A stretch of DNA of 64,000 nucleotides, taken from positions 13,173 to 77,172 of the IMG/VR virus record IMGVR_UViG_3300037068_000153; one strand, 5' to 3'. Made by a program: the position numbers and the translations under genes. Shown here piece after piece: positions 1 to 64,000 of this stretch; the first letter of the stretch is position 1; every line of letters starts with the position of its first letter. Below the pieces are notes generated by a model. That model saw nothing but the letters and a program-made list of their open reading frames with translations, had not been told where the DNA came from and did not search any database. The stretch comes from a virus.

Positions 1-200
1 CGCCCGATCAACCGTTCGTCGGCCTGATGTTCATGAACGACAATTCCCCGTCGCCGGACAGGAAGGACGCCAGCGGGCAGCCCTTCATCAACACCAACTT
101 CCGAGCCATGAACGCGTCGGAGTGGGCGCGCTTTGCGCCGATGATGCAGGCGCTCGACGCCAACTGGCGGCCCAACGCGCTCCAGCCCGGCGCGTCGTAG
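1..200 (+). CDS. 3' end of a hypothetical protein running in from the left edge
   Basis: Open frame from position 3 (PDQPFVGLMF...NALQPGAS) to TAG at 198-200, with GC3-rich codons. Confidence 0.55.
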   Translation, partial: PDQPFVGLMFMNDNSPSPDRKDASGQPFINTNFRAMNASEWARFAPMMQALDANWRPNALQPGAS

Positions 201-340
201 TTTCGTTCCCCAGAGTTGTGCGTAAATTGCCGTCCAGTATCTACGTCGGCGGCAACGATGTTGAATCTCGAGATATATGCATCGTGCACGCTCTACTGAT
301 GCGGTGTTGCCCCGAGCCGCGGAGATTCGGGGCCCTTTTA

Positions 341-421
341 GGGCGCGTAGACCGTTAGGGACGCGGGGCGGCCTGTAGAGCCGCAGCTTCGGCCGGCGTG
401 GTTCGACTCCACGAGCGCCCA
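341..421 (+). tRNA. tRNA-Tyr (anticodon GTA), long variable arm, CCA not encoded
   Basis: Acceptor GGGCGCG/AGCGCCC plus discriminator A. Anticodon stem GCGGC/GCCGC with loop CTGTAGA (GTA at 375-377). 12-nt variable arm with a GC-TTCG-GC hairpin. T arm CGTGG-TTCGACT-CCACG. Confidence 0.9.
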
Positions 422-437
422 CTTTTTGGAGGTTCGT

Positions 438-629
438 ATGCCACGCTCGATTCAGACGACCATCAACGTGGGCGACGGCGTCTGCGATCTTTGCCGGGGA
501 AGCGAATTGGTCGCAGGATGGCTGATCCCTAATAACTCCCCGGCGGTGCGCACTCGCCTTTGCCGGACATGTCTGCGCTGCGTCGCCGCTGCTCTCCGCG
601 CCGTCAAGCGCGAGCTGGACCGCAAGTGA
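438..629 (+). CDS. small Zn-finger protein
   Basis: GGAGG before ATG 438; CDLC...CRTC; the stop overlaps the next GTG. Confidence 0.6.
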   Translation: MPRSIQTTINVGDGVCDLCRGSELVAGWLIPNNSPAVRTRLCRTCLRCVAAALRAVKRELDRK

Positions 630-1228
630 TCGACGTCAAGATCAAGCTCCTGCGTCCGACGGCGCGGCTCCCCGAGCGCATGACCGCGGGCGCGGCGGGG
701 CTCGACTGCCGCTCGGCGGCGCGGACGGAGGTGCGCGTCTACCCGGACTGCCGCGCCGTCGTGCCGCTGGGCTTCGCGGTCGAGGTGCCCGAGGGCTGGG
801 TGGCGCATCTCGTGCCGCGGTCGGGACACGCGTTCAAGCACGGCGTGGTCGAGTACTGGGGCACGATCGACAGCGATTACCGCGGCGAGGTCAAGGCCCT
901 CCTCTTCAATCACGGCGACCGTGCCTACGACGTCCAGCCCGGCGAGCGCGTGTGTCAGATGATCTTCTCCCGCGTGCCCGAGGTGACGCTCACGGTCGTC
1001 GACGAGCTGTCGGGCACGGCGCGCGGGGAGAACGGTGTGGGGAGCACGGGGCGCGGGGAGAGTCTGGGCTTCTGCCGTTGTACGTCCCCGAGGGGGAATG
1101 TGGACTCTGAGAGCTGTTCGACGTGCGGTGGAATCTGGAAAGCCGTGCGACGCGCTGTCATTGTCCATGAACAGCATTGTGCTATCAGCACAGGCATTTG
1201 TAATTGTAGCGCCAGAAGGGGGTCATGA
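626..1228 (+). CDS. dut: trimeric dUTPase with Cys-rich C-terminal extension
   Basis: Motifs AGLD, PRSG, GTIDSDYRGE, ERVCQ and RGENGVGSTG. GTG start in a GTGA overlap. Confidence 0.93.
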   Translation: MIDVKIKLLRPTARLPERMTAGAAGLDCRSAARTEVRVYPDCRAVVPLGFAVEVPEGWVAHLVPRSGHAFKHGVVEYWGTIDSDYRGEVKALLFNHGDRAYDVQPGERVCQMIFSRVPEVTLTVVDELSGTARGENGVGSTGRGESLGFCRCTSPRGNVDSESCSTCGGIWKAVRRAVIVHEQHCAISTGICNCSARRGS

Positions 1229-1458
1229 CCGCCCGTCGCTGCTACTGCGGCCTCGTCCGCGTTCCCGGCCGACCCTGCGGCCACGGCGCGCCCGCCGGCG
1301 CGTCGCCCCGCGAGCTCAAGCGCGCGGCGTCGAAGCTGCGCCAGCGGGAGGTCCTGCACGCGTCGCGCAAGGCGCCCGGGTATATCAAGCGGCGCGAGAT
1401 CCAGGCGGCCTGGTCGCCGCCGGTCGGCGTCTTCCCCAAGTTCAACGGAGGTCGATAG
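1225..1458 (+). CDS. hypothetical protein
   Basis: ATGA-coupled to dut. Confidence 0.5.
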   Translation: MTARRCYCGLVRVPGRPCGHGAPAGASPRELKRAASKLRQREVLHASRKAPGYIKRREIQAAWSPPVGVFPKFNGGR

Positions 1459-1460
1459 CA

Positions 1461-1664
1461 ATGGACTGGATCGTGTTCGCCTACGCGTGCGGCTTCGGTC
1501 TGTCCTCAGCGGCCATCGCCATGGGCGTGTCTCTGATCTGGTATGAGCCGCTGCGGCGCGACCTCGAGCGCGTGCAGCGTAGGCTGCGCGCCATGGAAGA
1601 GGCGGCTGAGGCCCGCGAGGCGAATGACCGCAGGTACGAGGTCGAGCGCGGGCCGCACCGATGA
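1461..1664 (+). CDS. small membrane protein
   Basis: GGAGG SD; N-terminal hydrophobic helix followed by a coiled coil. Confidence 0.55.
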   Translation: MDWIVFAYACGFGLSSAAIAMGVSLIWYEPLRRDLERVQRRLRAMEEAAEAREANDRRYEVERGPHR

Positions 1665-2062
1665 TCGTAGGCTTCACAGGCACCCGCGATGGCATGACGC
1701 GCGAGCAGGGTGAGCGCGCCGCGCAGATCGTGCACGAGCAACGCCCGACCGAGGTGCACCATGGCTGCTGCGTCGGCGCCGATGCGGAGTTGCACGCCGT
1801 CGCCAAGTGGTTCTGGTCGGTCGTTGGGCACCCCGGGCCGCAGGGGCAGCACCGCGCCGAGCTGACCGGCTTCGCGCGCCTGCACCCCGCCAAGGACTTC
1901 GGCGACCGCAATCAGGACATCGTCGACGCCTGCGACGTGTTGGTGGCCGCGCCCAAGGAGTACAGCGAGCAGCCGAGCGGTGGCACCTGGCAGACCGTGC
2001 GCCGCGCGCGCCGCGCCGGCAAGCGTGTCATCATCGTATGGCCGGATGGATCGACGACATGA
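1661..2062 (+). CDS. SLOG-superfamily (DprA/YspA-like) nucleotide-binding protein
   Basis: GFTGTR, HHGCCVGAD, RNQDIVD and SGGTWQTVRRA motifs. Confidence 0.8.
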   Translation: MIVGFTGTRDGMTREQGERAAQIVHEQRPTEVHHGCCVGADAELHAVAKWFWSVVGHPGPQGQHRAELTGFARLHPAKDFGDRNQDIVDACDVLVAAPKEYSEQPSGGTWQTVRRARRAGKRVIIVWPDGSTT

Positions 2063-4206
2063 AACTCGTCTCCTTCGACACGGAGACGCACCTAATCCGC
2101 GCGGGCTGCCTCGCCCCGCGCATGGTGTGCCTGTCGTTCGCCATCCCGCATCTGACCGGCGCCGTCACGGGCGTCGTGCTGCGCGACCGCGGGCTCGAGC
2201 TTCTGCGCGGTTGGCTCCTCGATCCTGAGATCCACTTCGTCCTGCACAACGCCCCCTACGACTTCGGCGTCGCGTGCGCCGAGGACCCCGAGCTGGTGCC
2301 GCTCGTGTTCGACGCCTACGCCGCCGGGCGCGTGCGCTGCACCTCGACGCGGCAGAAGCTGCTCGACGTGGCTCTGGGCATGCGCAAGTGGCGCCGCTAC
2401 CGCGGGCGCGTGGTGCGCGCGTCGTACGGGCTGAGTGACCTCGTTGAAATGTACTTCGACCAGCACCTCGAGAAGGTCGACACCTGGCGCTTGCGCTACT
2501 CCGAGCTCGATGACGTCCCGGTCGAGCAGTGGCCCGAGGCCGCGCGCGCGTACGCCATTTCCGACGCGGTCGAGGCGCTGCGCGTGCACGACGCGCAGGA
2601 GGAGGCCATCAAGGAGTACTTCGGCGAGCTGCCCAACCAGGCCGAGCAGCAGCGCGCCGCCTGGGTCCTGCACCTCATGTCGATGTGGGGCATCCGCGCC
2701 TCGGGCGAGCACGTCGAGGCGTTCGAGCGCCACTGCCGCGACGAGATCGAAAAGATGGAGCGCTCGCTCTTCTGGTCGTGCGAGGAGTGCGGCCGCGACC
2801 GCGACGAGCACGATGACGTGTCGTGCCCGACCTTCGCCAACACCGGGATCTTCAGGACCGACAAGAAAACGGGCGAGCCCAGGCGCAACCCCAACGGCAC
2901 ACCGCAGCGGATCATGAAGGAGATCATGGACCGCGTCGTGATCTCGCTCGAGGCGCAGGGCGCCACCGTCCCGCGCACGCCGACGGGCCTGCCCAAGACG
3001 GACGCTGACACCCTGCTCCTCACCGATGATCCCGCGCTCCATGTCCTCGCCGAATCGATGTCGTTCGCCAAGCACCTCGGCCAGTGGGGGCCGGTACTGC
3101 GCGCCGCCGTAGACCGGCCGGTGTGCTGCCGGTATATCGAGCTGGTCGAGACCGGGCGCACGGCGTCGTCGGGCTCCGAGGGGCAGGAGGGAACCAACGT
3201 GCAGAACCCGCCCCGCAAGGGCGAGGTGCGGCCGGCGGTGGTGCCCCGCGAAGGATACGTGTTCTGCTCCACGGACGCGGACGCCATCGAGCTGGTGGCG
3301 CACGCGGAGAATTGCCTCGACCTCCTCAAGTGGTCGCGCACCGCCGAGACCATCATCCAGTGGAAACAGTCGGACGGCCCCGACCCGCACGAGGCGCTGG
3401 CGGCGAGCATTGTCGGCACGACCCCGGCGGCGCTCCAGGCTGCGGTGCGCGCCGGCGATCGCGACGCGGAGGACGCGCGCCAGTTCGCCAAGATCCCGCA
3501 GTACGGCTTCCTCGGTGGTCTCGGCCCGCGCGTGTTCGTCGCCTACGCCGCGGCGCAGCTCGAGCGTGAGCAATTCCTCAAATGGTTCCACGTCGACCGC
3601 CGGGTGGCGGAGAAGAAGGCCAAGCAAATCCGCGAGGCGTGGTTCGAGTACGCGCCGGAGAACCGGCCCTACTTCCAGCTCATCGAGAAGATGATGAACG
3701 GCGAGCGACTGGCGACCGTGCGGCAGCTCATGTCCGGCCGCATCCGCGGCGGCGCGCGCTTTACGGCCATCGCCAACGGCTTCTTTCAGGGCCGCGTCGC
3801 CGATGCCATGAAGGAGATCCTCTTCCGGCTCGGGGACGAGTGTTATACGGGGCGCTGCACGAGCGCGCACCGCCACGGTGGGTCGGGCGACTGCACGCAC
3901 CAGGGCCGGTCGATCCTGGTCGGCTCGCGGCCGGTCATGTTTCTGCACGACGAGCCCATCCTCGAGCACCCGGAGAACGGGACCGAGGGCGATCGTGGAC
4001 GCCGGCAGCAGGCGGTCGTGCTCGAGGGCTTGGCGAAGTGGTTTCCGCGCGTCCCGTCGGGCAGTACGTTCGTGCTCATGCGGCGCTGGCACAAGGGCGC
4101 CAAGCCGATCAAAGGCTCGCCGCACCTGCCGGTCATGCCGGTCAAGGACGCGGAGGGCAAAACGCGCTGGGTGCACGACTCGGGCGCAGAAAGGATGGCG
4201 GCATGA
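2059..4206 (+). CDS. polA: DNA polymerase family A with 3'-5' exonuclease
   Basis: Exo motifs FDTET, HNAPYDF, YAISDA; TGR; motif A DADAIE, motif B RQFAKIPQYG, motif C HDE. ATG 2059 in an ATGA overlap. Confidence 0.92.
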   Translation: MKLVSFDTETHLIRAGCLAPRMVCLSFAIPHLTGAVTGVVLRDRGLELLRGWLLDPEIHFVLHNAPYDFGVACAEDPELVPLVFDAYAAGRVRCTSTRQKLLDVALGMRKWRRYRGRVVRASYGLSDLVEMYFDQHLEKVDTWRLRYSELDDVPVEQWPEAARAYAISDAVEALRVHDAQEEAIKEYFGELPNQAEQQRAAWVLHLMSMWGIRASGEHVEAFERHCRDEIEKMERSLFWSCEECGRDRDEHDDVSCPTFANTGIFRTDKKTGEPRRNPNGTPQRIMKEIMDRVVISLEAQGATVPRTPTGLPKTDADTLLLTDDPALHVLAESMSFAKHLGQWGPVLRAAVDRPVCCRYIELVETGRTASSGSEGQEGTNVQNPPRKGEVRPAVVPREGYVFCSTDADAIELVAHAENCLDLLKWSRTAETIIQWKQSDGPDPHEALAASIVGTTPAALQAAVRAGDRDAEDARQFAKIPQYGFLGGLGPRVFVAYAAAQLEREQFLKWFHVDRRVAEKKAKQIREAWFEYAPENRPYFQLIEKMMNGERLATVRQLMSGRIRGGARFTAIANGFFQGRVADAMKEILFRLGDECYTGRCTSAHRHGGSGDCTHQGRSILVGSRPVMFLHDEPILEHPENGTEGDRGRRQQAVVLEGLAKWFPRVPSGSTFVLMRRWHKGAKPIKGSPHLPVMPVKDAEGKTRWVHDSGAERMAA

Positions 4207-4481
4207 GCCCGCGAAGCGCTATCTACTGCGAGCACGCCAACGAGGTTCCATATAGCTGCTCGTGTGATGCTGAATGCTACTGCAAAGAACATACGTGCAA
4301 ACGCAGTCCCCTTGTCGCGCGCATGATGCAAACGGCGGCCGAGTTCGACTATCACCAAGCCTACGGCTGCACAGAATACGTAACGTGGAAAATTCAGTTT
4401 GCGATGATCTGGGCGGTCATCGCGTCGATGATGCCAAAGCCCCGGGAGCCTTCACGCTGGACCATGCTGGAGATCGAATGA
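4203..4481 (+). CDS. Cys-rich hypothetical protein
   Basis: ATGA-coupled on both sides; CEHANE..CSCDAECYC. Confidence 0.55.
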   Translation: MSPRSAIYCEHANEVPYSCSCDAECYCKEHTCKRSPLVARMMQTAAEFDYHQAYGCTEYVTWKIQFAMIWAVIASMMPKPREPSRWTMLEIE

Positions 4482-5059
4482 ACATCCTTCTCAGCATCGA
4501 CCCCGGCCTGCGTGGCTGCGGCTGCGCCCTATGGCGCGATGGCGAGCTGCAATGCGCAGAGTACGTTCGCGGCTGTAAGGACAACGCGGCGGCGTTCGCG
4601 GACGTGGTCGAGGAGATGGGACAAGAAATTGAATCATGGGCTCAGCACGAGTCAAATTTCGATTTCCTGACATTCATTGATTCATGGCTCGTCATCGAGC
4701 GCCAGCGCGTCTACGGCGGGCGCGCCGCGCGCGGCGATGCGTCGGATCTCATCGACGTGGCGGTAGTCGTCGGCGCCATCGTAGGTCGCCTGGGCGTGCC
4801 GACGCGTATCATCCATTCACAGGACTGGAAAGGCACCATAAAAAAGCCACGGACAAAAGCGGAATACCGCCGCGATGGCTACGTGGTCGAGAACCGGACG
4901 CAACGAGATCTAAGCCCCGAGGAGCTGGCGAGAATCGAGCTCGTCAAGAATTGGGACGACAATCTCGATGTATGGGATGCCACGGGCATCGGGCTCTGGG
5001 CGCTACGAGCGACAGGAGCGCGGGCATGGGAGAAGAGCGGGTCGAGATCGCAGTCCTGA
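4478..5059 (+). CDS. RuvC-like Holliday junction resolvase
   Basis: SIDPG, LVIE, WK and C-terminal DVWDATGIG acidic motifs. Confidence 0.8.
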   Translation: MNILLSIDPGLRGCGCALWRDGELQCAEYVRGCKDNAAAFADVVEEMGQEIESWAQHESNFDFLTFIDSWLVIERQRVYGGRAARGDASDLIDVAVVVGAIVGRLGVPTRIIHSQDWKGTIKKPRTKAEYRRDGYVVENRTQRDLSPEELARIELVKNWDDNLDVWDATGIGLWALRATGARAWEKSGSRSQS

Positions 5060-5250
5060 GCGTGGAGCAACTGTTTGTCGTCGCCGTCGAGGGCGTCGGC
5101 ATCGTGCGGCACATGTGCTTCAACGTAGGGTCAGCGATCAAGTACATGTGGCGAGCGGGATTGAAGCCCGGCGAGGCATCGGTGAAAGACTTGAAAAAGG
5201 CGATTTGGTACATCAACGACGAGATCGCCAGGCTCGAGAAGAAGCTCTAG
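5026..5250 (+). CDS. DUF3310-like protein (putative nucleotide kinase family)
   Basis: FNVGSAIKYMWRAGLK...DLKKAIWYI signature. Confidence 0.75.
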   Translation: MGEERVEIAVLSVEQLFVVAVEGVGIVRHMCFNVGSAIKYMWRAGLKPGEASVKDLKKAIWYINDEIARLEKKL

Positions 5251-5768
5251 TCCTTCCGCGCCCCCGCCCGCATCGCGAAGTCCACGTTCGGCCAGCTCTC
5301 CACCGGCACGTCCCCGCCCAGCCGCTTCGCCCAGGCCGCGATCTTGACCGCCATCGGCAGGTTCACCTCGCGCTCGCCCGTGGCCAGCATGTGCAGATAC
5401 TGGCGCGAGCGGCCGAGCTCCGATGCGGCGCGGCCGAAGCTGATGCCTTGGTCGTCGAGCATGCGGCCGAACACGGTGCGCCGCTGCGGCTTGGGCCGCG
5501 GGCGCATGCGGCGGACGCGGCCCAGCTTGTCGATCTCGTCGCCAAGTGCCTCCCACTGCTCGATGGGGTACGATAGCCCGCGCGTCCGAGCCCAGACCGC
5601 GATGCGCGCCGCCATGCGCAGGCTGACGCTTTCGCGGTCGTGCATGATCTGCCCGAAGTAGCCCAGTGAGCAGCCGATCTCCTCCGCCGCCTCGTTGGGC
5701 ACGACGCCGTTGCCAACGACGAATTGACCGAACTTGGTGAGCTTCCTGGCTTTATCAGATCGAGGCAT
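5247..5768 (-). CDS. transcription regulator with two tandem XRE-like HTH domains
   Basis: Internally duplicated halves: AAEEIGCS..ESVSLRMAARIAVWA..PIEQW and AASELGRS..EVNLPMAVKIAAWA..PVESW. Confidence 0.75.
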   Translation of the reverse strand: MPRSDKARKLTKFGQFVVGNGVVPNEAAEEIGCSLGYFGQIMHDRESVSLRMAARIAVWARTRGLSYPIEQWEALGDEIDKLGRVRRMRPRPKPQRRTVFGRMLDDQGISFGRAASELGRSRQYLHMLATGEREVNLPMAVKIAAWAKRLGGDVPVESWPNVDFAMRAGARKD

Positions 5769-5799
5769 CGACGCTAAAGCTCGCGCGCGGAAGCGTTTT

Positions 5800-5814
5800 T
5801 GTCAACAGAATTCT
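5800..5814 (-). promoter_or_regulatory. conserved phage promoter, extended -35 (AGAATTCTGTTGACA)
   Basis: Copy of the AGATTT(T/C)(A/T)GTTGAC motif upstream of the HTH gene. Confidence 0.65.
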
Positions 5815-5820
5815 AGCGGG

Positions 5821-6234
5821 CTACGGGGCGCTTTCGACGGCGCGCGCCCGTCGCGATTCGAACGCGGCGGGCCAGTGGGCGTGATTGACGAGGCAGTTGG
5901 CGAGGTGCGTGAGCAGGAACAGGAGCACGTAGAACGCGTACTTGCCCGCCTTCTCGACGGCGCTCTTGGTGGTGGCGCGGGGCACCTGGAGCTCGACGCC
6001 GGCGGGCAGCCGAAACTTGTCGGTCTGCTCGGGCGTGTCGCGCCGACGCTTGGCGCCGCCCCCGAGAACGACCACCATGGCGCCCTCGACGCCGTCGAGC
6101 CGCGCGTTGATTTGCCGGGTGAAGGTATTCAAGCCGATAGCGAGGTCAGCAACAGCCCTAGCGGTGAGCTTCTGACGGTCGGCGATCGTCGACTGGAGCC
6201 GTAGAATCTTCTCGTCGGTCGTCTCGTCGGCCAT
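5821..6234 (-). CDS. membrane protein in lysis cassette (holin candidate)
   Basis: GGAGG SD; coiled coil plus C-terminal TM helix; downstream of the endolysin. Confidence 0.5.
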   Translation of the reverse strand: MADETTDEKILRLQSTIADRQKLTARAVADLAIGLNTFTRQINARLDGVEGAMVVVLGGGAKRRRDTPEQTDKFRLPAGVELQVPRATTKSAVEKAGKYAFYVLLFLLTHLANCLVNHAHWPAAFESRRARAVESAP

Positions 6235-6380
6235 GGGGCCCGTCCTCCACCGCGGTTTTAAACTCTCCTACCGCGCGGACCATCATAGCAAATTCCTCGT
6301 TCGTATCGCCCATGTCCGCCTCCTCTTGTGGCGCGTTTCGCTCGCGCTCTAGATGCGACAATACGCCGCGCGTTATCACA

Positions 6381-6926
6381 CTAGTACCCATGACACGCCT
6401 GGATGTGCATGCGATCGCTCCGCGTTTTGAAATCGGCGCCGCAGACGAGACCAAGCTGACGCGCGTCGTCGAGCCACGCCTCGGGCAGATCGTTTAGGGG
6501 GCCGACAGCGCGCCGCGGGTCGCCGAGCGGGCAGGGCGCCACCAGCCGATTAGTGTTTTCGTTGGCGTCTATAGCGATGCCCCAGCTGTGGGTCGAGTAC
6601 AGCTGCGAGCCCGGGGGCGCGCCGCGCTGCAGCCGCGGGGAGAAGCACGCCAGCTTGACTAGCCGGTAGGGGTCGCCGGAGCGCACGCGCGCGGACCAGG
6701 CGTCGAGCAGCCGGCCGAGCAGCGGGGCGAACATACGGTGGCAGTAGATGGCCTGGCGCGCGTTGGGGATGAAACCGTGCTCGAGCGTCGCCATGTTGCG
6801 TCGCTCCCAGGCCCCGTCGACCTCATAGTCGCGGCCGACGAGGTGTACCTTCGGGTCGCCGTAGACTTCGACGATCTGCTCGAGCCCGTCGGGCACCTGC
6901 GCCGGGATGACGTCGGCCGAGCCCAC
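6381..6926 (-). CDS. endolysin, peptidase M15 family
   Basis: R...STHSWGIAID...DRMHIQ zinc peptidase motifs. Confidence 0.85.
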   Translation of the reverse strand: MGSADVIPAQVPDGLEQIVEVYGDPKVHLVGRDYEVDGAWERRNMATLEHGFIPNARQAIYCHRMFAPLLGRLLDAWSARVRSGDPYRLVKLACFSPRLQRGAPPGSQLYSTHSWGIAIDANENTNRLVAPCPLGDPRRAVGPLNDLPEAWLDDARQLGLVCGADFKTRSDRMHIQACHGY

Positions 6927-7162
6927 TATGCGGGCTCTTCCGTCTTGGACGCTGATGCGATCTCGGATTCGATCTCAGCGTCGCGAGCCTTTACGGCCGC
7001 CTCGGTCGTGGCGCGGTCCTGCGCGGTGGCGGCGAGTTGCGCCTGCAGCTTGACCTCGAGGTCGGCCAGCTCCTTGAGCTTCGACGCGTCGTAAAGGTCG
7101 GTCCCTTCGGTCAACGCCAGCTGCACCAGCGAGATGAGCAGGGAGAGCTCGGCCGGCGTCAC
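6926..7162 (-). CDS. coiled-coil protein in lysis cassette (spanin-like candidate)
   Basis: Hydrophobic N-terminus plus coiled coil; translationally coupled. Confidence 0.45.
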   Translation of the reverse strand: MTPAELSLLISLVQLALTEGTDLYDASKLKELADLEVKLQAQLAATAQDRATTEAAVKARDAEIESEIASASKTEEPA

Positions 7163-7881
7163 TTGGACACCGCCTGGAGGTCGGCGATCAGTGCTTCGAT
7201 CTGAGCCGCCATGCTCGCGAGCTGCGGCAGGTAGGCGGTGAAGTCCTTCCAGTTGCGGCTACCCTTGTCGGCCGCCTGGCGCACGGTGTCAGCGGTGGAG
7301 AGCAGATCGGCGCCGGCGGCGAGCCCGGCTAACGCCTTGTCAATCTTGGGCTTGTAGGCACTGAACTCGGTGCGCGCCTGCGCCACCTTGCCGGCCGTGA
7401 TCTCGCTGTGCAGCGCATCCGTCTTGGCCTTGTCGATGCCATCGACGACGCGGTAGCCCAGCGACACCGTCTTGCCGAGCGTCATCTCAGCGAGGATCGT
7501 GTCCTTCTGCGCGCTGGCGCACCCCGCCAGGGTCAGGGCGAGCCCGAGCGCGGTCAGGAGCGCCAGCACCAGCATCACACCGGTGGTCACCATGCCCGAC
7601 TGCTTGCGCGCGGCGGGGTCGGCGGGGTCGCGCACGGTCCAGGTCACGAACGGGATCGAGACGGTGAGCCCCATCCATGTCTTACCGTTGAGCGTCGCCG
7701 CGAACGAGGGCAGGTCGACGAGCACGAAGTGCCCGGCGCGCGCGTACCAGGGAGCGCTCGCCGAAGGCTTCGGCCAGCCCCGGGCGATGATGGTGGCGAC
7801 GGCGATCCAGCCGCCCAGGATGGTCATGATGGCGGCCCAGTGCGCGCCGGCCAAAGTCTGCAATTGTCCTAGCATTTGCAT
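7159..7881 (-). CDS. membrane protein with internal lipobox (holin/spanin-like)
   Basis: N-terminal TM helices, then a hydrophobic stretch ending LAGC, then a helical domain. Confidence 0.5.
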   Translation of the reverse strand: MQMLGQLQTLAGAHWAAIMTILGGWIAVATIIARGWPKPSASAPWYARAGHFVLVDLPSFAATLNGKTWMGLTVSIPFVTWTVRDPADPAARKQSGMVTTGVMLVLALLTALGLALTLAGCASAQKDTILAEMTLGKTVSLGYRVVDGIDKAKTDALHSEITAGKVAQARTEFSAYKPKIDKALAGLAAGADLLSTADTVRQAADKGSRNWKDFTAYLPQLASMAAQIEALIADLQAVSK

Positions 7882-7947
7882 CACCCCTACGTTGACGACA
7901 GGATAGCGTTTTTGCGCGGCATGGGTCAAATCGAGCCACTCGTTAGA

Positions 7948-7991
7948 AGATTTCTGTTGACAAACTAGATGGCAAGGCGCAAGCTCTCATC
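7948..7991 (+). promoter_or_regulatory. sigma70-like early promoter, probably leaderless
   Basis: AGATTTCTGTTGACA-N17-CAAGCT-N6-ATG(7992). Confidence 0.65.
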
Positions 7992-9255
7992 ATGACGATG
8001 CAGCTGCGCGATTGGACGACGGGCGAGGTCATCCGCGACGCCACGGCGCTGGAGGTGCAGTGGTGGAACCGCGTGATCAAGCCCGCCAAGGTGGGTTACA
8101 TGATCATCGAGGACGGCACCGACGACGGGCAATACGTGACGGTCGGCGAGGGCCCCGATGTCGTTTGAGGTGCCCGTCGTCCAGCCTACGATCGTCATCG
8201 AGGCCAAGCGCGCGCCGCACGGCGGCGGTCTGCCAGCTCTCGAGCCCGAGCGCGACGACTTCATCGAGCCGTTGCTGCCGCTCACGCCCGCCTGCGACAG
8301 CGACGTCTGGTGGTGGTGCGGCCCGCGCGGCGACCGGCGCGACGGTGGGTACCTGCGCAAGTCCTACGTGGTGGGATGAGAGGAGAAAATTTGATGAGCA
8401 TCAACGACAAAAAATCCGTCTTCTTAGAAGCTAAGCGCGTCGCGCGCCGGGCGGAGCGTATCGTCGCTATCGTCCGCGGCGCTATCGTTCGCGGCACGAG
8501 TGACTTCGCCGAAGAGCAGATAGCCGCGCAGAAGTTGCGCGCCGCGGCGCATAAGTTCGCCCGCACCGACCCGGCCTCCGATGCGGGTGAGCTGAGCGAG
8601 GCCGCGCTCTACGCCGCCGCGGTGGCGTTCGTCGAGCAGTTCCAGAAGGGGATTGATCCATGATCACCAAAGAGCAGGCCGCGGAGCTGCGCAGACATCT
8701 GCAAGACTATCGTCAAGCCACGCGAGAGAGCGACGACTACGACCAGTGGCGGCACCCCGAACCTGTCTATCGTGAGCGTCTCAACAAACGCCTCTATGAG
8801 ACGCGCCTCGCGGTCGAGAATTACATCGACGAACTGACGGAGAAATGACCATGGCCACCGAAGCAGCGACTCACGACTATGTCCCGGCGGCCATGCGCCC
8901 GTACACGCACCAGATCGCGCCGGGCGTCTCACGCGTGCGCTTCACGCGCGCGGGCGTCGGGGCGAGGTACTGGATGGTGGTGATGGGGGTGATCGTCGGC
9001 GAGCTCCTGGAGGGCCGCGCCTCCGCCATCTACCTCGCGCGTGGTCAGGCCCCGCAGCTCTACGCGTCGGTCGAGGCGGTCGACGCCGCGGTGGCGCAGG
9101 AGGCGCGCCGATGAGCTTCGACGAGAAAAAATTGCGCGATGCACTGCAGGGCATCGAAAAGCGCGGGCGGACGATGAGCATCAGCGACGTCATCTGCACA
9201 TGCGGCGCGACGCCGGAGCGTGAAGACGAGTAATGACAAAGGGATGTGATTGAAA

Positions 9256-9900
9256 ATGATCGCTGCACTCTTCGTCGAAACGAACGGCGTCTACTTCGGC
9301 CTCGCCGACGTGCAGCCGTGGGACAAGAATGCCGACGCGCGCAAGTACGACGGACCGTTCCCTGTGGTGGCGCACCCTCCGTGCGAGCGCTGGGGCCGCT
9401 ATTGGAGCGGAGGCCCGAGCGCCGGCATTCGACGGACCAAGGGCGCTGACGGTGGTTGTTTCGCGTCTGCGTTGGTGGCCGTGCGCCGGTTCGGCGGCGT
9501 GCTCGAGCATCCCGAGGCGAGCCACGCGTGGCGTGAGTTCGGCTTGCGCACGCCTCCGAAATCGGGCGGTTGGATCGTTGCCGACGAGTTCGGCGGCTGG
9601 ACTTGCTGCGTCGAGCAAGGGCATTACGGCCATCCGGCGCGCAAGGCGACATGGCTCTATGCGTGCGGCGGTGATTGGCCGGGCGGCATTGTTACGCCGG
9701 AGCTCAGGTGGGGGCCGAGTTCAGGCCAGCGGCTCGACGAGGGGTTCCACTCGAAAGAGGAGCGCGACGCCGCGCGAGCATCGGGCGTGAAGCCGCGCCG
9801 CCGTCTATCGACGGCTGAGAATCTGGCCACGCCGATCGAGTTTCGCGATCTGCTCTTGAGCATCGCGCGTTCTGCGCGGTCGAATCAGAAGGTGGCGTGA
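9256..9900 (+). CDS. C5 cytosine methyltransferase-like protein (divergent)
   Basis: IAALFV, VVAHPPC (catalytic PC) and VLEHP motifs; HPARKATWLY. Confidence 0.6.
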   Translation: MIAALFVETNGVYFGLADVQPWDKNADARKYDGPFPVVAHPPCERWGRYWSGGPSAGIRRTKGADGGCFASALVAVRRFGGVLEHPEASHAWREFGLRTPPKSGGWIVADEFGGWTCCVEQGHYGHPARKATWLYACGGDWPGGIVTPELRWGPSSGQRLDEGFHSKEERDAARASGVKPRRRLSTAENLATPIEFRDLLLSIARSARSNQKVA

Positions 9901-10100
9901 GTGACGAGAATCAGAGATAGCAAAAAGTGCGGAATACCGTCGATGACGCTCGGCCCGTGTGACACGGAATGGGGTCACGATGGCGACATGCACGCTAGCC
10001 GCGGCGACGGCTTCTACGCTCGCGACTACGAAGAGGAGCACCGCAAGCGACAGGCGCAGCGACGCAATAAGAAGAGCCGATAACTACCATTATCACCACC

Positions 10101-10481
10101 ATGACCAAGGATGAAATGACCGAAATCGAGTTCAAGGCGCAGTTAGCGGCGGTGACAAGGGAGCGGGATTCAATGTTGGTTCCGTACACTTCGGAACCGT
10201 GCCCGAACTGCATCCACGGGGCTGTCATCAACGGACGGCGCGTGCATGTTCCCGGGTGTCAATCGGTATCGTTCGCATCCGCGAACCAGCTGCTACTCGG
10301 GTTTGCAATGCTGCTTGTAGGCTGCGCACCCTGTGAGAAAGATGCACCGGCGGATATGCCCGAAAATTACGGCACAACCTGCAATGACGCTGGTAGTTGC
10401 ATTGTCAAATCCCCATATCCGTTTCCTGATTGCGCAGGGACCGATATGCGCCTTTGCCAACAGCACACCGATGGTGGCTAG
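10101..10481 (+). CDS. Cys-rich protein with internal lipobox-like segment
   Basis: LLLGFAMLLVGC followed by a Cys-rich tail. Confidence 0.45.
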   Translation: MTKDEMTEIEFKAQLAAVTRERDSMLVPYTSEPCPNCIHGAVINGRRVHVPGCQSVSFASANQLLLGFAMLLVGCAPCEKDAPADMPENYGTTCNDAGSCIVKSPYPFPDCAGTDMRLCQQHTDGG

Positions 10482-12595
10482 TGACCAAAGAGGAGTTGCA
10501 AGCGCTGCGCGCAGCGCTAGAAGAAATCGCCAAGGCGATATGCCGATCGTCTACGCCCATCGCGGAGCAACAGCCGATACTCATGGCGATAGATCGTGTC
10601 CAGGCGTCGCTTCGATGCTCCCCGTGGGACGTGGCAGGATAGGAGATGACGATGGACAAAACGTCGGCGACAGCAAGGACTCGAGTGTGCATTCTCGACG
10701 ATGGCGAGAGGGCGTACTGCGGTGATGATTTGTTTGATCGTGACGAGTGGTTCGATACGCCAGTTAGTGATCACATACTCGCCAGCGCCATCTTGTGTCT
10801 CGACTGCAAGAGCGAGTACATGACCACGCGCACGAAAGCAGGTGGCGAGTGAGCGACCAACCGACGTGCGATTTTCACTGGCACGAGAGCGAGATCCAAG
10901 CACTACAGAAGGCGCGCGACGCCGCCCTTGCTGATCTGTCGCAGGCGCGGGCGGAAATCGAGATATGGAAGACGCGAGAGTACGCGGCGCATAACGCGTA
11001 CACCCAAGTCAAGGCGCAACGCGACACTGCGAACGCTCGCGCGGAGGCGGCGGAGGCGCAGCTCGCGAAGGTCCGACATGATCGCGATGAGATGATTCGC
11101 GTTCACGACGAAGTGGAGGCCGACCGCGACCAGCTTCGCGACGAGAACGCGCGGCTTAAGGCTGAGTGCAACGCCCGCCATGGTGCCCAGGTTGGACTTG
11201 GTCAGGAGTTGAATCGCACGCAAGCCCTCCTCGGTCGCGCGGTGGTTATTTTGAAGAGTGCGTACTGGGACCGCGCTCCGTTCTCTATCGCTGACACCAA
11301 GAAAGCAGAGGAACTTCTCGCCGACCCCACCGCGACCACCGCCGCCGACGCGTGGCGCGCGCAGCAGGAGGAGCGCGCGGAGCTGGAGGCATTGATTCCG
11401 TTTGTTCGGCTTGCCGCAGAGGGATGCCTGACGGTACGGCAGCAATGTGAAGCCGGTGACGCGATCGCCAAGGTCGACGCGCGGCGCGAGGAAGGCGGTG
11501 CAAAGTGAGCCATCACTGCCACGTCCCCGGCTGCGACACGCCGTGCCCGCCACGTCTCCTCATGTGCCCTGCACACTGGCGCTTAGTTCCATTCGAGATT
11601 CAAGGCGAGGTGTACGCGACCGTCGGCAAGCGCGGGAAGTTGATCGATGCTTCGTGGGCACCATGGTGGCGCGCGCGAACGAAGGCGATTCACGCGATCA
11701 TGAAGGCTGAGGGTCGCGACCCCGAACGCATTGAACGATGGTTCGAACTCGCGATGCGTACCGCTGACGCATTGGAGGCGCGATGACCCCGCAGCGTGAC
11801 GATGCCATTCGCGAAATGCAGCAGAGGCTGCGCAATGAGCAGGACGCCCACGCCCGCACGCAGGTCGAGGCGGCGGCGCTCCTGAATTGGTGCGCGGCTT
11901 GGCTCATCCGCGCGCGCCTTGCGATCTACCGCGAGGGATGGGAAGAGGGCATGTCCTCGACTGAGGCTGCGGACGCTCTGACGTCGGTCCTCTTCAACCT
12001 GGGATGCGACAACGGCAGCGAGCGCGAACACGACATCGCCGAAACGAAGCGGCTACTGGCGATGCCTATCACCTACGTGCCGCCCGCCGGCCGCGCCCTC
12101 GCCGAGCGCGTGAAGCTGTGGCGCCAACTAGAGAGCGCCGTGCGTGAGCAGGACTGGCGACTGATGGATGACACGCTGTCGCGGCTCGCCGCCCTCGACG
12201 AGTCCACCTAATGGGCATGCTCCTCGTCGATCTCGCGCACCGCACCGTCCGCCTCGCGCTTACTACTGCGGCGCTGGTCTACGTCGTGACGGTGCCGGCG
12301 GGTGTGCAGGCGATCGTGGCGTTGGCGGTAATGAGTAGGAGGGGGCGATGAGCATCTACAGCGTGCGCCTGCACTTGAGCGAGCGCGCGCTTGAGGACTG
12401 CGCCGCGGGCTCGTTCGTGCCGCCCGCCGACGCCTGGGCTCAGGACCTCACCGCCGCGCTCGTGGTCGCCCGGGCCGCGCCCGGCATCGCCGGCGCCACC
12501 ATCTGGGAGGGCGACGTCATGGTCGCAGTGTGGACCCCGGGCGTAACCGACCGCGGTGTGGCGTACTACTTCCACGGACGGGCGCCGAGCTAGAA

Positions 12596-12639
12596 ATATT
12601 TTAGTTGACAAAGTGAACGGCAGAGCGCATGGTAGGGGC
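12596..12639 (+). promoter_or_regulatory. sigma70-like early promoter, probably leaderless
   Basis: ATATTTTAGTTGACA-N17-CATGGT-N6-ATG(12640). Confidence 0.7.
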
Positions 12640-13153
12640 ATGAGCAAGCGAGAGCAGAACGCCCCGGTGCAGGCCATCGAGGATCACCGCGCCACCAAGC
12701 GCATCGTGGTCGACCTCACCGAGACCGACGTGGAGCGCCTCGTGCGCGGGCTGGAGCTAATCGACCGCGGGCGCGGGCGCGACGTGCTGGAGCCGATCGA
12801 GCGCGAGATGCAGTGGCGCCTGGACGCGCGCCGCGCGGCGTTCTCGCTGGACGAAATCAAGGATCGAGGCGAATGAAGATCGAGGCCGAGATGGACCGCC
12901 AGTGGGCGGAGCACCAGGAGGGCGATATGCCGAAGCCTCTCGTGGAACCCAGGATCACCCAGCGGCGCGAGGACGACACGCTGACGCGCGTTCGCCGGGT
13001 GGGGCGCGAGGAGGCACTGTGGGAGGTGGTCTCGCTCCTCAACCGCGCCGTGACCGACTGCCGCGACAAGGGCCAGGCGACGGGGCAGCTGGAAGAGGTC
13101 CGTGCGGCGGTGCGCAAGATGGCGGGTGGATGATGAAGAAAGGGCAAACGACG

Positions 13154-13473
13154 ATGCGAAGCTTACTGCTCTTGCTCCTCTTATCCGGCTGTGATGGCGC
13201 GCTCGCGGGCGGCGACCCGGGCGCGTGCCCCGGGGTCGAGGTCGACGGCTATGTGCAGTGCGCCCCCGCGGCGGAGGAGGGCTGCATCTGCGGGCGCCAA
13301 ATGCCTCCGGGCTCCCCGCAGGCGCTGTCCGGCGGCTGCTACGCCTCGCCCGGCAAGTCGGCCTCATGCTGCGAGGGGTGTTGGGACCGGGACACCGCGC
13401 GCTGCCTTCCCGGCGACGGCAGCGAAGGGCGCTACGGCTCGCACGGCGCCAGCTGCTCGCTCGAGCCGCGACG

Positions 13474-13477
<4 letters not shown>
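13154..13477 (+). CDS. Cys-rich lipoprotein
   Basis: MRSLLLLLLLSG-C signal peptide and lipobox; about 10 further Cys residues. Confidence 0.65.
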
Positions 13478-14426
<949 letters not shown>

Positions 14427-14430
<4 letters not shown>

Positions 14431-14519
14431 AGGCACCCCAGCGCGGCGCAGGCGGCGAGGATGAGCAGGATGGAGGTGCCGGCGATGAGGGCGTACGCGA
14501 GTGCAACTTGTGCTGTCAT
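14427..14519 (-). CDS. 30-aa membrane peptide
   Basis: MTAQVALAYALIAGTSILLILAACAALGCL; its stop overlaps the GTG of the decarboxylase. Confidence 0.45.
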
Positions 14520-14557
14520 GCGTCCAGCCTAGCGGCCGGACAGTAGGACGTAAAGAT

Positions 14558-16045
14558 TTAAGTTGACGGCGCGGAGGCGCGAAGGATGGTCGACGGGAGT
14601 TGCTTCGTCTGTCCCATCGACGCCTCGAACTGCACGCCGGGCGCGCCCGCGTTGTAAGGAATGCCGAGATCCGCGCGCACGCGCGCCTCGAGCTCATCAC
14701 GCATCCGCACGAGGTCGACGGCGGCGAGGTGGTCGGTCCAGGTGTACGCGCGGTACTCCCCAGGCGCTCCTTTGTAGAAGTCGACCGTCTCGGCGTAGTC
14801 GAGCTCGGTCATATGCAACCGATCGCCCGATTTCGGGTGCGCGTAGGTCCAAACCCCGGGCGCCGTCTCACGTGATTCGTCGAAGTATGGCGAGCCCGGG
14901 TATGGTGTGATCACGGTCGCGTCGAAGTCGTCAGGCCGCACGCGCAGAAGCCAGCGCTCCGTGTCGGCGACCGTCTCGGCCGACTCACCCGCGTGGCCGA
15001 GCGACATGAGCGCCTTGACCTTGAGCCCCGCGCGCCGCGCCAGCTCGACGGCTCGATCGTTGTCCTCGACAGTGGCCTGCTTTTCGATGTTCGACAAGAT
15101 TCTCTCGGAGCCCGACTCAAAACCGCACAGGAGCCAGCGGAACCCCGCTTCGCGCATGGCGTCGGCCTGGTCCTGCGTGAGGAGCTCGGCCTTGACGAAC
15201 CCGCGGAGACGAAACTCTGCGCCCAGCCGCCGCTGCATCGCTGTCAGCCCGCGCATCATGTCGAGCATGCCCTTGGAGACATTCAACTCATCGTCGTAAA
15301 ACATGAAGCCTCGGTAGCCCATGGCGGCGAGGTGCTCAACCTCCGCCAGCACATCCTCGGTCGGTCTGAAGCGCACGCGCCGGAGCATCGGCGAGGAGCG
15401 CCCGCTGCAGAACGTACATTTGAACGGACATCCGAGCTGCGCTACGAGTGTGGTCGCCAGCTCGCCGTCGATGCGGTACTTGTAAGAGCCGAGGTCGAGC
15501 AGGTGGCGCGCCGGCCATGGCGCCTGCTCGAGGCGCTTGCCGAGCAGAAACAGGGGTGATTTCGCGTCGTCGGCATCGACGATGGTGCCGTGCGCTGCGC
15601 CGATGGCCTGGAATATCGCCTCTTCACCGTCGCCCGCCACCACGACGTCGAACTCCCGCTTGAGCTGCTCGAGCGCGCGCCCGGCGCGTCCGCTGGCGCC
15701 GGCCTTCTTCACGGCCGCCAACGTTACGGTCGGGTGCGGACCGCCGACTATGATCTGCGGCCCGGCCATGCCGCGCACATGGCGGATGGCGCGCGCGATC
15801 CGCGCCGCCGCGGGCAGCTGCGGAGTGGTGCAGGTGATGCCGACATACTCGGCTGCTGAGCGGTCAAAGTGCGCCTCGACCGCCTGCTCGAAATTGGAGA
15901 CACCATCAAGGTCGAGGTGCTCGACGACATGCCCGCGCGCCTCGAGCGCTGCCGCCACCTTCAAGATGCCGAGGTTGGGAAACACGCGTTCGTCGAGCAG
16001 AAACACCGACGGCGGCGTGACAAGGCAGACGACGGGCTTGGTCAT
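14558..16045 (-). CDS. B12-binding radical SAM enzyme (class B methylase-like)
   Basis: N-terminal cobalamin-binding domain (PNLGILKVAA, VGGPHPT, GDGE); CPFKCTFC; FYDDE, GFESGS, TPYPGS. Confidence 0.9.
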   Translation of the reverse strand: MTKPVVCLVTPPSVFLLDERVFPNLGILKVAAALEARGHVVEHLDLDGVSNFEQAVEAHFDRSAAEYVGITCTTPQLPAAARIARAIRHVRGMAGPQIIVGGPHPTVTLAAVKKAGASGRAGRALEQLKREFDVVVAGDGEEAIFQAIGAAHGTIVDADDAKSPLFLLGKRLEQAPWPARHLLDLGSYKYRIDGELATTLVAQLGCPFKCTFCSGRSSPMLRRVRFRPTEDVLAEVEHLAAMGYRGFMFYDDELNVSKGMLDMMRGLTAMQRRLGAEFRLRGFVKAELLTQDQADAMREAGFRWLLCGFESGSERILSNIEKQATVEDNDRAVELARRAGLKVKALMSLGHAGESAETVADTERWLLRVRPDDFDATVITPYPGSPYFDESRETAPGVWTYAHPKSGDRLHMTELDYAETVDFYKGAPGEYRAYTWTDHLAAVDLVRMRDELEARVRADLGIPYNAGAPGVQFEASMGQTKQLPSTILRASAPST

Positions 16046-16254
16046 GATCGTAGATCCGCTAAAAGAGCATCTTCTAATAGGATTCGCCACTCGTCGTCGA
16101 TCCAGTACTGACGCAATTTTTTCAATGCGTCATACGAGTCTTCAGGGCGCAGACAGCCGGGACGTAGCCCTGTGCGATTGTCGCGTAATCGCGATTCCAT
16201 CCGGTACCATATGCAAGCGCTCATCGGTAATCCGGCTGCCCAACGTTCGATCAT
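16042..16254 (-). CDS. hypothetical protein
   Basis: ATGA-coupled on both sides. Confidence 0.5.
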   Translation of the reverse strand: MIERWAAGLPMSACIWYRMESRLRDNRTGLRPGCLRPEDSYDALKKLRQYWIDDEWRILLEDALLADLRS

Positions 16255-16943
16255 ATATTCGCCTTGTAGAAAGCGTGGCGCACCACCGAGCCGGGTGCAT
16301 GACGCATAGGGCCGTACTCGACGTAGCCGAGCCCGAGCGACCGTAGGAAGCGCGACACGTCCACGGCGATCGTCGGGATGTGCTGCTCGTGCAGCTCGAT
16401 GAGTAGCTGCGGGCGCCAGCTCCGCAGCGCCTGCTCCGCGCCGCGCAGCACGCCCAGCTCCGCCCCCTCGACGTCGAGCTTGACCCAGTCGACGCGCTCG
16501 ACCCCGGGCCGCTCCGCCAGCCACGAGTCGAGCGAGCGCACGCGGAGCCACGGGGATACGCCGGCGACCGAAGCGCTGTCGCCCGCGAACTGGCAATGGT
16601 CCGGGTCGAACCAGCCGTCGTGCTCATGCAGCCCGTCGCGTGTGATCAGGCAACGCCGCGCCAGCTCGGGGTTGAGCTCGAGGTTCTTGCGCAGGAGCTC
16701 CGTGTCGAAGTCGGCCGGCGAGAAGCAGATCACGCGCGCGCCGTCGCGGAGCGCGGGCAACGCATAGCTGCCGAAGGCGGCGCCGACGTCGAGCACGACC
16801 TGCCCACGGCCGGGCTTCCACCACAGATCGCGCACCGATTGCTCGTCGTCGAACGACCACCAGCTGGAATGGTCAGCGGGCGTGCCCGCCACTTCCGCGA
16901 ATCGAAACCCGTGCTTGGTGTGGATTTTGGCGACCGTCAACAT
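16251..16943 (-). CDS. FkbM-family methyltransferase
   Basis: VLDVGAAFGSY and VKLDVEGAELGVLRGA motifs. Confidence 0.88.
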   Translation of the reverse strand: MLTVAKIHTKHGFRFAEVAGTPADHSSWWSFDDEQSVRDLWWKPGRGQVVLDVGAAFGSYALPALRDGARVICFSPADFDTELLRKNLELNPELARRCLITRDGLHEHDGWFDPDHCQFAGDSASVAGVSPWLRVRSLDSWLAERPGVERVDWVKLDVEGAELGVLRGAEQALRSWRPQLLIELHEQHIPTIAVDVSRFLRSLGLGYVEYGPMRHAPGSVVRHAFYKANI

Positions 16944-16987
16944 GTGTCACAATTGAGCATGGGCGCACTCGATCGTGCAAGTCCTTC

Positions 16988-19900
16988 CTACCCGTTGATG
17001 TGGTAGCTGACGGTGTAGTAGCCGAGCCCGCTCGGCGTGTTGACGTTGCCGGCGCCCGCGAGCAGCGTCCAGGTCACCGACGTGCGGTTGCAGACCGACT
17101 GGAAGATGGTCGGCAGCGCGGCCGTGGCCGAGCACGGCGAGACGAGGTTGGCGTCCACCTGCGCGAACGTGCGCGGGCCGCCGGGCCAGTCGAAGCGGAT
17201 GGTGGGATTGTTCGTGTACCCCGTCGTGCCCAGGCGCACCGTGAACTGGCCATAGCTGTCCGTGCCGGTGAACGCGGTCAAGCCCCACCCGGTGGCTGTG
17301 CCATAGGCCGCGCCCAGTGCCACGCCCGTGAAGTTGCCGGTCCCGATGGCGGCACCGGCCGACAAGTCGAGCCGCTGCGCCTTCAGGTACGGGTTGGCCT
17401 GGATGCCCGTGCTGGTGACGGCGAGGTAGTTGGTATTGCCGTTGACGTCCTGCACGGCGAAGATCGGCCCGGTCGCCACGCCGCCGCCCATATCGCGCAC
17501 CAGCAGGCCGTACCAGCCCGTCGGACCGACGCCGATGACCTGCGGACCGCTCGCCCCATTGGCGTACGCGTCCTGAAGCGAGCCCGCCAGATCAGTCGAG
17601 TACCAGCTGGTGGCGCCGTCGGAGACCACCATCATGCCGCCGTAGCGCGCCGTCAATGTGAGCCCGGTCGCACCGTTGACGCGGTCGGCGGTAGCTCCCG
17701 TCGAGACCGACAGCATGAAGCCGAGCGGGTTGGCGGAGATGTCCTGGACGCGGATCATCTGCCCGGGGATGAACGTGTTTGCCGCGGGCAGGTGCACGCG
17801 GCGCAGGCCCGAGGCGCCCGTCAGGCCGATGAAGTGGTCAGTGGCGGCCGCGATCGTGTAGGGCGCACCCGTGGGCGACGCCTTCGCCGTGGCGCCGGCC
17901 GACAGGGGGCCCGCGCCATAGAGGCCACCCCAGCGCAGCGCGGTGGACCCTACGGTGTTGCTCACCGTACCGTCTGCCGCTGGCACGACGTGGCCGCTGA
18001 AGGTAGATTGCAAAGCACGAATATCGAGCATCACCGTCGAGAATGCGGCCGTCAGGATCTGGAGGATATCGCCGCCGACTGCGATCTGGAGGTTGCTCGC
18101 TTGGATGATCTGCGTAGTCGCGGCCAAGATCGAGTTGACGAGCTTGACCAGGACGGCCGCCCCGTTGATGTCCGTCGCCATGACTAGCTGCGGGTAACCG
18201 AGGTCGACACGGTTGACCAACTGGGCGTAGTTATTGCCCGTGCCGACCAGAGCCCCGGCGAGCGCCGCGCCCGTCGGGTACACGGCGAGGTAGTTAGTCG
18301 CGCCCGAGACGCCCTGCACCTGGAATAGCGGCCCGGTGGCGCCGCCCGAGTAGTCCTGGATGATCACGCCCAGTCGACCGCTCGTCGTCGGCCCGAGCGC
18401 GATGAACTGCGGCCCGGTGGCGCCGGCGAGGTAGGCGCCCTGCAGCGTGGTCGGCGTCCCACCGCCGCCACCGCCTGCCGGGCCCTGCGGCCCCGTAGGC
18501 CCCGTGGCCCCGGTGACGCCTTGCGCGCCCTGGGGTCCAGTAGGCCCCGTGGGCCCGGTGACACCCTGGGCGCCCGTCGGCCCCGTGGCCCCGGTGACAC
18601 CTTGGGCGCCCGTCGGACCGGTCGCGCCGGTGACGCCCGTCGTGCCGGCCGGGCCGGTCGGTCCCGTCGCGCCCGTGACGCCAGTAGCGCCGACAGGGCC
18701 GGTAGGCCCGAGCGAGGCGAACCAGTTGGACGCGCCGTCGCTCGTCAGAGACCAATTGGCATACGCCACCGTCGAGGTGACCCCCGTGGCGCCGTTGACC
18801 CGGTCGGCGCCGGCGGACTTGATCGCCAGCGCGTTGCCACCGCCGCCGACGTCGCGGACGGCGAGCATCTGCCCTGCGTATAACTGCGCCGCCGCGGGCA
18901 ACTGGACGATGCGATCGCCCGAGGCGCCGGTGACGCCGACGCCAAAGTTGCGCGCGCTCGCCGTCCACCCGCTGGCGGCGCCCATAGCCACCTGCGTCCA
19001 GCCTCCGCCGAGCCCGGCCTGGTTGTAGAGTCCGAGCCAGCGCAGGTTGGTGGCGCCGAGTGGTGCGCCACCGTCCGCCAGCGGGCGCACGGGGACGGTC
19101 GTGTCGATGCGCGCCCCGTCCATGATCGGCGCCTGCGCACCGACCTGCAGCGCGCCGACCTGCACGCCCGACGGCGCCATGGCCCAGTAACTGGTCGAGC
19201 CTGAGGCGTCCTGGCCGGCGAACATGACGCCGCCGGTCGTGCCGCCGCTGGCGTCGCGGATGACGACGCCGAACTTGAGCGCGCTCGTTGGGCCCAGCGC
19301 AATGAACTGCTGCCCGCTCGAGCCCGCGTTGTACGCCTGCTGCAGTGGAACGGCGCCGCCAGCGGGGCCCGTCGTGCCGGTGACGCCTTGGATACCCTGG
19401 CTGCCCGTCGCGCCAGCCGGCCCCGTCGGACCGGTCGCGCCAGCTGGGCCAGTCGGCCCGGTAGCACCGGTGACACCTTGGATACCCTGGGCGCCAGCCC
19501 CCGTGGGTCCCGTTGCGCCAGCGGGCCCCGTGGGGCCAGTAGCTCCCGTAACGCCTTGCGCACCTTGGGATCCGGCGGGGCCAGTCGGACCGGTCGCGCC
19601 CGCTGGGCCCGTAGGTCCAGTAGCACCCGTGACTCCCTGGGTTCCCTGCGCGCCCGCTGGCCCGGTGGCTCCCGTGCTACCTGCCGCACCCGCAACGCCC
19701 GCTGGGCCGGTGGGTCCCGTCGCCCCCGTGGCGCCTTGCACGCCTGCCGGGCCGGTCGCTCCTACTGGTCCGGTAGCGCCCGCTGCACCAGCGCTTCCCG
19801 CGGGCCCCGTAGGTCCGGTGGCACCGGTCGCGCCCGCGGCTCCCGTAGGGCCGGGCGGACCGCCGGCGGGGCCCGTAGGTCCGGTCGTGCCATCGATGCC

Positions 19901-20446
19901 CCGAGTGCCTGTGGCGCCCATTGGCCCGGTAGGTCCAGCTGGGCCCGTCGCGCCCTGCGCACCGGTGGCGCCCTGGGAGAAGGGCAGCTGCGCGGGCAGC
20001 GGATCGACCACGGGCGGGATGGGCAGGAGGAGCTCGGACAAGTACAAGATCGACGGCGGCACGAGCTGGTAGATCGCGCCCGCCACACCATAGCGGCCAG
20101 CGTTGTCAATGAAGGTAACGTCGTGCTGGCCGATGACGTTCGAGTTGCCGGTGCCGCCGGACTGATCGGTGTCCTCGGTGACGAAGGCGAAGGTGGCGAG
20201 CCCGTTGGCGGCGTCGACGAGTGTGCCCGCGCGGACGAAGATGGAGTTGCCGGTGCCGTCCGCCACTGTCCAGACGACGGCGCCGCCAGTCAGGTTGAGG
20301 CGCGAGCCGTCGGAGCGAAAACAGGTGATGGCGACCGAACCGGATGCGGCCCGCTGGAACGTGCGTTGCTGCTGTGACTGGCGGAGCGCGCCCGAGCCCG
20401 CCCCGTCCTCGAGTACACCGGTAAGCGGGGGTAGGACAATCGCCAT
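16988..20446 (-). CDS. collagen-like fibre protein 1 (two G-x-T collagen segments plus repeated globular modules)
   Basis: Long GAT/GPT/GVT triplet runs; N-terminal adaptor-like domain; repeated LQxAYxAG and LPAA..GQM modules. Confidence 0.85.
18477..18709 (-). repeat. collagen G-x-y repeat segment
   Basis: [16 protein letters not shown]... run. Confidence 0.9.
19358..19972 (-). repeat. collagen G-x-y repeat segment
   Basis: [14 protein letters not shown] run. Confidence 0.9.
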
Positions 20447-20458
20447 TACGTGATTCTA

Positions 20459-22603
20459 CTACGTTCGCGCGAGGAGGCGCTCCCACAACTCCGCCACCTT
20501 GTGGCGGCTGTGGGCCTGGGCATGAGCGCACATGGCGTCGGGCGTGCAGAGCTGGCCTTGGAGCACGGCCGCGATCGTCTCGACCCATGCTGACAATTTC
20601 TCGCCGGGACGCCCCGGGATTTTGATCGCCGCGTGGCCATGCACCTCCGCCAACGCGTCGGCGTCGGAGATGATGGGCTGGCACCCAGCCGCGCATGCAT
20701 CGAGGACAGAGCAGCCAAAGCCCTCCGTGTAGCGCACCGGGTCGCACGGGTACGCCAGCACAGTCGCCATGCGCAACTGCCGCGCCATCTCCCGGTTGGC
20801 GACCGGCCCGACGACCTCGATACCCCAGCCTGACGACAGAGTGCGCAGCGCCTCCTCGATGAAGCGCGCCCGGCGACCGACCTCGTCGGGCAGGTCACGC
20901 GCGCGATCGAGCCACGGCGCCAACCGGTAGAAGATCTTGAGCTCAGCTTCGGGCACGCGCGCCCGCACGGCGGGCCACATGGCGAGCAGGTGGTGCAGGC
21001 CGCGGTCGGGGGAGCTGCACCAGACGACGCGGTTGGTGACGCTCGGGTACGCCGAGCCGAATGCGAACAGGTCGATGTCGACGCTGTTGGGAATGATAGC
21101 GTGCATGCGCGCATCCCTCGCGTGCTCCATGACCTCATCGACGGCGTGGTGTTGGCGCGACGACTCCGACGGGAACACGGCCATGTCCGTCAGCATCTTC
21201 CAGTTGGGATTTCGGCAGTAGCCCCAGTCGTTGAGCTGCTGGTCGACGACGCGGAAGACGCCCGGCGGCGCGTGCGCCAGGTAGTCGGGCTCGTTCCACG
21301 CCACCACCGCATCGAGTCCGGGCACGTTGCGCAGCCCCTGTACGGCCTGGATCGGCAGCATGTGCGCGCCCGACTCGTGCTCGTGCGCGGCGACGGCGGG
21401 CGCCAGCACGATGACCTCATGCCCGCGCTCGGCCAACGTGCGCGCGAGGTTGAAGAAGCTGCCCTCGCTTCCGGTCAGCGCGGCGTCGCCGAGCTTGGCG
21501 AAGTCGAACGGGCCGTGAATGGCCGAGCTGAACTCGCCGTAGATCATCGCCACGCGGAGCTTGCGCGGTAGCACCGACAGCTTGCCGGGCGCCGTGCCCT
21601 CGTCGGAGAACTCGGCCGCAGTAGAGGTGAGCTCCGGCACCACCGGCGGGGAGACCGGGGGTAGGTCAGCGGCGGCGCCGGAGCTCGAGAGCAGGATAGC
21701 ACGGCGCTCCCGAAGGCTCCATTTGTTGACCGACGGGTAGCCGGCCGCCCGCTTGGAGTGCCAGATCTTCTCGTTCTCGCGCACGCCGCGCAGCCGCTTG
21801 AGCATCGGGAAGATACCGCGCGGGTTGGCGACCTCGACGACGAGCGAGGGGTCGAGAAACCACTGCACCCCGGCGGCACTCGTCAGGCGCGCGGCGAAGT
21901 CGGAGTCTTGGTAACCGTGTCCGCCGTCGAGGTCCTCGTCGAAGCCGTTGACCTCCAAACAGCGCTCGAGCCGCACCGACTCGCCCTTGGCGTGGAAGAA
22001 GACGGAGTCGATGGGCCCGGCCGCCATACGTAGCTTGGGGTCGGCGTCCGCCGTCGCGCGCCCGCCGCCATCCACGGTGTGCCCGGCGTCGGCGCGCTCG
22101 GACGGCTGACCGATAGAGACCATCCAGTCGTCGAGATATCCGCGTTCGAGGTCGCGCTGGTAGCGCTCCAGGTCGGACGCGGCATAGCGCAGGTTGAACT
22201 TCGCGGCTATCTCCAGCGCCACGTAGCGGTGCGGTGACATGAGCCCGGCGCGGCCGACGCTCGCGTCCGCGCGATGGAAGGCGGCGTGCAGCGCCAGCAG
22301 CCTCGGCGGCGGCCGTGAATAGTCGGTCAGGAACAGCGCCACTTCGCCCGACGCCGCAGCCAGCCCCGCGTTGGCGCAGGCGCAGTAACTGGCGACGGGG
22401 AAGGGATTGGTCCGGGGCTCGACGTGCACGACGCGCAGGAAGCGGTCGCGCGCCTCCTCCGCCACCTTGGCGGCGCGGTGGCGCTTGAGCACGTCGACCA
22501 GCACCAGCTCGAAGTCGGTGTGCGTCTGCGCGGCAAGCGCGTCGAGCAGCACGTCGACGCCGCCGGCACGGTAGGTCGGGACGATGACGGAGAGGAAAGG
22601 CAC
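20459..22603 (-). CDS. GT2 + GT4 glycosyltransferase fusion
   Basis: N-terminal FLSVIVPTYR...FELVLVD...NGFDED (GT-A fold); C-terminal GSEGS, SSPDRGL, EGFGCSVLDA (GT-B fold). Confidence 0.88.
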   Translation of the reverse strand: MPFLSVIVPTYRAGGVDVLLDALAAQTHTDFELVLVDVLKRHRAAKVAEEARDRFLRVVHVEPRTNPFPVASYCACANAGLAAASGEVALFLTDYSRPPPRLLALHAAFHRADASVGRAGLMSPHRYVALEIAAKFNLRYAASDLERYQRDLERGYLDDWMVSIGQPSERADAGHTVDGGGRATADADPKLRMAAGPIDSVFFHAKGESVRLERCLEVNGFDEDLDGGHGYQDSDFAARLTSAAGVQWFLDPSLVVEVANPRGIFPMLKRLRGVRENEKIWHSKRAAGYPSVNKWSLRERRAILLSSSGAAADLPPVSPPVVPELTSTAAEFSDEGTAPGKLSVLPRKLRVAMIYGEFSSAIHGPFDFAKLGDAALTGSEGSFFNLARTLAERGHEVIVLAPAVAAHEHESGAHMLPIQAVQGLRNVPGLDAVVAWNEPDYLAHAPPGVFRVVDQQLNDWGYCRNPNWKMLTDMAVFPSESSRQHHAVDEVMEHARDARMHAIIPNSVDIDLFAFGSAYPSVTNRVVWCSSPDRGLHHLLAMWPAVRARVPEAELKIFYRLAPWLDRARDLPDEVGRRARFIEEALRTLSSGWGIEVVGPVANREMARQLRMATVLAYPCDPVRYTEGFGCSVLDACAAGCQPIISDADALAEVHGHAAIKIPGRPGEKLSAWVETIAAVLQGQLCTPDAMCAHAQAHSRHKVAELWERLLART

Positions 22604-22605
22604 GA

Positions 22606-22908
22606 CTACTTCCGACCCCGCCAATCATCGATCTCCGCGAGCCGCTTCTCCAGCTCTGCGACGCGCTCCTCCAACTTCACCTTCTCCGGGTCAGCGCAAT
22701 CGGGCGTCTTCATGAGCGCATCGAGTTTCCTGGCGGCGGCGACCGCCTCCTTGAAATCGGCGATCAGCTTGCGCAGCTCTTCCATGTCAATCAACGGCTG
22801 GAGAATTTTCGTCCAGTCTGTTGGTGACGCTCGCAAAACGTCGAGACCATCGACAGGCGCCGGGAAGAGAGGCTTGTAGTAGTCCATCACGTTGGAGATG
22901 ACGCACAT
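22606..22908 (-). CDS. hypothetical coiled-coil protein
   Basis: Fills the gap in the operon. Confidence 0.55.
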   Translation of the reverse strand: MCVISNVMDYYKPLFPAPVDGLDVLRASPTDWTKILQPLIDMEELRKLIADFKEAVAAARKLDALMKTPDCADPEKVKLEERVAELEKRLAEIDDWRGRK

Positions 22909-22919
22909 TGCTCGCGCTC

Positions 22920-23540
22920 CTACTTGAGAGTTTCGAGGGTCAGTTCGTACCAGACCGCCGGCCCATGCACGTTGATCCGCTGCGCCTTCGGGAAGCCGTG
23001 CGCCGCCAGCGCCTCGCGCAGCGTCTCCTCCGTGTAACCGGCGCAGTGCTTGTCAAAGTCGGCCAACGTCTGCTGCTCCTCGTGCACGCCGCAAACCGCG
23101 CAGGGCACAAAGGCTGCGCTTCGCCCCTCGTGCTGCATCCGCGCGCGGGCGGCCTGGCACGAGAGGCAATCGCGCAGGGGCAGCGCTCCCTGCTCTCCCC
23201 AGACCAGCTCCGCCAGCCGCGGGTCGCGCGGGTCGGCCAGCCATCGGCGCATGACCTCGCGCATGTCCACCTCGCCCACGACCAACCGGCCGCCCGGGCG
23301 CAGCACGCGGCGGACGTCGTCGAGCACGCGGCCGTGGTGGTGTGGGGCGAGGTGCAGGAGGAGGTACCCGGCGTAGACCTCGACCACAGACTCATCGGGG
23401 AAGGGGATATCCTGTGAGCGCGCGTCCCAGACGACATCGCAGCCGCGCCGCGCCAGCGGCCACTTGGCGACCACGTCGAGGTTGACCCAACCGTCGCGAA
23501 TGTCGGTCCCGCTGGCGAGGTTAAGGCGCAGCGGCTGCAT
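22920..23540 (-). CDS. class I SAM-dependent methyltransferase with Zn-ribbon insert
   Basis: RLNLASG..GWVNLD, PFPDESV, RRVLRPGGRL; CLSC..CAVC insert. Confidence 0.82.
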   Translation of the reverse strand: MQPLRLNLASGTDIRDGWVNLDVVAKWPLARRGCDVVWDARSQDIPFPDESVVEVYAGYLLLHLAPHHHGRVLDDVRRVLRPGGRLVVGEVDMREVMRRWLADPRDPRLAELVWGEQGALPLRDCLSCQAARARMQHEGRSAAFVPCAVCGVHEEQQTLADFDKHCAGYTEETLREALAAHGFPKAQRINVHGPAVWYELTLETLK

Positions 23541-23788
23541 CAATTCACCTTCTTTTCGTCGACGGCTCGCAGCGCCCGCGACATACGCACCTGCGCCTCG
23601 TATTGCTTCCAGTTGAGCGCGATGGCGTCGTCGGTAAGTTTGCTTTGTCGCTCGTGCGCGGCTAACCAAAAATCGCACTGCTGACGCCAGAAATCGCGAT
23701 CCTTCTGGTCGTCCCTTCGCCACTGGTACTCGCGCCACCAGCACAGGACGGAGACGCAAAGGCATAAGAGCATGAATTCGCGCGACAC
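23540..23788 (-). CDS. small membrane-anchored protein
   Basis: Hydrophobic N-terminus plus helix. Confidence 0.5.
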   Translation of the reverse strand: MSREFMLLCLCVSVLCWWREYQWRRDDQKDRDFWRQQCDFWLAAHERQSKLTDDAIALNWKQYEAQVRMSRALRAVDEKKVN

Positions 23789-24598
23789 CTACTTCGTCTC
23801 CGGCGGCAGCCACTGCTTGCGGCCGCCCGCGTGCAAGAGGACGTTGTTGACGCCCTCGCACGCCTCGAGCACGCGCTGCGGGACGCCCTGCATGCGGCCC
23901 AGCTCGACGAGCGCGCGCATGTCCTTAGGGAAGCACGTCCCGCCGTAGCCGCGATAGCCGTCGGTGTCGACGTCGAGGTAACCGGGGCCGACGCGCGGGT
24001 CGGCCTCCGCCATGCGCTTGACCTCGTTGTATGAGACGCCCATCGCCTCGCACAGGTCGAAGATCTGATTGGCGAACGTGATACGCATCGACAGGAAGCA
24101 GTTGGAGAAGTACTTGACGAACTCCGCTTGCCGCCGCGTGGCCACCGACGTGAACGGCGCGCGCGGCAGGATGGCGAGCACGTCCCGGGCGGCAGCGTCC
24201 TGGCCCGAGCCGCAGCCGACGATCTGCCGGTCGGGCTCGACGAAATCCTGGTAGGCACAGCGCTCGCGCAAGAACTCGGGGTTGAAGAGCAAGGTATGCT
24301 GAGGGAATTTCTCTTGGAGGTAGTCGGTCGTCCCCGGCAGCACAGTAGACTTGACCACCACCACCTTGGACCCTGGCACTACCGCCACCGCCGCGCGCAC
24401 GAACGAGTCGTCGAACCCGTCGGGCCCATACGGTGTCGGGACGCAGACGAAGGCAACGTCGACGCGCTCGAGGTCCGCCACCACGCCGATGCCCTTGGGC
24501 GGGTCGTACTCGACGACGGTAAAACGTGCATCACCCTTGAAGTAGCGCGAGACGGCGCCGCCCACGAAGCCGACGCCCATGATGCCGATTGTTCTCAT
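23789..24598 (-). CDS. ugd: UDP-glucose/GDP-mannose dehydrogenase family (lacks C-terminal domain)
   Basis: GVGFVG, VCVPTP, KSTVLPGTT, NPEFLRE, KYFSN, GYGGTCFPKD. Confidence 0.9.
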   Translation of the reverse strand: MRTIGIMGVGFVGGAVSRYFKGDARFTVVEYDPPKGIGVVADLERVDVAFVCVPTPYGPDGFDDSFVRAAVAVVPGSKVVVVKSTVLPGTTDYLQEKFPQHTLLFNPEFLRERCAYQDFVEPDRQIVGCGSGQDAAARDVLAILPRAPFTSVATRRQAEFVKYFSNCFLSMRITFANQIFDLCEAMGVSYNEVKRMAEADPRVGPGYLDVDTDGYRGYGGTCFPKDMRALVELGRMQGVPQRVLEACEGVNNVLLHAGGRKQWLPPETK

Positions 24599-25680
24599 TT
24601 GACCCCCTCGTAGACCTTCTGCAGCTCCGTCTCGTTCTCCGCCGCCCAGCGCAGCACACGGTCCGAGCCCTCCTCGACGTTGACCAACGGGCGCCAGCCC
24701 GTCGCTTCCGTGAAGCGCGAGTGATCGACAAACACGAGCTGATCTTCGTGCTTGCGGCCGGGCGCCTCAACAATCCTGCAGCCCGTCATCCCCTGCACCT
24801 TGATCGCCATGCGCATCACGCTGGTGACGTTCTTGTACCCGCCGCCGATGTTGAACACCTTGCCCGTGATCGACTTGTCCATCTTCGCGTCGATCTCAGA
24901 CCACGACGTCGAGAGGACGCGTTCTGCCTGGAGGTTTCGAATAGCCGCCCAGCACGCGCTGGCGACGTCCGAGCCGTAGAGCATGTCGCGCGCCTGCGCG
25001 CCACCGCCCTGTACTTCGATATCTCGCCCCATGGCGCCAGCGATGCAGAACCACGTCAGCCACCCGTGGCGCGGGCCGTGGCACGGCGCTGGGCCGTAGA
25101 GGTTCGAGCAACGCAGCGTGACGACGGGCAGGTCGTACGAGCGCGCCCACGCCATGGCGAGCATCGACTGCGCCGCCTTCGATGCGGCGTAGGGCTCGTC
25201 GGGGGCGAGCTGATCGGTTTCCTTTAGTCCACCATGCCATTGCATCTGGCTGGACTGCTGTCCGCAAAGCGGATCGCCATCTTGATCCAAGAAGCCAGAG
25301 GTTGCATACGGCTTCACGCTCGACAGCACGACCGTCGGCAGTGGGTGCTTACGGAGCGCGTCGAGCAGCACTTTGGTGGCGTCGACGTTCGAGGCCCAGT
25401 CGTCGTCGGGGTGGAGCGCGCTGTGTGGGATGCCGGTCGATGCGGCGGCGTGGATGACGGCGTCGCAGTACGGAAGGATATCGCGGAGTGAATTCGCGCT
25501 GTATTCTAGGCAATCAAAATGGATTTCAGGATCATATTTTAACCGTAACTGATTCGCGATCCACTGGTTTCGTTCTTCTGCAGCCGAATCGATGATGACA
25601 ACCTCGTGTCCCTCATCGAATAGTGAGCGCGCGATCTGCGAGCCAATGCACCCGAGCCCTCCCGTCACGAGCACTCTCAT
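24595..25680 (-). CDS. NAD-dependent NDP-sugar epimerase (CDP-paratose 2-epimerase-like)
   Basis: VTGGLGCIGS, PYAASK, LRCSNLYGP, HGWLTWF, QARDMLY. Confidence 0.8.
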   Translation of the reverse strand: MRVLVTGGLGCIGSQIARSLFDEGHEVVIIDSAAEERNQWIANQLRLKYDPEIHFDCLEYSANSLRDILPYCDAVIHAAASTGIPHSALHPDDDWASNVDATKVLLDALRKHPLPTVVLSSVKPYATSGFLDQDGDPLCGQQSSQMQWHGGLKETDQLAPDEPYAASKAAQSMLAMAWARSYDLPVVTLRCSNLYGPAPCHGPRHGWLTWFCIAGAMGRDIEVQGGGAQARDMLYGSDVASACWAAIRNLQAERVLSTSWSEIDAKMDKSITGKVFNIGGGYKNVTSVMRMAIKVQGMTGCRIVEAPGRKHEDQLVFVDHSRFTEATGWRPLVNVEEGSDRVLRWAAENETELQKVYEGVK

Positions 25681-25838
25681 CGGCGCGTCTTCCAGCTCGC
25701 GGCCTTCTCGCAGGCGATCGAGCACTGCTGGCCGATCGTCATCGTTCCGCACTCCGTGCACGGTTGGCGCGGGCACCTACAGTCTGAGGTGAGCCCACCC
25801 ATCCGCGGCGTCAGACACTGCGGTCTATGTCGCTTCAT
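25677..25838 (-). CDS. small Cys-rich protein
   Basis: ATGA-coupled; CRC..CTECG..CSIAC. Confidence 0.45.
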   Translation of the reverse strand: MKRHRPQCLTPRMGGLTSDCRCPRQPCTECGTMTIGQQCSIACEKAASWKTRR

Positions 25839-27316
25839 CGTCCGACCTCCACATATCTCGGCAGAGGATTCGCCGCCAACTCGCTCGCGACACCTCGGAA
25901 CATCGCTTCCCACTCGGCGGCGCGCGACCGCCAGCTCAGGTCGGCGAGCGCGTCCACGCGCGCGGGCTCCGCGATCGAGCGCCGCCACGCGTCGTCAGTC
26001 AGCGCGCGGACGCACAGCTCGACGAACTCCTGTGGGCTGCCTGCGAGCGCACCGTGCTTCACGGTCTCGGCAAGGGCGGCGATGCCCGAGTGCACCGCGA
26101 CGCAGCCGGCGGCCTGCGCCTCCATCGCGCTGATGCACGACGTCTCCGTGAACTGCGTCCAGTGCGGCCAGACCTTGGCGCGCAAGAACGCGTCGGCGAG
26201 CTCGCGCTGGTTGACCCGCCCGTGCAGGTGGATGCCCGAGCCCGGGTGCGCGCGCTCGGTCAAAAATTTCTTGAACGCCTCGATCTGCGCTAGCTCGTCA
26301 GTGGCACCGCGGGCGCGCGCGAATGCCTCCCAGCAGTCGAAGCCGTAGTAAACGTGCAGCTCCGCGTCGGGCACTCGCGCGCGGATGAAGGGGAAGTTAT
26401 GCACCAGCGTGTCGAGCCCGCGGTTGGGCGACGACGAGAAAACGAGGTGATTTTTCTTGTACGGACCGTCGGTAAGGTCGAGACCAAATCGCTCCGGGTT
26501 GATGCCGTTGCGCGTGACGAGCACGCGGTCGGGGTCGAGGCCCGGGTAGGTCGAAACGAAGTGGTCCTTGTGCCAGCGGCTGAGGCACAGGATGCGGTCG
26601 AAGCGCATGATCCAGCGCTGCATCTGTGGCGAGTCGGGGCCGACGTTGACGTCGTGCACCCATAGAAGCTTGACCCGCGCCTGTACGTCTCCGGGGCGCT
26701 CCATGATGGCGGCCTGGCGCGAGGAAATGAAAATGTCGCACTCGATGGGCGCGCGGGCGTTTTGCCACTGCACATAGCAGACGCCATCGAAGATGTTGCC
26801 GTGGCCACCGGGCAGCTCGCCAAACACCGTTACGTCGTGCCCGAGCGCCGCCAGCTCGCGCGCCATCTCGATGCACGCCGTCTCGCTGCCGCCGATGCCG
26901 CGCGTCTCGGGCGTGGTCGGGTCCCACGGCTCGATGGCGGGGCCGACCCAAAAGACGATTCGCTGCTTGCTCGCGTGATAGAAGAGCGCTGTCGTCTCCC
27001 CCTCGTTCGTAGTCTCGAATGTGCCGGACACGCTGGCCGGACGCTTCGCGTCGTCTAGCTGGATTCTCAGCCCAGATGACTTGAGCCAGCCGTCATCGCG
27101 TTCGCCGTGTTTGGCCGTCGCCAACGCCATTCGGTTGACGATAGCGTCGTTGCGGATGGACTTCGGCATCGCGTCGAGGAACTTGAGCGCTCGCGCGTTG
27201 TTCTTGTCGACGTGCACCAACTGCTTCCACAGCTGCATGGCGTAGATGACGTAGGCGTCGGGGTTCTGCTGCACCGGCGGCGCGTCGAGGTCCTCGAACT
27301 TGGTGAACTCCACCAT
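25835..27316 (-). CDS. GT4 glycosyltransferase (possibly the C-terminal part of the upstream gene)
   Basis: GIGGSETA, LWVHD, NGI, SSSPNRGL, ETSCISAMEAQAAG. Confidence 0.85.
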   Translation of the reverse strand: MVEFTKFEDLDAPPVQQNPDAYVIYAMQLWKQLVHVDKNNARALKFLDAMPKSIRNDAIVNRMALATAKHGERDDGWLKSSGLRIQLDDAKRPASVSGTFETTNEGETTALFYHASKQRIVFWVGPAIEPWDPTTPETRGIGGSETACIEMARELAALGHDVTVFGELPGGHGNIFDGVCYVQWQNARAPIECDIFISSRQAAIMERPGDVQARVKLLWVHDVNVGPDSPQMQRWIMRFDRILCLSRWHKDHFVSTYPGLDPDRVLVTRNGINPERFGLDLTDGPYKKNHLVFSSSPNRGLDTLVHNFPFIRARVPDAELHVYYGFDCWEAFARARGATDELAQIEAFKKFLTERAHPGSGIHLHGRVNQRELADAFLRAKVWPHWTQFTETSCISAMEAQAAGCVAVHSGIAALAETVKHGALAGSPQEFVELCVRALTDDAWRRSIAEPARVDALADLSWRSRAAEWEAMFRGVASELAANPLPRYVEVGR

Positions 27317-28568
27317 CGGCTTCGACTGCGCAGGTGGGGGCGCTGCGCCGCGCCAGCTCGGCCTCATAGCTGGCGAGGTTGTACTTGAGCATGCCCGGCG
27401 CGCCGCCGGCGACGCCCGGGTCGTCCGGGCAGGCCGCGAGCCCCGCCTTGCACGACGCGATCGCCTCCTCGAGCCGGCCCATGAGCGCCAGCGCATGGTT
27501 GAGATAGATGTGCGGCCGATACGTGCGGTCGAGCGGGTTGGCGCCCAGCATCGAGTCGGTATTGCCGATCTTCATCGCCCGCTCGGTATACGCGACGCAG
27601 TCGGGGTGCCGGCCGCGCAGGTAGGCGATCCGCGCCAGCCCGAAGAGGCCGTCGGGGTTGTCGGGCATCTCCATCGCCGCCGTCGCGTACTCACGGTTGG
27701 CCCGATTGTACGAGTCCTCGGGCGCGCCGCCGAGCTGACCGAATTCCAGCATGGAGCCCAGTGCCACGTGCGCCGCCGCCCTCTCCTCGCACCAGCCCGA
27801 GCGCTTGAGGTAGTCCTCGTAGAACTCGGCGCTCTTGTGCGGTTCGACCCAGCGCGCTTCCTGCCCGAGGTAGAAGAGAGTGCGCGGATCGACCACGGCG
27901 CCGTTGGCGCGGTCGGCCGCCAGCTGGCGCAGGAGGATCTTGTAGTTGCGGTTGGGGACCGTCTTGCGGTCGGCCTTGCGTCGGTGGATGTTGGTGATGC
28001 CCTCGTAGCGCCACGATTGCACGAAGCGCGTCGGCATGAGCACTTCATGCACAGGGTTGACCCATACCGCCGCACCGGCGCGTACGACGCGCTCGCGCCA
28101 CTGGCGATAGAAAGTACGCCCCTTGTCGTCGCGCGCGTAGTCGTAAGCCAGGAAGCCGAGGTCCAGGTTGCGCGCGCGCATGTCGGCGACGACCTGGCGC
28201 AGCTTGTCCGCCCCCTCGACCACGTCGTCGGAGTCCATCCAGTAGATGAACTCGCCGCGCGCCATCGAGAAGGACTTGCGGCGGGCGGCGCCGAAGTCGC
28301 CCAGCATGATCTCGCCGGTGTAGGGCGCCGGCGCCCCGAACGCGCCGCACGTCGCCTCGTCGTCGCGGAAGAACGCCTCGGGGTTGGTCTCGGGCGTGAA
28401 GAGCCCGACGCGCGCGCCATGGCGCTCCGCCACCGCGGTCGTGGCGTCGGTCGAGCCCGTGTCGACCACCACGATCTCGTCGGCGCAGTCGCGCACGGAG
28501 GTGAGCGCGGCGTCGAGGTTCTGCTCCTCGTCCTTCGCGATGAGGCAGATGGAGAGCTCGACCGTCAT
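27093..28568 (-). CDS. GT2 glycosyltransferase with TPR repeats
   Basis: LSICLIAKDEE, VVDTGSTD, WMDSDD, VHE, followed by TPR-like helices (FYLGQE..). Confidence 0.88.
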   Translation of the reverse strand: MTVELSICLIAKDEEQNLDAALTSVRDCADEIVVVDTGSTDATTAVAERHGARVGLFTPETNPEAFFRDDEATCGAFGAPAPYTGEIMLGDFGAARRKSFSMARGEFIYWMDSDDVVEGADKLRQVVADMRARNLDLGFLAYDYARDDKGRTFYRQWRERVVRAGAAVWVNPVHEVLMPTRFVQSWRYEGITNIHRRKADRKTVPNRNYKILLRQLAADRANGAVVDPRTLFYLGQEARWVEPHKSAEFYEDYLKRSGWCEERAAAHVALGSMLEFGQLGGAPEDSYNRANREYATAAMEMPDNPDGLFGLARIAYLRGRHPDCVAYTERAMKIGNTDSMLGANPLDRTYRPHIYLNHALALMGRLEEAIASCKAGLAACPDDPGVAGGAPGMLKYNLASYEAELARRSAPTCAVEADGGVHQVRGPRRAAGAAEPRRLRHLRHAAVEAVGARRQEQRASAQVPRRDAEVHPQRRYRQPNGVGDGQTRRTR

Positions 28569-28825
28569 TTCTTCTCCGATTTTTTCAGGTGCGCGTTGAT
28601 GGCCTGGCGGATCCAGTCCGAGGGCTTCTTGTCGACGCGTAGCGCCGCGCGTCGCAACCGTCCCCATGTCTCAGGATCGACGCGGAAGGTGCACCACTTC
28701 GATTTCGTTAGCGGTTCGAAACCGTCATCGAAATCACCGATGTCATCTTGCCCTTTGATACTGAAACTGGCGCTTGGTGTATCGCCAGGATCAAATATTT
28801 CTTCGCTGATGCGCTTGCGGGGCAT
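28565..28825 (-). CDS. ribbon-helix-helix DNA-binding protein
   Basis: KWCTFRVDPETWGRLRRAA..KPSDWIRQAI pattern. Confidence 0.7.
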   Translation of the reverse strand: MPRKRISEEIFDPGDTPSASFSIKGQDDIGDFDDGFEPLTKSKWCTFRVDPETWGRLRRAALRVDKKPSDWIRQAINAHLKKSEKK

Positions 28826-28842
28826 GTGTCACGATGTGACAC
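28826..28842. promoter_or_regulatory. perfect 7-3-7 inverted repeat GTGTCAC-GAT-GTGACAC (operator candidate)
   Basis: Abuts the RHH start codon; half-sites recur upstream of other late genes. Confidence 0.65.
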
Positions 28843-28873
28843 CGCGTGGAGAAATTGCGCAAGGGGTTTCTCT

Positions 28874-30505
28874 CTAGAGCGTGAGCCAGTTGCATAGCTG
28901 CGTCGACCCGCCGCGCGCCATGAACCCGCGAGAGCCGAACGCGCTGCTCAATACGTAGCCGCTGGGCGAATCGTCGACGAGACCGGAGACGCCGCGGACG
29001 AGCACGGGGTAGCTGGCGCCCACGCCGCCGGCGCCGTCTTTGACCAGATGCACGGCCCCCGTAGGCGTACCGCTGGCGCCTAAGAAAACGCTGAGGGATG
29101 CGCCGGTGCTCATGATGATGATCGCATAGTCGCCCGGGATCGCCGTGTAGTGGGTCGAGATCCAGCGCGTCTGCAGCACGGCGCCGCCGATATAGTCCAT
29201 GCGCAACCCGCTCGATCCAGCGGTGTTGCCGAAATAGCCCGCCAGCCCGGTGGGACCTGTTGGACCCTGCGGCCCCGTAAATCCTGTCGCGCCGGCGGGC
29301 CCTGTAGCGCCCGTGACGCCGACCGCGCCCGTGTTGCCGCGGGGGCCGACCGCTCCCCCGGGGCCCGTGGGGCCGGTCGCGCCCGTCGCGCCGGCGGGAC
29401 CCGTAGGTCCGGTGACGCCGCGAGCGCCGACCGCGCCGGCGGGACCTGTAGGGCCAGTTACGCCCGTCGCTCCGGCCGGGCCCGTAGGGCCTGTGTTACC
29501 GCGGGGGCCGACCGCTCCCCCGGGGCCCGTCGGGCCGGTCGCACCGGTGAAGCCCTGGGGACCGGTGGGTCCCGTGACACCGCGCGCTCCGGTTGGGCCC
29601 GTAGCGCCGGTGACGCCTGCGGGGCCAGTCGGCCCCGTCGCTCCGGTGACACCGGTGCTCCCTCGCGGGCCCGTCGGGCCAGTCGCGCCCGTCGCGCCGG
29701 CCGGACCCGTAGGGCCCGTCGCACCGGTGACGCCCTGCGCGCCCGTGTTGCCGCGCGGGCCCGTGGGGCCGGTCGCGCCGGTAGCTCCGGCCGGGCCTGT
29801 CGGACCGGTCGCGCCCTGCAGACCCGTGACGCCCGTAGCACCGACGCCGGTCGCGCCGCGCGGGCCCGTGGGTCCAGTCGCGCCGGCGCCGCCGTGCTGC
29901 CCGATATAGGCCCAGCCCGTCGCCACCTGAAGCAGGCTGGCGTTGATTGGGCTGTGCGTGACCCCCTGCACCGTGGCGCGGAAGGTCGAAACGGCGGTGG
30001 CGCCGAACGTGGGGTCGTTCGCCTGCACGGCGTCGTTGAGGTTGTAGCCGCTCGTGCCGCCCGACCAGAAGCCAGGCAGCCAATGAAGGCCGAACACGAC
30101 CGGCACGGCCGGCGGGGTGGTCACAACGTCGGTGAAGAGCGATTGCGACGTGAGGACGACGAAGGGCGAGGAGACCAGCAGCTGTTCGCGGGTGTTGTCC
30201 GCCCGCGTGAGCACGACGTCGACGAGGTACGGCCCCGCGGGCTTCTCGACCGTGTCCGTCGAGACGACGGAGAAGATGACGTTGCCGCTGGTCGGGTCGC
30301 CGCCGACGAAGCCTGTGTACATGCGCGCGAAAAGCAGTACGCCCTGCTGGTCGCGCACCGACATGACGACGGCGAGCGCGCCGGTCATGTCGACCGCTGT
30401 GCTGTCGACGAAGGCCAGGTGGAAGTCGCGGTCCTCCCCCTGCGCGACCTCGAGCTCTTGCGCAGTGCCGACGCTGATGGTGAGTCCGGTTACACGTGCG
30501 GCCAT
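28874..30505 (-). CDS. collagen-like fibre protein 2 with BppU-like N-terminal domain
   Basis: About 215 aa of GAT/GPT/GVT/GPR triplets (approx. 29240-29890); N-terminal QGEDRDF..VDMTGA. Confidence 0.85.
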
Positions 30506-30517
30506 GCGGCGAGTCTA

Positions 30518-31129
30518 CTACAGCAGCCCTGCGGTGACGAGCGCGGCCCGGTCGTTGGCGCCCATGACATCGAGACGGCCAGCATTATTCGGGTGCGTAT
30601 CGTCGCCGCTGTCATACTCGGGTTTGAGGTTGTCGGTCCCGTCGTTGAGCTGCGTATGTTCGACGCGCGCAACGATATTAGACCCGGTCACACCTGTACC
30701 GCGGATGGCCGCGTTGACCGTCAGCCATGTGGCATATAATCCTGGGCCCACGCCATCGAAGGCTCGCCTAGCGGGGGTGATGACGCTAAGGATAATCTTG
30801 GCGGTCGGATTATTACTATTAATATCGGCGATCAAAGTATTGTATTTCCCGATAATCGTAGCGGCATCCTCCATCGCGATGATGATGTTGTTGAAGCCGG
30901 GCTCGCAGATGACCCATTTGAGATTGGGATTACCCTTCACGACGGAGGCGTTATAGAAACCTATATTATCGTCGATGGTACGGAACGGCTGTGCCAGCGA
31001 GAGGATGCCCGGACGAGTGCGAGCCTCGGCCGCGGTATAGATACAGCTGCCGAGCATCAAATATAATCCGTTGTAGTTGGCGGCGATGGAGTCGCCGAGA
31101 ATCAATCCTTCGACGTCCTTGAAGCTCAT
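30518..31129 (-). CDS. SGNH/GDSL hydrolase (esterase)
   Basis: GDSI, GFNN and DDTHPN motifs. Confidence 0.78.
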   Translation of the reverse strand: MSFKDVEGLILGDSIAANYNGLYLMLGSCIYTAAEARTRPGILSLAQPFRTIDDNIGFYNASVVKGNPNLKWVICEPGFNNIIIAMEDAATIIGKYNTLIADINSNNPTAKIILSVITPARRAFDGVGPGLYATWLTVNAAIRGTGVTGSNIVARVEHTQLNDGTDNLKPEYDSGDDTHPNNAGRLDVMGANDRAALVTAGLL

Positions 31130-32313
31130 CGCGCCTCCAGCCGCTGCCAGCGCCGCGGCATGATGGACGAGGATGCGCCGAGATTGGAACCGATCCACGC
31201 CTGCGACGGCGTCTCGATCTGCTTGGAGCCCGCTGCCCCCGTCACCATCTGGGCGCAGCCGTTATATGAGGCCAGCAGCGCGGCGGTCAGCGTCGACGGC
31301 TGATAAACCATACGCGCGTCGATGACCGTGCCCCCGGGGAACGAATCCAGACTGACGGACAAAAGATCGGCGCCCGCCGCCACCAGCACAAACGTGCCGG
31401 CGGTGGCGTTGAAGGTCACGTCGTAGCGCATCCCGAATAGCCCCGCGGGGGTATACATCGAGAATATCCAACCGCCATTTTGGGTGCCGGCGTTCGAGGT
31501 CGCCGGATTGTCTAGATAGTCGGCCAAGAAGCGCACGGTGATGTCGATGTCGCCGTTGTTGATGAGCGCGGGAAGAGCGGATCGCGCGATCTGCAGCGTG
31601 CAATCTCCGGTGGTACCGTCGACGAGCGGTAGATCGGAGAAGCCCAGCACCTGAGAGTCTCCCCAGACATCGATCCCGCCCGTCGCGCTCGGAGTCTGCC
31701 CCAGCCCATCCGCCTCGATGTTGAGCCCCGCGGCGACGTGCTTGTGCTGCACCCCCGGCGCCGATATTCCGCGACCCGCGCTGACGCGTCGCCAGCCTAT
31801 ATCAGAGGTCGAATAATTGACGCCGATGGTCGCGCCGCCCAGATCGAGAGCACCATGCGCGGTGGGCTGATTCGGCGACGGCGAAGCCTTCTCCCATGCT
31901 GAATCGATGCAGTTGACGCTGTCGCCGGGGTTGAAGGTCAACTCCGACGGGAAAGTGGCGTCGGCGTCGACGAACCTGTCGGCCGCCGGGCCCCCGCTGG
32001 CCGGGCCCGCCACCGCGGCCAGCGTCAACGTGTTCGTTCCCGTTTTCGTCCAGCTCACGTCGCTATGATCGAACGGCTTGGTGACGCGATTTGAATAGCC
32101 GGGGAATGTCCACCACCCGCCACCCTCGGGGCCGCCGTGGTCTTCGAAAACGGGGCCCGACGATACAGCGATGGCAGTGCTGGCACTCCGCGCGGCGTAC
32201 ACCGTCGAGCCCGACCGCGAGGCTACGACCTCGAACGGGAGCACCGGCGTGCTCAGATCGAGGACGAGCTTCCGCGTCCCTTTGTATCTGCGACCCGCAT
32301 TGACGCCGTGCAT
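31126..32313 (-). CDS. beta-rich tail fibre/lectin-like protein
   Basis: Located in the fibre cluster; Gly/Ser/Thr-rich; NRV...WTK module. Confidence 0.55.
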   Translation of the reverse strand: MHGVNAGRRYKGTRKLVLDLSTPVLPFEVVASRSGSTVYAARSASTAIAVSSGPVFEDHGGPEGGGWWTFPGYSNRVTKPFDHSDVSWTKTGTNTLTLAAVAGPASGGPAADRFVDADATFPSELTFNPGDSVNCIDSAWEKASPSPNQPTAHGALDLGGATIGVNYSTSDIGWRRVSAGRGISAPGVQHKHVAAGLNIEADGLGQTPSATGGIDVWGDSQVLGFSDLPLVDGTTGDCTLQIARSALPALINNGDIDITVRFLADYLDNPATSNAGTQNGGWIFSMYTPAGLFGMRYDVTFNATAGTFVLVAAGADLLSVSLDSFPGGTVIDARMVYQPSTLTAALLASYNGCAQMVTGAAGSKQIETPSQAWIGSNLGASSSIMPRRWQRLEAR

Positions 32314-32314
32314 T

Positions 32315-33412
32315 TTAGTGCGCGAACCACGCGCTGGAGTGGTCGCAGTAGAGGGTCTTGGATCCATAAACGGCGGCGATCGTGGCCGTCGCTGCGCCAT
32401 TGATCGTGTCGCCGCCGTTGGCGTTGATCGTGATGGTGCCCGATGAGTTGCCCACGTCCTGCACGATGATCTCCTGCCCGACTTTGATGCACGTCGATGC
32501 GGCGGGCAGGTTCACGGTGCGCGATCCCGTCCCGCTCACGCCGATGAAGTGGTCGGTGATCGCCGCGGTGATGACCGAGGACGCTGTGCGGTAGTTCGTG
32601 GCGAAGCCGCCGAAACCCTGTATCCCGTTGGCGTCGAATTGGGCGAATTGCGCACCGAAGCTGCTATTGAATATCTGAAAAACATCGCCGCCGGACGCGA
32701 GCTGCAAGACTGATCCGGCGATCCATTTCGTGAGCGTCGCGGCGACCGTATTATGAAACTCCAACACGTCGGGAGATCCGTTGACGTTGCTGGTGATCAC
32801 CACGCGATGGTTGTCGCCAGAATCGGTGGGCACGATCGCGAATCGCGCCGTACCGCTCGAATTTTGCGTCTCGAAGAGGTCCCCCGACTGCGACGGCGAG
32901 TTGGCTTTGACGTAGAGCCCCTTGTTGGCGTCGGCCCCACACAAAAGCCCGAGAGGGCCGCCGCTCACCGTCTCGGTTATGGTGCCCCCGCTGGAGCCCC
33001 CAGCCGTGTACGCGCTCTGGAGAGTCCCGGTGATCGTGCAGTCGGTGCGACTCGACCCTGAGTTGTCGGCGCAGGCGACGCCGGCGCCGGTAAAATTAAG
33101 GGTCGATCGCTGCGTCAAGCTCGATCCCTCGTCCGCCAGCGTGGTATAGGCTGCGCCGCTGCCCGTGCTCACCTGCGAGTCGACGTTGGTCGCGCTCGTA
33201 TACATATAAGCCCCGTCGGAGCACCGCACCCAGCTGCGCGCGCGGCCGACGGGAATGGGTGCGGAGGTCTGGCAGATGTAGCGCACGCCAGCGCCGACCG
33301 AGACGGCGCTGTTGTCGGGGTTGGCGGTGGCGCCCGCGGGGCGCGAGACGCCCCAGTTGACGGCCAGCATCGCCAGTGCGATCGAGACAGCGATAGTCAG
33401 ATAGTTCCGCAT
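32315..33412 (-). CDS. fibre-like protein with N-terminal signal-peptide-like segment
   Basis: MRNYLTIAVSIALAMLAVNWGVSRPAGA; LNFTGAGV; shares the LPAA..GQ..DTING module with fibre 1. Confidence 0.6.
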   Translation of the reverse strand: MRNYLTIAVSIALAMLAVNWGVSRPAGATANPDNSAVSVGAGVRYICQTSAPIPVGRARSWVRCSDGAYMYTSATNVDSQVSTGSGAAYTTLADEGSSLTQRSTLNFTGAGVACADNSGSSRTDCTITGTLQSAYTAGGSSGGTITETVSGGPLGLLCGADANKGLYVKANSPSQSGDLFETQNSSGTARFAIVPTDSGDNHRVVITSNVNGSPDVLEFHNTVAATLTKWIAGSVLQLASGGDVFQIFNSSFGAQFAQFDANGIQGFGGFATNYRTASSVITAAITDHFIGVSGTGSRTVNLPAASTCIKVGQEIIVQDVGNSSGTITINANGGDTINGAATATIAAVYGSKTLYCDHSSAWFAH

Positions 33413-33435
33413 GACCGGATTCTACCTCAATCGAT

Positions 33436-34515
<1,080 letters not shown>

Positions 34516-34524
34516 GTCCCTAGA

Positions 34525-35091
34525 CTACACCGACAGCGCGCCGGTGAACACTCCGACGTCCAGCCCCGGGCCAGTGTCAAGAGTGAAAAGCGCGTTGGTG
34601 GGAGACTCCTGCCAGATCACATTGGCGCGTGCGCCCGCCTCCTTGGCTTTCTGCAAGAACTGCTGCGCCACCAGCGCCTGCGCGCGCGTCAGCATCTGTC
34701 CGACGCGAATGTAGAAGCTCTTGACCCCGCCCGATCGCAGGACGAAGGTCGAGCTCGGGAACAGCGCCGTGAAGACGCGGTAGATGTCCTCGCCGCGCCC
34801 GCGCGACTTGCGCGCCACGATCGCCGCGCGCAGGTAGAGGCGGTAGGTCACATCGTCGACGCCTCCGCGCGGCTGGCCGAGCACGCGGCCGAGCGCGTCG
34901 AGCTGCGCGCCGGCGCTGTCGTCGATGTTGGTGATGGTCAAGATCGACTGGTACGCGTCCTCGAGATCTTGAAACTGGCGGGCCACCATGTCGACCCACG
35001 CCTGGATCTTGGGCTTGCCCCTGAACTGCCAGTAAATGAGCGCGCGCAGCCGCGCCTGCCAATCGCTGACGTAGTCGATGGTCAGCGGCAC
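34525..35091 (-). CDS. baseplate wedge protein (DUF2612-like)
   Basis: GAQLDALGRVLGQPR..DDVTYR motif; synteny. Confidence 0.78.
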   Translation of the reverse strand: MPLTIDYVSDWQARLRALIYWQFRGKPKIQAWVDMVARQFQDLEDAYQSILTITNIDDSAGAQLDALGRVLGQPRGGVDDVTYRLYLRAAIVARKSRGRGEDIYRVFTALFPSSTFVLRSGGVKSFYIRVGQMLTRAQALVAQQFLQKAKEAGARANVIWQESPTNALFTLDTGPGLDVGVFTGALSV

Positions 35092-35092
35092 G

Positions 35093-36562
35093 CTACGGCG
35101 TCTCCGCGATGGCGGTGATCGTGCAGCGAGAGCTGTCGAAGGTGGCGATCTGCCGGACCGAGATCGCGACCGTCGTCGAGCTCGCGGGGCCTGGCGTCGT
35201 CCCGATCAGCATCGTCGGCACCTCGAGCAGCCCAGGCGCCGCCGTCGAGCCGTCCGGCGCGGGCACGATGGCGTTGCCGTCGGCGTCAGTGGCTGACGGC
35301 TTGAACAGGATCGCGCCGGCGAGCGCCGACGAGCGAACGTCGACGCCGATAGCGCTCGCGTCGCCGTAGGTGAGGAGCGCCGACAGCGCCGCCTGCTGGA
35401 CGAAAGCCGCGCCCGTCGGCCACTGCGCGGCGTCGTAGTTGACCGTCGCGGTCACGTAGATCGGCACAGCCACGGGGCGCGACCAGGACACGACCTGCGG
35501 GTTGCCCTGCGAGTCGGTCGCCACGCCGCTCTGGTTGCCGAACGTCGCCGTGCCCGCGCCGACCTCGTTCCACACCGCCTGGGTGATATCCTGGTCGGTG
35601 CCGTTCTGCACCAATACCTCGACGGCGTGCGGCGGGACACCGTTGGCGTCGGTGGCGTCGGTGTCGTTGAAGAACACGGCGCAGCTCGTCGGCGGTTGGT
35701 GGTTAGGGTCGGTCGAGCCCTCGTTGACTTTGAGGATCGCAGCGCGGATGGCGTCGGCGGTGCTGCCGCCCTGCCCCGCCAACTCAGCCTCGCGGCGCGC
35801 GCGGAACGCTGGGTCGGTCTCCTTCAGCGCTCCCACGGCGGCGTCGAGCAGGTTGATGGCCCCCGACCACCCGTCGACGGGGGTGACGATGCTGGTGAGC
35901 ACGCCGGCCAACGCGCCCACGGCGCCGGCGTTCACGGCGCGGAACGCCACGTCGACGGCGCCGACGCCGTCGCCTAGGTATTTCCAATGGGCCGTGTTGT
36001 CGGTGATGTTGCTCGAGGTCGTGGTCGGACCGCCTGAGCCCGCCGACGTACCCGCGGTGATGCAGATGTAGGCACGGTTGGCGTTGGTGCGGCGGTCCCC
36101 GACCGCATAGCCGGTGCCCGATGCCCACGCCGTCAGCGCAGCGATGGTACCTTGAGCAAACGAAGCGAAGACCGAGTTGGTGGCGTCGCTCGTTTTCGTC
36201 TGGCGCCCGACGAGCAGCACCGTCCCCGGCGTACCTGTGCAGGTCTCAGTCACGGTCGAGAACGACTGCTCCTCGCGCGTAGTGCCCGTGAGCGAGCACA
36301 GCTGGTCGAGCGCCGCGTCCGACGCCGCGTTGGGATCGAGCGAAGCGACGATGGCGCCGCCGAGGTCCCACATGGCGCCGAAGCCATCGGAGAGCGTTGT
36401 AATTTCCTGACCCGCAAGCGAGTCGAGCGGGATCGTCCCGTCGACCTCGGTGCCCGCGCTGCTGCCAAGGATGTTGAGGTAGTCGGTCTGCAGCTCGTCC
36501 ACCACGACCGACAAAGGCTTGCCGACCCAGCCCTCCGCCGTGAGCCCATAAACCGTTGCCAT
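35093..36562 (-). CDS. baseplate J-like protein
   Basis: GLTAEG, ALDQL, ETDPAFRAR, PPHAVEV motifs. Confidence 0.85.
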   Translation of the reverse strand: MATVYGLTAEGWVGKPLSVVVDELQTDYLNILGSSAGTEVDGTIPLDSLAGQEITTLSDGFGAMWDLGGAIVASLDPNAASDAALDQLCSLTGTTREEQSFSTVTETCTGTPGTVLLVGRQTKTSDATNSVFASFAQGTIAALTAWASGTGYAVGDRRTNANRAYICITAGTSAGSGGPTTTSSNITDNTAHWKYLGDGVGAVDVAFRAVNAGAVGALAGVLTSIVTPVDGWSGAINLLDAAVGALKETDPAFRARREAELAGQGGSTADAIRAAILKVNEGSTDPNHQPPTSCAVFFNDTDATDANGVPPHAVEVLVQNGTDQDITQAVWNEVGAGTATFGNQSGVATDSQGNPQVVSWSRPVAVPIYVTATVNYDAAQWPTGAAFVQQAALSALLTYGDASAIGVDVRSSALAGAILFKPSATDADGNAIVPAPDGSTAAPGLLEVPTMLIGTTPGPASSTTVAISVRQIATFDSSRCTITAIAETP

Positions 36563-36563
36563 C

Positions 36564-36941
36564 CTACGCGCTCACCGTGTCGGTGATGGGCGTCTGCGAG
36601 TACTTGGTGCGGATCGAGTAGGTAATGCTGGCCGAGCGCGGATCATTGGGGTCGTCACGCACGAGCTGCGCGCCGACGACCTCCGTCACGTCCGCCACAC
36701 TTTGGAGCCGGACGCGGATCGCCTCGCGCACGACAACGGGATCGGGATTCTTGACGAGAACGACGCCTAGATAGTCGACGCCGAGCGATTGGTCGAGATA
36801 GATCTCGCCGAGGAAGAGCTTGACCTTGATCTTGCACGCCTGCGCGACCGCGGCCTGCCCAGAGACGACGGTCCGGTCGCCGTTCGCCACCGCCATGTCG
36901 TCGTCAGCGTCGAGCGCAAAATCGCGGATCGGGTCGGCCAT
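36564..36941 (-). CDS. baseplate wedge / sheath initiator (gp25-like)
   Basis: LFLGEIYLDQSLGVDY motif; synteny. Confidence 0.72.
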   Translation of the reverse strand: MADPIRDFALDADDDMAVANGDRTVVSGQAAVAQACKIKVKLFLGEIYLDQSLGVDYLGVVLVKNPDPVVVREAIRVRLQSVADVTEVVGAQLVRDDPNDPRSASITYSIRTKYSQTPITDTVSA

Positions 36942-36950
36942 GGGCCGATT

Positions 36951-37712
36951 CTACCCGATTTTGACCTTGCTGGAACCGGTCTTGACCGTGATGCCGGGCG
37001 ACGTCAGAAACGCCGACGATAGCGGCGTCACGACGCCTGGCGCGATGCCATTGATGGCGCCCTCCACCTGGCTCATCCACAACGCGAGCGGGCCCGTAGG
37101 CGGCGCCGTGATCTGGCTGGGGTCTCCCTCCCGCGCCGCACCGTTCGAGCCGTTCGCGAGGTTGACGTTACCCTGCCCGTCGATCTCGATGTCCGACGGC
37201 GACTGGTCGCGGCCGATGGTCATGCGATCGGTGGGTGCGCTCGCCAGCGGCGCGCCGAAGGGGTTGAGCCCGGGCAGGAAGAACCCGTCGGCGATCGAGT
37301 TGACGTGGTCGAATTCGGGATCGACTTCGTCGCCATTGCCCGTCAGCCACTTGTCGAGCGAGCGGTCAGCCCAGATGAGCAGGCCCAGCGTCGCAGGAAC
37401 GGTCGCGCCGTTGATCTGCAAGTTGCCGTCGGAGATCGGCACGGTCGTGCGGAAGCTCCCATTGGCGCCCGGGAAGACGACAGGCACGCCCGGAATGACG
37501 GGAATAGACTCGACGAGGCGCGCATCGGACTCGTCGAAAAAGGGGCGCATGACGAGCACCTTGCACGCGACCCGCTGCTTGTCGGGTTCGTACTTGGTCA
37601 CGCGCACGGGCAGCGCGCGCGGTAGTCGCTGGAGAGCCGACTCGACGGCGCTGGCGATGACCGTCTGCCGCCGCGGCCGGCGAACCTCGTCCTCACGCCC
37701 CTTGTCGCTCAT
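36951..37712 (-). CDS. baseplate central spike (Gp138-like)
   Basis: VPVVFP, LLIWADRSLDKW, DGFFLPG motifs. Confidence 0.8.
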   Translation of the reverse strand: MSDKGREDEVRRPRRQTVIASAVESALQRLPRALPVRVTKYEPDKQRVACKVLVMRPFFDESDARLVESIPVIPGVPVVFPGANGSFRTTVPISDGNLQINGATVPATLGLLIWADRSLDKWLTGNGDEVDPEFDHVNSIADGFFLPGLNPFGAPLASAPTDRMTIGRDQSPSDIEIDGQGNVNLANGSNGAAREGDPSQITAPPTGPLALWMSQVEGAINGIAPGVVTPLSSAFLTSPGITVKTGSSKVKIG

Positions 37713-37847
37713 CGTCGCTCGCTGCCGCAGGTGGGGCAGCGCTTGCGCTTGCCGGCGGACACGTCGCGCGGCGGCGCCGGCTTGCTCCCCTTCTTTTTCA
37801 GCTTATAGGTGCGACGTCCGAGCAACTTCACTCCCATCGATTGGCGC

Positions 37848-38747
37848 TCACGTAGTCGATAGTAACACCCCTTCGTACTCCGTATACCACTCTAGCGAAT
37901 GGGTATCCCCCGTGAAGTGCACCTTCTTGACGCGCACGAATCCGTCGTAGCGGTTCGATTTCAATCGCACCTGGGCGCCGGGTACGCACGGCTGTAAGAG
38001 CGCCTTGAATTTGACCAACGCCGGCTTGCCCTTCTTCTCAGGGCTGCCGAATTCCGGTGAGCCGACGAGCCCGCTTTCGGGCGAGATCTCGGGAAACTCC
38101 GCCGTGCTCGCCTGCCCGGGCAGCAGCACCTGGAGCGTATCGTCCTGGACCGACCATGCGTAGCCGGTGCCGCGGAGAAAGCGGTCCATCTCATGCGCCC
38201 ACTGGCCGCTGACGACGTAGCCCTGGTCGAACGACTGCGTCAGGTTGAGCACGACGTTCGGCGTATTGCCGACCTGCAGCCCGCTCGCGTTCGCCAAGTA
38301 CTGCAGGATGCTCCCGGCTTTCGTGCCCGGGGCGAAGCTCTCCGCCACGCGTGCGTTGCGATAGGCGCGCTCGCCGTCGCCGCCCTTGATCGTCGAGTTC
38401 CAGTCGGAGAGATCGCGCACGTTGTCGACGGTGCGCGCGTCGCCGCGCCAGATGCGCGACATGCCGGTCTCCGCGTAGCCCGCCTCGAGGATGACCTTGA
38501 CGCCCTTCTTCTGGATCAACCCGCGACTGTCGTCGTTCAAGTTGGTGACGATGATCTCGGCCGTATTGGGCTCCTTGCCGTCCGTCTTGGAGACCTTGAA
38601 CGCGACGCGCTGCCCCGCCGGCTGATCGCCGCCCTCGCCCGCCTCGATGACGAGGACGTCTTGCACGACCTGATTGAAGTTGCCCTTGGTCGCGGATGGC
38701 GCCGCGAAGGTCACCCGCGCGCGGCGGTCGTAGAGCCTGTCCGCCAC
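37848..38747 (-). CDS. baseplate hub protein
   Basis: PNTAEIIVTNL, LEAGY, WSVQD, GLVGSP motifs. Confidence 0.8.
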   Translation of the reverse strand: MADRLYDRRARVTFAAPSATKGNFNQVVQDVLVIEAGEGGDQPAGQRVAFKVSKTDGKEPNTAEIIVTNLNDDSRGLIQKKGVKVILEAGYAETGMSRIWRGDARTVDNVRDLSDWNSTIKGGDGERAYRNARVAESFAPGTKAGSILQYLANASGLQVGNTPNVVLNLTQSFDQGYVVSGQWAHEMDRFLRGTGYAWSVQDDTLQVLLPGQASTAEFPEISPESGLVGSPEFGSPEKKGKPALVKFKALLQPCVPGAQVRLKSNRYDGFVRVKKVHFTGDTHSLEWYTEYEGVLLSTT

Positions 38748-38748
38748 G

Positions 38749-39090
38749 TCACAGCCCCAGTTCTGCGGCGGTGAAGTAGATCAGCTTGTGGCGCACGCCG
38801 AAGCTCACGAGGTCGGGGTCTGCGTCCTCGCCAGCGCTGTCGACCACGACGAAGCACCCCGGCGGCTGCCGGTCGGCACGATACGCCCCCAGTGGCCAAT
38901 TGGCCACCAGCTTGACCCCTGGCACAAGGTAGATCGAGCCCTGCTCGTCGAGGATGTCGAGAAACCATGCCGACGCGCGCACGTTCCAACGGAACTGGAG
39001 CGTGTACGTCACTGACTCGAGCGACGTCTGCATGTCGAAGAACGGCAGTGGCACGCCCTCGGAGAGCGGGATATCGAGTTCCAGAGGCAT
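38749..39090 (-). CDS. baseplate plug-like protein
   Basis: LQFRWNVR..WFLDI; synteny. Confidence 0.7.
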   Translation of the reverse strand: MPLELDIPLSEGVPLPFFDMQTSLESVTYTLQFRWNVRASAWFLDILDEQGSIYLVPGVKLVANWPLGAYRADRQPPGCFVVVDSAGEDADPDLVSFGVRHKLIYFTAAELGL

Positions 39091-39771
39091 CTATTTGCCC
39101 CCCAGCGCTTTGCCTATGCCCGAAACCGTGGGATTGTCCGACTGGGCCGCAGTATCGGCCAGCGTGCGCATCGGGTCGACATCCTTGTTCGCGTCCTTCG
39201 CCGTCTTGGTGCCGGTCGATTTCTTTTTACCCACGCGCTTGTCCGACGAGACGACCCCGCGCGTGAGCTTATTCTGCACGACGCGAATGTGCTTGAATGA
39301 GATCGAGAACGCGATCGCGTCGTAGTTCTTGGCCGCGCGTGGCAGCGAAATGGACTCGATCGCCATCGAGTCATAGTCGCCCATCGTCGTCGAGACGGTA
39401 ACGATGGCGCTGGTATCGCGCAGCCTACGGAGCTTAGCCCACTCGCCCTGCGCGTACCCGTCGACGGCGCCAATGGCGCCCGCGGCCTGCGCTGCCGCGG
39501 TAGTCGTCTGGATGGTAAACGCGCCCGCCTTGACTGCCTCCGTCGCCTGCGTGTTCGACAGCGGCGTATTAGAAATACGACAATCGAGGGTGAGCAGATC
39601 GGGGTTAGGACGCGAGTGATCGCTCGCATTGAACCCCGTTTCCACCGGGTGGTCGGTGATGGTGTTGGTAAGCTGGTGCTGCTCCGTCACGACCGCGTGC
39701 ATGGTGATCGTGGTGGTATCGGCGGTGATGACGCCGCCGCGTCGAATGACCGTGACCGTCGACGACGCCAC
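39091..39771 (-). CDS. tail tube initiator / Dit-like baseplate protein
   Basis: ITDHPVETG..SDH motif; follows the tape measure. Confidence 0.75.
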   Translation of the reverse strand: MASSTVTVIRRGGVITADTTTITMHAVVTEQHQLTNTITDHPVETGFNASDHSRPNPDLLTLDCRISNTPLSNTQATEAVKAGAFTIQTTTAAAQAAGAIGAVDGYAQGEWAKLRRLRDTSAIVTVSTTMGDYDSMAIESISLPRAAKNYDAIAFSISFKHIRVVQNKLTRGVVSSDKRVGKKKSTGTKTAKDANKDVDPMRTLADTAAQSDNPTVSGIGKALGGK

Positions 39772-39774
39772 GGC

Positions 39775-41328
39775 TCAGTCCCCCAGCGCCGCGGCGGCCT
39801 CTTCGTTGGCCGCGTCCTCGTGCTGCTGAATGAGGTTGACCACGTCGGCCGCGCTCATCCCAGGCGCCTGGTAGATGTTGTAGCTGCGCTGGATACTGAC
39901 CGGCGCGGCGCTCATCACACCCTGTCCCGGAGGCAGCGTGGGCGCGGCAAATTCGCCGCCGCCGAAGCCAGCCTGCAGCTGCTGCCACCAGCTGGCGCCG
40001 CGCCCTTTGGCATCTTCCGTTCGCTTGTCGAAATTCTTGACGAAGTCCGGCCGCGGCACGAGGTGCTCACCAATATTGGCGGCAGCCTCGCCGATTTTGA
40101 GCGCCGTATTGACGACGCCACCCTCTTGCGCGGGTGCGCGCTTCTTCGGGCCGAATCGCAGGTCGAGCTTATCGGCGATGCCGATCGCCCGCTCCATGTA
40201 CTGTACGAGCTCCTTGATGGCCGCCAGCCACCACGGATCGTTCTTCTTCGGCTGCGACCACTCATCGAGCATCTTCATCCAGTCGGCGAAGAGCGAATCC
40301 TTGCCCTCGAGAAAACGACGGATGGAGTTAAGAATGAGCAACACGGCGGCGAGCGCCGCGACCCACAGAAGCCACGGCGCCGCCGCCAGCGTGCCGGCGG
40401 CAACGAACCCGATCACATACGCGCGGATGCCGCTGTCGAGCTTCCAGAACCACTGCAGCAGGCCGACAATCCCCTCCACGATGAGCTTGATCGACCCGTA
40501 GAGAACGTCGAAGGCGTCGATCAAAAACTTGGCGCCCCTCGCAATGGCCTTGAGCACGACCTCGAGCTTCTGCTTGATCACCTCGCGGTTGGCCTTCACC
40601 CACGCCACCGCGCCGTCGGTGAGCTGCTTGAGCACCGGGAAGATGGAGGCGCCCGCCTTGCGCTTGATGCCCTCCCAGAGCGCCTCGAGCCGCTTGACGT
40701 TGTGCTCAACCTCGACGCCCTGCTTGACCGTCTCCTCGTCGAGCACCACGCCAAGGTCACGAGCCTCCTCGCGCAGCTCGGCCAGCCCCTCGGAGCCCTC
40801 GTTGAGCAGCGGGATCATCCGCTTGCCGGCGCGCCCGAAGAGCTCGAGCGCCAGCGCCGTCTTCTTGGCGCCGTCGGGCATGACCTTGAACTTCTCGGCC
40901 ACCTCGGCAATGACGTCGTCGGCGGCTTTGAGCTGGCCGTGCGCGTCCTTCAGCTTGATCTTGAGCTCGGCGAAGACCTTGCCCTGCTCCTCGCCACCCT
41001 TCGACGCCGCGTACATGTTGCGTGACAGGAGACCGACCGACTGCGCCATCTCCTCCATGCCGACGCCGGTGAGGCTGCCGACGTAAAGAAGCTCCTGAAG
41101 CGCATCGGTGGTGAGGCCGACGGCCTGCGCGGTGTGCTCGATCTCGACGGTAGACTCGATCGCCTCCTTCGTCACGTCGACGAAGAACTCGACCGCCTTC
41201 TTGCCAATCTCGACGAGGCCCTCGAGCCCCTTCTCCACCGCCTTGGCGAATAGCTCGCCCTCGGCGAACGAGGCCGAATCGACCTCGAGCCCGAGCGCGA
41301 CGGCTACTTCGCGGAGGATGGTGCTCAC
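39775..41328 (-). CDS. tape measure protein
   Basis: Helical; ALELFGRAG..PLLNEGSEGL; TM segment; synteny. Confidence 0.85.
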   Translation of the reverse strand: MSTILREVAVALGLEVDSASFAEGELFAKAVEKGLEGLVEIGKKAVEFFVDVTKEAIESTVEIEHTAQAVGLTTDALQELLYVGSLTGVGMEEMAQSVGLLSRNMYAASKGGEEQGKVFAELKIKLKDAHGQLKAADDVIAEVAEKFKVMPDGAKKTALALELFGRAGKRMIPLLNEGSEGLAELREEARDLGVVLDEETVKQGVEVEHNVKRLEALWEGIKRKAGASIFPVLKQLTDGAVAWVKANREVIKQKLEVVLKAIARGAKFLIDAFDVLYGSIKLIVEGIVGLLQWFWKLDSGIRAYVIGFVAAGTLAAAPWLLWVAALAAVLLILNSIRRFLEGKDSLFADWMKMLDEWSQPKKNDPWWLAAIKELVQYMERAIGIADKLDLRFGPKKRAPAQEGGVVNTALKIGEAAANIGEHLVPRPDFVKNFDKRTEDAKGRGASWWQQLQAGFGGGEFAAPTLPPGQGVMSAAPVSIQRSYNIYQAPGMSAADVVNLIQQHEDAANEEAAAALGD

Positions 41329-41337
41329 GATCTAGTC

Positions 41338-41694
41338 CTACTTGGCGAGGAGCCCTTCGCCCTTGAGCGCGTTGACGACGTCGGTGATCGTATAGTAGTT
41401 CGCGCCCGTACCGCCGTTGGACCTAATGTCGAAGAAGGTCGATCCGGTCACGCCGCCACCGGCCGCGCTACCCGTCGCACCGAGACCCGTCGGCTGCTGC
41501 ACGCCGGTGGCGCCGAAGAAGCCCAGGATGCCGGTCGGCATGCCGATCGACAACGCGGCCGGAAAGCGCGCGCCGGTCGGGCCAGTGAAGACGGAGGCCG
41601 AGCCCCAGCCCCTCAGCCAGTGGTAAAGCGGCTGGAGCCACTCGTGGGTCGTGATGGGGACGCCTGCGTATCCGGTGGGTGCCTGCATGGTCAT
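41338..41694 (-). CDS. small G-x-T-G-rich virion fibre/decoration-like protein
   Basis: AGGAG SD; many PTG/ATG/VTG motifs; C-terminal DVVNALKGEGLL. Confidence 0.6.
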   Translation of the reverse strand: MTMQAPTGYAGVPITTHEWLQPLYHWLRGWGSASVFTGPTGARFPAALSIGMPTGILGFFGATGVQQPTGLGATGSAAGGGVTGSTFFDIRSNGGTGANYYTITDVVNALKGEGLLAK

Positions 41695-41740
41695 TCTCCT
41701 CGGGCCACCTCTTACCAGCTAGCCCTTGGTAGCGTTGCGT

Positions 41741-41983
41741 TTATCGGTTCTTCTCTCGCTGGCGCCGCTGCTCCTCGGCGTCGTCCTCAGCCGCCTCGTC
41801 TTGCGCGTCGAGCAGGTCATTGGCCATGAGGATGCGCTCACGGCTCAGCGTCGGAACATCGCCCAACGTGCACCACTTCCGCATCACGAGCCGGTAGACG
41901 GGCCAGGGCTGGACGTGTTTGACGTCGCGGAGCTTCCGCCCGCCGCGGGGCGGTCGCGCAACGCGCGGGCAAGGTCGAAAAAA
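41741..41983 (-). CDS. tail assembly chaperone -1 frameshift extension (gpGT-like)
   Basis: T TTT TTC heptamer at 41983-41977; the -1 frame is open to TAA 41741 (..WPVYRLV..TLGDV..ANDLLDAQ). Confidence 0.75.
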   Translation of the reverse strand, partial: FFRPCPRVARPPRGGRKLRDVKHVQPWPVYRLVMRKWCTLGDVPTLSRERILMANDLLDAQDEAAEDDAEEQRRQREKNR

Positions 41984-42369
41984 TCGGGGTAGCTCACCCT
42001 CACGGCATGGATGAGCAGGCGCCAGGTGTCGAGCGTGCGGCGCTGCAGGAGCACGTGGATCGGCTCGCCGGCGGCGCCCTGGTAGAGCAGCGTCCCGTTC
42101 ATCGTCGCGCCCGTGAGCAGCGTGCGCATGATGTACTTGAGGTCGTCGGGCGACAGCTTGCCGACCATGCTCTGCACGATCGGGCCGACCTTGGCGGCGA
42201 TCGCTGCCGCGTCAAAGCCTTCACCAACCGTCTCGTTGAGCGCGCCGGCGGCCATGACGAAGTCGACCACCAGCGGCAGCAGCTTCGGCTGCAAAAGGAA
42301 GCTCGCCTCGCCCCCGAGGGGGGAGACGGTAAAGACGTCGTTGCCGAGCTTGAGGGACGTGTCGACCAT
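41884..42369 (-). CDS. tail assembly chaperone
   Basis: Between tube and tape measure; ends YPDFF at the slippery site. Confidence 0.78.
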   Translation of the reverse strand: MVDTSLKLGNDVFTVSPLGGEASFLLQPKLLPLVVDFVMAAGALNETVGEGFDAAAIAAKVGPIVQSMVGKLSPDDLKYIMRTLLTGATMNGTLLYQGAAGEPIHVLLQRRTLDTWRLLIHAVRVSYPDFFDLARALRDRPAAGGSSATSNTSSPGPSTGS

Positions 42370-42372
42370 CGA

Positions 42373-42804
42373 TTACTGCCCCAGCGGCAGGATGCCACCC
42401 TGGATCATTTCGAGCTTGTCAGTCTGGATGACCCAGGTGACATCGCCCAACTCCTTGCCACGCTCGAGATCCGGCATCTTGACGATCCAGGCGTTCTGCG
42501 CGTTCGCCACGGCGGCGCCATTGCCATCCTTGACCTGGATCGGCACCACGCCTTGGCCGGTCTGCCGGTCGAGGATGGCCTGCGCCGAGAGGAGATCGTT
42601 CGAGGGGCTCGACTTCAGGAGCGTGATCTCGAACTTGCCCGCCTCGTTGGCGTTGCGGATGCGGCAGCCGCGGCCGTCGGCGCCGATCTCGAGCGAGTAT
42701 TGGTCCTCGTCGAACGACGCCTTGATGAACGTTCCCGCGGCGTACTCGACGATCGTGTTCGCCCCGACGGACATAGTGAACTTGGTCGGATCCCACTCGG
42801 CCAT
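42373..42804 (-). CDS. tail tube protein
   Basis: WDP.., IGADG, ITLLKSSPSN motifs; follows the sheath. Confidence 0.82.
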   Translation of the reverse strand: MAEWDPTKFTMSVGANTIVEYAAGTFIKASFDEDQYSLEIGADGRGCRIRNANEAGKFEITLLKSSPSNDLLSAQAILDRQTGQGVVPIQVKDGNGAAVANAQNAWIVKMPDLERGKELGDVTWVIQTDKLEMIQGGILPLGQ

Positions 42805-42813
42805 CGGTGCTCC

Positions 42814-44373
42814 TTACGGGCTCGCTTCGACGTTGACGGACAACTTGTTGATCGCTCCGGCCAACGTCCAGCCCGAGGCCACGCCCTTGAGCCAGCGGGC
42901 CTGCTTGTCGGCGGTCGAAATGTCCGCGACCGTCGGCGCGGTGACGGTAATCGGCGTGTCGGGCGAGTTGGGCGCGATGCCGCCAGCGCGCACGCCCTCG
43001 GTGTTCTGCGCCTTGACCTGCGTCTCCATGAGCGCAATGCCTGCGTCGGTGAAAGGCACCTTCTCAGCGTCCAGGAGCAGGTTGGCGACACGCTCCTGGA
43101 GACGCGCGACGTACCAGTCACGAAAGCGGATCACGTCGATATACTCATGGGCGGACACCAGCCCCGAGCCCTGCACCGCGTTCACCCCCGCGAAATCCGC
43201 GTAGTAGTTCGCATATTTGGCGGTGATGTTCGTGATCATCGTGTCGGTGTAGACCTTGATGGTCACGCCTGGGAGCGTCTTGTAGATCCAGTTGTCGCCG
43301 CCCGGGTTGATGGGGAACCAGCGCGCGATCTCGGCCGCGTCGAAGAAGTCATCCGGCGCCGTATGAAAGGCGGGTCCCGTGCGCGCGTAAGCCGCGTCGC
43401 GCAGCTTGTTGAACACGTCGGCGCCCGCAGCGACATACGCAACGGTGGCGATGGCCGAATCGGACGAGGCCACGATATACAGCTTCGTGTTAGCCTCGAC
43501 CCATGCCGCGGCCGCCTGCACCAGCAACGAGGAATTGTAGAGCGTCACGAGCCCATACCACGCGCTCGACGCCAGCTTGATGGCTGCGAGGTCGGCGGCG
43601 ATGCCCGGGTCAGCGTGGTTTTGCGCGACCGAGAGGAACGCCATGTCGAGAACCTCGACGGCGAAATAGGTCCCGGCGGCGTTCGCGGTCATGCGGAACG
43701 TCTTGGCGCCAACCGCGCCCTGGAGGCTGGTGGCCACGGGCATGACCGGCGCGGTCAGCTCGTCGACCAGCAGCTTGAGTCCGTAGACGATGGCGTCGTT
43801 GGTCGTAGTACCAACGGTGGCGCTGGCGCCCGCGTACATCCAATGGACCGTATTATCGGTGATGTCCGCGCTGGCGCCCGTCGGGCCGCCCGAGCCCGCC
43901 GACGTGCCCGACGTGATGCAGATGTAGTACTTGGCCGGCGTGTCATTGACGACGAGCTGGCCCTGGGTGTACGCCGTCCCCGCCGCCCACGACGCCGCCG
44001 CGGTCGCCGTGTAGTCGCACTCCTGCGACGTGAAAACGCTCGAGCCATTGTCGGCGGCGACGCGCAGCTTGTAGACCGCGTTCGCCACCTGGCTGTTGGT
44101 CCCGACGTCATACTGCTGCGTCGGCTTGTTGGCCGCGCGCCCGATCATGAGCTTCTGCAGCCCCGTCGTCTGCGCGAACATCTTCTGCGCCGCTAGGTAC
44201 TCGGGGGTGGCCGCGCCAAAGTCGGCGCCGACAGCGGTCAGGCTCGAGTAGGTGCGCGTGCGCTCGGCCCATGCGGCCGTATGCGACACGATGAGAGGGA
44301 TGCCGAAGCCGGCCGCCGTCACGCCCGGGTTCGACAGGGTGAAGGAGACGTTGACGATGTCGGCCAGGGACAT
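42814..44373 (-). CDS. tail sheath protein (DUF3383-like)
   Basis: IVNV..GFG, EYLAA, KTLPGV, YIDVIR, KVPFTDAGI, LAGAI. Confidence 0.88.
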   Translation of the reverse strand: MSLADIVNVSFTLSNPGVTAAGFGIPLIVSHTAAWAERTRTYSSLTAVGADFGAATPEYLAAQKMFAQTTGLQKLMIGRAANKPTQQYDVGTNSQVANAVYKLRVAADNGSSVFTSQECDYTATAAASWAAGTAYTQGQLVVNDTPAKYYICITSGTSAGSGGPTGASADITDNTVHWMYAGASATVGTTTNDAIVYGLKLLVDELTAPVMPVATSLQGAVGAKTFRMTANAAGTYFAVEVLDMAFLSVAQNHADPGIAADLAAIKLASSAWYGLVTLYNSSLLVQAAAAWVEANTKLYIVASSDSAIATVAYVAAGADVFNKLRDAAYARTGPAFHTAPDDFFDAAEIARWFPINPGGDNWIYKTLPGVTIKVYTDTMITNITAKYANYYADFAGVNAVQGSGLVSAHEYIDVIRFRDWYVARLQERVANLLLDAEKVPFTDAGIALMETQVKAQNTEGVRAGGIAPNSPDTPITVTAPTVADISTADKQARWLKGVASGWTLAGAINKLSVNVEASP

Positions 44374-44404
44374 GCTTTACATGTACCGTGCCGAATGTGT
44401 CACA
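44374..44404 (-). promoter_or_regulatory. late-type promoter element TGTGACAC-N11-TACATGTAAAGC-ATG
   Basis: Near-identical element with the same spacing at 51551-51581. Confidence 0.6.
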
Positions 44405-44415
44405 ATCTAGCGCAC

Positions 44416-44997
44416 CTAATCGGCGGCGTCCGAGTCGAAGGATTGAACCGAGTCACCGTTGACGCCACCGTGCATCGTCACCGTGCCCGACATGCGCTCG
44501 ATGTAGCCCACGTACTCGACGGCAGTCGGCGGCGGCATGTAGCAGCGCACCGTCGCCACGGCGCGACCGCGAAAGCGAGTCGAGGGCACGTCCGGGATCC
44601 ACTGCGGCGTGCCGGGGTCGAAGGGCGAGACGTCCTGGGCGGTGAGGATGGCGCGCACCGAAGGCAGCGTCAGCGCGAGAAGGAGGCGCGAGCACAGCTC
44701 GAGCGCACTATTCGAGCGCGCCGAAATAGCCTGCGTCGTGAAGCATTCGACCTCGAGCGGGTACTCGCGCCGACCACGCGCGCGGAGCTCAATCTCCTGC
44801 CCGGCCGGGCGCGACAGGTCGGTCGAGGTCTGAATGTAGTCGATGCCGAGGGTGATGGGACCGCCGAGCTGCAGCGTCACGTAGTCGGTCGCGAGCTGGC
44901 TGCGGTTCTGCCCCTTCCAGATCACCTGCCCGGCGCCGAGCCCGCTGGCGCGCACGATGGCGGCTTGGATAGCATCGCCGACGTCGTCCCAACTCAT
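44416..44997 (-). CDS. tail terminator / neck protein
   Basis: Position before the sheath; ATGA-coupled. Confidence 0.68.
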   Translation of the reverse strand: MSWDDVGDAIQAAIVRASGLGAGQVIWKGQNRSQLATDYVTLQLGGPITLGIDYIQTSTDLSRPAGQEIELRARGRREYPLEVECFTTQAISARSNSALELCSRLLLALTLPSVRAILTAQDVSPFDPGTPQWIPDVPSTRFRGRAVATVRCYMPPPTAVEYVGYIERMSGTVTMHGGVNGDSVQSFDSDAAD

Positions 44998-45392
44998 ACG
45001 TCGTCCGTCCCCGGCGTCGGCGCCTGCACGATGACACGGTAGGCTGCGGGCTGGGTCTGGTTCAGGAAGCCGCCCTGGTTGAAGGTCTCGACGTGCTGCA
45101 CCTCCCACGGCTGCCCGTCGATGGTCACCGTGTCGGCCTCGAAAGCGCTGTCGACGTCGCCGCAGTCCAGCTGGGACGTGGTGAAGAGCACGCGCGTCTC
45201 GTTCGCGCGGCGCCCCTCGGGCAGCCGCAAGAGATCCTTGCCCGTCGCCGGCTGCACACACGCTTTGATGTTGACGGTAAGGTCGTTGGTCGGCTGGAAC
45301 ACGCCGCGCACCACCTGTGCGCGCTGGCGCCGCGTGAGCACGTATGTCCCGCCCTGGGTAATGAACGACTCGATGAGCGCGGCGGTGTCCAC
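44994..45392 (-). CDS. head-closure protein
   Basis: VQPATGKDLLRLPEG motif. Confidence 0.72.
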   Translation of the reverse strand: MDTAALIESFITQGGTYVLTRRQRAQVVRGVFQPTNDLTVNIKACVQPATGKDLLRLPEGRRANETRVLFTTSQLDCGDVDSAFEADTVTIDGQPWEVQHVETFNQGGFLNQTQPAAYRVIVQAPTPGTDDV

Positions 45393-45401
45393 AGCCCGAT
45401 G

Positions 45402-45893
45402 CTACTCGCCTTCGCTTTTGTCGTCGAGCGCCCACGTGATGCTGTTGCGCAGCCGGCCAGTATCGATCAGCGTCGTGGACGAGCCCTTGCGCGCGACCGT
45501 CGCGGGCTTGTCAGGCGGCGGGATGCTGCTGGTGATCTTCGTTTTGACATCCGATGCCAGCTGCGCGCCGATGAGCCCAAGCGCGCGATCGACCTCCATC
45601 TTACCGTCGAGCACCTCGCCGATCAGCTTCTCACCGGTGCGCACCAGCTCCTCGCGCTTCTGGTCAAAAGTCGAACGCAAGAACGAGCGCTCGGGGATGG
45701 CTCCGTCCTCGGTCCCGAACTCATGGACGGCCGCCAGTTCTACCAGCGTAATCGAGCCTTCGCCATCGTGTCCCTTGTCGGAGAGCACACCGACGCGCAC
45801 GCGCTTGTCCTTGATCTCGCGCGCGCGGCGCATGAAGTCGGTCCAACCAGTATCCTTGACCCTGACGCCGACTCTGCCCCTGCCCTTCGCCAT
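45402..45893 (-). CDS. neck / tail completion protein
   Basis: HEFGT..IPERSFLR, TVARKGSS.TLIDTGRL. Confidence 0.8.
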   Translation of the reverse strand: MAKGRGRVGVRVKDTGWTDFMRRAREIKDKRVRVGVLSDKGHDGEGSITLVELAAVHEFGTEDGAIPERSFLRSTFDQKREELVRTGEKLIGEVLDGKMEVDRALGLIGAQLASDVKTKITSSIPPPDKPATVARKGSSTTLIDTGRLRNSITWALDDKSEGE

Positions 45894-45899
45894 CGGCGG

Positions 45900-46304
45900 C
45901 TACCGGTTCTGCAGAAGCTCGTCGAGCTCGAGCTTGATGACGAGGTCGCTGGCCGAGATGCACTGGAAATGCGGCCGACAGGTGACGGGCTGGCCGAGCA
46001 TGCGCCCTTGGGCCTGTGCCGCCAGCTGGCAGCGGCGCGCGTGCTGGCTGTCCGCCGGCCACGCCCCGCGCATGGCATCCGCGCCAGGCGGGCGGTAGAC
46101 GGGGTTGGCGCCTGCACCGATCTTGGTGAGCCCGACGGCGACCGCGATCACGTCGACGAGGTCCTGATCTTCGGCTGGCCAGCCGCGCTTGCGCATGAAC
46201 TCGGGCACGCGCTTGACGAGGTCGAGCCCTCGCACGGGGCCGGCGATGAAGGCGTAGCGCGCGACGGCCCGCTGCGCCTCGGGGGAACGCTCGCGCTCAG
46301 ACAT
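45900..46304 (-). CDS. hypothetical protein
   Basis: Fills the operon gap. Confidence 0.45.
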   Translation of the reverse strand: MSERERSPEAQRAVARYAFIAGPVRGLDLVKRVPEFMRKRGWPAEDQDLVDVIAVAVGLTKIGAGANPVYRPPGADAMRGAWPADSQHARRCQLAAQAQGRMLGQPVTCRPHFQCISASDLVIKLELDELLQNR

Positions 46305-46563
46305 CGTGCACCGGGCACTCGATGGCCTCGAGTTGCATCCCTCCGCGCGGGCAGGTGCAGCCCTTGGGGCGTGCTCCGTCTCCACCCATGGTATACGTCC
46401 CCGCCGTACCCATGGCCGCCTGCGCGCGCCTGGCGTTGATCGCTTGCACGCGCGCGATCGCCATCGCCTCGGTGGGCAGCGTCTCGAGCACGCGCTCGTG
46501 CACGCCCTTCTCCTCGACGACGTCCCACTCGAAATCGCCCCTGCATTTGATGACGATGGGCAT
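46297..46563 (-). CDS. hypothetical protein
   Basis: Coupled to the upstream stop; CTCP..CPVH. Confidence 0.5.
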   Translation of the reverse strand: MPIVIKCRGDFEWDVVEEKGVHERVLETLPTEAMAIARVQAINARRAQAAMGTAGTYTMGGDGARPKGCTCPRGGMQLEAIECPVHDV

Positions 46564-46895
46564 CAGACGATGATCCCAGGAACGGCGATCGCGATCTGCG
46601 TCAGACGATAGTACTCCGCCCCGTAGGTCGACAGCGCGAGCGAGCCCATGATGCCGGGCGGCAGCGCATACGAGCGCGCCATGACGCCCAGGGTCTCAGA
46701 GGTGACGAGCCCCTCGTTGCCGCGGATGGAGGCGAGGTGCGCGGCAAGGTAACGCGCGCCGTCGTCGGCGAACGCGCCCCACGCGTCGGGGTCGATCTGT
46801 CGGTCGACCACAGCGAGGATGGCGGCCTGCGTCGGCGTCTCGACCGAGACCAACTCGGGGGCGATGCCGACGACGTCGGTCCAGGTGATGCTCAC
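46563..46895 (-). CDS. head-tail adaptor (DUF4054-like)
   Basis: PEL, YLAAHL, STYGAEYYRL motifs. Confidence 0.78.
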   Translation of the reverse strand: MSITWTDVVGIAPELVSVETPTQAAILAVVDRQIDPDAWGAFADDGARYLAAHLASIRGNEGLVTSETLGVMARSYALPPGIMGSLALSTYGAEYYRLTQIAIAVPGIIV

Positions 46896-46898
46896 CGA

Positions 46899-47420
46899 CT
46901 AGCGCCCCGCCGCCGCCGGGCCGCCCTCGGGCTTGACGTCGAGCTCGCGGATGCGATTGTCGAGCAGCAGCCGCACCTCGGGCCGCCCCTCGCTCGCCAG
47001 CCACCCGCGGAGCGTGCTCAAGACGAAGGTCTCGTCGATGAGCAGCTTGGCGACCTCGGGCTTGAGCGCCTTCAGCGGCAGCTCCTTGTCGACCTGCAGC
47101 GGCACCTTCTTGCCGTCCTTGCCGTCGACCTCGAGGGTCGCCAGGATGGTCGAGCCCACCTTCTCGGGGTTGTTTTCGGGCGCCAGACTGCGCTCGATCT
47201 TGGTCGTGAAATACCGCGCGAAAGCCTCGTTCTTGCCGAGCGCCTCGATGTCGGCCACATCGACAAGGTTCGCCCCGGGCAATAGCGTCACGACGCGGTT
47301 GATCGGGATGCCGCCGCCCTTGACCTTCTTCAGGAGCTCGGGGTCGGGCTGCAGCTGCCCCTGGACGAGCGACTCGCGGTTGTTGATGACGACGATGGCC
47401 TGGGTCTGCGCAGTTTGCAT
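46899..47420 (-). CDS. hypothetical head-associated protein
   Basis: Follows the capsid gene; own promoter TTGACA-N17-GATTCT-N6-ATG. Confidence 0.65.
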   Translation of the reverse strand: MQTAQTQAIVVINNRESLVQGQLQPDPELLKKVKGGGIPINRVVTLLPGANLVDVADIEALGKNEAFARYFTTKIERSLAPENNPEKVGSTILATLEVDGKDGKKVPLQVDKELPLKALKPEVAKLLIDETFVLSTLRGWLASEGRPEVRLLLDNRIRELDVKPEGGPAAAGR

Positions 47421-47462
47421 ACGCCCAGAATCGCGCGTGAAATCGCACGTGTCAAGCGCACC

Positions 47463-47488
47463 AAAAGCAACGGCCCCTTTCGGGGCCG
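47463..47488 (-). terminator. Rho-independent terminator after major capsid gene
   Basis: CGGCCCC-GAAA-GGGGCCG hairpin followed by TTGCTTTT on the minus strand. Confidence 0.7.
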
Positions 47489-47533
47489 CGCGGCCCTACC
47501 GCCGAGGCGATAGGGGAAGTATCAAAATTGCCT

Positions 47534-48586
47534 TTAGATATTGTCCATATACGACAGCGACAGCGGATACGGCGAGAACACGCCCGCCGTCTTGGCGACG
47601 CAGTCGACGGAAAACTCGAGGTTCTCGTACTGCGGCGGCATCTGCCGGAACATCTGCGAGATCATGTGCTTGACGTAGCGCTTGTTGTTGATATACGCCA
47701 AGCAGCGGTCGGTGCCGCCCGAGCCCGCGCCCGCGCAGTACTGCCACGAATCGATGGTAATGCCGGGCTTGATTTTCTTGTAGAAGCTGAAGACCGTCTC
47801 GTCGCTGCCATCGCCCATGCGCTGGCCATTGGCCTGCTCGTACTGGGTGATGGGCAAAAGGAACGTGTCGGGGGTGAAGATCTTGAACGTGCCCGCGACC
47901 ATGGCCGCATACTGCCCGGTCAGGTCGGCCACCTTCTCGTCGGGCGTCTTGAAGAGCCACTGCGTCGAGCCCTGCGCGCCGGTGGCCGGCGTGTAGAGCG
48001 AGGCGCTCGGCTGGTTCAGGATGCCCAGCAGGCCGACGTCAGGGCCGATGCCGATCGACAAGCCCGGGATGGTCGACGACGTGGCCGAGCCGATGCCCGA
48101 CACCGCATCGAGACCCTTGTTGATGCCCTCGCGGGCACCCATGGCCTGCTCCATGTCGATGTTCAGGGCCGGGCCGCCGTTCTGCGCGGAGAACTGCGCC
48201 GCGAGCAGGTCGTCGAGCGTGTACTCGTACGACATGCCCAGGCGGTAGAACTGGTGCTGGAACTCACGCACGAACAGCTTCGACGTCGGCAGATCGCCGC
48301 CGCGCTCGGTAACGAGCTTGGCGATACCGACGCGGGTGTACTGCTTGTACGCCGTCCCCTTGGCGCCCTCGGGCGTGCTGGCGTCGATGGGCACATACTT
48401 GAGCCCCTCGAGCGGTGGGAACAGCGTGTTGTAGGTCTCGGTCTCGACCCACAGAAGAGCGCGCTCGACGAAGAGCGTCTCGCCGACGTCCTGGCGCACG
48501 CCCGCGTCGTCGTAGACGGAGTACGCGCGGCCCGGAAACATCTCGTGAGTCTCGGCGTCGTAACGATAGCTCGGGGGCAGTCGCAT
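47534..48586 (-). CDS. major capsid protein (DUF2184-like)
   Basis: GIAK..DLP, YEYTLDDL, GLLGILNQP, PDTFLLP, TAGV..YP; follows the decoration gene. Confidence 0.87.
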   Translation of the reverse strand: MRLPPSYRYDAETHEMFPGRAYSVYDDAGVRQDVGETLFVERALLWVETETYNTLFPPLEGLKYVPIDASTPEGAKGTAYKQYTRVGIAKLVTERGGDLPTSKLFVREFQHQFYRLGMSYEYTLDDLLAAQFSAQNGGPALNIDMEQAMGAREGINKGLDAVSGIGSATSSTIPGLSIGIGPDVGLLGILNQPSASLYTPATGAQGSTQWLFKTPDEKVADLTGQYAAMVAGTFKIFTPDTFLLPITQYEQANGQRMGDGSDETVFSFYKKIKPGITIDSWQYCAGAGSGGTDRCLAYINNKRYVKHMISQMFRQMPPQYENLEFSVDCVAKTAGVFSPYPLSLSYMDNI

Positions 48587-48595
48587 TGGCGCTCC

Positions 48596-49198
48596 TTAGA
48601 ACGACCGGTTGGTGAAGTCGGTCTCGAGGATCGCCACCTTCGTGACGCCGTCGGCCGCGGTGTAGGTGCCCGAGCGGAACACGCCCTGGCGGGTGCAGTC
48701 GATCATGTACGACGAGCCCGTGCCCGCCGCGTTGTAGCCCGTGCCCGCCCAGATACCCTGAATGTTGGCGGAACTCGACGTGCCGGTGGCGATGCCGCGG
48801 CACCAGGCGCGGTCGCCCGCGACGACGGCGATCTCGACGGGGACAATGAATCGGCCCTCGCGTCCCACCTGCATGCCCGCGTTGGGCAAGAGGCCCGAGC
48901 CGCCGAGGTCGCCAGCGAAGTTGCCGGCCGGGTCGGCGGCGCCCTGCTTCATATGGTTGTAGGAGAAGACGTTGATGCCCGCCACCTCCATCCCGGGCGA
49001 ACCACCCGAGAAGCCCGAGGCGAGCAAGAAGCCGTCGCCGTTCGAGCCCGGCTGCACGCGCACGCCGAGGCCGAAGCCGATCTGGTTGGTCGCCTCCTTG
49101 TTGAAGCCGGAGACGATATCGCGCCCCTCGGCCGAGTCGGCAACTTGGCCGGCGAGGCCGATTGCCTGGCCGCCGGCGGAAACGGTGGTCTGCGACAT
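48596..49198 (-). CDS. capsid decoration / cement protein
   Basis: LAGQVAD..IGFGLGV; lies between the protease and capsid genes. Confidence 0.72.
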   Translation of the reverse strand: MSQTTVSAGGQAIGLAGQVADSAEGRDIVSGFNKEATNQIGFGLGVRVQPGSNGDGFLLASGFSGGSPGMEVAGINVFSYNHMKQGAADPAGNFAGDLGGSGLLPNAGMQVGREGRFIVPVEIAVVAGDRAWCRGIATGTSSSANIQGIWAGTGYNAAGTGSSYMIDCTRQGVFRSGTYTAADGVTKVAILETDFTNRSF

Positions 49199-49207
49199 GG
49201 CCGGCTC

Positions 49208-50956
49208 CTACGCCTTGGACGCCAGCTTGGCGTCATGCTGGGGATGGTTGGGGTTCGCGCGCAACATGCGGTCGATCATCGACTGGCGTGCCGCCTCGGG
49301 GTCGACTCGACCGCCCATGTCGACGCGGTCGCCGGCGATCACGGGCGGCTGCGGGACGGCGCCCTGCGCGGCGCGCGCGGCGTCGATCGCGCTCGGCGTT
49401 TTCTTGGCGGCGGCGTCGACCGCGGCGTCGTACCGCGCCTGAACGTACTCGGCCGACTTACCGTCGAGCTTGGCCGTCGGATCAAGCTTGGCGACCACGA
49501 GCCGCTTGATCTCGTCGTCGGTCTTGGCGGCGACCTGCTTGTTGTCCTTGCTCGTGTACGCGTCGAACTTCTCGTTGGCGCCGAGGTGCTTACGCGCCTC
49601 GACGAGCAGAGCGGCGCGCGCGCCGGCGCGGGCCTCGATGATGGGCTGGACGAAGGCGGCGAACTTCGCCGCGTCGACGGCGTCGCCGACCGCGATCTCC
49701 GCGCCGTCGAGCTTGATCGGGGCGCGCTCCTCGGCCAGCTTGCCATCGAGCTTGCCTTGGACCGAGTCACGCTCCTTGACCGCACCGTCGCGCAGCTTCT
49801 CGGCGTTGTCGGCGCGCAGCTTCTCGGCCGCGACCTTCTCCTCGGCCGCCTTGGTCAGGCTGACGACGAAGCCATCGAAGGCGGCTTGCGCATTGGCGTC
49901 GGCCACCTCGAAAGTCATTCCGTTGATGATCAGCTTCGCCATCGATTTTCCCTCACTATTCAAAGATGCCGTTTCTCGTGTGTCACACGCAAACGTGGCC
50001 TCCGCGTCACCCGCGTCCAGACGCAGCCGCGCGTCCGCGCCGGCGCGCGCCATGTCGACGAGCGCGACGTGGTTGACGACGATGTCGCGTTGGACGGCGT
50101 CGTAGCGCTGCCCCTGCCACTCGCCCGACTGCGCGTCGAGCCGGCAGGTATAGCCAACGGAGAGCTGCACGCGGCCACCCTTGGCGGCGGCGATCGCGTC
50201 GGCGCGCCAAATCGACAGCGGCGCCGTCACCCAGCCGTCGTTCTTGAGCTCGGCGGCGCCGACCGCGCCCACCGCGTACTTCTGCGCGTTGTCGGGCGAG
50301 ACCATCTCGACCGGATGCGTGTTCGTCATCGGCTGCAGCGGAAAAGAGGGGAGCGACTTGCGCACCTCCTCGGGCAGCCGGAGCTCACGGCGCGTACCAC
50401 CCTGGCCGTCGCGGTACTCCTGAATGCCCGTGCGCGCGACGCGGCCGGCGACCTGCAAAAAGCCATCCTCGGTCGTGCGCGCCCGCGGCAGCTCGCCCGG
50501 CGCGAAGTCGATGCGCTCGTAACGACGCACGACGATGGCATCGGCGCGATCTTCATCCTCGTCGGGCTCGGCCTCCGCCTGCGCGGCCTCGCGGGTCGAG
50601 TGCCACGACGAGATCTTGCCCGAATTCTTATCGAGCACGCCCCAGCGCCCGCCCGTCTGCGGCGTCGCGTCGGTCATGCACGCGGCGCCCGAGCCGTCGC
50701 ACATGACCGCGTCCATGTTGGTCGCGCTCTGCGTCTCCTCGCCGTAGCTGCCGCCTGGCGCCACGTGGTCGACGTACTTGGCGTCGACGACGGGCACCAT
50801 CTGCCCGCAGCCGTCGCACTTCGCGCCGTCGTAGGTCGCGTCGCCCTTGTTGTAGGAGGCCCAGGCGACCGCGAAGGGGTTGTCGACCCCGGGCTGCTCC
50901 TTGAGCTTGCGGACCTGCTCCTCACGGCCTGGGGGCGCGACGTCGTTCTTGCTCAT
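49208..50956 (-). CDS. DUF2213-like prohead protease/scaffold
   Basis: ARTGIQEY, PMTNTHP, QLSVGY, NHVALV..ARAG motifs; helical C-terminus. Confidence 0.87.
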   Translation of the reverse strand: MSKNDVAPPGREEQVRKLKEQPGVDNPFAVAWASYNKGDATYDGAKCDGCGQMVPVVDAKYVDHVAPGGSYGEETQSATNMDAVMCDGSGAACMTDATPQTGGRWGVLDKNSGKISSWHSTREAAQAEAEPDEDEDRADAIVVRRYERIDFAPGELPRARTTEDGFLQVAGRVARTGIQEYRDGQGGTRRELRLPEEVRKSLPSFPLQPMTNTHPVEMVSPDNAQKYAVGAVGAAELKNDGWVTAPLSIWRADAIAAAKGGRVQLSVGYTCRLDAQSGEWQGQRYDAVQRDIVVNHVALVDMARAGADARLRLDAGDAEATFACDTRETASLNSEGKSMAKLIINGMTFEVADANAQAAFDGFVVSLTKAAEEKVAAEKLRADNAEKLRDGAVKERDSVQGKLDGKLAEERAPIKLDGAEIAVGDAVDAAKFAAFVQPIIEARAGARAALLVEARKHLGANEKFDAYTSKDNKQVAAKTDDEIKRLVVAKLDPTAKLDGKSAEYVQARYDAAVDAAAKKTPSAIDAARAAQGAVPQPPVIAGDRVDMGGRVDPEAARQSMIDRMLRANPNHPQHDAKLASKA

Positions 50957-51231
50957 CGGTCGTCTGTCCTGTTAACGCGCGAGGCCGCGCAACGCCGCGC
51001 ACACTTGCCCTCGTCGTCGAGCACGTCGTCGCACCACGGGCAGCGCGGTCGCGCCTCGTCGACCACGACGTCGCCCTCGACCAGAGGGCCGCCATCAGCG
51101 TCGCGGCGAACGCGCCCCTGCGCCAGCAATTCGCGCACGTCCGGGCTCATCGCGGCTTCGGCTTGGGCTGCGGTTTGACCTTCGGCTTGACGTGCCTGAT
51201 ACGCTCGACCATCACGCGTTCGGGCTCGCAT
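50953..51231 (-). CDS. small Zn-finger hypothetical protein
   Basis: CPWC..CARRC; coupled to the next gene. Confidence 0.45.
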   Translation of the reverse strand: MRARTRDGRAYQARQAEGQTAAQAEAAMSPDVRELLAQGRVRRDADGGPLVEGDVVVDEARPRCPWCDDVLDDEGKCARRCAASRVNRTDDR

Positions 51232-51550
51232 AGACGCGGACGCTGACGACGCCGCCCGTCGTATTGCAGATGCTGACCACGGTCTGCTGCCCGGCGGGGT
51301 TCACCGCGCACGGGAAGGGGCCATAGATGCCGGTCGAGTCGATGATGGCCCCACGCGCCGCGCTCGTCTGGAAGGTCGCGCCCGTGGAGCCCGTGGCGTT
51401 GCCGAATTCGAACAGCACACCCGGCTGACTCGCCACAAGGTAGAGCGCCTTGGCCCCTGGTGGGATAGCGAAGCCGCCCGACTGCTGGTTGTTGACCGCG
51501 ACGCCGGCCGCGCCGCCGCTCGGACCAGTAATCGAGCCCAAAAAGTACAT
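51212..51550 (-). CDS. small beta-rich protein with G-x-T-G motifs (virion candidate)
   Basis: First gene after the conserved late element; ITGPSG, NATGSTGAT. Confidence 0.6.
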   Translation of the reverse strand: MYFLGSITGPSGGAAGVAVNNQQSGGFAIPPGAKALYLVASQPGVLFEFGNATGSTGATFQTSAARGAIIDSTGIYGPFPCAVNPAGQQTVVSICNTTGGVVSVRVYASPNA

Positions 51551-51581
51551 GCTTTACAGGTACACCCGCGGGTGTGTCACA
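51551..51581 (-). promoter_or_regulatory. late-type promoter element TGTGACAC-N11-TACCTGTAAAGC-ATG
   Basis: Matches 44374-44404. Confidence 0.6.
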
Positions 51582-51600
51582 CGCGAACGGGCAAGATAAA

Positions 51601-51643
51601 AGATTTTTGTTGACAAACTTGATGGGAGAGCTATATTAGCATC
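51601..51643 (+). promoter_or_regulatory. sigma70-like promoter, probably leaderless
   Basis: AGATTTTTGTTGACA-N16-TATATT-N6-ATG(51644). Confidence 0.7.
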
Positions 51644-52162
51644 ATGAACACGATGGAGGGCACGACGATGACGAATACGTCCGACATCAAGCACGCTTTC
51701 GAGTCCCTCGGTGCGCCACCGTATCGCTTCGTTGGCTTCGAGGTGCGCAAGTACCAGGCGTGCCATGGTGCCCCGATTCAGTGCGGTGGCTCCTGCGACT
51801 ACTGCGGGACTGGCATCATGGACACCTACTGGTTTGTGTCCTCCGACGGCAAGCGCTTTAAGGTCGGCTCCGATTGCGTGCGCAAGAGCGGTGACGCAGG
51901 GCTTTACAGCCAGATTCAGCGCCAGATCAACGCCGTCAAGACGGAGCGTCGGCGCGAGCGCGAGGCCGAGAAGATCGCCGCCATCCGCCTGCAGATGGGC
52001 GACGAAACCGTGCGCGCGAAGCTTGCCACGCAGCCGCACCCCATCGATTACCGCGCCAAAAACGGCGCCACATTACTCAACTGGGCCGACTGGATGATGG
52101 TCAACGCCGGCAACGCTGGCCGCCTCGCGGTGGGCAAGGCCATCGCCAAACTGACCGTCTAA
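51644..52162 (+). CDS. Zn-binding hypothetical protein
   Basis: CDYCGTGI...VGSDCV motif. Confidence 0.65.
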   Translation: MNTMEGTTMTNTSDIKHAFESLGAPPYRFVGFEVRKYQACHGAPIQCGGSCDYCGTGIMDTYWFVSSDGKRFKVGSDCVRKSGDAGLYSQIQRQINAVKTERRREREAEKIAAIRLQMGDETVRAKLATQPHPIDYRAKNGATLLNWADWMMVNAGNAGRLAVGKAIAKLTV

Positions 52163-52171
52163 CCCTGCACC

Positions 52172-52612
52172 ATGAAGACACGACGCAAACGACCCTGGCA
52201 CGAGCGCTTCGACGAGAAGTGGCGCACGAGCCCTACAGGATGCTTTCTGTGGATGGGCGCTTTGAATAGCAACGGTTATGGCGTGTTCTACCTAGACGGT
52301 CGGATGCAGTACGCGCATCGTGTGGCGTTCTCGTCTATGAATGGTGAAGCGACGGAGAAGACAGAGATCGATCATCTCTGCCGAACGCGTAACTGCGTCA
52401 ATCCTGATCACATGGAGATCGTGACGCACAGGGAGAACACGTTGCGCGGCGACACGGTCTCCGGTCGAAGTGCCCGCAAAACGTCGTGCATCCGGGGCCA
52501 CGAATTACCGATTGCCAATCGCAAAGGGCGTCGTCGCTGCAAGCCGTGTGCAGCACTCGCCGAAGCAAACCGCCCTGCTCGCGACTGGAGCAAGGTGAAA
52601 CGCAATAAGTAG
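52172..52612 (+). CDS. HNH endonuclease
   Basis: GCFLW, NGYG, AHRV, IDHLCRTRNCVNPDH, EN; C-terminal CIRGH..CKPC. Confidence 0.88.
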   Translation: MKTRRKRPWHERFDEKWRTSPTGCFLWMGALNSNGYGVFYLDGRMQYAHRVAFSSMNGEATEKTEIDHLCRTRNCVNPDHMEIVTHRENTLRGDTVSGRSARKTSCIRGHELPIANRKGRRRCKPCAALAEANRPARDWSKVKRNK

Positions 52613-52651
52613 CGCGCCTTGGCGACAGGGCGCGCGATGGAGGGCAAGCCG

Positions 52652-52867
52652 ATGAAGACCGTGTACCGCTACCAGGACGGATCGCAGCTGAAAGGTGTTC
52701 CGAGTGACAAGCTGATCGCTGAGAGCGAGAACGAATCGAGTGGGACAGGGGCGGTGCTCGCCTACCTCGACACCAACACGGGCGTGTGGCGATACGTGGC
52801 GCCAGGGAGGGTTGATTCCATACGCCGCTACCGTGGCGCCGACGCGATCACGGTGTACGTCAAATAA
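52652..52867 (+). CDS. hypothetical protein
   Basis: GGAGG SD. Confidence 0.55.
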   Translation: MKTVYRYQDGSQLKGVPSDKLIAESENESSGTGAVLAYLDTNTGVWRYVAPGRVDSIRRYRGADAITVYVK

Positions 52868-53010
52868 CACCATAACGAAAGGGCTCGACGAGGAATAGCG
52901 CAACAGCGGTAGGCGACAAGTCTGCAGGTTGAGCATTCGTAACGAGGGCCGCTGTCCAGAAATGGATCGATGCCGCCTTCCCCGACGCGGGTTAACGGGG
53001 ACCCGTTGCG

Positions 53011-53880
53011 CTATTCCTCGTCGAGCCCACCTACGATCGCACTCAAGTCCGGCTCCGCGTAGCACCTGCACTGGATCGGCTCGCCCGGGTGGCCATCCTC
53101 GGGCGGATCGTCCCACTCGAAATGCTGCCCCTCACGCTCGCGGTGCTCGTCACGCTCGCGCGCGTCCAGCGCCCCCCGCCACACGTAGCCCGTAACGCCG
53201 AGCGCCTCCTGTCGGTCCTGATTCACCTGCGCGTTCAGCTTTCCGATCTGATCCCGCGCGATGCGCCGCGCGTCCGACTCAGCGACGTCGCCGCGAAGGG
53301 CGATCTCGTCGGCGAGCTGGTCTACGTGCCAGCCCTCCTCGAACGCGGTTGAGACCGTCTCGCGCAGCGAATCGAAATAACGCTCGGGGACCGTCTTGAC
53401 GAGGTCGACGTTCTCCCGCACGAAGCCAGGAATGCGGTCGGTCGTGGGCTTCTCGACCGACGACAGCGGCACGCCCACCGCCTGACGCACCTGCCGGTCA
53501 AGCTGGACCTTCTGAAACTCACTCGTCCGCACGCCGAACTGGCGCGCGACCTCGGCCAACTCACGCTCGTTGACCGCCTGCGCGGCGCGCGCAGCTGCCT
53601 TGTCGATAAGCTCGCGGGCGCGGTCCTTTCGGCCACCGGCGTCGAGGTGCAGCTCCGCGCGCTCGTCCGCGAGCAAGCGCAAGATCTCGTCCCGCACGAC
53701 CGCCATCGCCCGCGCGCAGGGCTCGACCGCGCGAGCGCGGATCGCCTTGTAGTACTCGAGCCGCAGTCCGTCGGGCTGCACCTGGCGCGGCATGCGCCCG
53801 CCCCGACGCCTGTGCATCGCGGGCGCGGCGGCGCGCAGCAGCCGGACCATGGCGACAGTACGCGAGCGCGGATGGATCAC
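53011..53880 (-). CDS. head morphogenesis protein (SPP1 gp7/MuF-like)
   Basis: RIARDQ..KLN, YVW...D.RER.EH, HPGEPIQCRC. Confidence 0.88.
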   Translation of the reverse strand: MIHPRSRTVAMVRLLRAAAPAMHRRRGGRMPRQVQPDGLRLEYYKAIRARAVEPCARAMAVVRDEILRLLADERAELHLDAGGRKDRARELIDKAAARAAQAVNERELAEVARQFGVRTSEFQKVQLDRQVRQAVGVPLSSVEKPTTDRIPGFVRENVDLVKTVPERYFDSLRETVSTAFEEGWHVDQLADEIALRGDVAESDARRIARDQIGKLNAQVNQDRQEALGVTGYVWRGALDARERDEHREREGQHFEWDDPPEDGHPGEPIQCRCYAEPDLSAIVGGLDEE

Positions 53881-55799
53881 TCGGCCGCAGCCTTCTTTTT
53901 CGTCGGCCTGGACTTCGGCGCCGGCTCGTCATCAGCGGGCGCGGGCTTCTCACCCGGTTGCGGCTGCGCCGGCGCGTTCTTCGTCGCCTCGACCTTAGCC
54001 GCGTGCATCTCGGCCTGCTGCGACTGAGCGACCTTGAGCTGCGAGGCCTGCGCCTTCTCAGCCTCCGCCTTGTCGGCCTCGTCCTGCGCGGCCATCTCCG
54101 CGCGCCCGTCCATGTCGAGCACGAGCGGACCATCGTTGTACTCCGAGCCCGCGAAGCGCGTCGCCGCGACCTCCTCCGCCGTCACGACGCTGTTGGTCAA
54201 GTAGACCGCGTCGGCCTGCGCAACCTTGAGATAGCGGTCCGCCTTTTCGGTCGCGCTCATCTGGTACAGCGGCCGGTTGATCACACTCCAGCGCGCGGGC
54301 TCGACACCGTCGGCCGGGCCCTCTTTCGATTTGAGGATAAGCCCGACCAGACGCTTTAGCTGCGGCAGCATGCGCTTGCGCTGCCAACTGGCAACGCGGT
54401 CGTAGAACCAGCGGATCTCACTGTCGCCCGTCGCGTTCAGACCCGCCGGCGCCTGACCCATGAGCAGCGACACGGGCATGCCCGCGGCGGCGGCGAGGCG
54501 CAGGGCAAACTGCTGCAATACCTCGGGCAGTCCCGAGAGCGAGGCCATCTCGCGCCGGAAATCCTCCTCGGAGTCCAACATCATGAGCCCGGCGATCGAA
54601 CGACCCATGTTGAGCGCGCGGCCACGCGTCGCCACTACGCCCGTCCCGGCTCGGTTGTTGGCCAGGAGCGACTGCGCGAGATTCTTGATCTTGAGCACGC
54701 CCTGCGCGAAATCCGTCATCAGATTCGCCACGCCGGCCCACGTCTGGTCGTACTGCTGCAGCACGTTGTCGACGCGCGTGAAGAGCGAATCGCCCCATCC
54801 GCGCATCTGCACACGCGCTCGGCGGGAGGCGGCGATGCCGGGGAACACGAGCACGCGCGACTCGTGCACCCAGGTGATGAGTGGACCGTAAACGCCGTTC
54901 GGCCCACTCGCCGCGGGCAGTACGTTGCCGGTGACACGCTCGCCGGGCGCTGGGATCTTGGCGATGGGCACGCCGAGGTTGCGCAGCATGTACATCTCAG
55001 GCTGGCCATACTTCGGCGAGGCCACGTCGCGGTACCACGACCACGCCACCAGCTCCCCGTCCCAGCCGCCCGTGAACGCCGTGATGTGGTTGACGGCGTC
55101 GACGCGCTCCTCGTCGAGCGGCTTCGACAGATCCTCGCTGCCGTCGTCCGCGCCGACGAGGATGCCCGCGCCACCGTAGGCGCGCTCGTAGCAGAGCGCC
55201 TCCCAGAACACCTGCAGCGCGTCGAGCTCCTCGAGCTTGGCATCGACCGCCTCGGCCATTTCGATGCCCGCATCATCCACGTCGATCTCGCCCGGGTGCT
55301 TCGCGGGCGCCGGTGGCCCACCGAACGGCGGCGGGGGCACGGCAGGCTCGCCCGCACCGGCGCTCGGAGGGAAAGCATCGACCTTGTCGGCGGGCTCCTC
55401 CTCGTCGTCCTCGTCCGAGGGCTGCACCTGCACGTCCCAGCCCTCGCGCGTCATCTCGTCCGGGATGGTCTCGATCAGCCGGGCGCCGAGGTCACTACCA
55501 CGCCAGCGCTCCTCGGCGGCCACCTGCGACACGAAGTTGAGCTCGAAACCCATACCCCCGCGCCTGCCGCCGAGCGACTTATCGCGCTCCCAGGTACCGA
55601 TGCCGGTCAGCTCGTTGCGGTAGCCGTCGAGGTTGATCTGGTCCCAGCGCGCCACGCCCGTCGACGGCGCGCGCTTCTCGATCTCGTCGAGCACCTCGGG
55701 CGAGCGCCACGGGTCGACGACCGCGGGCGTCTGGGGCTCATAGCCGTCAACGCTATCGGTCACGCGCGGTTTGCGCCGGAACCAGTCCTGCCATGCCAT
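53877..55799 (-). CDS. portal protein (DUF1073-like)
   Basis: IPDEMTREGW, HESRV, GWGDS, MPVSLLMGQAPAGLNATGDS motifs. Confidence 0.87.
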   Translation of the reverse strand: MAWQDWFRRKPRVTDSVDGYEPQTPAVVDPWRSPEVLDEIEKRAPSTGVARWDQINLDGYRNELTGIGTWERDKSLGGRRGGMGFELNFVSQVAAEERWRGSDLGARLIETIPDEMTREGWDVQVQPSDEDDEEEPADKVDAFPPSAGAGEPAVPPPPFGGPPAPAKHPGEIDVDDAGIEMAEAVDAKLEELDALQVFWEALCYERAYGGAGILVGADDGSEDLSKPLDEERVDAVNHITAFTGGWDGELVAWSWYRDVASPKYGQPEMYMLRNLGVPIAKIPAPGERVTGNVLPAASGPNGVYGPLITWVHESRVLVFPGIAASRRARVQMRGWGDSLFTRVDNVLQQYDQTWAGVANLMTDFAQGVLKIKNLAQSLLANNRAGTGVVATRGRALNMGRSIAGLMMLDSEEDFRREMASLSGLPEVLQQFALRLAAAAGMPVSLLMGQAPAGLNATGDSEIRWFYDRVASWQRKRMLPQLKRLVGLILKSKEGPADGVEPARWSVINRPLYQMSATEKADRYLKVAQADAVYLTNSVVTAEEVAATRFAGSEYNDGPLVLDMDGRAEMAAQDEADKAEAEKAQASQLKVAQSQQAEMHAAKVEATKNAPAQPQPGEKPAPADDEPAPKSRPTKKKAAAE

Positions 55800-55858
55800 G
55801 TGAAAGAAGGTAACGCGGATACAGGAGGAAAGGCTAGCGGACTACTCCGGGGCTATCT

Positions 55859-56086
55859 CTATACTGCCCAGCGCCACAACGGCACCACCGACATCGTGAC
55901 GTTTCGCAGGACGCGGTTTCGCTTGTCGTCGACGTTTACGACCTTCGCGGCTCCAGCTTCGCTGTTGGTCCACTGTAGCACCAGCTCCGCGTAGCCGGGC
56001 ACATAGTCAGGTACCCAATAGCCCTGCGCACGCGCCTCGGCGGCGCTCATGCCAGGCCACAGCGAAAATAGAGTCTCACCGCTCAT
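55859..56086 (-). CDS. hypothetical protein
   Basis: ATGA-coupled. Confidence 0.45.
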   Translation of the reverse strand: MSGETLFSLWPGMSAAEARAQGYWVPDYVPGYAELVLQWTNSEAGAAKVVNVDDKRNRVLRNVTMSVVPLWRWAV

Positions 56087-56475
56087 CGCTTGGCCTCGAC
56101 GGCGCGACGGTAGAGGCAGGACGCGGCGTGAGATCCTCCGGTCTCGTCGCGCTGCTGGGCGTTGCACATCGTGCAGTAATATCGCCGCGCGCCCATGTCT
56201 ACGTCGACGCCGATTGGTTCTTTCATGCTCGCCAGGTCGCTCACGATGCCCTCCGCCACGCGCAGCCGCTCGATCAACTCAGGCACGGCATTGCAGGCGG
56301 CGGCGATGTAGTCGGCGGTTTCGGCGTTGTGCGTACTCACATTGATGTCGCCAAACCAGGCTCCCGTCGCCGTGCAGAGCAGGTGAGCAGGCGAGCCATC
56401 GTCGGGCGTAGTCGTATACGGCAACGCCGTCGCCGCGTTCTTGAGCCGCTCGAGTTCGGCGATGTCGACGGTCAC
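56083..56475 (-). CDS. Ead/Ea22-like hypothetical protein
   Basis: ELERL..AAT..P..ADYIAAACN..PELI pattern. Confidence 0.55.
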   Translation of the reverse strand: MTVDIAELERLKNAATALPYTTTPDDGSPAHLLCTATGAWFGDINVSTHNAETADYIAAACNAVPELIERLRVAEGIVSDLASMKEPIGVDVDMGARRYYCTMCNAQQRDETGGSHAASCLYRRAVEAKR

Positions 56476-57263
56476 TCGTCGTACCCGCGCACCATGCGCT
56501 CGACCGCGCTGCCCTTTTCGGACTGCCCGCGCTCGGCCATGCGCAGCGTGTCGCCATCCGTCTCGGTCTGCAGCGCCCCTACGATCGCGCGCTCGACCTC
56601 GAGCACTCGGGCGCGCATCGTTGCGTCGAGCGACCGCGTCGGCAGGTCGCGCAGGAGGTCGAGGGCGAGCTTGGCCGACTTGCGCACGTCCTCATGCACT
56701 TCCACCGCGATCCCCCGCACCGGATAGCCGTACCTATCGCGCTCCATGTTCACATACGAGAACATGCGATCCATCTGCGTCCGCGCACCCGCGACTTCCC
56801 ACGATCGGCTGCGCATCTTCTCGTTCAGACGCTGACGAAACTGCTCGCAGGTCTCGCCCGCGTCGCGCGTTATGCCCACGGCCCAGGCCCGTGCGTCGAG
56901 GGCCTCTCCCGTCGCGGTAGCGGGATCGCACGTCGGCATGAACGCGCCTCGGCGCCGCGCCTCCCACGACTCGTACCCCGTCACGCCGTCGATAGGCGGA
57001 TCGAAAACGATCCACTCGGGCCTGCTGACGTGCTCTACCCACGACTCGTACCCCGTCACGCCGTCGATAGGCGGATCGAAAACGATCCACTCGGGCCTGC
57101 TGACGTGCTCTATCCCGTTATGCCCCAGCAAAATAATAGACCCCGAAGACTCACGATGAATCTTGAACCGTAGCCCGCCGAACTCGAACCGTAGCCCGCC
57201 GAACTCGAACAGCACCACTTCCACGCCGGCGTATCTCGAGCAAAACTCCCTCAGCAGCGACAT
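56472..57263 (-). CDS. hypothetical protein with internal tandem duplications
   Basis: GGAGG SD; own promoter upstream. Confidence 0.6.
   Translation of the reverse strand: MSLLREFCSRYAGVEVVLFEFGGLRFEFGGLRFKIHRESSGSIILLGHNGIEHVSRPEWIVFDPPIDGVTGYESWVEHVSRPEWIVFDPPIDGVTGYESWEARRRGAFMPTCDPATATGEALDARAWAVGITRDAGETCEQFRQRLNEKMRSRSWEVAGARTQMDRMFSYVNMERDRYGYPVRGIAVEVHEDVRKSAKLALDLLRDLPTRSLDATMRARVLEVERAIVGALQTETDGDTLRMAERGQSEKGSAVERMVRGYDE
56963..57112. repeat. perfect 75-bp tandem duplication
   Basis: EHVSRPEWIVFDPPIDGVTGYESW occurs twice. Confidence 0.9.
57165..57210. repeat. perfect 21-bp tandem duplication
   Basis: FEFGGLR occurs twice. Confidence 0.9.
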
Positions 57264-57303
57264 AGCCCACCTCCTCGCGCATGCTCACCCGCGCACCGTC
57301 GAT

Positions 57304-57318
57304 TGTCAACTAAAATCT
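57304..57318 (-). promoter_or_regulatory. conserved phage promoter, extended -35 (AGATTTTAGTTGACA)
   Basis: Motif copy upstream of the gene starting at 57263. Confidence 0.7.
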
Positions 57319-57537
57319 ACGAAACGCGCCATAGGCCGCGTCGAAGTCGACGGCGGCGGGACCGCGATGCACCAGCTGCCAATCGCCACCGGCGCGCTGG
57401 AACACGAGCGACTCCTCGCGTCCGGCAAGCGCGCCGACGCCGGGCTGCATGACCACGACCCGCATCTGCGACCCGTCGCGCGAGTGGTCGATCTGCAAAA
57501 TCTCACGGCCGTCGATGACGTCGTCGATGATCTTCAT
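57310..57537 (-). CDS. hypothetical protein
   Basis: ATGA-coupled to terL. Confidence 0.5.
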   Translation of the reverse strand: MKIIDDVIDGREILQIDHSRDGSQMRVVVMQPGVGALAGREESLVFQRAGGDWQLVHRGPAAVDFDAAYGAFRRF

Positions 57538-59156
57538 CGTCCCCACCCGTCCCTCGACCAGCCATCTTGCGCTGCCTCGTCGAGGTCCGCCAGCGCCCAC
57601 AGATCAGCCGTGCCCGCCTCCGCCACCGCGAGCAGGTGCACGCCGTCGGCGAGCGCATCAACGTGGTCGTCATGCACCGCGGGGTCGGGGAAGCCCTCGA
57701 GCACGTCGAGGAAGCGGTCGTTCCACGGCCCTCGGACGATGTAGATGTTGCCCGCCTGCGCCTGAGAGCTCGCCGGGCCCGCGTGCGTAATCTTGTCGCC
57801 CGTCGCGCGCGAGCGCCGCGGCGTGTGCACGATGCGGCCGAGCAGCATCGAGACAAATTCCTGCGCCTGCGCTTTGCCCGCCTGGCCCGGGTCCTGCGGC
57901 ACCGAGACCTCCGTATCAGGCTCGCTATCGGCCGTATTCTTGACCTGCTCGCGCACGGCACGCGGCCCCCACTGCCCGTCGTTGACGTGCTCGACGACGA
58001 GCGCACCGTCGGTCAGAAGCGACAGCCGCACACCAGCCGACCAGTCAGGGTTCGTGCTCGTATCAATGCCGCCCTCGCCCTCGGTCGAAGCAAGGTCCCA
58101 GCAGCGCACACGCCTCACGACGCGATCGCCAGCGGGCACAGACTCGAGAAACTTGAACTTGAACATGCCGCGGTTGAACATCTTGCCCGCGCGAGCATCG
58201 CGCACGGGACGCTGGCCAAACTGCGACGCGTACTTGAGCACCGAGAAGGATTTTTTGATCTGCGCCAGCGCGTCGGGCGGGAAGCGCTCGGGGTCGAGCA
58301 CCTCGCCCATCTTGCGATCGTCACGCCACAGCTCGCGCTTGGTGCCGTCGACGGTCTCGTGCGTGGCGTGCTCGCGCTCGTCCTTCTCCATCGGCGTGCA
58401 GAAGTGCTCCCAGCCCGACTCAATGGCCCAGCGCGAGGGGTCGTCGGTGTCCATGCGCTGCATGAGCATGACCGCGGCACCCGTCGCGGCGTCGTTGAAT
58501 CGGGTCGCGACGGCCTGCTGTACGGCCTCGAGCGCGCGGCTGCGCTCCGCCATGGAGCGCGCCTCCTCGGCTGATAGCGGGTCGTCGATGCAGATCTTGG
58601 TCGCGCCGCGGCCGATGACGCCCGATTTGATGCTGCTCGCAATGCGCCGACCACCGGCGGTGTTGGCGAAATCGTCCTGCCGATTCGAGACGCGCCCGCC
58701 CGTCGTCCGCTCGACGCCCAACCGCCACGGCGGGCGGAACGTTTCCTGGTACCACGGCGACTCGATAAGCGCGCGGCATTTGGTCGAGTGCTCCGTCACG
58801 AGATCGTCGCTGTACGAGAGGTAGATGAACGCCTCGCGCGGGTCGACGCAGGCCCAGATCCAAGCGGGCCACATGATGGCGAACATGTTCGACTTGCCCG
58901 TTCGTGGCGGGCCGTTGCCGACGAGGCGGCGGATGCGGCCGCGCGCAACCGCCTCGAGATGCAGGGCGAGCCAAGCGAGGTAGCGGTTCCACTGCAGCGG
59001 GCGCTGGTCAACGTACTGCCAGGCGTTTTGGGCGAACTCCGCGAACGACCACCGCCCCGCGCGCTCCGCCTTGCGCCGGGCACGCTCCGCGGCAATGTCG
59101 GCCAGGGCGCGCTGCGGGTCACGGGCGAGCGAATCGAGTATGGGGCGAGAACTCAG
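57534..59156 (-). CDS. terL: terminase large subunit (inferred CTG start)
   Basis: Walker A GPPRTGKS lies upstream of the first ATG; Walker B CIDDP; MLMQR; nuclease WDLA, QDPGQAGK, HDDHVDA. Confidence 0.9.
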   Translation of the reverse strand: MSSRPILDSLARDPQRALADIAAERARRKAERAGRWSFAEFAQNAWQYVDQRPLQWNRYLAWLALHLEAVARGRIRRLVGNGPPRTGKSNMFAIMWPAWIWACVDPREAFIYLSYSDDLVTEHSTKCRALIESPWYQETFRPPWRLGVERTTGGRVSNRQDDFANTAGGRRIASSIKSGVIGRGATKICIDDPLSAEEARSMAERSRALEAVQQAVATRFNDAATGAAVMLMQRMDTDDPSRWAIESGWEHFCTPMEKDEREHATHETVDGTKRELWRDDRKMGEVLDPERFPPDALAQIKKSFSVLKYASQFGQRPVRDARAGKMFNRGMFKFKFLESVPAGDRVVRRVRCWDLASTEGEGGIDTSTNPDWSAGVRLSLLTDGALVVEHVNDGQWGPRAVREQVKNTADSEPDTEVSVPQDPGQAGKAQAQEFVSMLLGRIVHTPRRSRATGDKITHAGPASSQAQAGNIYIVRGPWNDRFLDVLEGFPDPAVHDDHVDALADGVHLLAVAEAGTADLWALADLDEAAQDGWSRDGWGR

Positions 59157-59704
59157 GACCCCTCGTCATTCGCAACGCCCGGCCCCAGGAGCAACGTTTG
59201 CGGCTCGGGGGGTGCCTGCACCGCGGCGGAGCGCAGAGCGGCCTCCAGCGCGTCCAGCTGTGCATCCGGCAAATCTCGGTAGGATACTGTAAGTCCGGCC
59301 TGCATTTGCCCCTGTGCCTGCGGGGCTTGGTGCAAGTGCAGGTGCTTTTCGGCCTCGAGCACGCCCGTAATCTGCGCCAGGAGCTGCTCGGCGCGCATCA
59401 TCGGCGAATACGCGCCCTCACGCTCGAGCTTGTGCGAGAGGTACGTCAGCCGGTGCAGTCGCACGTCGATGTCGTGCCCGCGCTCGGCCTCGCGTCGCTC
59501 GCGAATGGCGCGGAACGCGTTGGCCTTGTACCGGTCGACGGTGCGCACGTTACAGGTGGGGTGTGCCTCGCGAAACTCAGCGATGAACTCAGGTCGCGGC
59601 TTGCCCTCAGCGACGAGGCGCTCCGCGGTCGCCATGCGCGCGGCCTGCACGACGTGCCCCGGGCGCACACCCCGCCCTCGCCTCCTGGCTACTGCGTTAG
59701 CCAC
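59153..59704 (-). CDS. terS: terminase small subunit
   Basis: Directly upstream of and overlapping terL; HTH-like N-terminus; DLPDAQLDAL C-terminus. Confidence 0.65.
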   Translation of the reverse strand: MANAVARRRGRGVRPGHVVQAARMATAERLVAEGKPRPEFIAEFREAHPTCNVRTVDRYKANAFRAIRERREAERGHDIDVRLHRLTYLSHKLEREGAYSPMMRAEQLLAQITGVLEAEKHLHLHQAPQAQGQMQAGLTVSYRDLPDAQLDALEAALRSAAVQAPPEPQTLLLGPGVANDEGS

Positions 59705-59789
59705 TGCTTGTCACCGCTGGCCACAATTTCGACAATGCGGCCCGCCAGCCCAATTCGTCAACGTAAATATAGCCGCTCCAGCCCATTAC

Positions 59790-60110
59790 CTGTGCGGGTA
59801 TGCTGCGGGTAAAGCCAAAATCATTACCCGCGGGTTATCTTCATGGCATCATTGACGAAACATGCAACACGCGGGGTGCGGGTATTAAGTTCTGACTCCT
59901 CACGTAGGCATGTCACGGGGGTGCGCGCGACACGCGCACACATATTTAATCACGAACGCGGATCATGCACATAAATGTGACATCCCCTATGTGTGAGGTA
60001 GAAAAGTATACCCGCTATACCCGCTGTACCCGCATCTATCTGATCTGAAATAGATTTTTTTTGCGGGTAATAAAATTCGGCGCGGATGCCTTTACCCGCA
60101 TCACCCGCAC
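59790..60110. repeat. TACCCGC iteron cluster in an AT-richer non-coding region (origin candidate)
   Basis: Nine exact copies in both orientations, three of them at a 9-bp period (60009, 60018, 60027). Confidence 0.7.
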
Positions 60111-60143
60111 TCCCAATTGGCGTTTTGAATTATCGGAGGAAAA

Positions 60144-62645
60144 TCAGACTGAGGCAGATTTAACGGGCTGGACGAGCCATAAAATGATCTTGTCGTGCCC
60201 AAGAAATCGGGCGCGCGAGATCTGGCGTCCACCTACAGGTCGGTCTCGTAGCTTCTTGAGCAGATGGCCCACTTGGCGACCTGTAGGTGCCGCGCCCGGT
60301 CGAACGAAAGCGAGGGCTGCGACCGCCTCCTTCAGGGCGTCATTGCGGTCGTCAGGCATGAAGGTGGCGCATGCGGCTGCGACCTGGGCGGATGTGAACC
60401 CTTCGGGCGAGTCCTTCTGCACGCGCTCGAGCCCCGTCATGAGCTGGGCGATGTGAGAGGGTTCTTCGTCGACCTCGTCGGAGAGCTGGCGTCGGCCGTC
60501 GGCGGGGTCGGGCAGGCCGAGCCACACGATGGGGGCGCGCACTTCGCGGGACCACGACTCGAACGACCCCCAGCTCTCCATCTGCACCGGCGGGCTGCCG
60601 GCGACGACGTAGGCGCGCAAGATCGTGAGCAGATCCCGAACGAGCTCGGCCCTGTGCGCCAGGATGTGCGGCTTGCCGTCGCGCTCGCCGCTCAGGTCGT
60701 ACTTGAACTTGGACGAGTCGCGGAGCCATGGCTGCTCGTCGGCGGACTGGAGGCGAATGTACAACACGCGCCGCACGAGGTCGTCGCGCAAGGGGATGTT
60801 GTTGCCCGTGGCGAACACGGTCATGCGCACCACCTTGTCGACGCGCTTGTTCGTGCCCAACAAGCGATCTGACCACCGCCCGTCATTGGTGAGCGCGGCG
60901 TCGAGCGCGGCGCCACCGACGGCACCGGTGAGGTTGTCGAAGCAGGTGACGGTGTCGCCCGCCATCACCGCCGAGGAGAACTGCTTTCTGAACTCGTCGG
61001 GGTCCTTCGCCTCTGGCGTCTTGCTCGCCTTGTGGCCGAGCGCGATCTGGCACGCCATGTCGACGAGGTTCGTCTTGCCCGAGGCACGCACGTTGCCGTC
61101 GATGAGGAACATTGGTATCGGCCCGCGGATGCGGGTACGACAGAACTGCGTCAGGCACGCCGCTAGCCACGCGGATAGGTAGGCGCGCTCGACCAACGGG
61201 AAGTCGCATAGGAGGTCCAGCACGCGCTCGGCCGCCGCGCGCGCATCCTCGCGCGTCGGGCGCTCGGGCAGGGGCAGCGGCGCGAATGATGGCGCATAGT
61301 AGACGCCGCTCGAACGGTCATAGCCGGGCTCGACCACTTCGCCATCGAGGTTGAGCACCGGCGCGTCGGTGAAGTCGGTGATGGGCGGCACGCCGGGCCA
61401 GTGCACGCGGTCGTAGATCTGGTCGACGAGCCACGTCGGCGGGTTGGCGCCGACCCAATCCTTGGCGCGAGCGTCGTACTTTTCGAGCTCGCAGCATCTG
61501 GAGATGAGCCCACGGACGATCGAGCGCGCCAGCGGCACCAAGCGCTTCTTTTCGCCCGGGAGCTCGCCGGGCATCACGGCGACGAGCTGGTCGTACCTAG
61601 CGTATACGCCGTTGCGCGCGGCCATGCACTCGAGCACCTCGTCGGCGACGTCGGCTTCCTTGTGCGTCAGGCGCACGATGCGCAGCCGGTCCGGGTTGGC
61701 GGACTGCACTGCGGCCGTGTCCGGTGCCGCCGCGGGCGCCTCGTCGAGCGCGCGCTGGATCCTGTACTCGTGCAAGAGGTACCCGACCGGGCGCCCGTCG
61801 AGGCCCTCGTCGTCCTTGCCCTGGTCGATCTTGTGCTCGATCTGCGCCTCGTCCTCCCATGGGGGCTCGCAGCGCGACCAGTAGGACGCCAAGATCTCAC
61901 GCGTCGCCTCGTCGTCGGGCAGACCGAGGCCGCGGAACACGTCGCGGCACAGGTGCAGCATCGCCACGCCGCCGCCCTTGCCCTCGACGCCCGGTCGCCG
62001 ACGGTCCACCATCTTCTTGGCGAATTCGCGCACCGACGGCAGCAGTGGGCCATGGTCCACCGGGCTCCAGGGGCGCGCGTCCTCGCGCGGGCGCCTCGAC
62101 TTGGCAATGGCGGCCGTGACCAGCCACGCGGGCGCGTCTGAGGGGTCCGCGTCGACGAGCACGGCGTAGCGCTCGCCCGATAGATGGAGCGAGCCCGGGC
62201 CGACGATGAATCCGCCCTCGCCGCGGATGTCGATGCCAGAGGCGATGCGCGAGCCCGAGTTGCGGACGCCGGCGACGTGGCGAAAGATGGCGTGGATGCC
62301 GCCCGAGCCCGTGCGCACGGCCGCCGTCTCGGGTAGGGGGCCATGCTCGCGCTCGAGCGCCGCCAGCGACTCCATGCCGCCATTCTTAGGGTCGACGTCG
62401 AGGACCATGATCCCCGAGGCCGCGCCCGTGGCGATACCGAAGTTGATGCCAGGCGCCCGCGCGAACCACGACCGCACCTCAGCCTCGTCGGCGACGATGG
62501 TCTGCCATCGATTGAAGAGCGGGTGCTTGCCCTGGGATTTGCATTTCTCGTCGCCGCACGTGCACCGGCCGTCGACGATGCCGTGCACGGGAAATACCCG
62601 CCAGCCAGCCGCCAGGCAGGCCAGCGCCCCCTCGAGCGAGTTCAA
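60144..62645 (-). CDS. bifunctional primase-polymerase fused to P-loop helicase-like domain
   Basis: GWRVFPV, GKHP, NFGIATG, VLDVD, TGSGGIH, IDIRGEGGFIVGPGS; ASGKT, CFDN, ATGNN. TTG start in a TTGA overlap. Confidence 0.88.
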   Translation of the reverse strand: MNSLEGALACLAAGWRVFPVHGIVDGRCTCGDEKCKSQGKHPLFNRWQTIVADEAEVRSWFARAPGINFGIATGAASGIMVLDVDPKNGGMESLAALEREHGPLPETAAVRTGSGGIHAIFRHVAGVRNSGSRIASGIDIRGEGGFIVGPGSLHLSGERYAVLVDADPSDAPAWLVTAAIAKSRRPREDARPWSPVDHGPLLPSVREFAKKMVDRRRPGVEGKGGGVAMLHLCRDVFRGLGLPDDEATREILASYWSRCEPPWEDEAQIEHKIDQGKDDEGLDGRPVGYLLHEYRIQRALDEAPAAAPDTAAVQSANPDRLRIVRLTHKEADVADEVLECMAARNGVYARYDQLVAVMPGELPGEKKRLVPLARSIVRGLISRCCELEKYDARAKDWVGANPPTWLVDQIYDRVHWPGVPPITDFTDAPVLNLDGEVVEPGYDRSSGVYYAPSFAPLPLPERPTREDARAAAERVLDLLCDFPLVERAYLSAWLAACLTQFCRTRIRGPIPMFLIDGNVRASGKTNLVDMACQIALGHKASKTPEAKDPDEFRKQFSSAVMAGDTVTCFDNLTGAVGGAALDAALTNDGRWSDRLLGTNKRVDKVVRMTVFATGNNIPLRDDLVRRVLYIRLQSADEQPWLRDSSKFKYDLSGERDGKPHILAHRAELVRDLLTILRAYVVAGSPPVQMESWGSFESWSREVRAPIVWLGLPDPADGRRQLSDEVDEEPSHIAQLMTGLERVQKDSPEGFTSAQVAAACATFMPDDRNDALKEAVAALAFVRPGAAPTGRQVGHLLKKLRDRPVGGRQISRARFLGHDKIILWLVQPVKSASV

Positions 62646-62860
62646 GCAGACACCCGCGACTCCAGTTGCCCGAGTGCCCGCTCGACTAGCGCCCGGGTCC
62701 CAGCGTGCACGTTCAGCCCGGCCATGGCGCGATAGAGTGTTTCCGGGCGTATGCACGCCACTTCGAGCACGGCTTGCTCACCTAGATCCCGTACGACCCG
62801 CAACAGCCTCCGACGCAGATCGAGCGCCACGGGGGCTTTATTCGGTTTTTCGGTTTTCAT
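62642..62860 (-). CDS. small Cro-like DNA-binding protein
   Basis: ETLYRAMAG HTH-like segment; preceded by TTGACA-N18-CACAAT. Confidence 0.55.
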   Translation of the reverse strand: MKTEKPNKAPVALDLRRRLLRVVRDLGEQAVLEVACIRPETLYRAMAGLNVHAGTRALVERALGQLESRVSA

Positions 62861-62941
62861 AGGAAGGTGACGATTGTGCTACTGTGGCCGCGTGAGTGTC
62901 AAGGTTGCTCGCGGTGTGCACGAGGGACGCACTGCGTTGAA

Positions 62942-62979
62942 AGATTTTAGTTGACGAAGTGAACGGCCAAGCGCAAGGT
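62942..62979 (+). promoter_or_regulatory. conserved phage early promoter
   Basis: AGATTTTAGTTGACG-N17-CAAGGT; spacer nearly identical to the 12596 copy. Confidence 0.7.
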
Positions 62980-63004
62980 AGGCTCACAGCGGAGGGGACC
63001 GAAG

Positions 63005-63195
63005 ATGACGATCGATGAGGCGCGATGCGAAGCGCAGCGGCGCTGGGGTGTGCCGGGCTCGGTCAAGATGGACGACGGGCAGTGCGTCGTCGGCACCATC
63101 GGCGGCGACATGATGGCCAACGGCACCTTCGGCTACGGTCGCGGGTGGACGTGGGAGGAGGCGTTCGCCGACGCTGACCGCCGTGCGGGTGCCAA

Positions 63196-63199
<4 letters not shown>
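63005..63199 (+). CDS. hypothetical protein
   Basis: GGAGG SD. Confidence 0.6.

Positions 63200-64000
<801 letters not shown>

Follow-up and report, generated by a model that had tools for sequence, protein, structure and literature searches.

A directional G-x-T/S-G motif shared by the collagen stalks and globular modules of phage tail fibres, and its possible role as an O-glycosylation acceptor

The question raised by this locus is what purpose is served by a short motif, G-x-T/S-G, that recurs outside the collagen runs of two phage tail fibres with glycan genes between them. To our knowledge, defined sequons are mostly missing in bacterial cytoplasmic O-glycosylation, and very little is known of how phages glycosylate their own virions. 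An earlier note on this DNA had proposed that the motif is seeded through non-collagen domains and small virion proteins as an acceptor tag for the phage glycosyltransferase (GT). The window, that is, the whole stretch of 64,000 nucleotides that was analyzed, represents most of a 77-kb phage genome of myovirus type with 67% GC. All of the peptides cited in the note were found where it had placed them, on the minus strand (Table 1). Before motifs were counted, runs of at least five G-x-y triplets were masked, and residue shuffles of the unmasked remainder were used as the control (30,000 for fibre 1, fibre 2, p359, p118, and p112; 2,000 for each of the other phage proteins).

Table 1. Fibre, small-protein, and glycan features of the phage, with positions in the window
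Feature	Position	Strand	Remarks
Fibre 1, 1152 aa	16988..20446	-	Pfam Collagen E=1.3e-34
Fibre 1, collagen region 1, aa 159-365	19352..19972	-	two one-residue breaks
Fibre 1, collagen run 2, aa 580-663	18458..18709	-	
Module A copy 1, aa 367-436	19139..19348	-	LQxAY start; G-x-S-G, GPT, TTG, PSG positions
Module A copy 2, aa 667-736	18239..18448	-	GATG, GPT, GGATGP, PTG
Module A copy 3, aa 956-1022	17381..17581	-	GASG, GPTG, VATGP, STG
Module B copy 1, aa 485-578	18713..18994	-	GVTGASG, LPAA, NGATG in order
Module B copy 2, aa 851-952	17591..17896	-	PTG, GLTGASG, STGAT, NGATG
Module C, C-terminal domain, aa 1023-1152	16991..17380	-	TATGW, FTGTD, GTTGY, PSG
Remaining glycan locus	20459..27496	-	between fibres 1 and 2
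GT2-TPR glycosyltransferase	27323..28667	-	Glycos_transf_2 E=3e-15; DSD (DxD) motif
Fibre 2, 543 aa	28874..30505	-	collagen aa 202-428, Pfam Collagen E=2.9e-30; C-terminal domain module-B-like
p365	32315..33412	-	paralogue with modules A and B; hydrophobic N-terminus
p359	33436..34515	-	glycine-rich; gene after the baseplate genes
p118, 118 aa	41338..41694	-	undescribed fibre C-terminal domain, here free-standing
p112	51212..51550	-	small, conserved; upstream of head protease/scaffold gene

With motif and protein set both picked post hoc, after inspection of the sequence, the shuffle test gave a strong excess in fibre 1, where G.[TS]G occurs 15 times against 3.0 expected and [APV][TS]G 20 times against 5.7 (p=3e-5 for each), and in p118 ([APV][TS]G, 7 against 0.9, p=3e-5; G.[TS]G, 5 against 0.8, p=4e-4). 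The same picture was obtained when residues were shuffled only within local stretches of 12, p remaining at about 0.001 for both proteins. Enrichment is marginal in fibre 2 (G.[TS]G, 4 vs 0.9, p=0.012; [APV][TS]G, 6 vs 1.9, p=0.009) and in p359 (6 vs 2.8, p=0.05; 8 vs 2.75, p=0.004), and is not significant in p112 (2 vs 0.5, p=0.07; 2 vs 1.0, p=0.25). The observation made in the earlier note is confirmed in part by these counts. Several of the fibre 2 matches lie at the edges of collagen runs or between them.

The excess is genuine and has a direction. In the shuffle test [TS]G is raised, and none of its mirror forms (G[TS], G[TS].G, G[TS][APV]) stands above expectation. An unbiased scan of the protein set named in the note returned TG as its most over-represented dipeptide (51 vs 24.8, z=6.3), with no enrichment of GT, NG, or DG; in the remaining phage proteome, TG stands at 100 vs 86 (z=1.6). 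The sheath, tube, capsid, tape measure, and baseplate proteins, the GT enzymes, and p424 are not enriched, and motif avoidance, looked for in the non-target phage proteins, was not seen. The contrast drawn between fibre 1 and its paralogue p365 also stood, the latter being unenriched at 2,000 shuffles.

An origin at the DNA level was rejected: the hexamer AC[CG]GG[CGT] occurs almost exclusively in frame 0 and the codon pairs differ from site to site, so the enrichment acts at the protein level. A relic collagen register in fibre 1 was likewise discarded, as neither G..G nor G..G..G periodicity is enriched. Both fibres lie above the Pfam cut-off for collagen (PF01391) and have long G-x-y runs, in which Thr occupies position Y in 99 of 171 triplets (58%) and P, A, or V fills position X. 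Outside collagen, the residue preceding [TS]G is A in 25 and P in 14 of about 81 occurrences. In its non-collagen copies, G-[A/P/V]-[T/S]-G repeats the G-x-T triplet of the collagen stalks.

Fibre 1 is built, in order, of an N-terminal domain, collagen, modules A1 and B1, collagen, A2, a middle region, B2, A3, and C. Rather than being scattered over these parts as seeded tags, the motifs stand at conserved module positions. In an alignment of eight sequences, S11-G12, T37-G38-P39, and T58-G59 of module A and T105-G106 and T120-G121 of module C are invariant. No columns of the repeated fibre modules are conserved more strictly than those of the motif, which stay invariant or nearly so among homologues sharing 40-50% identity and lie between predicted strands. 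The only exchange seen at motif positions is between T and S; an adjacent turn of module A has S, N, or G. When one copy each of A and B was counted, fibre 1 still gave 7 G.[TS]G against 2.0 (p=0.003) and 10 [APV][TS]G against 3.8 (p=0.004). A structure model of the fibre 1 C-terminus has a pLDDT of 43, too poor for judging exposure.

The pattern recurs in relatives. All eight fibres examined from other samples (P0007-P0013 and P0018; identity 39-74%; collagen in seven and none in P0007, of 346 aa) carry G.[TS]G at about 3.5-8x expectation outside collagen. Control fibres, 73 in number and nearly all without collagen, have a TG z of 1.0 and G.[TS]G at 1.3x expectation. A remote module C homologue that stands alone (L032:24-404), on a contig of 45% GC without collagen, keeps three [TS]G positions. 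Searches by tblastn of cultured phages gave no match for the fibre 1 C-terminus, P0013, P0030, or P0045, and a search of the genome contigs with P0013 returned only collagen-repeat matches, which are uninformative. A metagenome scan yielded close relatives only, with the same glycan genes in all, and a GT-less homologue of the fibre modules was not found as a control. The p359 homologue is enriched in the related phage G002 and not in the GT-bearing relative G001.

In p118, a loop of which reads FFGATGVQQPTGLGATG, seven [APV]TG motifs were counted in 118 residues; of its 15 Thr, 9 stand directly before a Gly. These motifs are conserved columns of an undescribed domain that forms the fibre C-terminus in G002 and is free-standing in the present phage. 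Among 138 family representatives, p118 is in the top 0.7% for [APV][TS]G, and it has Gly where the family consensus is P, S, or T; in its clade, three positions became Gly directly after T or S. GGTG is conserved family-wide, regardless of GT genes. The comparison with GT-less homologues suggested in the note did not refute its proposal for this domain: among loci collected by a degenerate DNA pattern, 19 other viral loci have 0-2 motifs vs 4-5 in the one GT-bearing clade. Fifteen of these 19 records, including 3 complete genomes and 4 high-GC contigs, were searched for GT2, GT1-type, and collagen genes, and none was found. The motif-rich form is present in G000, G001, and G002, in each of which GT2-TPR and a GT1-type gene accompany collagen fibres. 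No match to p118 was found in Pfam, PHROGs, or NCBIfam, by tblastn against cultured phages, or by fold and PDB profile searches, and its structure model (pLDDT 66.6, mostly coil with two helices) is too poor for exposure to be read from it.

The enzyme that would act on such a motif is encoded next to fibre 2. The C-terminal part of GT2-TPR matches TPR_19 (27.1 bits, cut-off 25) and several weaker TPR families, and in the Atlas the protein lies next to GT2 clusters with TPR, most of them viral; no NCBIfam model reached its cut-off. The gene has a split form in this window, and a fused GT2-TPR-GT4 form is seen in relatives. The closest solved structures are GmaR (E=2.5e-9, over aa 36-82 only, where the GT domain begins) and SunS (E=1e-4, aa 122-290). 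From these domains and relatives, GT2-TPR is a plausible candidate for an initiating protein O-glycosyltransferase. The rest of the locus encodes a GT2+GT1 fusion, a methyltransferase, a UDP-glucose dehydrogenase-like protein, an epimerase/dehydratase, and a GT4. Genes for a radical SAM enzyme with B12 binding and for a methyltransferase of the FkbM type also belong to the locus. The same locus adjoins a fibre in four relatives (G001, G002, L027, and L030).

Several known systems are useful for comparison. Listeria GmaR, a flagellin O-GlcNAc transferase, and Bacillus SunS, a peptide S-glycosyltransferase, are the best solved relatives of GT2-TPR, and both glycosylate proteins or peptides and not lipids. 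The similarity is partial and under any equivalog cut-off, the substrates of the two enzymes are flagellin or a lantibiotic-like peptide, and we know of no G-x-T-G acceptor for either. Mycobacteriophages reportedly encode glycosyltransferases that are thought to modify their own virion proteins; the reported targets there are proteins of the capsid and the tail tube instead of collagen-like fibres, and no G-x-T-G motif is known to be involved. In architecture, GT2-TPR is similar to SgtA of C. difficile, as a GT-A domain is followed by TPR in both and each is encoded beside a collagen-like gene, bclA3 in the case of SgtA (PMC7157674). SgtA O-GlcNAcylates the peptides TGATGLIGPTGATGA, DGATG..., and DGASG...; short peptides of GATG, GPTG, and GASG type thus serve as substrates, with Ser as well as Thr as the acceptor (PMC7157674). 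The G-x-T triplets of BclA and BclA3 (Clostridioides difficile, Bacillus exosporium) are O-glycosylated at Thr, and the phage collagen shares this triplet. Unlike BclA and SgtA, the present system is phage-encoded and its proteins are tail fibres, the triplet turns up again in conserved loops of modules outside the collagen and in the small, free-standing p118, and the locus adds genes for nucleotide-sugar synthesis and tailoring. Giant viruses, whose glycosylated collagen-like fibrils are the subject of a review (PMC9614988), likewise encode collagen-like surface fibres together with their own glycosylation machinery. Unlike the present phage, they are eukaryotic viruses with other enzymes and linkages.

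A tentative mechanism can be outlined on this basis. GT2-TPR may be a protein-directed O-glycosyltransferase of the SgtA/GmaR type, which would work in the cytoplasm on newly made chains and place the first sugar on Thr or Ser of G-x-T/S-G, in collagen runs and module loops alike. The other GTs and the sugar-tailoring enzymes of the locus would lengthen the glycan. With G-[A/P/V]-[T/S]-G in conserved loops of the stalk-attached globular modules and of the p118-type C-terminal domain, the glycan coat of the fibre would be continuous over its globular parts, and acceptor sites may have evolved inside folded domains. The sequence shows that the motif is enriched, directional, conserved, and restricted to this clade, and it shows the domain make-up and closest kin of GT2-TPR. 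We infer from there that the enzyme would act on the fibres and p118, the triplet would be its acceptor, and the non-collagen copies would be occupied. That GT2-TPR reads the motif both in collagen and in globular loops has, in our judgement, somewhat less than an even chance. It is favored because the non-collagen motifs use the vocabulary of the collagen, with TG at the top and GT, NG, and DG flat, because GT-less p118 loci are motif-poor and control fibres are not enriched, and because GmaR and SunS are the nearest relatives and SgtA accepts matching peptides. The fuller proposition, that G-[A/P/V]-[T/S]-G is a defined O-glycosylation sequon of the virion with stalks, module loops, and p118 all coated with a phage-made glycan, is a little less likely still. 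The interpretation offered in the earlier note is supported in part, glycosylation itself being putative: an acceptor sequon survives both of the note's computational tests (shuffles for fibre 1 and p118, GT-less homologues for the p118 domain), and the idea of seeded tags on a set of small virion proteins breaks down at several points.

Almost as likely as a sequon is that [A/P]-[T/S]-G represents loop or turn residues needed for the fold or for trimer packing, with the GT locus co-occurring by joint inheritance in one clade and any glycosylation limited to collagen. Since the motif columns are the most conserved ones of the modules, such a structural role fits at least as well, and their place between predicted strands and the large share of the fibre 1 signal that comes from duplicated modules point the same way. 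The sequon is further weakened because enrichment is missing from p365 and from the p359 homologue in G001 despite the GT genes, and because L032 keeps its [TS]G positions without collagen and p118 its GGTG regardless of GT. The positive evidence is from a single clade throughout; as G000, G001, and G002 all belong to it, co-occurrence with the GT locus amounts in effect to one evolutionary event. However, generic turns would also use N-G, D-G, and G-G, and here a hydroxyl residue is strictly kept. The residue before [TS]G copies position X of the collagen, the changes to Gly in the p118 clade fall exactly after T or S, and neither the control fibres nor the GT-less homologues, high-GC ones included, show the enrichment, all of which a purely structural motif explains less readily.

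An artefact of selection, of composition (G, T, A, and P abound in these proteins), or of spill-over from collagen at run edges and short interruptions is improbable overall. It would agree with the weak results for p112, fibre 2, and p359, with the fibre 2 matches at or between collagen runs, and with the weaker p value of fibre 1 once its duplicated modules are collapsed. The strength of the fibre 1 and p118 results under both kinds of shuffle, the flat mirror motifs, the rank of TG in an unbiased scan, the missing G..G periodicity of fibre 1, and the recurrence of the pattern in independent homologues argue against it; it is largely refuted for fibre 1 and p118 and stands for p112. We also give little credence to another purpose, either as the target of a different modification, for which the B12-radical SAM enzyme and FkbM methyltransferase could be invoked, or as a motif through which fibre modules contact p118, in line with the fibre-borne p118-type domain of G002. 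No specific evidence was found for either, and those enzymes are more simply explained by sugar tailoring.

If G-x-T/S-G is the acceptor of GT2-TPR, glycosites of phage fibres would be predictable from sequence, the enzyme would offer a simple means of glycosylating proteins at chosen sites, and one could ask what fibre glycosylation contributes to host recognition, to stability, or to the recognition of phages by the immune system. Should the motif prove structural, it would be a useful signature of widespread collagen-associated fibre modules and of an undescribed fibre C-terminal domain; the modules, like the p118-type domain, are absent from Pfam and PHROGs. The motif-rich form of this domain is also present in two short fragments (L040 and L059). 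An effect of GC content on the domain was rejected, as controls at 62-66% GC carry 0-2 motifs.

The motifs G.[TS]G and [APV][TS]G are enriched outside the collagen runs of several virion proteins. The earlier note had proposed them as glycosylation sequons in fibre 1, fibre 2 and the small or fibre-like proteins p118, p359 and p112, and every peptide it quoted is found in the window. When runs of at least five G-x-y triplets were masked and the remaining residues shuffled, the proposed enrichment stood most firmly for fibre 1 and p118 and fell away for p112. None of 27 other proteins tested was enriched, including the sheath, tube, capsid, tape measure, baseplate proteins and glycosyltransferase (GT) enzymes. 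Shuffles within 12-residue windows, a control for local composition, gave the same outcome as whole-protein shuffles. Mirror motifs were flat in the same test, so the signal is directional. In an unbiased dipeptide scan, TG ranked first in the five proteins (51 vs 24.8, z=6.3), followed by GA, AT and PT, and reached z=1.6 in the rest of the phage proteome. The signal is at the protein level; the hexamer AC[CG]GG[CGT] is nearly confined to frame 0 and its codon pairs are varied. G..G periodicity was not enriched in fibre 1.

Features in the window, with motif counts outside collagen runs (observed vs expected)
Feature	Position	Strand	Length	G.[TS]G	[APV][TS]G
Fibre 1	16988-20446	minus	1152 aa	15 vs 3.0 (p=3e-5)	20 vs 5.7 (p=3e-5)
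GT2-TPR and GT4 ORFs	25835-28667	minus			
GT2-TPR	27323-28667	minus			
Fibre 2	28874-30505	minus	543 aa	4 vs 0.9 (p=0.012)	6 vs 1.9 (p=0.009)
p365	32315-33412	minus			
p359	33436-34515	minus		6 vs 2.8 (p=0.05)	8 vs 2.75 (p=0.004)
p118	41338-41694	minus		5 vs 0.8 (p=4e-4)	7 vs 0.9 (p=3e-5)
Open frame next to p118	41695-41990	minus			
Tail assembly chaperone	41884-42369	minus			
Cement protein	48596-49198	minus	200 aa		
p112	51212-51550	minus		2 vs 0.5 (p=0.07)	2 vs 1.0 (p=0.25)

The single virus record (77,172 bp, 67% GC; window at 13173-77172) carries a myovirus-type structural operon on the minus strand of the window. It includes head genes (protease/scaffold, cement protein, major capsid protein), tail genes (sheath, tube, chaperone, tape measure), and baseplate genes followed by fibre genes. 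The cement protein, encoded between the capsid and protease/scaffold genes, matches family PF22758 (E217 gp24 / Pam3 gp6). Both fibres have strong collagen-repeat scores, and Thr occupies position Y in 99 of the 171 triplets in collagen runs, with P, A or V at position X. Between the two fibres lies a glycan locus encoding a GT2+GT1 fusion, a methyltransferase, a UDP-glucose dehydrogenase-like protein, an epimerase, GT4 and GT2-TPR. Downstream of fibre 1, the minus strand also encodes an FkbM methyltransferase, a B12-radical SAM enzyme and a second epimerase.

GT2-TPR, a candidate protein O-glycosyltransferase, combines a DSD-bearing GT-A domain with TPR repeats that score above the Pfam cut-off. 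Its closest solved relatives are Listeria GmaR, a flagellin O-GlcNAc transferase (E=2.5e-9), and the peptide S-glycosyltransferase SunS, and its Atlas neighbours are TPR-containing GT2 clusters, viral for the most part. By its GT-A and TPR layout it is also like C. difficile SgtA, which is encoded adjoining the collagen-like bclA3 gene, puts O-GlcNAc on Thr or Ser of short peptides such as TGATGLIGPTGATGA, and also modifies single-site DGATG and DGASG peptides (PMC7157674). Since SgtA modifies short peptides, use of a G-x-T/S-G acceptor by an enzyme of this kind is already established biochemically in another system, and it needs no folded triple helix there. In the window, GT2-TPR and GT4 are two overlapping ORFs. 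They form a single open frame in two relatives (982 aa in G002, 1038 aa in G001), so in the window the gene is either genuinely split or interrupted by a frameshift, through a sequencing error or a switch.

The globular part of fibre 1 is composed of repeated modules. Module A (about 65 aa, with an LQxAY start) follows each collagen run and is present in three copies; module B (about 90 aa; G-h-TGASG, then LPAA, then NG-a-TG) is present in two; module C is the C-terminal domain. With one copy per module, the motif count drops to 7 vs 2.0 (p=0.003). Among homologues from other samples (P0007-P0013, P0018, L002, L012, L029-L031; 39-74% identical), the best-conserved module columns are the motif positions, namely G-a-S-G, GPTG, v-ATGP and PTG in module A, PTG, G-x-TGASG, ATG and NG-a-TG in module B, and TATGW, TGTD and GTTGY in module C. 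Exchange of T and S is the sole substitution at these positions, and S, N and G interchange freely in the adjacent turn of module A. Outside collagen, G.[TS]G occurs at about 3.5-8 times expectation in all eight homologues tested singly (P0007-P0013, P0018). Among 73 control fibres, almost all of them collagen-free, it occurs at 1.3 times expectation and TG has z=1.0. The paralogue p365, which has modules A and B and lacks collagen, shows no motif enrichment; its N-terminus is a signal-peptide-like or transmembrane-like hydrophobic segment, unusual in a tail fibre paralogue. A free-standing 126-aa homologue of module C (L032:24-404), on a 45% GC contig with non-phage-looking neighbours, shows that this module is also found outside collagen fibres; this distant homologue, from a contig without collagen, retains three [TS]G positions. 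The public gene call for fibre 1 (P0006) starts internally and gives 745 aa instead of the 1152-aa ORF, so database entries may lack the N-terminal domain and the first collagen region.

For p118, a member of a small conserved family, homologues without GT genes could be compared. A degenerate DNA pattern for its domain retrieved 23 viral loci. The motif-rich form (4-5 matches in 70 aa) is confined to four loci from relatives of this phage (L040, L045 in G002, L054 in G001, L059), and the other 19, including four contigs of 62-66% GC, have 0-2 matches. The 15 records searched for these motif-poor loci, of which three are terminally repeated complete genomes, contain no GT2, GT1-type or collagen gene. 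All three positive genomes (G000, G001, G002) encode GT2-TPR, a GT1-type protein and collagen fibres. The contrast (0-2 vs 4-5 motifs) runs the way the earlier note predicted, but as the positive genomes form one clade, the association counts as one event only. For the fibre modules, glycan genes accompany every relative whose context is readable, and none could serve as a GT-less negative control. In G001, the homologue of p359 lacks enrichment (TG 6 vs GT 8) despite that genome's GT locus. GGTG is the sole motif conserved throughout the p118 family; in p118 and its close relatives, Gly replaces consensus P, S or T (GATP to GATG, QPSS to QPTG), so that for [APV][TS]G p118 ranks among the top 0.7% of family members.

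We tentatively read the motif as a used glycosylation acceptor, at somewhat below even chances. Such use would account for its collagen-like vocabulary and explain why the hydroxyl residue is strictly kept, why the p118 domain gained Gly after T or S in this clade in particular, and why GT-less homologues and control fibres lack the pattern. A purely structural signature is only slightly less likely in our view. It would explain why the motif positions are so very strictly conserved, why a distant homologue without collagen retains some of them, and why neither p365 nor the p359 homologue of G001 is enriched. The two readings are not exclusive and can hold together, and structure models were too weak to favour either. 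The rest of the probability falls to bias or another function of the motif.

The p118 domain itself is widespread. A profile search of 1.84 billion representatives yielded 138 family members. The last ~70 residues of p118 correspond to a domain that closes 74 of them, long and fibre- or baseplate-like, and accounts for most of the length of the other 64, which are small. The domain consensus is LGF[YF]GATPV.QP ... NGGTG..YT..D[IV]V.ALK.LGL[LI] (p118; P0014-P0151), with no match in Pfam, PHROGs, NCBIfam or PDB. Free-standing forms (70-140 aa) occur in phage structural modules, and in ~35-kb phages a 100-aa form is encoded immediately after the major capsid gene. The G002 homologue of fibre 2 (P0018; L038, G002:C1:19298-22501) terminates in a p118-type domain. 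It has its N-terminal domain and collagen stalk in common with fibre 2 of the window, which ends in a module-B-like domain, an instance of domain swapping between close relatives. An open frame, in a different reading frame, spans the 190 nt that separate the tail assembly chaperone gene from p118. It continues out of the chaperone gene at its 3' end, finishes with an acidic tail (...DAQDEAAEDDAEEQRRQREKNR) and resembles the programmed-frameshift extension that is usual in tail chaperones.
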